Positions 1-64,000 of a stretch of 64,000 nucleotides of DNA are shown here, piece by piece. Origin of the DNA: Botryllus schlosseri (lineage: Eukaryota); the NCBI GenBank assembly GCA_051294905.1, contig CM119376.1:24924001-24988000 (forward strand), in the 5' to 3' direction. The notes below the pieces were generated by a model, which was given only the letters and a program-made list of their open reading frames with translations, did not search any database and was not told where the DNA came from. Each line of letters opens with the position of its first letter. Within the stretch, counting starts at the first letter, position 1. Both the position numbers and the translations under genes were made by a program.

Positions 1-137
1 CAGGTTGGCAAACTTGCATTCATTCTGTGACGCATAGAATTTGCCGATACTTTCAGATTAGAATTTCACTTTCGTGGTAGAAACTGCATGTCGGGCCGCT
101 GCGGGCCGCACAAAATCCAGTCGCAGGCCCGCCTCTG
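1..137. mobile_element. Right end of a hAT (Buster/Charlie-type) MITE truncated by the window edge
   Basis: GCGGGCCGCA subterminal motifs and terminal ...gcccgcctctg, resembling other MITE ends in the window. Confidence 0.35.
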
Positions 138-1976
138 TATTAAAACCATTAAAAAACGTTTATAGTAGACTGACGAGTGACGAGTATACCTATGCCTCAA
201 AAGCATTAGCCTACCGTAAGCAGCGCGCCCTACTTTACAGATTGGACTTATCTCACATATATTAAGCTATAACATTCGATGGAAGATACTACGCGTAGGC
301 AATATTCTAAGACGTTATGTCGAAATCTGCTATTGCATAAATCCCTCAGCATAACATGTTTGCATTGATAGACGATACCCTAGCATTCTAGCTGGATTGA
401 TTCGTAACTTTATCGGGTATTCTGATTATTCGTCATAACAGGCAACCGACTGGATTGCGTGTACCCCAGCGACAAGGTCATGAGCATGACTCATGATACC
501 AGTCTGAGTAGGCTACTTACGCACCGCGAATATGGCAGGATAGTAGTATATGAGTAGATAATATTTGCCTGCATTAGCTGTTCGTTTCCGTGACATTTTT
601 GCGTATTGACATGGTCACTCTATGTCGCAAATATTGGCATTAACGCTCAGAGAGTATGAGAGAGGATGAGTGGAGCCACCTTTGTTAATTTTACGTCATA
701 AGAAGTTGTAAGTATGAGGTGACAAATGTTAATGTTTCGTATTCGCAGGCTCTTAGCTTACTTGACCGACTGAACGGATGATCTCACTTGTAGCAGATTA
801 CAAATCGGTATCGACAGAGTTAAAGCTAGATGCGGTTACGGGAATTATAGCATTATTTCCATGTCTGATTATATCAGCATTTTGTGGCGGAGTTTTTCAT
901 CGAATGCTACAACTTCCGACATTGCGCTTTTGTTGATGTATTCTGTTATCATCAATCAAGGCTCTTTTGGGTTTGTCATCTAGGCGTTGTGTAAATCCAA
1001 TAATCATCACTACGTCACGCCGTTTTCATTCTTGATCAAGTGTTTATATGAGTAAACAGAACGCAAAGTAAGAAGTGCGCCGCAATAAAAGCTAACAGAG
1101 ATGCTCCTCAATTAAACACAGCTAAAGGCGGCCTCTTTCAAGTATCTGTGTATAATAGTAGGTCAAAGGTTATCGGTAATGATTATATGTATTGCTAATT
1201 GCACGTGTACACAGCGATGCTTAAATACAGAGTCAACAAATAGAGATATCGAAATGATTAGCTCATAACGCCGAAGCCAATACATCTTGCTCTTGCAGCT
1301 CTCAGCTAACATTGTATTGTTTTATCCGGTCTGATGAAATGAGCGAGAGTGTCCGCATCTCTACAAGCATTTCATTATGGAACTTAACAACCCCGAGGAT
1401 ATGAAATAATATTTTGTTGCGATTCGGGGACTAGGTATATTTGCAATCGTATCATCGTCAAACCCTGTCGGCAATAAGTGATCGTAAACTCTAAATCTCA
1501 AACGAAGAATTCATATATGAAAGTAAAAATTATTGCTTATTGGGACGCAATTGCAATTGGCTCGGGGATGCGGACTAAATGCAATCACGGCGATGCGAAC
1601 GTCGAAAGTACGACATGATTGAACTTCACTAAGTGCAGCGCGTTCACATGAAATATATCAAAGCATTATTGTGGACTTTGCTATATGTTGGCGATATATC
1701 ATAAAATCAGCCTTCAATAAGGCGAACCAAATTCTATTGTAAGTGTTTGGAAATCCTATATCCGCCGAAATCCTATATCCTTATTGTTGTGATATGATTG
1801 ATGGCTCTATGATATGCTTGTACTGTAGCATGAGGCCGGATAAGTCGCGACATATACCCGTTATTAAAGAAACACTGTGCGGTGAATATGCAATCGGGGA
1901 ATACAGCGGTGACCAAGTGAACTGATACACCATGATTGCGCCCATACGGACATCCCTGAATTAAACGGTCACTTAC

Positions 1977-4253
1977 TCGTCCTTGCTTTCCCGCAGAAGT
2001 TTATATCTTGTTGATTCGGGGAGAGATGTTTCCTCTTGTACAAGATGTGGGGTTTTTCGGAAGCTTCAAATTGGTGGGGCAGGTGACTCGGGACCGGTTC
2101 GATTAGAATATCATCCAAGTTTGTACGTAGAAGTCCAGTCTGGAAGATTACGAGAATAACTTCAAAGATGTTATGGGGCAAGAAGGTTTAGGATTGATAT
2201 CCGAAATTTACAGAACAGGCAACTTGGTACGCGACGAAAATGTCGCATTCTTTCCAGTGGAAAGAATTAGTTCATGGCGCTAGCGATGCATACTTTTTTT
2301 AAAATACATTTTCAAGCTACAATACCATTTCAGTATGGCCCGTAAGTACCTCTATAGTTGGAAGTATAGCCAACGACGTAACGTATCTTGTCATTTGCTG
2401 GACAAAAGCTAGGGATAAGGTCACTATTCCCACGCATCTCTCGAGAAAGCGGTTCGCAGTTCAGATCGGTTTACCGATATCAGATACAGATCCTTGCCTG
2501 CGCCTTCGTATGCACCTATGCATACATTCTATGAACGCCACTTCCATTGTATCGTAGATGCGATAAATATTTACAAATATGACCTCAAAGGTCAGTCTCA
2601 AGTGGGCCAAAGTAAATCTGAATCGGATTTTTGCACGTCAATTCTCGATAGAAATTCGCTTGTACTGAGCTTCGCAATACTACACGGCGGTACTGGTGAA
2701 AAAGAGATATCACAGTATACCAGGGTATACCTGTATCTTATAGTTCATTCCGACTCGCAGTATGACGGGTCTCTTAATCAAAATAACAATTATAAATTGC
2801 TGCAAAAACAATGACTTGGTTCATTTAAACTCCTCACCGAATGAGAATTGTATCACAATTGAAATCGGGGACAGAATTAAAGCATATCTTGGCCAATGCA
2901 TGACATTAAGTCTTACTGATTAGTAGGGCGATTTTTTTGACATGTCATAAAAAGTCAAAATTTCGTCAAAATTGTAGCGTTAGGTCAAAAAATGTCAAAA
3001 TTGTTTACGAACTCAAAATTTTTTTGCAACCTGCATTTCGTTTGTATCGTAAATTTTGCACTGAACTTATCATTTCACATTTTATAGCTTGTAGTCGGCT
3101 TTATAGGCCTAACGTTGTAGACGGCCCATTGTCCGCTCATTGTGGATCATAAACATTCAAATGAAACAAATAGGTTGACATGGTGTTATGCTCAACGTAC
3201 CGCAATACCCTAACTGAAGCAAGACTGCGTGGTCATTATATGGTTCTTATAGCAAGAAGCGTATGATGAAAAATTGTGATGTTGACGCCATCGTCAGATG
3301 AAGCAACCCGGTGTGTTACCAGTAGTGTACACACAACGTCTCAGTTGCGTGATGCAACTACTGGAATTCTTCATAGGGCCAGATTTCGTTAAAACTCGTT
3401 TTTTTGTCAGTTGAGTCAAAAAAGTTTTTTCGGGCTAAACTACTTCTTAAGGACAGACAGTTCCAACCCGAAATGAAGATAAGCAGTACAATTCTAACAT
3501 TATGTGGGAAAACACCTAATTTGCATACGTTAGGTCAAAGTTTGGTCAAAATCACGTTTTTCTAGGTCAAAAAATGTCCAAATTTTGATTTTTTAGATCA
3601 AAATCTTCCGTTTTTAAGTCAAAGAATCGCCCTATTGATTAGGTACCCTTGGCTTTCGGTGAAAATTGATTCTATTTAGTAAACCGCACGTTATACTATA
3701 CGCGGAAACCGGAATATAGTTTATTTTCATCTTTACCATCGAGGTGCATAAAACAGGTAATATCAAACTGTAGGGGACGCAAGTGTCAAACTTAAGTCAA
3801 ACTAGAGTTACGCTATGAATGAAAGGTACATTTTAGCGTCAAATCGTACGGTAATCATAATAATCAGTAATTTGGCGCCAATTATTACTTTTCCGTAAAT
3901 GAATTTATCGAAGTCAACTTCCAATCATACGAAAACGCGTACCATTCCTTTACAAGTGCTGATTGCAGCTGTTCCATTGCCATGAGAAATAACTCGGCCG
4001 ATATGGTGGCATCGTACTGACGGTAGCGGTATGTCCTGATAACTTGAGGTCGAATCGCCGTCCATAGTGCGTGAGATTCGCCCGACAAAGAAGTCCCGAC
4101 TAATCAGGTGATTCTCTGCTGGTAGGACCTCGATGTCGAAATCTTCGTCTCGAGAGGACACGGAGAGGAGAAGCGATTTATCGGATTCAGTGTGCGTTTC
4201 AAATTGCGTTCGTGAGGACGGGGTTGATATCTTCGGTACGACAATGTCGAAAT
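1977..4253 (-). CDS. ADAMTS16/18-like: ADAMTS16/18-like metalloprotease, paralog C (partial: two pro-domain exons; gene continues off the left edge)
   Basis: Exon 4253-3943 (cag|AT..ATG|gtacgc) reads DFDIVVPK...RCHHIGRVISHGNGTAAISTCKGM. Exon 2139-1977 (ttccag|..A|gtaagt, 163 bp) reads TGLLRTNLDDILIEPVPSHLPHQFEASEKPHILYKRKHLSPNQQDINFCGKART. Phases are compatible. The second exon has the same length (163 bp) as the gene B exon 48126-47964 and aligns with it. The furin-site/ETLVV exon was not found in 1-1976. Confidence 0.85.
2924..3634. mobile_element. Non-autonomous hAT element (TAGGGCGATT TIRs) in a paralog C intron
   Basis: 10-bp perfect TIR tagggcgatt/aatcgcccta; 8-bp TSD ctgattag/ttgattag; many subterminal GTCAAAA repeats at both ends. 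Confidence 0.85.
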
Positions 4254-4573
4254 CTGCCGCATAATCAACACCAGAATAGAGCGGAATTACGGATTATATT
4301 TGTAGCAAAAATTAAAGGAAAGATTCGTTTTGTCGCGACTCAACGAGGGTTTCGTTACAATTACTGGATCTTGAATCTCAGAATGACTAAAGTAATCGGT
4401 CCAAATATCATAATAATACATAATGATATATAACAATTTTATGTCGAATGTGTAGGTTAAACATATATTGATTGAAATCAAATTCAATCCGGTAGAGACA
4501 CGGAACGGGTCATATCGGTAATTTGTCTTTTTTGCGGGGTAAGGTATAAGGGTAAGCACAATACGGGGTTGAT

Positions 4574-4756
4574 CAGTGGTTCCCAGACGTTTTTGACTCA
4601 TCTCCCTCTTATCAAGCACAACATATCTTAATCCCCCTCCAGACTATAGAGGTCATCCGTAAGGTTACCCTTCTACTTTTTCGCAGTACCCAAGTATGTT
4701 GCATCCACTTACCCAAGGAGTTTCGCAGTCAAAATCGCCCACTTTTGAAACCACTT
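4574..4756. mobile_element. Degenerate short hAT/Charlie-like MITE
   Basis: Ends cagtggttccca...ttgaaaccactt; no TSD preserved. Confidence 0.45.
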
Positions 4757-6647
4757 AAGTATAGGAGGCGCGTCTTAAAATTATCATTGACTTACAAATA
4801 CTTAACATTGCCGTTTCCCGGCAGCTAGTTTACTCAAATTTCATTTATTCTCGAACAAATGACCGTGTTTCTAAAATCTCAATACTACCGAATTCCCGAA
4901 CTCCCAGTGTCTTCATCATCTTCACTACATTTTTCGGCAGCTATTGTTTTGCGTATATACTATAAATTTTGCGTTCTTGTATGAGTTCTATATATCCCGA
5001 CTATGTGTCTATACACGTAGATAGATCGCATATGGTAGCATTTGGAAACAAGGGACGAACGCTGAGCGATAAATACTTGAATTCGAATGAGAAATATATT
5101 CCATCATCATTTTAACGTGAAATCCGCGACCAGTCACGGTTGTCATTTCTCTGGGGATTTTAATGTCTGAATTTCGCTGATTGCATTCAATAAACACATC
5201 GCAAACAGCAATTAAAGCCCATTCACTACTTTGTCGTGATATTAGGGAAATATTTGCGATTTCTCGAATATAAAGTCGGAAAATCTTCTGGAAACTGATA
5301 CCTGACACCCCACCAACACATTTCCATGCTGGATGAGTCAATCTCATTTATGTATATACTAGCGAGGGTGGAGTTTACAACCGTGCAAAATTAAGGGTCC
5401 GGTCGTATGATACACGTATGGCGCATGCGTGTAGAAATGTATCTACAGAACAGGCATTTTATTGACGCTATTATTTTTATGCTCCAAACAATGCCGCTTT
5501 CTCTTTTCGATTATAGCATGGAATACGTGCTGTAGGTGTATCGTTCATATTCAGCAATCCAATATGAAATGCAAGGCTGGAAAGTAGTTTTTTTACACGT
5601 AACCATGTTGTTTTTTCCTGCTCGCATTGAGGACAAGATTATTCCGTCAAGTCGGGATCGAGACGAATGTTATTGACAAAATCCAATTTTATGAGCTTCT
5701 AGGAAGCACAGAACTACAATACTTAATTGAATAATATATTCATATTGAAATAAACCCGAATATTGTCGGCTGATACTCGTCAGAAGTAATCGTCGGCAAC
5801 TAGCAGAATTGAAATAAATTATATATCAATCGTATTTCCCCGCATCACTACAACTAGAACATCGAATTACTTTTCACCATTTATACTTGACTTCCATTTA
5901 CACCGCAATTCCGCGACGTTGCGAGCGATATGTTTTCTGAATCAGGCAGGCAGTCAACATATTTTCGTTCAACAGAGATTCTCTTTTGTCTGATCCATCT
6001 TGAATGAGGATTCGCGACGTCGGATCCTTGTTGTTTTGTAATTTATCACTGACATGACCCAACTCATAAGTCCAAACAGCAGGAATTTGGGATCTCCAGT
6101 AAATAGGGATTAGATCGACTTTGTATGATTCAGCAAAGGTAAATGCCACAAAACGAGAATGCTGGTATCATCACTCTAGCCGATGAAAAGGAATTCCACT
6201 TTGATCGAAAGATAAGATTAGTACAAGACTCATAATGAAAGTCATTAGTGCATTAGGGAATGGATTCATAAACAAATTATCAAACCTCGTAAATGGGGGT
6301 GGGTCGTCTGCTGCACGAGACGATGAAGGGCTCTGTGTGCATCAGTGTAATGCCTACTGTGAAGCTGTCCATCCGTTTTTGTTGAGAATACCTACCAAAA
6401 GACAATCAATTTTGTTGAAAATTCCATAACCATTGATACCAATCCAGGTAAGATGCCTACACACTTAAACCAACAGCGTGATAACGCGGGATTAACCGCT
6501 AACCTCTCGGATTAACTGTTGATAGACACGCCATAATCCTATACGGTGTATAACTAATACGATAACATTGTGAGTCGTGCGTAACTGCAACATGGGAAAC
6601 ATTGGTTACGGATTATAGTGTTGACAACGGTACATGATATTAATTAC

Positions 6648-7603
6648 TAGGGATGGTGTGAACGCGAGGTTCACGTTCGCGTTCTGTGTGTGAACCTCGG
6701 AAATTTAGAGGTTCGCGTTCACAACAGAACCTTGGTAGGTTCTGCACTGTGAACCTTTTTGGTAAATAGTAATTTGGACTTCACTATAAGATCTTTGGTT
6801 AAAATATATTGCATTTCAACTGCGGGTCACTCTATGCATGGCGCTGGCAGCATAAAAAATCAACACTAAACGAGCATGCACCTTGACAACATTAAAAGTT
6901 TTACTTGCTTTTTTGTTGCAAAAATTTCTCGAAATATCCAGCTTTCCGTTTGTGAATATTTAGTGACTCTCTGCTGTGAGCTTGACCCGCAACCACACAA
7001 CATCACGAGCGATATACGTAGTCAGTGAATGATGCTTATTCAACCAATCAATGACATTGATATCGTTTTCTGATGTAAAAAATCGAGCGGACGTACTGGG
7101 TCAATCTTGACTTCATATCCTTACTGTATCATTAAAACCAAATCCGTGCGATTAAGGTGTATAACTTGTTGTTTATGGTATAGGTAGCGAGTATAGAAAC
7201 CCGTTTTACACTCTGCTCAATATCAATGTAGCAATACTCAGACTCCGAACATATTGTCCGGTCTGTCAAAGACCGTTAAGGCGTAAGCTTATATTCCCTG
7301 GTAATTCCTGGTCGAAATTGTTGGCAAAGCGACGGAATGTATTGATTTTATGAGAATGTTGTATGCCTTCATAACCGCGGTTGATACATTTAGCGACGTT
7401 TAAAATGCCAATATGTACTTCAGCAATGTGACATTATGAGGCCCGAGTCTTCGCTAGGTATCATAGGCTATCACTTCATTGAAAGATAGGGTTGTAATTA
7501 GCAATATGACGTCACGAGGTTCACGTTCGTGTTCACACAGAACCTTTCAAAAAGGTTCGCGTTCACACGAACCCGAACCTTTCAGAGGTTCACACCATCC
7601 CTA
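6648..7603. mobile_element. Non-autonomous hAT (Ac-like) element with 16-bp perfect TIR
   Basis: TIR tagggatggtgtgaac/gttcacaccatcccta; subterminal GAGGTTCAC/GAACC repeats; approximate TSD (t)taattac, offset on the right side. Confidence 0.85.
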
Positions 7604-9916
7604 TAATAATTACAACGTTCTGGCAGGAGAATTTATGAATTATGAACTCATCAAATCTAAACAATTTCTTATTTTAATCTGCAAGCCTGGATTTTAACCG
7701 AGTGTGGTAGGTTCATTCACAAAACCAATGTTAAGACATTTGCGTTATTAGCACGCATATGAAATCTCCGAGAAGTATATCTACGAAGATGATATTTCTA
7801 GTGGATGAACCTTCGGATTACCGTGTTAGTAACAGCTATAAGTTTTTGAAACGACTCGAGAGTTGTGCATTGAATTAATTATTTCTATTCATAATAATCA
7901 GCGTTCATCGACCACACCAAATTTGACATGTTGGTATTGATGTAATCGAATGGAATGAAAACCTCAGAAAGATGAGCTCCGTTTGGCATTTGGCATTGAA
8001 TTACTCGATGGTGAATATTCTTATTGTCCCTGAGCCGCATATTAGTGGAGCACGATATCGACAAAATTGAACCATTGTATTTCAATTTGGATTTGAAAAT
8101 TATATAACTTTCATAGAAGAATTGGATTTGAAAATCGCGAACTAATATTGAAAGTCTATAGTCGCACATGATATTGTTACCAGTGTGAAAGCTCTTACGA
8201 ATTAGCAGGGCGCATATCGTCGTTAGTCCATATGGTGAGTAATTTATCCACTTTCCAAGCTAATACCATAACATCGATGACCAGACCATTAAGAAATACT
8301 TCTACCGCCACATCATCGCTGATTGTTTCTTGAGAATTTTAGTCTTATAATCCTAGCGGCGAATAGTCATTTGACATTGACTGGTAGGGAAATCAATTTT
8401 CAAATATTCACACACAGCAGATTCGACAAGTTTGAATCGATTGTAAACTCGAATAGTATTGATATTAATAAAACAGTTTCATCCGCACTTTCTCGATGAA
8501 TTCATACGGCAATTAACGCCACCATAGTTCCACACAAGAGATGTCAACACATCTTGCGCTAGACGAAAAGTTAAATTATATTCCCTGTGACAAGGCATCT
8601 CAATTGAGGGTTGCAATTGCGCCACAGCCGACCGCTACGGTTCTGCATTGCGAATCGAATATATATCCTGTTACCGATATTACCAATACTACAATATTTT
8701 TCGCGTGCGTGCTTGTTGCATTCAAGGATACTTAAAACTATCCTAGCTATCCCAGGTAGCAATACGCTTACGTTTATCGTGCGTGTAAGACCCAGCTAAG
8801 ATTCGATATCACCTGTTCCTTAACGCCTAAAGTCGACGTATAATGACCAGAGAGGTCGCACAAAATTTACGAAAAGCGCCGATGAGTTAGTTAGTTAGTT
8901 CAAATACTGGCATATACTCACTGTTTTTATTAGGACGGCAATCACTAATCCCGAAAATTTGAAGGATTCCTTTCGCATGATGAGCAATTCATCTAGCTCG
9001 GATGCATTACCAAAAAAACTACGCTAAATATAGGTATGGCTATTTGATCGCTAAACAGGCAAACAAAATGCATATCATGCACCCTGGTACTAGTAGGTCA
9101 CGATCTTTTTTATACAATTTCACGTCCTTTGTTTCTCGCACCGAATCATAAGTGCTGTTATCCGGGCGGTTCACTCCAAATTTGACAAATACGCGAGAAA
9201 CGCTCTCTCATCACATTCACTGCGGGCTGTTCTAGTTCAGCGGATGAGGGAGGAAAGTCAACCCAAGTCGCGTTTCTTTGTGAAGCGAAACTCCCCGCCC
9301 GTGAAATGATCAACAGTCAGCATGCTGTGACATGTATTGGGCCATCGACGCAGATCATAAGGGAAGTCACCAGTGCTTCAAAACAAAACCGTAATTCTGC
9401 TATTACGTCATCACGAAACTCGGCCTATCTGTGCTGCAATCACACACCCAGCAGTCAATCCGATTCCTCCACTAATTCACCACAGTTAGGCAACTGGAAA
9501 ATATTCGGCTTTTGCAAAATGCATTAGAATTAGAATGATAGCTACGCATACACATATTTCTAAAATAGATTGGAATAACAATTAAGGAATTCGCAAAAAC
9601 TTTCGGATCATCAAGAAATACAACAAAATGAAGAATACCATTCATAACAAATCAGAGATCATTCTAAGAAGCTTGAGCTTGGGAACTGTATGCAGAGTAC
9701 GTACAGCATCGAGTTTGACTCGTTTCGCATTGTACAGTTCTCCTATATCAGTTTAAGAAAAGGACAGAAATTTAATAAGAATAAAAATTACAGCATAGAA
9801 ACATTGCCCCAATTAGATTAAAATTAGATTACCGGCTTCGCTCTAATTACTCTATTTAAATTAATAGAATTATCTAGTGGTCCAAGTCCGTAATTCAGTA
9901 GCCGGTAGAGCTCAAC

Positions 9917-10137
9917 TCGACCCTGCTCCATGGCATCTGGTTATATTGACATCATCCACCCTGATTTCCCGTATATTAGCGTGCCTTTTGTTCTGTCTGA
10001 AGGGCGGGCCTCTTTCCTTGAAAATCAAGGTCGCGAACCTTGCTTCAAACAAGAGATGAACATCGATGAATGAGATGCTACGTACTAGCAACGCGATGAC
10101 ATATAGAAAAGGGTGCGCGCGTCTCAAATTAATTCAT
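9917..10137 (-). CDS. Candidate 5' (signal peptide) exon(s) of paralog C; frame from the ATG needs a 1-nt correction
   Basis: Hydrophobic stretch LRRAHPFLYVIALL is followed by a phase-0 gtacgt donor (10085). A possible 69-bp intron follows, then a 100-nt phase 0-to-1 exon (10016-9917), the same length as gene A exon 2. The ATG at 10137 is out of frame by 1 nt. Confidence 0.3.
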
Positions 10138-11490
10138 AGAGAACCTCTAACGAGTACTTTCCGGCTCTCTTCTGAGTAGCGAACCCGGAGGTGTTTTACA
10201 TCGCACTGCTTGACTTCATAATAATACGGACACATCCCCCTTCAAGCCACCATGTTGCGATACCTGAGTAAGTGTTTACTGTTTCCTGGCTGTTCGTGCC
10301 CCTGAAAATCCGGGTAATCCCGACTTGCAAGTGCGGCGCGATTATGTAGCGCCACGCTTGTCTGCTATACTGTCTAACCATACAAACGTGTATTTGCACT
10401 TCCAATTCGCGCCTGCGATCAAAGAAATTTTAGGCGTAACCACCTCTACGCATCTACGTTATGATTCTGCACTGCTTGAGGTTTTATAATTTTCTGCTCG
10501 CTGCAAAACACAGTATTTGTGTTTCTACCAAGTCTCCCGTTGCTGTTCTATATTATAGGATTACGAACGGCGTTTTGGGTTTATAAACAATTTAGATCGA
10601 TTTGACCTGTCAGCGGTTTCCTGCTGATATTCCGAAAATCTTCAATACAAAGCTAAAGATTTTAATGATATTATTATTGCATAGCCATAGGCACAGTACG
10701 TCAGTAGGCTATGGAAAAGCTAAAAGACAGATATGACGCTCCTCGTTGCAAATATAGCTTCTGAGGGAATCAATCGATGGCGAGGAAGAGATAACCAGTC
10801 TGGAAAAAACTTTAAATTGGCCTGAAAAATTATCATTCTAATCATCACGAAGGTCTCGCCTCGCGCAATCTATTGCCGTGACTCATCATCAGCTCGCGGA
10901 GGTTAATCTACTCGGGTGTGACCCGATTGCTCTGGTCGGTTTCCGAATGACCTCAAATTCGTAGATATGTCACGGAGTCGCGAGGATCGCATCAACGTGA
11001 AAGACAGTAACGGCGAGAGATCGTTGCGGGCAGATATCGCAAACGTGATCGTATCGATTGCGCTATTCTAGCAGAATATCGAAACGTGAGATGTCACAAA
11101 CGGAACGCCAAATAAGCGTAACTTACATTGGGCGAATGCGTGTAGTGCTATCTCGATTGATGGCGCAAGGGAGTTGCGGATAGCAGAAAATACGGCTCAG
11201 ATTCAACAACAAAATCGCATCACAGGCACTCGTACACTTCGGTATTTTCAAATCCATATGTAATTTCGACGCACGTACAGTACAATCGTCACAATCCAAT
11301 CCTTGCTTGAATCGATGTCCTGTTCGATTGAAGACAAAGATTGTAATTCTTTTCACCGCATGTGGTAAGACTTTGTTACGCCAAAGGGCTAATTTCCTGG
11401 GTAATGGAGTCCAACAAACTGCGCGACATTGGAATGTTGATCTGAAATGGATAATTATGGAAGCTGTTAATGGTGCCTACGGTGGGGAAT

Positions 11491-12731
11491 TAGGGTTAGT
11501 TCGGATATCAATAATTTTCACTATCTGGATAACGGATATATCCGGATATTTGAAAGTTAGCTAACCGGTTAACCGGATAATGAATGCTAAGTGAGATAAT
11601 CGATTTCACGAGGTCTGCATGAAAAATGGATCGCAAAATCATTACACAGTGTTACGGTAGATTTATAGGTACACGCGCAGTACGAGCGAGAATACGAGAA
11701 AAATCGCGCAAATTTAATGTTCACTGCTTCTGCAACTTCCTCCTTATAAAGTACACTACATCAATAGTGGTATCCTGTAGCCGGAACCGGAGATTTGTAA
11801 CAAAGAGTCCACACGTATTAAATGCCCTTTCTGTTTCCACTAAATGGGCTGAATATAGTAAGCAGCGCTTCCTTTTTGCCTATTCTTCTGTTTTGGTGTC
11901 CAGTACTGGAAGGACGAGTAGCTGATACTGGAATTGAGGCCGACATGATAGCTCGCTCTAATTCCTCCATGGGAAATTCACATGATCAGGCCCGTAGCCA
12001 GCCGAAAAATAAGTGGGGGTGGGTGTTTGAAATAAAACGAGGGGTGTTTTAAATAAAACGAGGGGGTTTCGATTTTTTTCGAATTTAGTATCAGCGGAAA
12101 TCAATTACGCTTGCACGCACGAACATGTTTGCGAAATGCGAACATTCGATGTCATTCAGTTTCGCGATGTCACTCATTAATCACAATCGCGGATCATAAT
12201 AGTCTTAGCGGCATATTGTCTCCAAGCCACCAAGAGATAGGTGCCAACGCATGCCTGGCCCGAGACTCGATGGTTACGCCAGCGATGATATCGTTCGTAC
12301 CATGCCTTTTGCAGATGCGATTGTGTAGGCCAGCGATAATATCGTGGACCAGTGATGGTATAAAGTCCACGGAGCCTATTGCAGATGTGATTCTGCCAGC
12401 GGAACTATAGGCTTGTTGAAGACTCGAAAAATCAGGCCAGCAACGATAGTCGAGTTCGCAGCAATCAATGATCTAATTTGGCGATCTTCTCAGCGGGAGA
12501 TTGCGTCGCGTTACACACTGCATTGACGTATCTCGCTAATTGGCGACACGCTTCTCGCTGATTGGCCGCGCGCAACACTGATAATACGACTTATTGAAGC
12601 TTCCTAAAAGTGTAAAACGCAATATTAACGATACTATTTTATCCGGTCAACCGGCAGATTTATATCCGGATATCGGATAATAAAAAACCTGCGGTTAACC
12701 TGTTAACCGTTATCCTGATAATCCAACCCTA
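11491..12731. mobile_element. Degenerate hAT-like element with TAGGGTT ends
   Basis: Ends tagggtt...aacccta; subterminal CCGGATA / ACCGGTTAACCGG arrays at both ends; TSD only approximate. Contains an orphan CAGGCCCGTAGCCAG TIR at 11987. Confidence 0.6.
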
Positions 12732-13512
12732 GTGGTGATGCGATCCGGACTTGGGCGCATTGATGAGAGATCAGTTTTTTGTTTCGTATGTACCGTCGAG
12801 GGGGTTTTGTCGATGGGGCTACGAAACAGCATTTTGGTAAGGTTATCAAGTCTACGCCACCATTTTAGCATACATCTCGCTGCTGACGGACGACGCACCG
12901 ATTGCCACGCTATTGTTTCACAATTTCCATTTCTTCGTGTGCATTGCTCGTGGGTTTGTTGTGTTCATCAATCATACAAGCCAGTGTGCGTCGTTCCTTG
13001 TACTGTGCGTATATGACACCAGTATTCGTTCCGTGCGCCAGCTTATTGGCATGGATGTACGAAATCTGACTTGATACGAGCATGGTTTGAGATTTTGACA
13101 TGAATACCATCGTAAAGATATTGGTTTGATTATTATATTAGAACTGGATTGGCCATTTTCGAGTTAGGATCGTTCTGAATTGGTACCCGAAGTTGAACTA
13201 TTCCCAGATGTAAACTTTGATCGCGACACGCCGGCGTTAGCAGTAAGCATAATATATCATCATCATTTCTATTTGGAATTCGATTTGAAACTTGTATAAG
13301 GAACGGCAATGTGATTTTAAAATATTAAATACTCTCATTTCGTCTCCTTGGCTATAGAACAGGGGTGGACAAACTTTTGAGCTCGCGGGCCGCATTCAAC
13401 ATCTGAGTCCATTCACGGGCCGCACTATATAAAATTGGGATATAAACCAAAACACAATATTGGAATTTGATTATATAGCGAGGACATGGATATAGTCTAT
13501 ATATGCTTATTT

Positions 13513-13660
13513 TAGGGTTACCATACGTCCAAACCAACCAAACATTGCTTTGACGAAATCGTACACGCGTCAGAAACCGTGGCAAGACTTTATAGGCTGG
13601 TCGACCCTAAAAACCAATTTGTCAAAACTATAGGGATAAAAGTCGGTTGTCCCGATTCTT
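13513..13660. mobile_element. Fragment of a hAT Blackjack/Tip100-like element end
   Basis: Starts TAGGGTTACCATACGTCC, followed by gtcccgatt motifs; no partner end found. Confidence 0.4.
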
Positions 13661-13828
13661 AGAAAAGGGGTTGAAATTTAAATCAGTGACCAGATATCTC
13701 TTCATAGTTTTGCTAATTCCACTTTTGGGTCAGTTCCAGGACACACAATGCTGACATCATCAAACCCTGCTAGCTTCAAACACGCTTCTACTATGTGTAG
13801 ATAAATTAGAAATAGCCTACTTTTACGC

Positions 13829-14591
13829 CAGGTGTGCTGGTCAACCTTTTGGCCATTCACGGCCGCATTTCGACTACTCATGTAGCGTAAGGCCGCATTC
13901 CTGGGCTTATTCGTAAAGAACGAGCTGGGCGTCAAATACCATGTTACAGTGTCTATGCCTATTTCCGGTTAACTCCGGATTAGTCTATTTAATGACATAG
14001 GCTTACGATATACGAACCTAAATCTCGGGTGGGTAGTGGAAATGGCACGGAACTGTTTTTTCAGATTCACCAATGAATTTCGTCATTATTATCAGTATAT
14101 AGTTTTACATATTACTATTAGACTTTAACCTTTCTCGGCCCATGTGATCAGATTCACCGGTAGAGTTGATGAAGGGGGTGTTTTCGAGAATTTAGGGCAA
14201 GTTATAAATTATGATGCATCTCCGGGTGGGCCAATCGCTGTTAGTCACTTTGTTGCAAGCTGCTATTTCTTGATCTGCCACCAGGATCGCCGGCATAGTG
14301 AGGAGCACACGATTCCGAGTTGGTATTTCTATAAGAGGTGCATCATTTTCCTCTGCCTTTCGCATCTTTGTGGGGCTCTGATGGCAAAAAGCGCTACTAT
14401 ATTAAAATCGAAAAAGGAAGTGAAATTGAATCGCGCGAAGAAAATTTCAAGACTTATTAATATATTTCAAGAAATTGGGAGTCAATTCGTAAATTCAAAT
14501 TGCATGTCGACGGCCGCCAATACATACTAATTGAATTGCGTGTCCACGGCCGGACAAATTTACTTCCACGGCCGCAGGTTGGACACCCCTG
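13829..14591. mobile_element. Buster-type MITE nested inside the 13360-14991 element
   Basis: Imperfect TIR caggtgtgctggtcaacc/ggttggacacccctg; perfect TSD ttttacgc. Confidence 0.85.
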
Positions 14592-15093
14592 TTTTACGCA
14601 TACAGAGAACGAATCTATACCTAATACTGCCGCATATCGTTTTCTCCAAGCACAGCACTAAAATTAATAAACGTTGCTGGAGTGGTTAATCTGAAATCAC
14701 ACTCGTGATCCGAATTATATCAATCCCGTTAAGGATTTCTGTGATGTTTAGCAGTTCAAACCTTTCAAAATGCGTGGGCCTTGAAGTCGGGCTGTCGCGC
14801 CAGAAATTATACATAAAATATAATATAGGAAGTATTTACCTTAGAATTAACATGGTAAAATATATTAAAAAAAGTTTAAGTAAGTCCCTGTAAATTTTTA
14901 GTACGCAATTTATCAACATTTTTAATAAGTTTCTTGAGACTCTCGCGTTCCGCACAAAACGGTGCTGCGGGCCGTAGTTTGCCCACTCCTGCTATAGAAG
15001 ATGACAATATTAATTTACGCTGGTATGATTTTCTCTATAATGTAAACAATACACCCAGAACCGAGATGTTCGTCGGTAAGGGACGGTATGGAG

Positions 15094-15398
15094 GAGTGGT
15101 TCTCAAACTGGGGGGCACCCCCCATCCCTTCGGGGTCGTGAAAGCATCTGAAGGTGGCGCGAAGCTGCGGTCAACTGAAAAAAATTCGCGTTCCGCGCAA
15201 TTTACCTCGAATTCATAGTTATTGCTCCGAATTTCATACTAGAGAACTATCTCATCAACACTCATAACTTTTCATTCCATCAAACTGTCAATTTGGATTG
15301 CCAGCATTCTGGATGCATTTTGTGATATGACGATAAGGGGCGCGACATTTTTTACTATCATAAAGGGAGGCGTGTCTAAAAAAGTTTGAGAAACACTG
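15094..15398. mobile_element. Charlie-like MITE (305 bp)
   Basis: TIR gagtggttctcaaac/gtttgagaaacactg; TSD gtatggag/gtatagag. Confidence 0.8.
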
Positions 15399-15519
15399 GT
15401 ATAGAGAAACCTGTACACCTGCTTCATTTTTGTCACCTGGTGGAATCGTTCGAATCGGTAATGGCATTGTCACACTCACATTTCGTGATTTCCAACTCAG
15501 GTTTACAGGAACCTTAAGG

Positions 15520-15968
15520 CAGAGATGAGCGGATTTGAAATTTATATGTCCTAATCCAATCCAGATCCGAACCTTCAAATCCAAATCCAAATCCTAATCC
15601 ATAACTTTTTCATATTCAAGTCCATGTCCAATCCTAATCCGATTCCAACTGGAAATTCAGAAAAAAAACTAATTTATGCAATGGAGGGATTCGAAAATTT
15701 TCTTTCACAACCAACGATTCACTTGATTCAAGATAACCTAGTAACGATAAGTACATTAATAACTGATCTGAATAAAGTTTGTCGCCATTCGCCACACGGT
15801 TCTCATTACGACACAATTCTCTATTTCAATCTCCCTGAAAATAGGTAAATCCAATCCAAATCCTAATCCGTTCAGAAAAAAATGTCTAATCCAAATCCAA
15901 TCCAAATCCGACAAAATTTCACAAATCCTGTTTTTTCAAAACCTAATCCTAATCCATGCTCATCTCTG
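15520..15968. mobile_element. hAT MITE with AATCC(A/T) subterminal arrays
   Basis: TIR cagagatgagc/gctcatctctg; TSD ccttaagg/ctttaagg. Confidence 0.85.
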
Positions 15969-17708
15969 CTTTAAGGCTTAGTGTGTTGTTACCCGAGATC
16001 CACATCGTGAAACGTACGGATCCTAAAAATCTAAAATTAATTGAATGCTCTATTCAGCTTGGTTAACTCAGTTTCGTATTTAGTAAAACAGCTCCAGCCC
16101 ACGCCATTGCAATGGTTTTCCAGTCAATATTTGCGTGTTGTTACAACACTCAGCAACATAGTAGTTTTATAGAAATTAAGGATGGGCCGATTTTGATGCT
16201 TCAATTCTACAAAAGTGGACGAAATCGCATTCAATCCATAATAAATATAATACGTAATGTAACACTCAATAATAATAATACTTCAACTTCAGGCTGATAT
16301 TGATTCTGTGTGAAGTTCAGCGCGCCTCTGGTTATTTATTGTGGTATAAATAATTCCCGCCATGCAGAACGACAGTTACGAAGCTGTAGCAATCATCAAA
16401 GAATCAATGGGAAGATATGTAATAGTCGTGTGAAGTGTGAACACAAATAATGACATGTAAAAGCAGCTGTAACTATAGTTGTGTTTGGTGATTAATTGAA
16501 AGCTCGCAGTAAACCATATGAAACGACGCGTAAGGCTCCCACAGGTTGAGGGCCGACACTATACTGCGATGACAAGTAGGATATTTGTCGTCCGATAGCG
16601 AGTAGAGCGCATTGTCATTTATCAAGACCGAAAACAACGAATAATTTGACGTCTCAAACCGTCTCTATGTTAATGATTTTTCATCCGTCAAATCCCTTCG
16701 TCTGTGTGAGCAAGATAATGCGAATTTATCATTCGTGGCATGACCCATTATATAGCACCTTAAGTCACAATGACCGCCTCAATGCGGGGATAAGAACGGA
16801 AATGATTGGGAGCTGAAAACAACTAATCGAATATTTATCCACGTTATTCAACACAATGGATATATAAATACCTGATACGATTTATTTCATCGTTCAAACG
16901 TCAAACATTAATAACCTTCGTACATGATTTAGAGAAGGCTCTGAGGTATCACACATATTTTGTTTATCATCACACGATTCAATCGCATAAAAGTCTACCG
17001 TTGAGCCGACGGATCAATAGGCTCAGCGCAATTGTGTCGGCTACGAGGTTGAACGTGGAGACATCATCGGGCGGCGTGGAAAGTGATAGTTTACTGTGAC
17101 ACCGACGGAAGATTTATCTTCGGCGGCTATTAAAACACACGGAAACTGAGCACAATACTTGACATTACCGTTCGGAGGTGACCAAGCATGCCTTTGAAAA
17201 GACATAATCGTTTAAACTAATATTTGAGAATGGAGAACTGACAGATGCGTGACGTAGCCGCGCTGTAGCATCGGAAGTTTTTTAACTAACGGGAATTGAT
17301 TACGTCGGGCTTGACACAACACAAACTCTCCATAAACTCGTGTTTGCCTGTAGGGAGATACATATGTCATAAGCAGTCAGAAACGCGGCCTGTAGATTGC
17401 CGGTGACAATTTCTATGTTCTTTTGTTCAGACATTTACGTTGATGTCGTTTGCATCCTATTTGTATAGGACTGATATAGTGCCAATCATTATTTCCTTGC
17501 GTGCCTGTCGTTGTTGTGCCATGTGTTCTATGATGTACTGGCCTCAACTGGTCTCTGGGTTGTGATCTTACGCATATAGTGCTCGCCTGTCTGGATGTAA
17601 TTCTTCTGTGTAAGATTAAATAATTTGATTTCATAATAGAAGTCCGTCGCATGTGTTTATTGGTCTAAGAAAATCATATAACTTAACAAGAATGGTCGCA
17701 ACTATATG

Positions 17709-18586
17709 CAATGTTGGGATGACTCGAGTCATGACTTGACTCGAGTCAGACTCGAGTCACTTTGCTAAAATGACTTGACTTGACTTGACTCGGCGTATCA
17801 AAAATGTGGATTGACTCGTGACTCGGAGCAAAATTCACGAGTCAATTTCAAGTCATAAATTAATCGGTGTCGATAAAAATCACTGTATCTTGCATATGTT
17901 CGAATTGTTCGCGAAACGCTGGTGTAACCCGTGAGAGCGACCAATCATTCAATGATCGTGCGTTTTACTGAGCCTCCATTGTTCTCTAACAAATAAATCG
18001 ACCACAAACGAAGTGATCCAAGCTGACAGCTTACGTTGTCGTAAACTAGAAGTACAGTAATATATTAGAAAATTATCTACCTTAACCAAACCTCTTGTTT
18101 TAGTGATTTTGAATTCGAATATGGTTTATATACACCTCAACCATCGGCGCAGGCTCGAATTGTATCATATCAATGTGTATAAATGGGTAAAGGGTAATGT
18201 ATTGCATCTTATCAATTCGTTTCTCTATTCCCCATCTTGGTTGGTAACTATAAACTGAGGCTACGTATATGTGAGCGATACAGCGCCTTCTTGGGTGTAT
18301 ATTTAACTCTATATTCGTTCATTGCTTCAAAATCAATGACCACTGAATCTGTATTTCAAACAGCTAGCAAAATGCAATGACGTAATCATGCCTCATATTT
18401 CGAAAAGGCTACTTGACTTGAATTGTGACTTGACTCGTGACTTGACTTGACTTGACTTGACTTGACTTGACCCGACTTGACTCGAGTCACCTCCAAAAAT
18501 CGAGTGACTTGACTTGACTCGAGTCAAAATGTGCAATGACTCGAAATGACTCGCGACTCGAAGGTAGTGACTTAATCCCAACACTG
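17709..18586. mobile_element. hAT MITE with GACTCGAGTC and (GACTT)n subterminal arrays
   Basis: TIR caatgttggga/tcccaacactg; perfect TSD actatatg; (GACTT)n run near 18440-18480. Confidence 0.9.
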
Positions 18587-21500
18587 ACTATATGTGATTT
18601 CGTGCAAGCTACTCTCTCGCCACCAAACGACGCTTGTACTGAACAATGTACTGTACTTGTACATTGTACAAACACATACGAGTTTCGGCGATTCACATAT
18701 GCAGCACAATCATACAGATGTGATAGAGTCAGTGCTCCTAACATTTTCACCCATTCAAGACACACAATGTAAAATGCTATACTCAAAGCACACTTGATGT
18801 AATGAAAAGGCGGGAGAACGTTGAAACGACCATACCCATAGCCTGAAAATATCAAGATCAGTGCTCTATCTAACCGTCATGTGGTAGATGTGTGATAGCC
18901 TATTTACATTCGAATTCTTCTTATACATTAGTAGAGAATTTGTTATAGATTTATAGTCAAAATACTGGCTTGCGTTTTTAAATTTGGCGTCAAGATAACT
19001 ATAGTAAATCATAAACATCGACATTTTTCACTTATATGATCCCCATTTCAAGGAAATTTGCGAGAAGCAGGGATCTTATCGCTTCCACGCGAAGACATCT
19101 AACGACAGTGTTTACCCATGGCGCAAACGTGACAATAACTAATGATACACAATTTCCGAAACGTACTACCCGATATTGAATGAGACTCGAAGCCGGGCTT
19201 TGAAGGGATTAAGACGCAGCATTGCCACAATAGTTCCTGTAACGTTAAATAGTCTTACACAAACACGGCAAATAGAAAAAGTCACGGAATCACGTAGGGA
19301 AGATAAAAGAAATTAAAAAATTAGTGATCGCAATAATAAATCAAGCTTGTCACACTTGGTCGTGGACGCTGCAGAATAGAGGTGAAGAGTTAGGAAGTAC
19401 GCTGTCGGGGTTTCTCAAGACATGGTGTACTAATGACCTACCGTGTGAAGACTATTAGACAACGTTTCTGAAATGTAATGGGGTACATACGATTTTTCGA
19501 TACGTGTTGAGGTAGACAACTGGACATAAGGAATTTTGTTATTGACTATGTTGTTGCTAAGTCTGTAATATTTTTCGAATGATGATACAGTTTTCACCTC
19601 GGCAACTGATACAGAAAGCCGGAATGTACCAAACGACCCATCCAGTCAAGCTACCAGTTGTTTCGCTCTTATTTCATGATTATTTCTCTCTGCGTCTAAT
19701 GCTGTTCCTAAGGGGTGTTCAGCGGCGGTTGATATGGTTCGATGGCAACTGGTGATACTAGAAATAGGGGATTATGCGAACTTTCTGTTTTAATTCGCGT
19801 TCGGTTTCAGAGGTCCGTGTCCGCATAAGAACATTGGGGGTTCACTCTTTCGACATTTTTGTGTAATAGCACTCTTTTACAATATTCTTAACGTATTTGA
19901 TCAAAATCTCTTTAACGTTACCTTCCTATCTCCGCATCCCAGCGGCCGGAAAGAAAGACATCCAACACAAACAAAAAACCTATCATCGTCGAAAATTTTT
20001 CTGATTGAAATAACTAGCCATGATTGTTAACTCGCCTCTGACATCTGTACGATTACGCGCTTCGCCAAGGAAAGAGCTACAAGAGCTAGATCATGAGCTT
20101 ATTTTACGGCGCAGTGGCAAAGTTCATGATTTCTGATGAAACTACGAATGATGTTTGGGTCTGTCACTGGCAATTTGTTCCTGGGCCCAGAAGATTCTCA
20201 GAGCAGCCCAACATTAGTAGGAGCGAATATGGTACATTTGTGAACCTACAAAATCACAACTACATGGGAATTCAACCAACAGGCCGGTACAAGGTCATGA
20301 TAGGATATTTCCGATATTTCTCTAAAGTCACATCATCATGTGTGACATCCTTCGAATGACACGAAGCGTACTCTGATTAATTAACTAATTCGCTGCTATA
20401 CTCCGGCGATATTTTGTATTGACAGGGACAAATACAGCAAGGCAGATAATTGATTGGTACATGTTTGAATTCGCATTGTGACGATATTATGTTCGTGTTC
20501 ACGTTCATCATGTTTAGAGCGAACCTTTTATAAAAGCTCTTGTTCAAACGAATACGAATTTAACTGTTCTCACCATTCGTTATACCCAACGCTGTGGGTA
20601 ACATTTAGTTTCTGATATTTCTACCAACATATTCCAAATATCAATATATAGCGTGCATCTACGTTTTCGAACACATATACACAGGCTTCAATACACAAAC
20701 TGCGACGGGTTTGTTGAAAATAATATCGGGGGCGATAATATACGCAATTGTACGTGATATATTGGCCTTCGCCGGACGCATCAAAGGCTAGTTGGTGACG
20801 GATGGCTTTATACGCTCTCCGTCCAACAGGGTCTCAACAAAATATTTCAAAATGCAGCAATGTGATGATACCGCTGATATGTGTCCACCGCGATGACAGA
20901 TCCGAGTGTATACCTTTTTTGCCCAAAAAGTAGGCCGGAGCTATTCCATATCCCGCGCTCTTGTAAGATTATACTGCTTGTAAACACATTACATCTAAAT
21001 AAACAATATCGTATGACCAAAACACAGTTTCTTGGGATTACCTGCGAATTTCTGCTCGCCAGAGCCGGCATTCATGAATGGATTTTGAAGCACCTGTTGC
21101 TGAATGATTCATCCCTTTCTGCCGACCATTCAGTCTCATAAGCTTTTCCTCTTTTCAACTTGGACAGGTGCAAAGATCACAACTCCGTTGTTCGTTTTGT
21201 CGCATGGATGCGGTGCCGTGTGTTTGAATTCGAGTTACGCCGGACCGGAAACCCATTTTAACGGCCCATCGTCGTGTTATTGGCAAATATTAGCTCGCAT
21301 ATTATACGGGACCATGCGGCGTGGTGATAAAACAACGGAGCAGCGCTGCGTGTTAGATTTAATGGATGGGAAATAAACATGTCGTATACTAAGATGACTT
21401 TCCGCGAAGTTTCAAGTGGCGTCGCACTATTGGCGTCCTTCTGAACATCTGAAAGTCAATGCTCTCCTTAATATTTTACGTAAACTGCACTACGTATACA

Positions 21501-23071
21501 TTGTACCATTACGCAGTTATGACCTTATCACAGAACGCATTTAAAATTCAAATATCACCATTTCCGAAAAATGGATTCATCGGTTCACGCGATAACACGT
21601 ATCCACGCCGATAACATCGCCGATATCAAGGCGACTCTTATCAATTCCGCTTTCTCTTCCGAAAACCATAATCCGATATTTACTCTGAAAGTTCAACACC
21701 GCGTTGCAAAGGTGTTGTTCGGACGGGACGTGTGATAACTGATAACGTGTGATGCAAAATAACGATCGTTGACTCTTGAAATAAATCTAACAACGTATAA
21801 AATTCGACGTCAATCAGAAAGTGAGTTTACTGAAGAAGAGTGTAACCAAGAATACATTTCAATGGGTGGCGGTGTTTTGGTAGTAACGTGACACAACGAC
21901 ATTAACGACACAACGGATTTCATTAACTTCGAAAAATCACGGAGTATCAGCGTATTTTGCCATGTAGCCTTTTTGCTACACAACTGCGGATCACGTGGCT
22001 AGCTGGATTTGTAGTGGTTTCGACCTTTTTCTCAAGAACGATATCTCACAGCTCAAACGCCGACCACGGCTACTACAGTGTGCACTGTGCACTCAGCCAT
22101 GCAGGATGCCGGTCACCTGTGCTCAATGATAAGGCGGGTCAGAGGCTTGAACTCTGCGCATGTCTGAGAATTTAGCAATAATTCCTGATCCGTTTTCAGT
22201 TTTTATTCGCACTGCTAGCAACGTAGTTTACCATTGACGGGCAACAGCTAAAATTTACCCACAATTCTGTCATCTATTAGTGGCATATTTCACAGATGTA
22301 GTTGATTTAATTGTAGTACTATCGTCTGCTCTCGGGATTCCTGGATCACGATCCGACATATCTATTTAGTATACCGACACATGTCACTTCATTCGTATGA
22401 CTTTCCCTTTTCGTGTTTTCTTCTGATACTTTTCCTTCGGTGCGGAGTGTACAATGCCTCTTACGTAGGACTAGATATGTTCTAGGTCACGGTGGTTGGT
22501 TGTTTGATTCAAAGACTGCTACAAGTCGTTTCGACACTTTTCTGTCAATCAATTCTATCGCAATCTAGTGATGTTTTGAAATGATGAAAATGTATTGATA
22601 AACTGCGCTGATCTGATCTTAATTCGTCGAAGGCTTCGTCAGCCTCTTCTTCAAATGCTTAATGCTTATTGTCCCGGCATTTTCTCTTGCAACACATTAT
22701 TGTTAACTATCCACGTTCCGTTAAACTATGGTTTGTAAATACAATAGCAGGTATAAAACCACGGGCTTAACGGCATTCTGATACCTATAGTCAACAGCTC
22801 TACGTCATTGCGTTCGTGACGTGACAATAGCAGCAAATTGTAATAATTTCGCAGCCCGTTATCGTGAAGTTCATAGTCACGCCAAACACAACCATGCATC
22901 TAGCCGCCGGGTGTCTAATTATTGTTGAATTCTTGTTGATTCAATCGATTACTTTATTTCAAACTTATTCGATTTCGCTGTTAGTAAACTTCCGCCGCAC
23001 TCCACTGCAGACTCCATGAGGCGAACGCGACTTAGCGTTGCAGCCGAAAGAATTACGTCATGTTCCGTAAT

Positions 23072-24243
23072 AGAAATTCTCGAGATATCGACCTCTGTTT
23101 ACACAAAGTCGGAACGTGAGGCTCGAGTATATTGCTTGGAAGGCAACAATGCTAACCTTTACACCATCGACGCTCATATTGTATATTGTAAACGTTGACC
23201 TTAAAATAAACCAAACATAGTCTAAGGGTGTCTTGAACTTTGATGAATCGCCTTTCGATGAATTAAGCGGCTTCAAGAGCTTTGCGTCGATAGACGCCTC
23301 AAAAGCGAAAGCACGAGAAACAATGAGCTAACGAAAAAACGTTTTGCCACGAAGAATTTGGCACACGGTGTGGGAGTGTAAATTGTACAGCCCGATACGG
23401 TATCGCAATATAAATGAAAGATAAAGTTTCGGCAATAAGATGGCGTTATGGCTAAGCTGTGATGTTAATGTACGGTGTAGACCTAAAGATCGAGGTTAAA
23501 ACAAGGGAATGGAAGAAATGCCACTGAAACACGCAGTTGCTCTAATAAATTGGAATATCTCAAGACATGATGGCACAGACAGTTTCAAATCCAATGTATT
23601 CACGAAAAAGGTAAATTGAACTCGTAGCAATTTATTCAAAAGAAATGTGAAATTCTCGAGATAAGAAATTCTCGAGATATCGACCTCTGTTTACACAAAG
23701 TCGGAACGTGAGGCTCGAGTATATTGCTTGGAAGGCAACAATGCTAACCTTTACACCATCGACGCTCATATTGTATATTGTAAACGTTGACCTTAAAATA
23801 AACCAAACATAGTCTAAGGGTGTCTTGAACTTTGATGAATCGCCTTTCGATGAATTAAGCGGCTTCAAGAGCTTTGCGTCGATAGACGCCTCAAAAGCGA
23901 AAGCACGAGAAACAATGAGCTAACGAAAAAACGTTTTGCCACGAAGAATTTGGCACACGGTGTGGGAGTGTAAATTGTACAGCCCGATACGGTATCGCAA
24001 TATAAATGAAAGATAAAGTTTCGGCAATAAGATGGCGTTATGGCTAAGCTGTGATGTTAATGTACGGTGTAGACCTAAAGATCGAGGTTAAAACAAGGGA
24101 ATGGAAGAAATGCCACTGAAACACGCAGTTGCTCTAATAAATTGGAATATCTCAAGACATGATGGCACAGACAGTTTCAAATCCAATGTATTCACGAAAA
24201 AGGTAAATTGAACTCGTAGCAATTTATTCAAAAGAAATGTGAA
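23072..24243. repeat. Tandem duplication, period 592 bp, apparently identical copies
   Basis: 23072-23651 recurs at 23664-24243. The 12-bp junction re-copies the unit start, so gaaattctcgagata appears twice. Confidence 0.95.
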
Positions 24244-26028
24244 TATCGATCCAAGACACACTCCACTGCGGTTGCTGCATATATTTGAATAGAGGGCGGT
24301 GCTTAATGGGGGATATTGTGTTTTGTGCCACGATCACGGCCTAATGGCAGTACATTCTTGACATATCTGACAGGCTAAATAAATAACGCGGTGACGTGAC
24401 GTTGCCGGCACCGCAGTGAAGAATATTTCTGAATGGATTGCTCGTAACGAAAAATCTCGTTTGAATCGAAGACATTCGACGTATCGATGATGCCACAAAA
24501 GTAGGTGAGTAGCATTCGCGTTTTCTCCCATGTGACCTGTTGACCGCACAACTGGATTTTCATTTTCAGGTACATGCTTATCAAGAAAGAGCATCAATAC
24601 CATCGCGATCGTCGCGAAAACAGATAAATGACTATGCAGCAACGATGCGTGCTTTATTGATGACTGAACCCGTGTTATCTTGGTAATAATTGAAACTAAT
24701 TTATTTGTCTGAACTGGTTTACGGTCCGTAGATTAGTTACAAGAGGCGCATTTCCGTTTTTCGCCATCGAGTTTAAGTATAACGAGTTAACGACCTATAT
24801 TGTTGTGTTGCTGGTATCACATGTTTGTGGTGAGTTTGTAAACTACTATACGGTATATGAACACCTAGTAGCGTTTTAGCATCCGATAAATATCCATATG
24901 GCCACTTTGCCAGAAGATATTCGTGTGGCCAAAGTTCAAGAGTATATTGACAGTGGTTTTTAACTTTTACGTAGCCTAGGTACGTCATACGAGTAACGCA
25001 GGCTCGAAATAAAACCATGTAGTAACGTGTGCCGTAACAATTAAAGTCACAAAATGTCACTGTTTCCATATAGTTTCGTTCAACCCTTCTCTGTTACCAT
25101 TGTCACACTCGCACACTCTGTGCTTCAATTTGTACGCGATAAGTTTCCAAATCGCTAATTCGTATAACAAGTCAACCAGTGCTCGTGATGAAACGATGAA
25201 CGGGCGGGCATGCCTAAAAAAGAAAGGCGAGGGCCGACGGCCGAAATTCCAAGAAGATTCGGAACACTGCCTATTTGTTTACTGGAGTCAAGGTTGGACC
25301 CGTCCTTTCAGTCTGTGGCGAGCACGTCGCTGTGGAGTATTATTTAAGTTGGTATTATGGCAAAACAACACGAAGACACACACTCGGCTAAGGGAGGGGG
25401 GGCTAATTTCGCAAGCACTGCTAGTTTCCATCAACAACAAAGCCTTTTTCACCAAGCCGTAAACTGTACACTGCTCGGGAGGCAGCGACCTCGGCAAGCT
25501 TTGTAATATCCTCGATACATTTTAATGTCTTTATATACAACGTGTCTGTCGGCTAAAAAAGAGTTTAAAATGTATCGTTTTTACCACTGTTTTGAATTAT
25601 GACGACAAATAAATATTAATTTTGTCATTTCCCATTGCCTATACATTAACAATCCCATATATTACCAATAACCAATAAACTGTCTAATATCAATAAATCC
25701 ACTGAGCACCATGTAACAATTACGCGCTTTCAATCTACGCCGCAGAATATAGTTAACATTTTTGAGACGGCCCGCCAACGTATTTTCTGATGACGTCTCG
25801 TGCCTTCGCATACTCGGTGTCATATTTTCTGTATAAACAAAATTTGATACATAATATTAAAGTAGGATCAGCAGAATATGGTTAACCGGGGCCTACGATA
25901 TCGTAGGCCTCTGGTTAACACTTACTCTTGGAGGTGGCGGTTACAGTGTAGTGTCTCGTCATCTTCCGCTGCAGCACCTATGCGTTGCAGGTATAGGGTT
26001 GTATTTAAAATAAACGGTTGTTTTAAGC

Positions 26029-26896
26029 CAAGAGTGTCAAACATACGTCCCGCCAGACGATTTCATCCGGCCCGTAAAGCCATTCTGAGTAGATAAAGAA
26101 TTGCTTGTATTATCAAGCACATTTCTATGAAATGTTGAAATTTTTGGTAGGGATTACTTCCATCAAGCAACCCATCAAGGCAGCAAATGTCGGGTATGAA
26201 TAGGCCACATAACCATCCGACATTGGTATTGTAGTTTAACTCTACTCACCATTAGGAAATAAGTGGGCGACATTAACACCCAATTCCGAGAAGACAAAAT
26301 TTTCACACTGGATTTCAAGTTTCATGCACAAAATGATCGAGAAGTAGTTATTCACAGATGCGAAAACGGCAGTGCAGACTGTCATTTTCCGGTTACATGC
26401 AGAATATAATAGTTACACAGAATTATACTTCAAATATCCGTGATCGCAGTGCTGTATCTCTTCTGTCTCAAAAAGTTTCTGACCTCCACATAAACTGGTA
26501 TCACGATTTCATGATAATAGCCTAATAAACCAAATTCCAACGTCCGCGTGTACGGTTATTATCTCTTGTATTCACAAAACGCAAGGGTAACGTCAACGAC
26601 TAAAACTAGGGAGCATTAACATATGACCACTTACATCGCCGTTGGAGCTACTGTTTTAGTGGTTAATATATGTATTAAACCAGTAAATCATCGAATTTTG
26701 CCAATTTCGTTTCTTGCGAATAACGGTGTTGCTAGAATGGAACCCCTAATATCCTAAATATAATGAAAGTATTTAAGAGAAAAACGAGGCCATGGATTTT
26801 CGAGGTAACATTATGAAGTCATTTGTTTGGTGCGGATCGGGAGCGTCCCGAAGGTTTCAATTCGGCCCGCAACGCAAGTTGAGTTTGACACCCCTG
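26029..26896. mobile_element. Buster-type hAT non-autonomous element
   Basis: TIR caagagtgtcaaac/gtttgacacccctg; TSD ttttaagc/ttttaaac; CGGCCCG subterminal motifs. Confidence 0.85.
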
Positions 26897-27289
26897 TTTT
26901 AAACAAAGTGTTTTAAACATAAGTTGTAAAATTATGCCATAATTGTGTAAATACTTTCCAAAACACATGCAGTATGAGCCTACGGACAATTACCACCCGA
27001 TATAGCCAATGTATACGATATGGGATGGTTGGAACCCTCAAAATAGTCGGTTCAACAGCTGTACGTAATTTTTTCGTTTTGCTGTACAATAAATCGTACA
27101 TACACGCTCAGCTATAGATAAACGTAGTGTAAAAGCTTTAACTTTCACTGGGACGCTTTTAAATCAGAGGGGTCATTAAAGACAAATCATCCCTGCACTA
27201 GTCGATTCGATACAAACACGTGAACATCGTTGACGGTAGAAATGTATATGTGCGATCAATGCGCAGACCTCTCACATCTACTCTGTAAA

Positions 27290-27560
27290 TAGGTCCTCAA
27301 TCTCGACCGACGCTGATCCTAGCGATTCAAAATAGATCAAGGAATCACATAAATAGTTGAACAGGTCCTACAATCTACATGCCTATCGCACAAGCTGTAT
27401 TGACTTATCCCCAGCTGAGATAGAGCACAGCATATACTGCCACACGGAGTGCATAAGAGCAATCTTTGTTGTGAAGGAAAAAATGTAACATTCCTATCTC
27501 ACTGTGACTCCCTGAGATTTAGAGCCTTCCACGGGACACCATAAGGTCTGGGCGATGACA
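27290..27560 (-). pseudogene. Decayed non-LTR (RTE/CR1-like) reverse transcriptase fragment
   Basis: Minus strand reads GDKS...VR*ACRL*DLFNYLCD, resembling the RT motif GVRQGCxLSPxLFN, with stop codons. Confidence 0.4.
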
Positions 27561-27675
27561 CTGTTCAAAAGAGGACTTAGTTAATTGTAGAGGACAACAT
27601 CGGAATTACAGGCGATTTTCAGAATTGAAGTGTCAAGTATATCTTGTGGATTATTGGTGTTTCATCGCGTGTATC

Positions 27676-30600
27676 ATGAGCGGAGCTTTGAAATTGGAAA
27701 TTTACATTGCATTCGTTTTGGTAAGTCCCGGCGGGGAGAGCTGTACTATGTCTGTGAGTTGCATAATCGATATGCATAAATGGTATCACACTTACTATGT
27801 AGGTATAATCGATGACTGAAGCTTTATGAAAATTTCATGACTATGTCTCGCACTTGAACGACCCACGACGCCACGTGGTCTGAATGGTGCATATATGAGT
27901 AATTTAAATCGATATTGACTTCTCATGCTTCAACACTGGGCAGTAAGTACCCACCTATTACATTGTCATGGGTCGTTTTGCTGAAGAGGTCCATCAGTCC
28001 GCATGTCGTTGCCGTTTCTCCTAACTACGCGTAAGTAATTGTAACTTTAACTCTGTGTAAAGGAAACGGTGGTATAAATTGCAATCAAAGCAGCGTTAAT
28101 TAATGCCGACTCGTCGGACATGATCTGATCCCTAAAGACTCTTACTCTATCCGCTAATGCAGTATATTGCATGCAGATTATTTGTATATTTCCAGATTTC
28201 ATTAATTTCAAACTTGGAATCGAAGTTGGTACAGCCGCAAGATGTGTATGATCCGAATATCGATCTTCACAATATATTATGCCCAAGACTCCGAGGTGGG
28301 TGTATACGAGTTTGCGTCTTACCGACATCCAATTATTGACAAGAAGATTAAGCGGACTGTTGGCATAAGTATCAAAAGGATGGGTAAATATTCGATGCCG
28401 GTTGTAAAGTATTAAAGAACATATGTCCGTGGCTACTGGTAACTAATGCTATTTCGACGGAGGTAGCGTGTTAAATATGTTCCCATTTACGAATGCGCGC
28501 TGCAAAGTGTCGGAGTCGCGAGTATTCGAGATGTAAAAGATGTAAACATTGCGAAGGGCCGCAGTATACTTGTTGAACAAGTTGAAGTTGGCCGATACTG
28601 CATCGTAGCAATACCCTCTTATCGCAATGGTATCTTAGGACCCAGATACAATTTATGGTTAGTTTACAATTAGTCAAAACATCCCGATAACTTCATATAT
28701 GCAAATTGGACGACAAATACACAGCGGGAGAAAATCACCAGTGACCCTTCACGGATTTGACTTATTCATTGTGACGCCATTCATCTTCACTGTAGATCAA
28801 AATGCATATTCGCGACCTTTCTCCCCTTAACCAATTTCGATCCTGGCTATACCCCAATGCCACGCATCGATATATGTATTTTGTTTCAGACTACGAAGTT
28901 GTGATCCCTGAATTCTTGGACGAAGCAGGCAACAAACTGTATCTTCGTCATCATGCCGAAAAAACCTCAAGAGATCTGAAATATATCAGAATACCAACAT
29001 CAGATTGGGACTTTTTGATCCATTTGCGAAAGTCCAATCACATTATTGACGCGACCAGGTTCGCCGTGAAACTGTATAAAAACGGAACTGAAGTCCGCGC
29101 TGCTGGTGTCGACGTATCGGAAATCGATGGCACGTGTCTTTACGAAGGCGTCATCAATTCGGACTCGGATAAAACCGCTGCAATCTCCGTCTGCAACGGA
29201 TTGGTGATAGCCTAGATTCATGTGCTCTCGTAAACTATATGAGTAATGTATCCCGACACCTTTCAGAGAGCACTGCTTCGCGCAGACGATGATTATTTCG
29301 TGGAACCGGTCGAGGTTGGAGTTCGATCCAGTCAAGTCACATATGTATTCTACAGGAGAAGCGATATTATGCAAACAAACTCTTCGAATTGCGGTTCGAA
29401 CACCAAAAGGTTCATCTTCGACCTATGTCGATGCGCGCCAACTGCAGTTTTATAATCAACTCTCCGAAATTACACAGAAATGTGGAAGTCAATTCCAATC
29501 CGACTTGGCGAGATCGATTACATATGCTATCAGGGCAAACACGACAAAAGCGGGCTATTGCTCCTAGCAACAATCGCATTATCGAGACGTTAGTGGTTGT
29601 GGATAGCGCGATGATTAAGAAGCACAAATCTCAACACCGTACGGACGTCGTCAGTTATGTACTGACAGTGATGAATATGGTATGAGAATATTATTTGCCG
29701 TTAAGTATACACTGTTTAGTGTTTAGTTTACTTTCAAGGATTCGATGCTACTTGTATATAGACGTAACACGCGGCGCCAATGCTATCCCGGTTTCCGAAT
29801 TACACTTATCACAACGGGAGTAGTATGTGCAATTTTGATATCAATATATTCCGTCACCATATCGAATTAAAATTTATCGTTGGATTCCCGCCACGTTACG
29901 TTTGCTATGCAGAATACATTCCTAACGTTTGTTTGCTTCCTTGTATGTCGATCGCTGCACTAAAAATAGTTCGGTATGGGCAATTGGGCATACTAGAACT
30001 ACCACTGCTACTATTGTAGGGCCTGACTTGGTATTTACTAAAAGTATCGTAACATTGTTGATGTCGTTTAGGTGAACACATTATTTCACGACGCAACTCT
30101 GGATACACATTTAGATATATCCATTATTGGATTGGTCCTATTGGAAGATGATGAGGTACGTGATTACTGATTACAACAAAATGCATTTATATGAGAGAAT
30201 ATAGCATATATACTATCATGGCCAAGGGGAAAATTTAACTGATGCCTGTCACTTTAAAGGAGTTTAATATCGGACACAACGCCACATCGTCACTAACAAA
30301 TTTTTGCAAATGGCAATCGAAAAGGTCTTCAAACCTCTCCAAACGGCCAGATCATTCCATACTGTTAACTGGGAAAGACATTTGCATTGACAAGGACGGA
30401 CCGTGCGACACAATGGGTATTTAAATGACGCGCTCCACGGTGCCATGCACTTCTTTAATTCCATTGATTTGTCAGGCTTGGCGAAGACTAATGGGATGTG
30501 CATATTTGATGAGTCGTGTTCGATCAGCGAAGACACCGGGCTTGGATTGGGATTTACCATCGCACACGAGATCGGACATAGGTAATGCCATCCTGCGAAT

Positions 30601-33600
30601 CATAGCAGGACCTTATCCAGCTAGAGACCAATCATTATATAGTTTAGGTATCGCCCATGACGGAGAAGGAAATTCATGCACCAGAAGAGGCGGGTATGTC
30701 ATGTCGCCAACGATTAACTCTTACAATGGCGTGTTTTCTTGGTCTTCATGTAGTCGGAAGTCGTTAAAAGATTTTTTGAAGTACGCGCATTTTTAGATAC
30801 TCTCACGTAAACAAAGAGATTAACCATCTAATTATAATTAATCAAGAACCAATCAATCCCGATGCCTGTCAAATCTAGCGATCAATAGAACCGAATTTGA
30901 AGATCGGTGGGCAGACGAGCTACCGGGTCAGATCTACAATGCGGCCAAACAATGCGTTCTGCAATTTGATGTAAACTACACTGTGTGTCAATATATGTAC
31001 AAAGGTAACAAGGCAGGTATCATACGCGTTGTTTGATATCTTGTACCAAATTTCAAATTATTCTGTTCAATATTCAAAGTCCTATATATGCAAAATGTTA
31101 TGGTGCGCGGCGCCAGATGGAGCCTGTAAGACGAAGCACCTACCATCAAGCGAGGGATCGGAGTGTGGAGACGGCATGGTGAGGGAGGACTTGCTATTTC
31201 TTCTACTTGGTCTGTTTGTAATTCAACGGGGTTTAGTGGTGTCGCAGAGGAGAGTGCGTTACGTTCGGGTCCAGCGGTCCGCAACCAACGGACGGTGCTT
31301 GGTCTGCGTTCAGTCCGTGGACTAAATGCAGCAAAACGTGCGGGGTCGCAGTGAGAGAGAAACGACGCACGTGCGACAATCCTTCACCGCGTCACGGGGG
31401 GCGTCGCTGCGAAGGCGAAGATGTGCGCTATGAATTATGCAACACTATGGTAAATATTCCTACGTGTAGCGTAGGCTACTTCAAGTTTAAGTCAAAATCC
31501 GTGAAGAACCGATTACTCGCTTTGTATTCAAAAGGAATGCCCGTCACCGCACATGGATTTTCGGGCGGAACAATGCGCCGAATTCGATAAGAAACCATAT
31601 CGTTATAAATATTTCAAGTGGATACCGGCAACTCAGAGATTCTGGAAAAGCGGTGGGTGAACAGCAGAGGTACTTCTAGTTTTTTGGAGTACTCAAATAG
31701 GATTCGTCTACATGCATTACTTATACAAAAGCTGTTATGATTTTAGACTATAGAACAGTTATTGAGTCAAAACTACTAACTTTTACAATTCGGAAATTGC
31801 ATTACTTTTATGTGTTAAATTGTAGTAACACAACCCTGTATCACGGTTATGGAATATAGTTTGAAATATTGTGTGTATTTTCAGTGCCATAAATGTAATT
31901 TTGCATTAGCCGCTAATATACATCTTGCAATATCGAAAGTAGGCACCTGCTAAAATTATGCGACACTTTGACCAAATCTACTTTTTGAAATTACTGACTT
32001 GATTATTGGTCAGTCCTTTCATTTTCCATTTCCTCTTGAAATATTTGTTACATGACTTGGAAACTGCTACCTCTACTTGTATTTGAGTAGAGATTTACAC
32101 ATGGTTGTAATGACTCGAGTCCGACTCGAGTCACGATTTTCTGATGACTCGACTTGACTCGAGTCATTTTCTCAAAATACGAAAGTGACTCGACTCGACT
32201 CGAGTCAATCTGTGTATTGACTCGACTTGGACTCGATTCATTGCGCATGACTCGAGCCAAGTCATATGACTCGAGACACAGACGCCAAGACCGACATTTC
32301 ATTGTAATTTCGAAGAATAGTAAAGTAACCAACCAACCAACCACAATATTGGGATTTCGTCTATTGGTACTGGTACTTGAAAATGCGACCAAAAACTGCT
32401 AGAAGGGAGGAAAATTAGTATATATTATTAATGCGAACCTTTCGATATCACCAAACAGAGTTTTAAAAATGGGTTTAACTAGACTTTGACTGTAAACTGA
32501 GTAGTCATCACAATGACTTGGACTCGAACTCGAGTCATGATACCATGACTCGGACTCGACCCTCTGCTCGCTGACTTGGACTCGGACTTGACTCGGTGGT
32601 GAATTGAAAATGACTCGACTTGACTCCAGTCAAAAGTATAAAAGTGAGATTGACTTGTGACTCGAAGCCTTGCGACTTATGGTTACAACCCTATATAGTA
32701 TATACCGTAACATCGACTCATACATGACTAGTCTGGCCATCTCTGGTGCAAGCTCGCAAAATCGATTGCGCCAATCCCGTAATGCAACTCGCATACAGCT
32801 GCCGGGCCGTGTGAACTCATGTGTGAAGCGGAAGGTTTCGGATACTCCGTCGTTCTAGCGCCGCGGGTGATTGACGGGACGAGATGCGGAGAGCTCGATA
32901 ACAACGTTTGCATCGCTGGAAAATGCGAGGTGAGTCAAAGTCACCCGTTTCCGTATCACGGCCGATCAATTCTGCTGCTGTTCCGTGGCGATATATCAGC
33001 GCGTCGGATGTGACTTTCGCTTACACTCGAACGCGACGGAAGACCGGTGCGGTGTTTGCAATGGCGATAACTCAACATGCCGTTTTGTGAATGGATCGTT
33101 CACGGAAGACATCCACGAAAGTGGTGAGCAAATATACGCGAAACAACAAACCCTTTGTACAGAGAGAACGGTGGATTTGGAGCTTCTTGCGATGCTGCGA
33201 GCGTCTGTGCGACACCAATAGCCTTAACCTTAGCCCCTGACTAACATCAACCCGGGGCCTACGATACTTACGCCCTAATATATGGCACATTACACTTGCA
33301 GGATATAAGAGGACGACGCTTACAAAACAGACATCACGACTGACTCAATGATTGCTTGCGATCTCACTTCCCGATACCAGACGCCTCGCCATACAAGTCT
33401 AATAACAACCCAATTAAGAGCCAAGTGACAGCGTATCGTAGGCCCCGATCAACTTTATTAGACCCAAATCTGAGTTTCAATAGCATCTCGCGACCTAAGT
33501 CCCACACATCATAATAATTACTTTTCAATATTAGTATGCCACGTCTTTCCTGACATGTATGACTAAAGAACGCGCATACAATAGTTGTACGCAACGCGGC

Positions 33601-36600
33601 TCTATGAAACATGTCTAGCGCGCGCGATTTCAAACTGGGTGCATCATTTTCCTCTATGGGGGTCTTATTTGTACTGCGTTTGTACTACTGTTTAATCAAA
33701 TTGCTGCAAGTATGGGACTATTCGGTGCGGATCATTTGGACGACCGGACATATCAATAGCGGTTTTGACCAACAAGCAACGGTCCATTTTGGTCAAGTTT
33801 TTATCGCAGAAGATACCTTTAGCACCGCACTTTGCCCAGCCGTATGTTGGCCGAAAATGCATGCCTTAATGTGACCAAGCCGGAAGGGGTCGGCCTCGAA
33901 ATTCCGGCGTATATCATATATCCACATCCACCCACTGTAGACCCCCACTAACATATTCCAACGGTCTCCGTGGCGTTTTGCAGAGAAACCAATGTCGGAC
34001 AAATCTTGTCATTAATTAAAACCAAGTTACGTAATACAAAGGTCTGCAGTCGGCACATTTTCATGATCAAGTCATATTGCATAGTAACGGCTTTTTTGGC
34101 GTGTCCCGCTTATTTGCTATAGTACCAACACAGAGACCTCGGACATGGAAATATTCACAGGATAACGCGCCAGGCGCGACGATTTTTTTTGGGTACAAGA
34201 AATTCAACAAATATTACATGCATATTAAAAGATCGCTATGGTGCCGTCGCGACCCATACTTTACGAACCCCTGCTTGTAGCATGTAAGGGACTATCTCAA
34301 TATGAATGCATATAAATATTATGCCATTCATTTCAGAGTATTACACCGTCACCAATATTCCGAAAGGTGCCAGTAACGTATTCGTGCGCGAAGAATACAA
34401 TCGCGGACGGCTGGGTGCGTACATAGCTGCAAAACTGTCAACCACCGACCGGTGTGTATTTATATAGCATAACTTCTGGGCTATATATTCGAGACGCACT
34501 CTTGGAAAGGGTTTGAATGAACTGTTTGTTCTTTTCTTGAAGGTACTTTCTAAACGGCAATTGGAACTTAGACAGGAGTGATGAAATCTCAATTGCTGGC
34601 ACTCTATGGAATTACAGAAGAACATATTCTGAGGTTGAGACACTTTTTGCAAAAGGCCCAACTCGTGAAAACATCACAATCGAGGTACCGACCAGTGACT
34701 GGTATATCTTACTAGGATACATGCGACGTAAAATGCATAATCTGTTGCAGGCACTTGTCTTGCATAAGAATCCGGGTATCTCGTACTCCTATTACATATC
34801 CGAACCCCCACTCAAACAAGCGTCTGTCTCGACTAAGGCTCCGGCAACTTCCAAGGTTGAATATTCCTGGCATCAATACCTTACCCCGTGCTCAAAATCG
34901 TGTGCTGGAGGTTTGAGTACGTTAACCATCCTTAATACAACCCTTTTAACGCGAAAAGTTATACCACCCAGGACTTCAACGTACCGCACTATTCTGCCAA
35001 ACAGAATATGGAATAGATGCAGATAAGACGAGATGCTTGACTAAGCCTAAACCAGAGCCTAGAAGCCTATCCTGCAATACACATCCTTGTCAAGCCCAGT
35101 ATGTCTGAATGTATTTCTATTCGGAGAATGGGGTCAGTCGGTTTCACAAACGATTCTGGTTAAAGGTGGCTGGTGGGGAATTGGTCTGAATGTGATGTCA
35201 CCTGTGGAACAGGATTCAAGCAGAGATCAGTCAGTTGCGCTCAAGAGCGAGTAGGGGGATTCACCGCCTTGGTCGACACGCGCTGCGCTGGTGAACCACG
35301 TCCAGTAAGAAAAGAAGCTTGCAACCAGTCAATATGCACGTATTGGAAGAGCGGGAGGTGGTCTCAGGTAGCCAACACCAACATTCGCATTGATACATTT
35401 AACTTCGAATGAAATAAACTTATCATGGAATCGCGGATCGATAGCTGGATCACGACAACATATCGTAAAGTTGAACCACTAGTGCAGCGGTTCTCGACCG
35501 GGGGTCCGCGGACCCCTAGGGGTCCACGAAGCAATTTCAGGGGGTCTGCGAGACCTCTAATTTTTTTAAATTGTTGATAACCTAATTTTTATTTTTATTT
35601 TTTTTATTTGAGAAAGCATGAGGCAGTTTCGCACCACAACTGCTGAAACCTCATGACTAATATCATAATAATAACCGTCTGTTATGGACTATCGTAGTGT
35701 GGAAACTCATATTCATTGCAAATTTTCCAATAACCTGCTGATACAAACATAGTATATTGCTGTTTAGAGACGTTTTGTTGGGGTTTGTGGAAAAACTAAA
35801 AATATGGAGATAGTATTACGTCAATCAGGGTGACTTCGTAATGCCTGCGAAATCTTCTCCATTTGAAGTTGTCAGTCTCATCAAATTAGTGAACACAGTC
35901 GTTTGAAATAAAAATTTCCAAAGTATTTCCATAATTTTTCCCAATGCAAGAAACAGCTTCTTGGAGGAACATAACTTTAATATACAATTGAATAGTATAT
36001 TCATAATGAAATGAACCCGAATATTTTCGGCTGACACTCGTCATAAATCGGACAATGATATACCGGCTCTTAAAGCTCGGCTATCAGATTTGGCGCATTC
36101 TTATTGAGGATGCTCTATCGACAAAGCTGATTTTTTTATGAACAAGGAGTGTTTCGTTGCTATCAAAGCATTACGCTCTAACCCTGAAATTCATATCATC
36201 AGTATATTGGTATGCAGCCGTGTCTTGTTAATGTCCATGTTCATGGTCGAAAATGTTTGCTCGTAAATAGGCCTATATATGTAAACCCCAACAGTACAAG
36301 TTTCATGACAGTCTTTCTCTGGTTGGAAAACGTGGACCCATTTTTTGGAGCATAAAATTTGTCTCTACTTTTAGATTTGGATTTCACTTTGACGGTAGAA
36401 ACTCTCTGCGAGCCGAATCCGGCCCGCGGTCCGTATGTTGCCCGTCCCTGCGCTAGATGCTGGACGTGATATGTCCAGTAAATATCTGTTTCTTCATTTT
36501 GGTGCCGTAAATGTCGCGATCACACCAAAAGTATCGTCGGAAGTGTTCTGCGTTAATATTGCATTAGCTTCCATCTATCTTTGCGGAAATGGTTTTCGGC

Positions 36601-38389
36601 ACTCCTCGTTCATATCAAAACGAAGACGCAGATTTTCAAGACACGACCACGTACTTCAAGAAATACAGCAGCAAAATTAGCTTTGAAATAATAAAAGTCC
36701 ACCAATTTCTACTTAAATGTCATAAATAGTATGATGTTATCTTCAAGAAAAATCATTATTTTGCTGTTTATCACAAGCCTGCAGTTCATATTTGCACAAG
36801 ACAGATGAAGGTTGAACCATAATAGAGCTAAAATTGAACTAAAACTTGAGGGGGTCCGCGAGGGTCCGTGACGGTCAAAAGGGGTCCGCGAAGCCAAAAA
36901 GGTTGAGAACCACTGCACTAGTGTGTAAATAGCATCTTTATAGGTCATAATTCGCTTGTATAGTATAGGTGAAAATGTGGAGCCTTCAACGATGTTCTAC
37001 GACAAACAAAATTTCCGAAGATATCTCCTCTGTGGTAGGGGTTCTTTAAAAAGGGTCAAGGGGAGGAGTTGAGAACCCTTATGGCGAATATGCCAGTGGC
37101 AATGTTCGATCTAATTATTCACGAGTCTGCGCAAGCACACCAACTTACTGCGCGGTCCCTTGGACAGCAGTCCTTGATGGTGTACTTTGTTGTGCGCGGT
37201 ACAGAATTTTTGTGTGCGCGCGCAGCTTAGAGGAAATATTGGTCAGAGGTAATATGTGATACATTTAGGTCTAAGAAGCCAACCTGCTAGCTTTGCTCAT
37301 AACGGCTTTAGTCACAGTCATCTTTTATACACCGATTAATCCATTTCTTTGCCATTCAATTCAATTACAACCGTGCTATAATTTTGAATCAATGTGCAAA
37401 GCATAATAGAGACTACATGAACGTAATGAGATTGAGTATGCTTTCAAAATAAAAATATAATAGTCAAACGATCAAATATGTACTATAAAACGCATACAGT
37501 CATCTCGTCCGAATCCGACTGTTTTTTCAGTGTTCCACGTCATGTGGAAAAGGCTACCGCACTAGAGATGTGTTTTGTACCCAAGGAACTATTTCAATAT
37601 CGGACGCCGAATGCAAAGACACTAAACCACGTTCGAGAAAAGGGTGCCGCGTAGCTAAATGCCCGAAGATATACCAATGGCTCATACCGACATGGAGTGA
37701 AGTACGTCTAAGTTTGTCTCGATAGATAAATTAATGTATTACCAAATATCAATATCATTCTTTCGGGTTGAAGTGCTCCGTCACTTGTGGATCTGGTGTT
37801 CAACGAAGAAGAATAAGGTGCGGTAGGAAACTGAGAACAGGTAGTTACAAAGCAGTAAAAAAGAAACGGTGTCGTCACGTGACAAAACCAGAACTGAAGA
37901 AGCGCCGTAAATGCACCCGATCCGCTTGCAAGGTACTATCGTTACAGCTTGCCGCGGGAAATAGTACGAAATCTGAATGGATCGCAAGTAATTGGAGCAA
38001 GGTGCATTGTTTAGTTCGGATTTAAGCTGCGTGTACAATTTCCACATATGCTTCTTTACAGTGTTCGGCTACTTGCGGTATCGGAAAGATGACTCGAACG
38101 GTCAGGTGTGCTGGGTCCGAGAGACAAGAATGCTCTGACGAAAATAAGCCTGCCGTAATACAAGAGTGTGAAACGCGGCCTTGTCAAGGAGGTGCGGGGA
38201 TTAGTGATTCTGTTCCGGCTGAATATATTCCACTCTTTCATCGCAATTCGCAATTGTATATCTACAGAATGTAACGACTTGTTCGACTGGTGTGAGCTGG
38301 TGGTCGTTCATAAAGCGTGTTACCACTCCTACTTCGGAAGTAAATGCTGCAAGTCTTGTTATCACACGCCAGAAACAACAGAAGAATGA
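27676..38389 (+). CDS. ADAMTS16/18-like: ADAMTS16/18-like secreted zinc metalloprotease, paralog A (24 exons, ~1178 aa)
   Basis: Exons: 27676-27720, 28196-28295, 28890-29203, 29267-29409, 29478-29679, 30072-30155, 30260-30416, 30476-30581, 30643-30780, 30847-31012, 31080-31178, 31237-31449, 31535-31652, 32799-32929, 33000-33123, 34337-34451, 34543-34684, 34751-34910, 34972-35098, 35166-35367, 37531-37701, 37774-38001, 38062-38191, 38268-38389. Total 3537 nt, one open frame. Motifs: signal peptide [20 protein letters not shown]; furin site RQKR; HEIGHSLGIAHD; Met-turn VMSP; central TSR; Cys-rich domain; spacer ([15 protein letters not shown]); 5 C-terminal TSRs; PLAC (CNDLFDWC...CCKSC). The 29409/29478 junction is the least certain. 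Confidence 0.93.
32100..32693. mobile_element. hAT-like MITE with GACTCGAGTC/GACTT arrays in a paralog A intron
   Basis: Ends catggttgtaa/ttacaacccta; dense GACTC arrays at both ends; TSD not preserved. Confidence 0.75.
33850..34000 (-). pseudogene. Possible decayed C-terminal fragment of an RTE-like retrotransposon ORF
   Basis: Translation ...[18 protein letters not shown] loosely resembles the RTE C-terminal GR..RW.D.I..D motif. Confidence 0.2.
35485..36915 (+). mobile_element. Internally deleted Buster/Charlie hAT element in a paralog A intron
   Basis: TIR cagcggttctcgacc/ggttgagaaccactg; perfect palindromic TSD cactagtg; GGGGTCCGCG subterminal motifs. 36520-36600 reads [24 protein letters not shown], resembling the hAT C-terminal dimerisation motif (LPFxSTYLCExGFS). 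Confidence 0.9.
36039..36200 (+). pseudogene. Penelope-like retroelement ORF fragment inside the hAT element
   Basis: Reads [52 protein letters not shown]. This resembles the pre-RT segment of Penelope-like elements that precedes the (K)PDKG motif; recognised from memory only. Confidence 0.5.
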
Positions 38390-38651
38390 ACTATTCAATC
38401 TGCGTTTACGTCAGCATTGGGACGTATATCTGCGTCCATGATTGAAGCGATATGAGTCCCGATTCGTGTCGCGCGTATCTGATCTTCGTCGTATATCGTG
38501 AATGAGTGGGATTTTGTCTGTGCCGCTCAGCACAGTGTATATGTGTCCCTTACCGCGTGTTGCGTCCGCGTTGGTCGCTTTGTCCAAGTGATTTGATCGA
38601 ACATGTGAACGGGTAGCCGTGTAAACACTTGACAATGTCTGCGCTTCTATT

Positions 38652-38657
38652 AATAAA
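38652..38657 (+). terminator. Putative polyadenylation signal AATAAA for paralog A
   Basis: Canonical AATAAA about 260 nt after the stop codon. Confidence 0.5.
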
Positions 38658-39561
38658 AATATATGGACTCTTGCCAAGACGGTAGCCTGATATAAACATA
38701 GCAGGGGTCGCCGATTTGTCTCGACAAATTCGTTGTGTATTCGAATGATGCGACGCCTTCGCCCTTCCCCTTCATTTCCACGAAGTGCACCAACGGTCAG
38801 ATGGGATATCTAGTTGTGACTTGGGATATTGCGGTTACGGATATCAAAGACTGCGAACAAAACCAACAAATATACTTTAGATAACAAAATCGGATGTTCG
38901 CGAGGATATAGTAAATATTTGCATGCAAACTTATGCATGCTTTGTTCTCTCTTTGCGCAACACATCAAACTGTCTGCACGGGTCTTCGAGGAAGACCACC
39001 GGTCAGATTCTGTTATTCAGGTTTCTTGTTTCGTATGTAGCCCTTTATTCGTACTTCGCGTTGTGAACCATGAGGTGGCATTATCCAGTAATATATTCAA
39101 GTTGCAAAGTGTGATCGCTGTGCAGAAAACAATGTTACTTTAATTAACAAGATTTACCATCACCAGGTCTTGAATTGCAGGTTTGTGAACTCGACAAACT
39201 ACACTATCACACCTAGAAAAATATTTTGATTAAACGTAGCCGCAAATGTCAGTTTAATGGCCTTTGATGGTCCGCGGAGTAATTACATACCGGTGTTTGC
39301 GCAAACTCACTTATCACCAGTGTGTTTGACGCATGGCCTGCAATAACTTTTGCGGGATTATAGAAGACTCAAGTGGCACAACATAGGAAAGTAATATCGC
39401 TTGACCACATCAGACTCACGTGATTTACCACAATTTGTACTATAGTGGCTTATGTACCATATGGTGTCTGAAGTGGCTACATATCAGCCGGGTATCATTC
39501 TGAAGACGCTATGATATATATAGATAACTTCACCACATCTCATATAACTCATTTTGATGAT

Positions 39562-39567
39562 TTTATT
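39562..39567 (-). terminator. Possible polyadenylation signal for paralog B
   Basis: AATAAA on the minus strand about 890 nt past the stop codon. Another candidate lies near 39044. Confidence 0.3.
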
Positions 39568-40455
39568 GAAAAATACTAAAACTTGGCGGTATTAAAAATC
39601 ATACTGCAGCATAAATAACATAAAATAGGAGAAAATATCAATAACATTAAATAAACGAGTCACAGTGCTGGTAACGTTGTAGAGTCAGTGCAGACAACGG
39701 ATGCACCGACTGGTATATTCTTTAAAAGCGTAAGAAATATCTGGCATATTAGAAATTCGAGGCACACGAGCGCAGTGAATATAGCATCGCTTCTCAATAC
39801 AACACAAACGAAATGGCACTTCAACATTCAGTGACGCTCTCGCTCAGCAAGAACGTCCAGTTATTTGATCTTCGTAATGTTATCCTTGTTGTTCATTTTT
39901 CATGGAGTTCTGACTAGGATGATCACTAACACCGGGCGTATTATACCCTCATTTCATCTTACCACGCCCTTACTTTGGTTCTAAGCTTTGCAAGACACTG
40001 GCTTGGGCAGCCGAGATAGACCTAATCATACAGGTATTACAGAGCAGGACATTACATCCGTAAAGTGTCGTTAGTATCAAAACCACAGTACTCGATTTAC
40101 CCGTTCACAGCATAGTTTGGAAAAAGGTACGCGGCAAATCTCCTGCACTATTTGAAGATAGGTACAGAACTTAATAAATTTTCACCAATTTAAAATAAAT
40201 ATGTGAGCCGCGAAGGCAAGCAGTGTTATATGAACAGCCGTAACCGCTGTATTTACGAGCGGTACGTAAACCATGCCACCAGGGCTATGGAACTGATAGG
40301 CGCTTCTATCGTGCGAGTGATATCAATCTACATCCATCTGTATTGGCTTCATACTGGTTTCGGATTGCTTTCTTCGACAAACCGAGGACCTTCAGACATT
40401 CACCAACGATGCGCGAAAGGGCATTCTCAAGCATTCGGACTCGAAGGCGTCTCCT

Positions 40456-43400
40456 TCACCGGCCTTGGCAAGATTTGCAACATTGCGCTCCGAAGAACTT
40501 GTGCGAGCACTGGTTGTGCTGCGGCACCAAACCGCACCATTTGTACTTATCCACGCACGGGGCATCGTCTGTAGAGAGTAAATACGATACGTGACCGATC
40601 GGAAAAGCGCACACACAGTAACGCGACTGTGCAAACAACGGCATTGTAAAAGACTTACCATTGTCGGGATTTATTGGGCATTCGTTGGTATTACACGACC
40701 GCTCCGATCCTGGCTTCGCCATTCCGCTGCACAGTTGCGGAGACCTGGAGATTTTTCCGCCGACCATGCATCGTACGAATCTGCTTTGCTGGCCGCCTCC
40801 GCAAGTAGCCGTACACTGCAGGAAAAAATATGTTTTTGGTTTCGTGCCAGTGGTGAATACCACCTTGAATTTTACCTCAGTCCAAGGGGCTGTAATCCAC
40901 CTAGGCGCAGTCGTAGACGGTCTATTACGGCTTGATTTCAAATGGTGGTGACGCGTGATATGTCGCGATGGTGCGGAGGTTGTAGTCGTAACGGGTTCTG
41001 TGGTTGTTGTAGTTGTGGTTGTAGTTGTAGAGCACCGCCTGAGGTGACAGCTTTTGGTGAGAGATATCTTCGGCTTGGGCGTACGCCTGCACTTTCTGGG
41101 GTTTACGGATTTGTAGCGGCCGTAAACGTTTTTGAAAGTACATCTTAATTGCCGTGATTGCGTGCCCTCTCCGCATTTACTGGAGCACTAAAGAGACGAT
41201 GATAACATTTAAGTACATAAAAACGATCCGATTAGTTTAATTATACCCTTACCCGACTCCAAGATGTAATGAACCACTGGAACCGTTTAGGACAGTACGC
41301 TACTACGCACGATTTCCGCGCGTGTGGTTTCGAGTCAACTCCGCAAACACTGTCGTCTTCTCTACGCAGCCCGCTTCTGCATGCAACAACCCGAGTGCGG
41401 TATCCACGACCACAAGATCGGGAACACTGAAACCGTAAATACTTGGCATAAACACACGATTTATATTAAACAGGTGTGATAGTAACTAACCTGTGACCAT
41501 TGCGTGGTTCGCCATCTTGCTGGACATTCGTCCTTCGCGCATATTTGGCTGCGACGCGGTTTATGGCTTAAATCGCACTGGTTGGGCGAAACGTATTCTT
41601 CTCCCGACGCTGTTATCCTACGGCAAGTCACACGTCTCGTTTGTAAACCGCCGCCGCAAGTCCGACTGCATTTACTCCAATCTTCCATATGCCACCTGGC
41701 ATCAAACGAAAGTTATATAATGCTTGTTGATTAACGCGTGTTACTAATAACTTACTTCGCAGGGCACGGTCCTGGGTTACAAGGAACAGCTGATGTTTCC
41801 GGTTTAGGTTCAGCGCATGACTCGTCATCCACAACACGCCCTTGGTCTTCTACGCACACATATTCAATGCGTCGGAGACCTTCATCATAATTTCGAAGTT
41901 AATATCACAGAAATTGAGGGCATATAATTACGCATGAAAACCATTACCTCCTGCGCAAGATTTCGAGCATTCTGATTTCTTTGCTTTCCAGCTATAGGTG
42001 TGCGGTGGCTCTGTAGTTTCGTAAGGCAGTGCGTTGTTGAGTTCGTGCGTCGCGTACGAATATGAAATCCCGGGATTCTCTCTAACTATCAAAGCCTGTA
42101 AAATAAAACCTACATTCAGCAATCAATATTTCCGCGAGATCAAAGTATTTCGTTACCTCTATTACAATATCCTCAGTCAAGGGACCATCGGACTGCAATA
42201 TTTCGCTACGTAATGCCTGACGTTTGTACTCCCATTTCGCGCCAGCGAAGTTCACGTCTCCGTACAAGTTGACGCGCCAGTTCCCGTTCAGATAGTATCT
42301 GATGAATCGAAAGTATAGCCATGCGTTAGCAATGAGTTTAACCGGTACAAATTCCATCAACAAATTACCTAGTCGGACTTGACGCGCTCCTTACTGCTAT
42401 GTACGTGTGCGTGCAGCATTCCTCTTCCCACACTTTAACAGCGGTTGCACCTGCCGGGATCCGTGTGACTTTGTAGTAGCCTTGAAAGGGAAGGATTAAG
42501 TTATTACTCTGCCTTTACCCGTCTGTGTAATCTGCAATTTCGTACTCACCACTGTCTTCCACCGTGTCTCTAAATGCCCCGTTAACAAATTGACACGTCG
42601 AATTATCTCCGTTGCAAACTCCACAAGCATCGACTGACGCGTTCGAGTTCAGTACATTGTCGCACCCGACACGCTAAACAGCAAATTTGAAATGTTAAGA
42701 ACTTGTCACAAATTTGACGCAGCAACACTTTACTCACAACGCACTGCCCCGCGATGCAAACGTCGTTCGATTCCCCGTCGCAAGACGTCCCGTCAACTAC
42801 CTGCGCGGCAAGACGGTCGAAAAACGCGTACCCTTCCGCCTCGCAGAGCAATTCGCATCTGTTCAAGTCTAAACAGAGAAACCCTGTTAATAACAAAGAC
42901 TTGATATGATGATTCCTTCTCTTACCATATTTCCAGTATTTCTTGTACGGAACCCAGCTGAAATACTGTTTTCTGTATGGTTTTCCGTTGAACTCAGCGC
43001 ATTGTTGAGCTCTGAAATCGACTGCAGACGCGGGGCATGCTTGCGTGCCGCACAGCTCGTAAACGGTATCGTCTCCATCACAATATCTGCCACCGTATCT
43101 CGGCGATGGACTGTTACACTGCCGCTTTCGCTGTCTCACGCCACCGCCGCATGTTCTAGTACAAGCCGACCACGAATCAAAATCGGACCAGCCTCCGTTT
43201 ACCGCGGTCGGCCCGGATGAGCTTCGTGACACACATTCTCCCCGTCTACACCACTGCGAATTGAAATAAAGAGTATGAGACATTCAAATTTTGCGTGTTT
43301 CGATAAAGTCGTACCATATTTCTGCCGCATTCAGTCCCTTCTGCGGCCGGCATAAATTTGGTTTCGCAGACACCGTTGCTTCGTTGACACCACAACGCTT

Positions 43401-46400
43401 TACATACTGTATGCCGCTGCAAAATTCAACACACAATTCAACGCTGTTGTACGTGAAGAGCTTCTTGAACGTACAGAACTTCACTATACAGTTGAATAAT
43501 ATATTCATATTGACATGTCAATATATTATGCTATTATACTGGAAAGTAAAATATGCGTAACTTACTTGACGCCCCATGTGTCTGAAAAAACACACGTCGA
43601 CACCTTTGCCGAATTGCATTACGCATTGCTCCCGCGCGCTGTATAACTCTCCAGGTAGTTTCTCTCTATTTACGGGGCTGCCGGCGGACAAAGCGGCTGG
43701 CGACTGATTGCCGTCATCCAAACAACTAGAATGCGCAGATCTAAAGCAAGATTACAGCTGTTAAATTCATGCTCATACGCTCTTACCTATAGGCGTGTGA
43801 CTCCCTTACCTTAAAAATTGCTGCATCGCCTTGCGACTGCATGAGGACCAGGTGAATACTCCGTTGTGGGTGTTGAGCGTCGGGGACATGAGATGCCCGT
43901 CCCTTTTACTGCATAAGTTCCCTTGGCTATCATGGCTCATTCCGAAGCTGTGAGAGCAACGCGTATTGACTCAATGATGAAATAAAGCCGGTTGTAACAT
44001 ATTAGGCGGCATAGGCGCCAACCATCTCAGAGGAGGTGTTTATTTTCTCGCTCCGATACCATTCTATGGTACACCTTTTGGTTCTTATTTACACATTTCC
44101 TCTGTTAAATCCATAACAAAGCAATATTTACACTTTAAAACGCTCTTTTCAAAATCACATAAATTGTAGCGAAGATCAAAACCGCGCACGAGAACGGCTT
44201 TCGACACATTTGGCATCTAAAATCAAAGGCCGGTTGCCGAGCGCACAATCGCAAATACGCGAGACTTGTTTTCATTATCACAAAAGATCGGGGCATCTAC
44301 CTGTGTCCGGTTTCATGGGCGACTGTGAAAGCCAACCCGAGGCCCATATCTTCGTTAATCGTGCAGCTGTCGGATTTACTACACATGCCGCCGATTTGCG
44401 CCAAACCTGAAATCACAGAATCAATGCATTTAAAAACACTGCCATTGATCACGTCACCAGGTTGTTCATTACCGAGAGTGTCACAGGGTCTGTTTTGGTT
44501 GATGCAGATATCAATTCCCGTTAATAAAATAGAATGGTCCGGTTTCCGCCCGGTCGAAGTGTTCGATTTAGATTGCCAATGACAGAAGTTTGACAATGAC
44601 TTGTCCGCGCGGTGCGAAAGCCTAAGCTCCTGCAAATGAATAATAAGCTGGAAACTGACATGCTGTATACTACAATTCAACCTCTATTAAATCACCATCA
44701 CTTTCACGACGGTATCACTATTACGTCATAATTTACAATGAGCGAATTCAGTACCTTGTCGTCTTCAAGCAGCTTAATCCCGATTAGAGAAATCTCAACA
44801 TCGCTATCCAAAGTTCCATCTTTAAATAGACTTGTCACCTGCAATAAATTGTACGCGTTAAGACGAAATACCCGGGCCGGCTATGCCGACTGATACTTGT
44901 CAGTATTCAATGCGGGCCGATCGCAAAGTCGCTCAAAATTCGTGAAATACCGCAGTAGGCGGTCTCGTATCAGCAGGATAAATACCATACCATCAACACG
45001 ACCTATTAGTGATGAATAGTACAAGTCCACTAAGGCAGAATGCGGAATGTTTCCGTGATGAATCCAAATATTCAAAGACAGCGTGATACACAACCGCATT
45101 CCTATCCCTAAAGAGGAGGGCCGATATTGTCTTTAAGCGACAGCCCGGTATTTTCGCTGGAATGCTAGAATGCTAGAATTGAAAACTCCTTCATTGTGTC
45201 GCGGAATCAGGAAACCATGTTTGTGATGGGATCATTATGCGACTTGTACACGCCCCGTGGGTCGTTTTGGATGTGATGCAGGAGACATGACCGCCCGTAT
45301 TCCTTTTCCGAGTGTTCTATTTTAAGACTCAGTGTGAATGGACATGGATGCCATAAGCCTATTGAGAAGTTCTGTAACGATGCGATATTTAGGAGCTGTT
45401 TTCTCCGATTTTCTATTGCTTGCCTGTTACGAGCCTCGGACTATACACAGGTACGGTAGCGTAATTGTTAGAGTTGTATTCATTCAATAAAATTAGAAGC
45501 GTCGAGCAGGCGCCTTTTGCAATCCCCGCTGTGACTTTGGCATCCAACAGATGCATGAGTCAGCGGCGCGGGGTGGCGTGGACGCGTAATTGCTTTGCGA
45601 GACTTTGCCCGCTCCGAGCACGCAGCCACTCACTCAGCCTATGGTAAATTGCGATTGACGGTACCGGGAGTAGTTGTTGAAATAATATCAATTCAGCATT
45701 CAGAGTAATTTTCACGGGGACTTAAACCGGAGCATTTGCGCCGTAATGGTGTTTGAAATTTGTCCGTCCGCATACACGTAGGACCGTAGGTTGTCAGTAA
45801 CGAAGAACTTCTACTTCAGTCGATCTTCCACTATTGCTTACTCGGGTGAATATAATATTCGACTTCTTTTACTTATACTAAACAGTTTACGAGATGATAT
45901 TGATAGCGGTGGGGCGCTGTACCGAGTCGATATCAATAAATTTGACGCATGCTGAATAAGATTCTGCCTTGTCCTAAAGCAGAATAAATCATGAAACTGA
46001 CCATGTTCATAACGGTGAGAATATAAGTGGTGACGTCGACTCTGTCTCTCTCGTGGTTCCTGACCAATTGGCTGTCGGCAACCACCAGAGTTTCCACAAT
46101 CCTTTTCCGCCTGCCACCCGGCCCGTCGGCAGCGGACCTCTTTGATCTGTGCGTCTCGGAGTTTGCGACGTCCAGCCCCGCGCTCTTTTCATACTCGTGT
46201 TCGACTTGATCGCGCGATTTGAGCACAATAGCGCCGTCCGACAAGTGCCGAATTTGGGCGTCGAGATCAGACGATATCGCCGTTGGATCTGCAATTAGAG
46301 GATGGGAAATGATTGCCTACAGGTCAGATAATCCGTGCCGGGATCAAAGAAACCGGGCTTGCTCCGGTGGCTACATAAAGCGCTCGGGCTAACCGCAAAT

Positions 46401-49400
46401 TTAATGGCGCCGCGATCAAGGCGATGATGTACTCGGCGGCATGTCGCTACTGTATACGAGACATTTCTGATAGATACGCCTGGATATATAATAAGGATGA
46501 TGATGGTTAATGAATCTCAAAATTCAGGCAATTTACCAAATGTCGCTACGGTCCACGCGATTCCCACACTATCAGCTCTACAAGTGGGTGCGCGGGTGGA
46601 CAGTTCGTGTATATATAGGTGTGAAATGATTGCGTGAATTCCAAATTGAGTTCAACGATTTTTTAGCTAATTGCTAACCGATTGCACGCCGTCCATTACT
46701 TTATCATAAATCACACGGCAATGTGTGACGGGATCAGATTGGCCAAACACGAGCTCCTATAATCTTGTCGCGTGAGTCATATTTCAAACAATCATCAGGG
46801 GCGTAAAGTGCCGAATTCAAATCGGGTTGTGTTTGTACTATTTAATGGTAATCCGCATTGACCATGCTCGAAGGGCCGAGATTTACAGCATTTGTCTGCA
46901 CTGTCTTATCACACGTACAACACCAAAGAGAGCGACTTTCCCGTTCAACCCACTATGCCGAAGAAGTAGGGCTTTAGGTTAGAGTGCAGTTGATTATGAG
47001 AATCTATTCGATATCCATAGTAGCCACCCATTTTCCCACAGTCGCATATAGTAAGCACCGTACTATTGATCCGAGATAATATTGTATTTACAAATAATCA
47101 CATATATGACCGACCGCGGTCGGAATGGTAGCGGTGTTTACGCTACCACGCCGTATTTATGAATCAGAACTTGTGTGGATATCCCAAACATGATCGATAT
47201 CAGTTCACATGCCATGCAAATCTCGTTCAAGTGCCTTAGGGTGCTGCGTTACCTTTCCCATGGCTTATATTGATTCAAAACATGGTGGTATATTTGATTT
47301 ACCCACGCGTTTGCAAACTATAGCTGTCGCTAAAGAAAGATCCGGTTTATCTTAGAGGCACTTCCTCTAAAACCACTACAGAACGGTGTTGTGTCTACTC
47401 AAAACTGAATAAGCCGCGACACCACAGTAGTTACCCGGGCGAAGGTCGCGAACATGTCTTATTATCCTGTTGACAAACTACGAACCGCAGTATAGCGCGC
47501 TGTTGCAAGTCACAACACGGCCAAAAAGCGAGGTGTTAGGTTTTCGGACTACCTGCATCATCTGTCATTGGTTGCATTGTTCTGCGGTGTATCGTGGTAA
47601 ACTACACTACCCGTGAGACTATCCCCGTTCAACTGAGACTGTGTGCATCATTCCTAATGACAGGTGACGTGTCGACTGTATCGTAATAATGACGACGAAA
47701 ATAGATTGAATAGAATATCGCGCTGAAATCAAACCCTCGGTAAATGAAGCGCTGTCGAATTTAGAACAAACGGAGCAATGTCGGCGTCTTTGATCATCCT
47801 GTATCTTACATATCACAGCCTGTCGTTTATATCCGTTTACGGGCTGAGCTAAACCAAAGAGCCAACTAATAATATCACACTATGGTCAATCGCTACAAAT
47901 TCCACTACTCTACAATGCGGTTTATCGGTTGCTGCATAAGCTAGTAACTTATTTTCAACTCACGTCTTTTCTGCTTGCCGCAATAATGTAATTTTCGTTT
48001 GCCGTTTCCCAGATGCTTCCTTTTGTATACAATATGTGGTCTTTGCGGTTCGGGAAAATCGTGGTTCAAATCGTCCGAAATTGGCTCGATGATGAAATCA
48101 TCATCCCCAGTTCTCAACAATCCAGACTAAAAAAAATGCACATACTGTAAGATTTGGCATGAGTGCTAATATGTGGTAGGCATAGCTTGTCCACACCCCC
48201 ATTACCTTGAGACATCTATTCTCGGACATACAAGCGCGAATTATAGCATATTCTTATTGAAATACGGTAAAAAGTACCCGTACGTTTCATATTTACTCTG
48301 TGCACTGTGTAGTCTCAGGTGTTTCACCGACTCCACCATCTTCGTAAATGATAATGATAGACGTACAAACGCCGGGGAAAGAACAAGGCTTACGTTTAGT
48401 TTGTTTATTCGAGAAAGCATCACAAATTTCAATATCGTCCTTCTCTCCCATGGGAAGAATGCGCGATTGCTTATTATTGCGATTAACGGCTATTCCCACT
48501 TGAAGTCACGTACATTCAGGCTTTGTTAGTGAAATACATCCTACGACAATGGGTGGTCCTGCGCAGGTGCATCGGAATTACGACGCTTCAGAGCTCAGTG
48601 CCAAAGATATAAATCCACTGTCCGCATGTGTGATGTCATAGAATACGGTATCCTGATGAAATCAGATCTATGATACCGATACGCTCTAAACTTAGCTACC
48701 GTTCAGGTTCGACATAGAGTTCTTGCGATGATCTCACCGCCAGACAAGCAGTCTATTGTGACCGAATCATTGCCATAATCTTAAAACCGCTGTTGCCTAA
48801 TAACAGGATTCTTTTGTGTCTCGCATTGTGTTATGTTTATCCTGTCAGACGGAGTCATCAGTCACCCGAAAAATGACGGCGCTCCGCCCGCGGTTTTGGA
48901 ACTACATCGCCGACAAACAACCACAAACAGCGGTCTCGTACTTTGGGTAATAGTCTCTGAGTGTAAAACCCACTCGTGCACGACGTTGATACATTCCGCG
49001 AAAGATGTAAACTGAAAAAGCTTATTGAAATATGATGGTGTTTGGGGTGCCGATTCAGAGAATGTATCGGTGTGACAAGCCTTACTCATTCGCTAAATTG
49101 GAGCCTGGGGTAGTCATCGGTAAGCGTGTAACATATAGGCCTGACAAGCACACGAACAAAGCATTTCCAGTTTCCGAATAACCTCTTGCCCGCAATTAGA
49201 TCAGATTACGAGCGGGAGAAATCGCAAAAATCTCTACCTCCGATGCATTTTCTTCGAGTGATTCATATTTCGTTAAAAAATAGTTTTCAAGCTACCCGCA
49301 TGTTTGCAATTTAGATTACATAATGTTACGCATTTGATAGCATTACTCACCAGGCCACCACTGCACAGGCTGACTCCGGCCGTTCTGTTTTCGTGTGAAA

Positions 49401-50744
49401 CCATACGCGCTTCGTAGTGACAATCCAGTCCGATCGTGCGTTCGGGTATCTCCTCAATTTCTCCAGTTTCGGTGCTACGCCGTACCCGTTGCACGGAAAA
49501 GCTGGGTGATATCAACGAACTGGGGTCTCCCAGGAACAGGCGAAAGTCTTGACCGTGTGCTTTGAGTCCTAGTAACAGATTTGGCGGCCCGTCCGCACTG
49601 CGGCGAGCACGTTTGTGGGTCAATGAGTGAGAAACGTGAGCCCCGTTGAGATCCAAAATTTCCGGAATGGTGATATCGAAATCTAAAATATGTTAATGCG
49701 GTATGTTAGGTTACGTGTAACTCATATACCTGACGTCACTATAACTACGAATTATCTAGACTTTATATTGTGCGATAATCCTCATTCAGCGTCATAGCGC
49801 GCGAAAAGCTAACGCTTTACGTGTTGTATAAACCAGACAACGTACAACAACGACATATTGTAGTAACAGGAATGATAATTTTGTCGATCTTTCGAAACGA
49901 CTTCCCGCAAAGCGTAATCCATCGAAAGCGCTCAATTTTACAGATAATTCAACCGCATTATTCCCACCTTCTAAGTGACCGTGTGTTGTACTCCGGACCA
50001 GCCGATGCAAGGTGTGGTGAGACTCGGTGTAATGCGATTTGGAACCAGCCAAAGCGCGACCTTCAATCTGAAATTAAATGAAACAGCCTTTACTTCCGGA
50101 TAATTAACACTTCCATTACCTACGCTGCGTAAATTACAGCTTTTCTCAACCGGGATAGTCTGCTGTGGTACAGCGCGAATCACGTTTGGACAGAGTGCCC
50201 ATCCGATTAATCTCAAGAGGATATCATTTCAGCTGTAATTGCGGTTTGGATGTGGCGGCCCGGTTATGATTACCGTACTTTCAAGTCGTGCACCTGCGGT
50301 TTCTGGACGCACAATGGAAGCAGTGTGCGCCGTTTCGATCGGACAAACACAGGCTCTCGGGACAATTTCATATTTCGCGGCTTTAAATACACAATCAATA
50401 TCCGTCTACTATTAGCAGCCAGAGCCACGCCGGCGTAGTACTACGTTACCAATAAATAGCGGCAGCCGAGCGAACGAAAATACACGGGATTCACTCTCGA
50501 TGCTGTCTGGCCCGAAGCGTAAAAAGTAGAAAGTAGACGATGCGTCTGGCATTACGAAGCTGCTATTTTTAAAATCTGACCGTATCGATGCACTGCATCG
50601 ATTTGAATATTTCGAATGCGTGATTAGCAGGACATATAGGTCAAATTCAATACCGCGGTAACAACTACAAAGCCGATTACTTACCAAACTAAATTGTAAC
50701 AGCACCATAATAAATACGATCCCCGATCGCCAAGAGTTTTGCAT
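40456..50744 (-). CDS. ADAMTS16/18-like: ADAMTS16/18-like secreted zinc metalloprotease, paralog B (~23 exons, ~1238 aa); closest of the three to vertebrate ADAMTS16/18
   Basis: Exons 5'->3': 50744-50685, (50162-50120 tentative), 49682-49351, 48126-47964, 46288-46002, 44838-44755, 44629-44473, 44406-44301, 43947-43810, 43740-43566, 43416-43315, 43253-42926, 42868-42738, 42673-42550, 42480-42369, 42298-42157, 42095-41948, 41879-41756, 41695-41491, 41426-41253, 41187-40876, 40815-40659, 40568-40456. Motifs: signal [79 protein letters not shown] and [28 protein letters not shown]. Several of these (e.g. the pro-domain, [12 protein letters not shown] and PLAC motifs) match the ADAMTS16/18 clade. 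Confidence 0.93.
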
Positions 50745-53700
50745 GATGTAATAATATTCCTTGCGCTTTCCGGATAAACACGATACGTTATTCCGGCGTG
50801 ACGCGCTGCAAAGTTCCGATCATATGCAGAGTCTGTTCCCGCAGTATGAATCGCGACTAAGGCTACTTCAGGTACTTATAAATATACACTGAGAAATAGA
50901 TCATTATTAAATGCGTTTCCGATGAATAGCGTACGTTTCTAATTGGGCACGCCTCATCACTGAAGGATCCAAATGTATTCCCAGGGATTCATCCGCGATG
51001 CTGGCGCAACCACTGTGCGCGAATGAATGTGGCGAACAGTGGATAGGGGCTTATATTTGGACAAAGATATAGACGCTGACACTCTTCCGCAAAACTTTTT
51101 TGAGAGAATAGCTAGCGCGGTGGCGCGGAACGTGGTGAGTAAAACGTAGCCAAGGCCGAAATCAGAGGGACTTCACCACTCGCCGATAAATTGAGCCGCC
51201 ATGTCATGGTTTGTAATTATAATTAATCGCTACGAATTAACTAAAATGCATCACGTCCAATCGTATGTTTGTGCTCGTATTTGGCAGTTATAGTCCCACA
51301 TACGGTACGGTACGGTCCCTGTTATTTTTGCGCTTCATCAGCAAGGGTAATGATACAAAGGGACCGAGCTGGCGCTGATAGAGCGATGTGGCGTGAATGT
51401 TGCCGCGATGCTGAGCATGCTACGCCGACCGAACTGTCGTATATTTCCCGACCCAGGTATAGACTGACATAATCACCATGTATGAAGATATAAATTACCT
51501 CTGCGAGCAGCTAAGTGAATTCGTACCAATCAACATGCGTTGATCGAATCGACCCCTAGTCAAAATCAAACTGATAAATACGTTACTGCTCTCTGCTCTA
51601 CAAATTTACGCATCACCGCGAGATTAGAATATAAGTCTGGCCAATAATAACTTCAGTTGATTAGGTGGTTTTTCATGTGGTTACGACAGGGGGAATTCAA
51701 GGGACCTATATACTTTATCCAAGTCCTGTGAACTGCCACTGACTGATGGATTCATAATTGAAAATGCGTAATAGCCTTATACACTCGTCTTATATAGGAT
51801 CATCATCGTAATCCTGCTTCATATATATTCGGTAAAATAAATCATTCAACTCGGTCTAATGAGGCAAAAGTTAGGAATAGCCAAGCCATACGTGGGGAAG
51901 GCGAAACGTTGGTAAATCCACTCCTCGCACACTATAACTGGTTTCAAAAGCTCGTCTTCCTAATTCATTGGGCTCCCAGACGTTTAAGTACCACAGTACG
52001 CGATGAATGAGTGCTTCAGCATTTGAGCCGATGCCCTCGGTGTTAGTAAGTTGAACGTAATCTCGGCTCTGGGAAACTATCTCAAATTCACTGCCCCTGG
52101 CATCCGGTGCGGAACTGTAAATCGAAATGGATAACGTCGCTTCTGCTAGTTTTATGAAAGGACTCAACATTGTTTATTTTTGTCTGAATAGGAAATCTAT
52201 GATACTCCTTTAGTGGTGTCTTGTCGTGTACCTGCTCTCGCGGTGAGTTCCAAAGTCAACAGTGCGAGGTCTCGCAATCTTCCATAAGAGAAAATGAATT
52301 GGCTTGTTTGTCGGGCAAATACCTGACCGCGAAGGCCACAATAGCCCGTAAGCTATGCGCTTGATAATGTGGCAAATTACAACCTAACCATGGCTCAAGT
52401 CGAATCGAATTCAATCGACTAACAACACAATAGTAGCGGTATGTACAATTGTACATGTGCATGTGCACTGTGCAGATTGTGCACAGTGCAGTGTGAACCC
52501 CAGCGGAATATACAACTAGTATTCAATCAATACAATTATCGAATTTCCCACGAGAGCCGTAGCCTTATCAAGCGCTCTCGTCTGAAAAACTATTCACACA
52601 AGTTCCAGCAACCGATAATAACCCACAGCGAACAAATCGCGCCATATCCTCTACAAGCATAATTTCATTCCGACGCCACGGGGTCCGCTTGAAAAGATAC
52701 TGAACAGCGGAATAAATACATATCTTCGCCTTAATGTGACAAGCACCGTACCACAAAACCTTTTGATGTTTTCCACTCAGCCATAGCTACGTAAATGTAA
52801 GCTCCGTACACTCAGTCTAAACTAATATTGTTCGTGCGTAAAGCAACGGAAAATACACCAATTGAAAACGGCACTTAATATTGCTTTATCGAACACAGTT
52901 GACTATGGCGAACTTAGATGCTACGGAACACCGCACTGCCTAGAATATGGACCCCTGAGATAACCGTTATAATTCGACAGACTACGATTCATAAATAACA
53001 CCAAACTAAGGGGTATGGACTGTAATTGAATGGGGGTAACCCGGCACCGAGTTTTGAGAGAGAAAATAGGTCGTAACATTATGCAGTGTGGACCCCAATA
53101 TTTCACGTCCGGGGTGCGTACTGCCCTGCCCTGCCGCTTCCTTCAGTTCCTCATTTGGTTCTTCACGAACTCTACGCTAGTATAATCTGAATCGATTTTT
53201 TCATTCATAAGTAATAGGTAAATTCTTAATCATCATTATCTTAATGGTGATGTAATGGGTTCAGCACTTGGGTAGTACCACAGTATCTAGCAGGAAGTAA
53301 ATAATCCCGCTTTGTATCGTGAACGGATCGATTTCAGATCGCCGGGTAATATGTTTTACCCGCGCCGTCTACATAGCTGTTATGATCGGTAGGATTGACT
53401 TTCTCTCGTCGGCCTGCTATCGAGTTACCAATTGAAGCGTTCGGGGCATTGTAGGCCTCGTTTTGTGGAAATTAAGCATGCTTGTATGAGGCAAACACAT
53501 CTACCGGCGGCCTTCTGATGTTCGAGAAACATATAATATTGAATAGGACTGAACAATAGCCGCGACCAGTTTAGAAACTACATATCCTCGTTCTATACTT
53601 CGCCGTGCTCCGAAACGATGTTGCACTTTGTATGAAATGATCCGAGCGATAACATGATCGCATCGCCACGAGTCTGCCACACGAGGACAAGAGTTATGAC

Positions 53701-54028
53701 GGATGAGTAACATGTAGCCAGCATATTACACATAACTTGTGGAGAGCATATAGATAAACGTCCTTGTTCAGTCCACGGTAGGACAATAAGCGGAATTCGA
53801 GGCATTCCATTAGGCTAAAACAATACACTTCCGTTAATCTTGTTTACGTCAAACCGAATAAGACAAAGGTATACTTCCCTTCCGTCCAAATCATACCACG
53901 CCGACCTAAAGGCAGTGAGACTACCTAACCCGCTCTCGAGTTGTGAAGTGGTAACCAATACCATCAACGATTTATCCACAAATAAGTCGCCGGAGCGTCT
54001 CAATGTTTCTTCCCTCGTCTCATTAGGT

Positions 54029-55754
54029 CAGGGGTCACCAACACGCGGGCCGCGGGCCGCATGCGGCCCGCGAGGTCACATTTTGCGGCCCGCGACCCGA
54101 TTTTGAAATTTCAGAAGAACGCTTAGTAAAGCATTTTGAAATGCAGAAATAGATTAAAGTTTAAACATATTGTTGTCGTTGCTCAAAGGAAGCTATTCTC
54201 CTGTGCCCAATATCGCTATTCCTCACTAGCTGATACAGCTTCGGCGATATCCTTCCATGGAGAAAGAATTTGCTGATATGAATGGGCATATTGCCTTGGC
54301 GTGCAATGGCCCACCACTGCCAAGGCCGATACGCATGGAAAACGACTTCGGGCTCCCAAAAGACAAAGGTTTAGGAGGAGATAGTTTTCCACCAAGTACC
54401 GTCTGCCAATCTGCGGCAGTATAAGGAAAATGATGCGGCTGTCGACACTTTATTCGATTAGGATGTGTTGGCGGCCGTCAATATGCAAATTGTATTTAGG
54501 AATTGACTCCCTAATTAATGAGAGGTTTGAATTATTCTTGAAATTTTCTTCGCGCAATGCGCGGTTCAATGAGAGTATGTTTTCTATTTTAATATAGCCC
54601 CACAGAAGGCCTACATAACTACATATGCAAACAGTAGAGGAAAATGATGCGCCCCATAACAAAAAAATAGCAATTTGTAATCGTGTTCCCTCTTCACGAA
54701 GGAAATTTGTTTCGTAGGCCTACGTTTGGGCGAATCCAATATCTTTCTACCGATTGCCCGACATATGAGCATGCGACACAATGGAAAACGACAGTTCAGC
54801 ATGGAACACATCAGCATGCGTCACTTCAGCATGTGACTGTATAACCCAAAAACTTACCCTAACTCGAAACATAGCCTAACCTAACCTAACCTAGCCTAAC
54901 CTAACCTAAACCCTAACCCTAACCCCACCATAAATCCAACCCTAACCTACCCCTAACCCGTAATTTAACCCACATGCTCATGTGTCGCATGCCAAATTGT
55001 CGCATGCCGAAGTCTCGCATGCTGTAATGTCGCATGCTTATATGTCCACGGACCCTTTCTACCATAACGACAATCCTGATGGGAGGTCAAGAAATAACAG
55101 CATGCAACAAAGGGGACAAATACTAATCAATCCCTCCATCTTCTCTGCCGGTGAATCTGATCACATGGGATGAGAAGCGAGAGTAATATGTGAAACTATA
55201 CTAATATTAATGACGAAATCCATCCATGAATATGAAAAAACTTTCGCGCCTGGCGCGACTAGAAAACGAATCCCTCTGGTTATTCATGACTTCTCTTTCG
55301 GCGCGCATAGTAGGCCGATAAATATGAATAAAGAGATTAGTCCAGAGGTCACCGGTAATGGACATGGACAGTTTAACGTGGGTATCTGGCCTCCAGATAG
55401 TTCATTACGACTATGCACTGGGATGTGGCCGTTGGCTGCATAAGAAATTGCAATGCGGCCCGGAATAGAGCATAAAGGTTGACCACCCCTGATTTAGTTG
55501 CTGAAGAGTGTTGTCAGGTATCGTGCGCAGCTCATAGTTATCAATAGCACGAATATATTCAATAAAATATTTGTTCCTTTGTGGTAACTATGCCCATCGC
55601 CCGCATTAGAGAGCACAGCGTTGTACTGACGTAGAGTGATCAAAGCGTGGTTGTTAAACTGCCTATTTTTATCTCGATATTGAAGTCATGCGGCCCGCGG
55701 CCTCTACCATTTGTTAAAAGTGGCCCGCGACCCGTTTTGAGTTGGCGACCCCTG
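54029..55754. mobile_element. Buster-type hAT composite element
   Basis: TIR caggggtcaccaac/gttggcgacccctg; TSD cattaggt/cattagat; an extra orphan right end (ggttgaccacccctg) ends at 55491. Confidence 0.8.
54760..55055. mobile_element. Foldback-type MITE: inverted 15-bp repeat arrays flanking (CCTAA)n/(CCCTAA)n
   Basis: Left: five 15-bp units (gacatatgagcatgc...). Right: inverted 15-bp units (gtcgcatgc...). The centre, 54875-54960, is telomere-like repeats. Confidence 0.75.
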
Positions 55755-55839
55755 CATTAGATGCTGAATTGACCTGTCGTTCACCTTATCCAACCTTTTC
55801 AATATCCATCCCATGATCCTAATAACTCCAAATAGATGA

Positions 55840-56800
55840 AATTGGAATCTTTACTACAATATAATGACCACGAAAACATTAGTGGTTATTGATACTATTT
55901 CGATATCTCTCCATCAACTATAGCACCTCTGGCAAATTCATTGTGTCAATTTAATCTCGTCGTTGCAAACGGTATGTTACCCGTTAAAAGCAGTAGTCGC
56001 TAGCTCCACCACTGAATTCAATTTTCTCAACAACCAGAATTCCCAACTGGTCTCCAACGGGTAGTCATACCATAATGGCACGGACGCCACAGCTGACCCT
56101 AACGAATTGCAGATTATCCCCTTCTACCACAACTATCTTACACATAACCGTACTTATATATTTATATATCTGGTAGTGACATCAAGCATGTTGAATTTGT
56201 CTAATAATTCCGTATCACTATCGAGTATTGACCATGACTATTGTATATCACATTGCGACATGCTAACGCTTTTCGTTGGTCGTCGGTAAGGTGTCAATTA
56301 TCGTAACGTATGCCAGTCGAACTATATTTTGTTGGTGAAATGAAGATGTATATACTGCTGATACGATATCAACAAATATTTGAGCCATTGAAACTTATTG
56401 TTTTACCGCAACGCTGGCGAGCACGCCGAAACATCTGTAGTTAAATCTGCATATTGATCTAAAATTTTCAGCACCGACTGCATCTTCCACCTGATTACCC
56501 AATTTCAATCTACAAACAACCTACATTTTACAAAACCATTCACAACAACCCTACACCGCTTTCGGACTCAGAAACTATAATGAAGTTACACCGTCATAGT
56601 AGATATACAGTATAGGCGGACCGAAGAGCACCTGTTAAAATCTGACCACACATATATTCACAAGTAGGCTACACCATTACGCATGCAGCTTTCATCAATT
56701 ACTTGTCTTTAGATTTGGTGATATCTACTTAGAAGTTCGAGATATCCGATAATATCAGCCCGATATATCTGACAGGCGGTTAGGTCAGTACCCTCTCTTG
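55840..56800 (-). pseudogene. Highly decayed AP-endonuclease region of an RTE-like non-LTR retrotransposon
   Basis: Minus-strand remnants resembling DIIG(I)SE, NGVA, SGVGLL and RD*ID...RYRNSINN..FRG occur in the expected order, with many stops and frameshifts. Confidence 0.35.
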
Positions 56801-59800
56801 TAATCTTATAGCTCCAAAACCTATTCGATAGGCTTCAAAGTACGTGACAAGTGGGTCCTGACTCTTATCGGTATCAGCCTTTTTAGGCGATTTGTGTTCT
56901 GACACATCATCGGTTAAATTTATCAAACTAATATTGAACGTAGCCAGCTAGCATTGCATTTTGACTGTACATGATTTTTCAATGTCTGCATGATGGGTCT
57001 TCAGGCACATTGACAGTAACTTCCCTGCAATACCATACCATCCGGGATATCAAGCTATTGATCAAACACGCTACTGACTCAAGGGTGTCTTGACAGATTA
57101 GGTTAGACAGCCTATCTAAATTCAATTTGACTGGAAAATTTCCCAGCAAATTCTAGCGTCGCTAATAATCCCACCCGCACAGTCTGTAACATTCGAGCAC
57201 GTTACTGGGGGTTAGATAGCTCAGGGTAATTGCCACTTGCTGTGTATTATAGTAGCAGTAGATAGGTAATGCTGAGCAAATAGCGGATGCCTCCCACAGC
57301 GGAGAAAGCCATTCATGGATTTACGAGGCTCGCACCAGACGTTTGTTAGCGTTTGAGTAATATCATTGAGGGACCGAACGATGCTTACATCACGGTTTCT
57401 GATTACAGCTACAAAATGTTACTATCGAGTGTTGTTGAGGTATCATAAAGTACGACAAACTGCTAAATCCATTCAGTCGAATTTATACCTGAAGCTGCGT
57501 GCATTATGTGATTATGATTATGTCCATAGTACATTAGTACACATTTACCATTAGCATTGGGCATGTTAAAGGTATGTCCCAATGTATTAGTCTCCAAGAC
57601 GCATATGCGTTTAGCATCGCGTTTCTCATCATTCCGTTCCAATATGATGGGAAGCCTCGACTTCGTGCGGCCTGAAATGGTCGACATTATCGACCGCTTT
57701 TCATGATTGCAAAGTCGACAGGCATGTCTCCCTAACGTTTCATTGATAGTTATCGTTATCTCATTATAGAACGATTGTCAAGCCCGCACGCGCACAACTT
57801 CGCAGCTTCCACCATAGCTGATTGGCGAGTTCGTTACATCGTCAGCAGAGATCTCAATACATCTGAACCTTAATTCTCCTTTTAATACCGCGTCCCTGAT
57901 ATCTGTATCACAACAGTTCTTAATGCTTGAAAATATAGACATTTTACGACGAATGTGTGCATGGCTCACCTCATTATAGCACAAAGTTTCCGTTGATTGT
58001 ACGAAGCAGTATTTCTATATCGCGCTCCGTTTGTCCAACAAGGCCTTTTTTCTTGCCTGTGAGTCCAAATTGTTTTCCCCAAGTCTTCGCATGAATTTCG
58101 CTTCTAGAGGGATGGATCAGATTTTTCAACAATGGACGAAAACTGCTCTTTTATGTTTCCCGATTTTGGTGACATTGATGAGTTTACTTTGGTGCTAAGA
58201 CTCACCATTCGCGAAAAAGGTAAACAATTTTCGAGACAGCGCTGATTTAAAACGCATCGGGACAAATGGTCGTGAGACAGCATTTTGAGATACTAATATT
58301 GTGTGTCGCTAAACGCCTTCATGTGGAGTCGGCATGATCGATATGAGAAATTCTCGCCGGTACGGTGACTGATTTCGTGATAGCCATCATCTTCGGCAAG
58401 TGCCCACTTGGGCATTTCATTTTCGATAACCAACTGCTGCCATAAGCATTGAGTCTGTATCCAGTCATTCTCTCGATCACGATGCAAGGTTAACACCAGA
58501 CACCATGTAGAGAAGGGCTTCGGACCCTCGAACGCTTTTATGCGAGGCAACATTCGAATGGTGGCAAATATTGCGATATTCGCCATTGCAGAATTTCGGT
58601 GAAACCTCAGTAGACTGCGTCCCAGGATATTTTATGACATCGTAGTCAAATATAATTCATTTACTCGCGTGCGAGACCTCACTACACAGGAAATCAAGTT
58701 TACGACAAATAACACAAACCTACGGAATACAAGTACAATACATGATTGAACGTCCTGGCCTTGTGCAAATCTAGGCCACAAATTGTAAAATGGTTTTAAA
58801 GCTAATATTTGCTCCGGGCTAACCAACATAACGTCCATACGCCTTTGGTTTTAGGCCGAATTTATGAGGACGGGCTATTTAACGTGAACAAAGCGACATT
58901 TATGATTTACGGAAATCGCTGGCCAGTTACGGCGAATCGATGATCTTGCGGTGTTGGCAATGGCCTCACGGTAGCTTGTTAGCACAACATCTGCCAAACA
59001 CCATGTCGGGGGAATTATGTTTCCAATATAGAATGACGGATTTACGAACGAATTGTAACATCACTCACAGATATGCTGAAATTGGCGCAGAATATATGCG
59101 AAGCGACAAATTACGATATCTTTCTATCCTCGCCGTCTATTCGAAGAGAGTACAAAGGAATACGTTTACCAATCCATCAAGCATACGTTGACACATGGCG
59201 TTAGTTTAACAAGACTTCTGAGGTGCACCGCGCAATACATACAATGCGCGAAACCCCTTTTTCTACACTATTACGCAAACAACGATTGCCATGCAGGTGT
59301 CACCTTGTCGATAGTTTGAATTCCCTATCGCCGTCACCAAGTGTGTGGATGTAATCTGTATTTACCGATATATTCTATCAAAGAGAAATACGGCCCTCGT
59401 TGTATACTCGCCTGATATTACGTCACCTGCGACGATTTTTCAGTCGAACACAGAAATAAACGCGATGTGAAGTTTTCGGCGTTACCAATCAAAATAATTC
59501 AACATCGTGTACGGATGTTTTATTTCATTTTATCGCCTATTTCGCTATTTAAACATATCCGCAACACCTGGACATATACAAATATGCCCTTTTATCGCTA
59601 TTATCTGAAGAAGCTCGTGGGGCTTTAACGATTTCCGGTGTGCCTTGCCTGATCACACTGAAAAGTAGCCAGAAATACAACCTCCGTAGTTTTGTGAATC
59701 CAGATTCCAGAGAAATCCCGCCACAACCTTTTCCTCTGGGAGTATATGCGTGTGCTGCATGTGTTCGCGAGTGAGTAGGCCGTCGTAGATGCACCCGAGC

Positions 59801-60610
59801 AATGAGAATAATATCTTCATTTTATAGAACAAGTCATGATCTATTCCAGTGTACTGGAAGCTTCCATCCGTAATCGTAACGTAATACGCCTAAATGCTCA
59901 TAGCGAAAGAGCAACCCATAGTCGCAACGCAGTTTTCTAAACCCCTTGCTTTATTACTGCTACCGTTTCCTGGAATAGCATTGTGATACTTCTCAACCGC
60001 GTAAAGGCCGATTACCGTGCGTACTTTTGCGGATGACCCGTCGTCAACAAATACATTACCGGATAAGCGTCTTCCAGTTTCTACTCGGAATTTCTAATTT
60101 TCTGTAAACTACTAGATTTGAAACATACACACTTTCTATCCAATTACAATAATTTGCTCATGGACCACCAATGCGACCAAGTTATTGCCATAATGTACGC
60201 TTTTGCCACACTATGCGAACCACGTCGAACCCCCGAAACAGTATGGGGTACAATATCAAAGCAAACGGGAATGTTACCATAATTATCTTTGCATGCATTT
60301 ACGTACAGTGCTGTCATTGTTACGCATTACTAACACACGAACCATTGGGGTGTTGTTTTGGTTAAAGGTCTCTCAAATGCCACTGTCGAAGTCCGATTAT
60401 GTTAAAAATACGCATTCTGCCTTTTGTTCCATCGTTGTCGAATGACGACTTGTGAATGGAAATATCGAAAAGGGCCGTCGGTATGTACAAATGTACCCCG
60501 TAAATACAGCGGATCGCTGCAAATCCCGCGAACTTTGGCCTTTTAAGTGAGGGCACGTTTCATCTTCGATTCCAGAGAGGCTTACGATTAAAAGGAGCGC
60601 GGGTGCTCAC

Positions 60611-60648
60611 CTACACGCACAATTTCCGCGGCAGCCAACTTTCTATCC
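60611..60648 (-). other. Candidate orphan 38-bp exon
   Basis: Strong acceptor cttcatttcacttcag and donor AG|gtgagc; one open phase (DRKLAAAEIVRV). Confidence 0.25.
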
Positions 60649-61574
60649 CTGAAGTGAAATGAAGCATATTGGAAGACTTCTTTAAACTCTCAACTCATTT
60701 ATCTGGCGCGTTAGTCCGTATTACAGCTATACGACACTCGCGCATCATTAGTGTTTACTAAGACTCTTTACAAAACTAGTTGAGTATGAATCATAGACCA
60801 CGTTTTTGAGTAACGAAAATATACGCATCTTTCGACTAAAATGTGTTTTATGAACGAAAAATAAAGCGTCGATACTTTCTTCCCGTCGTATAGTTGCCTC
60901 AAAACGCTGTTATTCGTAACTGGGCATCCAAAACATGTTGCACAAAGATGCGCGAGTGCGCGTGTTCGTTGAAACGACACTTCTGTGAGTTAGTGATCGA
61001 CCATCGAGATTGTCACAAAGCGCTATATTAAATAGTTATGGTCAAGAAGTATAAAATCATTTTCGATGACGTGTAACTCAATGACTCGAATCGGAATCGA
61101 ATCACGGAGGTACTCGATTTTCCCCGGTCCTACTACTCACCATGTCAAGTATACTCACACTCACCGTGGCTATATAGTATGCACTGCACGCTCTATATTT
61201 TGACTTCTGCGAATTTTAAGTACAGAAAGGAAGTTAAGAAGATTTCCAACACCTGCTCTTCTGTGTTTAGTATATAATCCCGCGTTGCTGTTTCAAACAT
61301 ACTTGCCACGATGGCAGGGGACGTCCCGTGTATATTTGTTTAGTTGCGTTTCCGTAGATGTATATCGCGATTTGCAAAATAGTTAACCAGCACTGCTTTC
61401 GATGGAAATTGCCAGGCAACATCCACAATGATTCACGATAAACGCGGTCGACAAACATTGTCGCGAGGGGTTGGTAAGGAAATGATCGCAAGTGAGACAA
61501 GCCTTTATTTTATCGTTTTTAGGTCGAACTGAGCGAAAGAAGGCTGCTAGTAACGGCGGTTTTCCAAGTTGAAT

Positions 61575-61635
61575 ATGGCGTCACGGTTCCGCGCCGGTTC
61601 TACAACTTCCAAAATCAAAAGCAGTGAGGTCAAGA
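61575..61635 (+). CDS. Candidate first coding exon of an unidentified gene
   Basis: aatATGGCG context, MASRFRAGSTTSKIKSSEVK, then a gtacgt donor; upstream acceptor ttttag near 61522. No downstream exon identified. Confidence 0.2.
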
Positions 61636-63870
61636 GTACGTCTATGGGCCCGTGGTTATATGAACTTGACTCTGCCCTATGTAGTGTTGTATCATAGTGT
61701 CCTATATGGTGTCGACACAGGCAAATCTCACGGCTCAGTGAAATTGTATCACGTCACAATTTCCATTTGGCTGCAGGCAATTTGACGGTCATTTTTAACC
61801 GGCTTGCCGAGCATTAAATTTGGGGAAACGGGTATCAATCGAAAGCTGACTCTGCACTGATTACGAAAATATAAATTTTATTCCGCTCGTGGCCCTGGAA
61901 CTCCCATAATCAGCCTCGAATTTTTCATTGTTATGGAGATTGGCAGTGCATCTGACAGTGCATTTGTAGTTATTTGTCTACTTCATGGTGTTATTCACAA
62001 GATACACATGAACTTCCCGGTGATAGAAAACCACGCACGAAATGGTGATATGGTATTCAGTTATATACACAATGAAATCGGAAGCTTCGTGAGGCCGAGA
62101 ACCCATTCTCCTGGCCTTATAGTACTATTTGTAGTACAGTATAGCCTTACGACATGACTATCTGCACACACAGTCCCTTGTGCGGGTCTTAAAAAGGCGT
62201 AAAGCATCACTGCTGTGTGTTGGAAATAATATTAATGAACGTTTGCGTGTATGCATAAGGCGTATATAGGTTACTATAATTTCAACCCTATTTCATTGGG
62301 TCCCAGCAATGGTTTGGTGAAGCGTTATTTGGGCCAATGCGAGATTATTGGATTCGAATATGATTTAATTATGCTTCTTGTGGCGATTTAAAAATATCAT
62401 CTGTTCGTAGGATTCTGCCACACAACGAAATGGGTAGCGAATCGCTCAATTTATTCGGTTCGCGAGCGTGCATACTATAGGTCTCAAATGGTTTGTAACA
62501 GAGAGGATTCATCTTTATTTCGACTGAGTAAATATTGTGGACGACTCAAGGCAGGTTCACGACAAATGCTCAGTTAATGGGGAAAACAACGGAACGAGGC
62601 AAACTTGTTGAATTCATATCTAGACTGCCGTCATTTGAAGTTTGAGGCTCAACCCGTACCTCCTTATAAATTGGACAAATTTGGAGCATGGTCGGAGTAC
62701 AATGTTGTTTTCGAAAACCAACATATTATAGTCTTCTCTCTTTCATTGTTGCGAGCGATTATTTCAATTCAAACGATAAGCCCAGACAAAGTTGAGAAAA
62801 TGATGAGATTATACGATATTCGGTACGGCTATTATTGTGATTTATTGTTTTAAAGTCCTGTGGATTTGCACTGCGCCACAGCAGCGCCCTTCGAATTAGC
62901 ATTAATTTTAATGGAAATTTTAATTTCTCTCATGATAGTATATGGCCGTAAGCACACTGCCCGAATATAATTGAATTGCGTTTATGAGAGCTGATTCGCA
63001 AACACGCATTAAGTTGATAATGTCGAGATTTCGAAGTCACAAAAACATCTTCATTCCCATGACCTGTCCGGTCTCACGAAACACGTCGCGTGTTCTTGAT
63101 AGAAAAACTTGGCAATAAATCGGCTAGCAATTACTTTCTCATTTGAGAAAGCATATCGAATGTTAAGTGAGCAAATAAACTATTCAAAGAGAAGAATGGC
63201 GAAATATTTTGAGCGAAACGCGTATGGTCGAAATTGTTGAGTCGATATAAAAACACATAATTCATAATCCGTGGTGGTACAAACAGCTGTACTCCTTGAC
63301 TTCAATGTTATGTTAAGTTAGCCTACACGGGAAGACTATATACGTCATCTTCGCAATCCATTACACCAGATCTAATGAAGTGTGTGAACATTTTTAGGTC
63401 CAACTGATTTTGTCAATTTATTCAATTTGCATGGACGGCAGTGGATCCTGCATTTACCGTGGTACTACATGCACAGCATCACATATAGTTGGAATGATTG
63501 TTGTTTGCGATTGCGCGTGTCATTTGTTATCCTGATTTGATGTTATGGCGACTCTTGGTTTCAAGGAATTAGTTTGCAATTCAACTGTTCTCTATTTGTA
63601 TTGTATTTTTTAATCAATGCAGTTGTAGCTTTTAGTCAATTTGATTGTTTGATTACTGTTCTACTTGTCTCCTCACTTGCCTATATATTTTCTCGTTGCT
63701 GTTGACCTATGGCCGTCGAGTCTAGGACGAGAAAGCACCATTGCGAATCTCGCTTGCATAAGCATCTTCGTATTTCTAACAACGAAATGCCAAGTCTATA
63801 TTGGTCTTGACTCGGGTTGTTTGGTTGGATTTAGCAGAATACAAGAACGATAGGCAACGTTTGCCTAGTA

Positions 63871-64000
63871 CAGAGGCAGGAAACATACGGCCAGCGACGG
63901 GCTTTTCAGCGGCCCGCAGAATGTTTCTGGCCTGAAAGTGAAATTCTAATCTAAAAGTATTGACAAATTCTATGCGTCACAGAATCTATCCAAGTTTGCC
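63871..64000. mobile_element. Left end of a Buster-type MITE running off the window
   Basis: cagaggcaggaaac...cggcccgc, preceded by the nnnTAnnn site gcctagta. Confidence 0.5.

Follow-up and report, generated by a model that had tools for sequence, protein, structure and literature searches.

Organization of the locus

The window considered here, i.e., the whole stretch of 64,000 nucleotides of Botryllus schlosseri DNA that was analysed, contains two ADAMTS genes (A and B) and the beginning of a third one (C). Spliced models covering their full length establish them as three separate genes, C on the minus, A on the plus and B on the minus strand, at the places and in the orientations reported in a preliminary description of this DNA, and in a six-frame self-comparison the exons of B matched those of A, and likewise those of C, in colinear order. 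Once the full gene C is counted, the whole cluster spans ~64.4 kb.

27676-38389, plus strand: coding region of gene A, 24 exons, 1193 aa, from spliced alignment to ADAMTS18 and to gene B
50744-40456, minus strand: coding region of gene B, 23 exons, 1255 aa, ATG at 50744, stop codon at 40456-40458
8978 to 13.65 kb left of the window, minus strand: gene C, 24 exons, 1240 aa
8922-8978, minus strand: gene C, exon E1, signal peptide
6286-6391, minus strand: gene C, exon E2
3943-4253, minus strand: gene C, exon E3, propeptide
1977-2139, minus strand: gene C, exon E4, 163 bp

The bounds first given for the cluster, 1977 and 50744, correspond respectively to the end of the 163-bp exon of gene C and to the ATG of gene B. 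Four exons of gene C (E1-E4) are located in the window and the remaining 20 (E5-E24) to its left, down to window position -13652 (G000:C6:24910349); extending the sequence leftward to complete this gene, a check suggested at the outset, yielded an intact 24-exon ORF of 1240 aa. Gene C was modelled by colinear matches to B, spliced alignment and manual modelling of its 5' part. The 5' exons of gene B were placed apart from the spliced alignment, the rest of the gene being aligned to ADAMTS18 in a colinear manner over residues 64-1227 of 1232. Regarding the 5' ends, a two-exon structure with strong splice sites was found in A, B and C, the cue being an ORF ending at 50744, and was retained over an in-exon ATG of A as signal-peptide start. 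The short hydrophobic ORFs that intron 2 contains in B and in C were rejected as signal-peptide exons, this solution forcing a weak donor in B, and small exons that the aligner had made in both genes between exons 4 and 5 were discarded.

Exon sizes and reading frames

All introns of the three models are of the GT-AG type (68/68) and no internal stops are present. The exon sizes of 84, 157, 106, 138, 131, 124 and 142 bp, noticed earlier in A and B, were reproduced by the models and proved to be common to C as well, the 157-bp exon of A and B using the upstream AG of a NAGNAG acceptor; the 163-bp exon said to be common to B (47964-48126) and C (1977-2139) was also recovered by the spliced models. 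Intron positions and phases match among the three genes, with the exceptions of one intron lost in B and of intron 4 of A, whose phase is shifted by 1 nt with respect to B and C.

29410-29447, plus strand: intron 4 of gene A, 38 nt, GT..AG, whose retention would break the frame

This short intron is the sole odd feature of the predicted models, every other intron being at least 52 nt long.

Domain architecture

Pfam matches on the exons of the cluster comprise Pep_M12B_propep, Reprolysin, TSP_1, ADAMTS_spacer1, TSP1_ADAMTS and PLAC, with TSP_1, spacer, TSP1_ADAMTS and PLAC in gene A, propeptide, Reprolysin (PF01421), TSP_1, TSP1_ADAMTS and PLAC in gene B, and TSP_1, TSP1_ADAMTS and PLAC in the exons of gene C outside the window. 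By inspection of sequence, the first exons of A, B and C are hydrophobic and predicted to encode a signal peptide. The propeptide profile (PF01562) scored 48 bits in B, and 21.4 bits in A and 13.8 bits in C, both under the cut-off; all three proteins align to the ADAMTS18 prodomain, Cys-switch CG and RxKR furin site included. All three proteins have an intact HExxHxxGxxHD zinc site, and the Met-turn (V/L/I-M-S) is located in exon 9.

30565-30661, plus strand: zinc-binding motif of gene A, HEIGHSLGIAHD, split by intron 8
43929-44317, minus strand: zinc-binding motif of gene B (12 residues), split by intron 8
40906-41034, minus strand: Thr-rich mucin-like linker of gene B between TSR5 and TSR6, an insertion with respect to ADAMTS18, retained in mRNA
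38268-38389, plus strand: last exon of gene A, PLAC (PF08686, 38.6 bits)
40456-40568, minus strand: last exon of gene B, PLAC (PF08686, 41.9 bits; also recovered in a scan of the own genome)

Throughout the disintegrin-like, TSR, Cys-rich and spacer regions, A, B and C are colinear with ADAMTS18, with TSP_1 and ADAMTS_spacer1 matches on exons. A motif scan identified, for both B and C, six TSR cores at positions matching those of three ADAMTS18 sequences, and five in A, to which a central CSKTCG, whose exon has a TSP_1 match, adds a sixth. The zinc motif, the furin sites, the Cys-switch CG and the six TSR cores stand at positions equal to those in ADAMTS18. PLAC is found at the C-terminus of all three proteins, which terminate shortly past it without EGF, transmembrane or cytoplasmic part.

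An AlphaFold2 model of the TSR1/Cys-rich piece had a mean pLDDT of 43.6, a protein atlas returned generic TSR/ADAMTS-like clusters only, and Rfam gave no match in the window.

Transcription, allelic variation and integrity of the copies

Every tested junction of A and B (3 and 8, respectively) was matched by spliced RNA contigs. Junctions 37701/37774, 38001/38062 and 38191/38268 of A were exact in spliced contigs from two runs as well as in raw RNA reads, and all eight junctions of B between 42369 and 40568 were matched exactly, one contig being 4792 nt long. RNA support covers the 3' ends of A and B, the 5' halves, intron 4 of A and gene C being predicted from sequence. The same contigs delineate 3' untranslated regions.

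38390-38808, plus strand: 3' UTR of gene A, minimum extent, RNA contigs extending past the last exon as far as 38662 and 38808
39585-40455, minus strand: 3' UTR of gene B, RNA contigs unbroken from 40568 to 39585/39633

Among the RNA contigs sampled, B is the commonest of the three genes, and its exon 40876-41187, which holds the Thr-rich linker, is present as a single unbroken piece. Allele differences listed for the B coding sequence are synonymous in 15 of 23 cases, and five of the eight non-synonymous ones are in or beside this linker.

It appears unlikely that one or two of the copies are duplicates in decay or without function, the candidates being C and A, the latter for its 38-nt intron. 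A does have the longest branch of the trio (1.42 vs 0.5 for B) as well as its unusually short, phase-shifted intron, and C is predicted from genomic sequence. However, stops and frameshifts are expected in a dead copy this diverged, whereas A and C each retain all domains, the full set of catalytic residues and 72-73 cysteines in 24 exons that stay in frame, and A is transcribed, raw reads and two independent studies showing correct splicing at its 3' end. With its intact ORF and 48% identity to B, C does not qualify as a haplotig or as an obvious pseudogene, an eventuality that had been raised initially.

Phylogenetic placement

A maximum-likelihood tree (1120 columns) was built with A, B, C, seven vertebrate ADAMTS18, four further ADAMTS of this genome and ADAMTS6/10-like proteins from starfish, i.e., without vertebrate ADAMTS16, 6/10, 17/19 and 7/12 and without other tunicates. 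In this tree, lacking ADAMTS16 and other tunicates, A, B and C form one clade (100/100), sister to vertebrate ADAMTS18 (100/98), and the own ADAMTS loci on C5, C8, C9 and C14 fall outside this assemblage together with the starfish proteins. A catalytic-domain tree had been advocated in the preliminary description; among the sequences sampled here, the three proteins are united in one clade rather than scattered among different ones. In AU tests, grouping B with ADAMTS18 without A and C was rejected (delta lnL 77.6, p-AU 1e-123), and grouping the C5 locus, the next-closest own paralog, with ADAMTS18 was rejected with moderate strength (p 0.022).

Pairwise identity among A, B and C is 42-48%, and identity to vertebrate ADAMTS18 amounts to 45% for B, 42.7% for C and 39.4% for A, B being the slowest-evolving copy and A the most diverged. 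In terms of raw identity to ADAMTS18, the C5 locus (42.3%) stands level with C and above A. No further close copy was found in the 495-Mb genome, nor 40 kb to the left and 10 kb to the right of the window. In a homologue search with ADAMTS18 as query, all 120 matches listed were vertebrate ADAMTS18, with no ADAMTS16 and no tunicate sequence among them; a 226-aa ORF gave no match in a homologue search. With the TSR1/Cys-rich exon of B as query, the best 150 matches were mostly multi-TSR proteins, with one ADAMTS among them (starfish 6-like), and a starfish scaffold combined with window exons gave five matches, one of which is a partial lizard ADAMTS18.

Based on ADAMTS18, the genome's own paralogs and the domain count, the trio is probably to be assigned to the ADAMTS16/18 clade. 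That A, B and C instead belong to another PLAC-bearing clade (6/10, 17/19 or 7/12), their 16/18 appearance being due to ADAMTS18 as the sole vertebrate reference, is quite improbable. This would fit with vertebrate 6/10, 17/19 and 7/12 being absent from the tree and with the identity of 42.3% between ADAMTS18 and the C5 locus, but ADAMTS18 aligns with higher scores to A, B and C (2014-2453) than to C5 (1899), and both the tree and the AU test favour ADAMTS18 with A+B+C. Six TSRs and a PLAC domain set 16/18 apart from 6/10 and 17/19; the six TSR cores of A, B and C are placed as in ADAMTS18, unlike the C5 locus with its five TSR cores and PLAC, which we take to be a 6/10-type count, and a better 7/12 candidate is the C8 locus, whose TSR region includes a Thr/Pro-rich tract.

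Very improbable is a trio older than the tunicate-vertebrate split, with, e.g., B as the ADAMTS18 and A or C as the ADAMTS16 orthologue of an ancestral cluster dispersed in vertebrates: paralog identities (42-48%) similar to that of B to vertebrate ADAMTS18 (45%) and the absence of ADAMTS16 from the tree leave room for it, but the monophyly of A+B+C, the cost of 77.6 log-likelihood units for placing B with ADAMTS18 apart from A and C, and the single Ciona gene sister to vertebrate 16+18 in published trees, which puts the 16/18 split inside vertebrates, all argue against it.

Origin and proposed function

We favour, with a probability of about 0.85, a cluster of three intact paralogs for secreted ADAMTS16/18-clade zinc metalloproteases that arose by local duplication and inversion after the tunicate-vertebrate split. 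A single ancestral 16/18-type gene would have given rise to three by local duplication with one inversion, and the copies would then have diverged to their present identity. As the tree with only B beside ADAMTS18 is rejected, the duplications postdate the split from the vertebrate line, and as the copies are only 42-48% identical, they are old. The lineage-specific expansion proposed initially is hence retained with respect to duplication after the vertebrate split (clade support, AU test); its restriction to this species or family is not supported, the copies being about as far apart as B and ADAMTS18.

The domain order was read from sequence; how the proteins act is inferred from the ADAMTS family. 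The proteins would be synthesised with a signal peptide and a Cys-switch prodomain, activated by furin-type cleavage directly ahead of the catalytic domain, and would cut extracellular-matrix substrates at the zinc site, with the Met-turn behind it, targeting being presumably ensured by the disintegrin-like, TSR, Cys-rich and spacer regions, the five C-terminal TSRs and PLAC. Vertebrate ADAMTS16 and 18 cleave fibronectin; both are "orphan" proteases, whose substrates are poorly known, and have links to eye, kidney and reproductive disorders in humans. They have also been described as weak aggrecanases (PMC4448532).

A putative division of labour among A, B and C is likely. A tentative and rather doubtful extension is that the one ADAMTS16/18 gene of chordates became three in a stolidobranch or colonial-ascidian line and that the three enzymes now serve distinct tasks in a matrix turnover specific to these animals (e.g., tunic, extracorporeal vasculature, weekly budding and resorption), B keeping the ancestral role and the fast-evolving A and C gaining new substrates or cell types. 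Roles of the trio in tunic, budding or metamorphosis are pure conjecture.

Comparison with known genes

The "undescribed system" of the preliminary description was an overstatement for what is a cluster of paralogs from a well-known family of proteases: the trio is an ordinary, previously undescribed family expansion and no new kind of system, and a literature search found no paper tying an ADAMTS expansion to botryllids. Three diverged copies in one 64-kb chordate cluster, with A and B expressed, are nevertheless a compact natural experiment, which allows one to ask which enzyme features are under constraint and how expression is shared out among paralogs. Moreover, the view that tunicates have a single gene for each clade rested on Ciona alone, and the trio corrects this picture. 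In other respects, it is a routine expansion of a gene family, worth annotating.

The own ADAMTS loci on C5, C8, C9 and C14 share the family and core domains with A, B and C, but are 33-40% identical to them and lie outside their clade. Vertebrate ADAMTS18 (~1220-1250 aa vs 1193-1255 aa for the trio) has the same order of signal, prodomain, Reprolysin, disintegrin-like, TSR1, Cys-rich, spacer, five TSRs and PLAC, and is colinear nearly throughout at 39-45% identity. The prodomain ahead of the Cys-switch is shorter in the Botryllus trio than in ADAMTS18, whereas the linker between TSR5 and TSR6 is longer in B and C, and Thr-rich in B. In keeping with the preliminary description on both points, human ADAMTS16 and 18 are on different chromosomes and a single sister gene of ADAMTS16/18 is reported from Ciona (PMC549037, PMC1867822, PMC4448532; Huxley-Jones 2005, 2007; Nicholson 2005). 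Vertebrates thus have two unlinked genes where Botryllus has three clustered copies, and the nearest described gene to A, B and C should be ADAMTSb of Ciona intestinalis ("Ciona ADAMTS16"), the tunicate co-orthologue of vertebrate ADAMTS16 and 18, reported as single in contrast to the three copies found here.

Structure of the gene cluster

The window (G000:C6:24924001-24988000 of a 495.5-Mb, 219-contig assembly; about 42% G+C, no N runs) carries, except for the 3' part of gene C, an intact and at least partly expressed cluster of three genes from a known protease family. In a six-frame self-comparison of the window, 28.8-38.4 kb (plus strand) proved colinear with 50.1-40.5 kb (minus strand) as a series of exon matches, and 6.4-2.0 kb (minus strand) with the 5' part of gene B as a shorter series, the exons of both carrying the Pfam domains Pep_M12B_propep, Reprolysin, TSP_1, ADAMTS_spacer1, TSP1_ADAMTS and PLAC. 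Flanks of 40 kb on the left and 10 kb on the right were added to the window; the remainder of gene C, its PLAC exon included, was recovered colinearly leftward beyond the window edge to position -13652, and no fourth copy was found in these flanks. Gene models were obtained with a custom protein-to-genome dynamic-programming aligner (GT-AG introns, all three phases), guided first by gecko ADAMTS18 (P0155), of which residues 64-1227 of 1232 align to gene B, and next by the paralogs themselves:

Gene A, 27676-38389, plus strand: spliced model, 24 exons, 1193 aa
Gene B, 50744-40456, minus strand: spliced model, 23 exons, 1255 aa
Gene C, 8978 to -13652, minus strand: spliced model, 24 exons, 1240 aa

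Every intron of these models is GT-AG and none of them contains an internal stop. The ORF ending at 50744 in gene B, which opens with a clear signal peptide and closes on GTAAGT, led to the recognition of a common 5' structure: a signal-peptide exon of 45-60 nt, an exon of 100-106 nt and a large propeptide exon, in phase 1. Intron positions and phases agree among the three genes with only two exceptions. Gene B has lost the intron dividing a 213+115/118-bp exon pair, and intron 4 of gene A is moved by one nucleotide relative to B and C; at 38 nt, it is also the sole odd feature of the models, all other introns measuring at least 52 nt. The cluster of three ADAMTS genes reported in the preliminary description is real and was well described there. 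Its exon sizes hold in detail: the 84, 157, 106, 138, 131, 124 and 142 bp exons, listed for A and B, extend to all three genes, and the 163-bp exon is common to B and C; a 100-bp second exon is common to A and B.

Regarding the proteins, all three possess 72-73 cysteines, the HExxHxxGxxHD motif with its Met-turn, a CG Cys-switch, basic furin-type sites directly before the conserved (I/V)ETLVV(A/V)D that starts the catalytic domain, six TSR cores at the positions found in three ADAMTS18 sequences, and a C-terminal PLAC domain. In B, a Thr-rich linker absent from ADAMTS18 separates TSR5 from TSR6.

Short hydrophobic ORFs with an ATG start, ending on a GT donor, occur in intron 2 of B (49821-49856; in frame only via a weaker GTTAGC donor 7 nt downstream) and of C (6200-6245, MTFIMSLVLILSFDQ; in frame with exon 3), and could be either chance occurrences or alternative first exons. 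The introns of gene C also contain short interspersed repeats (1-129 and 2907-3000), scored in dozens of copies across many chromosomes at 80-97% identity. In 9000-27600 and 50800-64000, long open frames and matches to the paralogs are both absent; the 18.7-kb gap separating C from A and the 13 kb to the right of B seem poor in genes, although genes made of short exons would have escaped detection. Within the C-A intergenic region, a 592-bp unit is present twice (23036-24333), the copies being 100% identical in all frames, either as a very recent tandem duplication or as an assembly artefact.

Expression

RNA evidence covers the 3' parts of A and B, where the two genes converge (36400-42399). 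It comes from a 2026 RNA-seq run, as raw reads, and from Logan contigs of two runs, one from each of two studies, that are spliced and therefore represent RNA. The contigs reproduce to the base 3/3 junctions among the last four exons of A and 8/8 among the last nine exons of B, and three of these 3' junctions are also seen in the raw reads. One B contig (4792 nt) is about a full mRNA, and the 312-bp linker exon of B is retained whole. Between the two coding regions (38390-40455), the 3' UTR of A runs to at least 38808 (possibly 39187) and that of B to 39585, so the transcripts end no more than about 0.4-0.8 kb apart. Contig depth, a rough guide only to expression level, is higher for B (37-39) than for A (7-9). 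The 23 allele differences listed in the B coding sequence are mostly synonymous (15), the pattern expected of purifying selection.

A young high-copy interspersed repeat, with about 3000 candidate copies genome-wide at 95-99% identity over some 170 bp, lies in intron 20 of gene A (36400-37200). RNA-contig depth reaches thousands there, with many loose ends, and the repeat probably marks the end of a transposon that is, or recently was, active.

Clade assignment

A whole-genome scan with ADAMTS18 yielded four further ADAMTS loci, all of which were modelled:

C5 locus, G000:C5:12097400-12104600: five TSRs and PLAC, 6/10-like
C8 locus, C8:12282000-12293100: Thr/Pro-rich tract among TSRs, 7/12-like
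C9 locus, C9:14835600-14851900: from the ADAMTS18 scan
C14 locus, C14:8127000-8149100: from the ADAMTS18 scan

Weak extra matches to the spacer and PLAC models, on C10 at 17.33 and 17.45 Mb and on C16 at 2.17 Mb, may represent papilin genes or ADAMTS-like ones.

Protein identities
A-B: 45.4%
A-C: 41.7%
B-C: 48.4%
A, B, C with ADAMTS18: 39-45%
A, B, C with the four other loci: 33-40%
ADAMTS18 with the C5 locus: 42.3%

Since the last value overlaps those between ADAMTS18 and the cluster, raw identity alone cannot settle the clade. In a maximum-likelihood tree (LG+C20, 1120 columns, 18 rows), A, B and C form one clade (100/100), sister to seven vertebrate ADAMTS18 (100/98); the paralogs from the four other loci fall outside, as do one snail protein and three ADAMTS6/10-like proteins of starfish. 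AU tests rejected a grouping of B with ADAMTS18 to the exclusion of A and C (delta lnL 77.6) and, more weakly, one of C5 with ADAMTS18 (delta lnL 15.4, p 0.022). ADAMTS18 also has six TSRs, as do A, B and C, whereas the C5 locus has five. Together, tree, AU tests and TSR count support, in a sampling whose vertebrate members are all ADAMTS18, the placement of A, B and C in the 16/18 clade and their origin by duplication once the vertebrate line had separated. The lineage-specific expansion initially proposed is supported in this respect. The branches, 0.5 to 1.4 substitutions per site long, show that the duplications are old; they could be common to a large ascidian group, Ciona having branched earlier or lost copies.

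Comparison with known ADAMTS gene sets

A literature search found no paper on an ADAMTS expansion of this kind; A, B and C add new members to a known protease family, and their interest is modest. The preliminary description rightly gave vertebrate ADAMTS16 and ADAMTS18 as unlinked and invertebrate chordates as reported to have about one co-orthologue per clade: published work places the human genes at 5p15 and 16q23, and credits Ciona with six ADAMTS genes that each represent a different clade, only one of them being sister to ADAMTS16+18 (PMC549037, PMC1867822, PMC4448532). Compared with this published gene count, Botryllus schlosseri has two extra 16/18-type copies.
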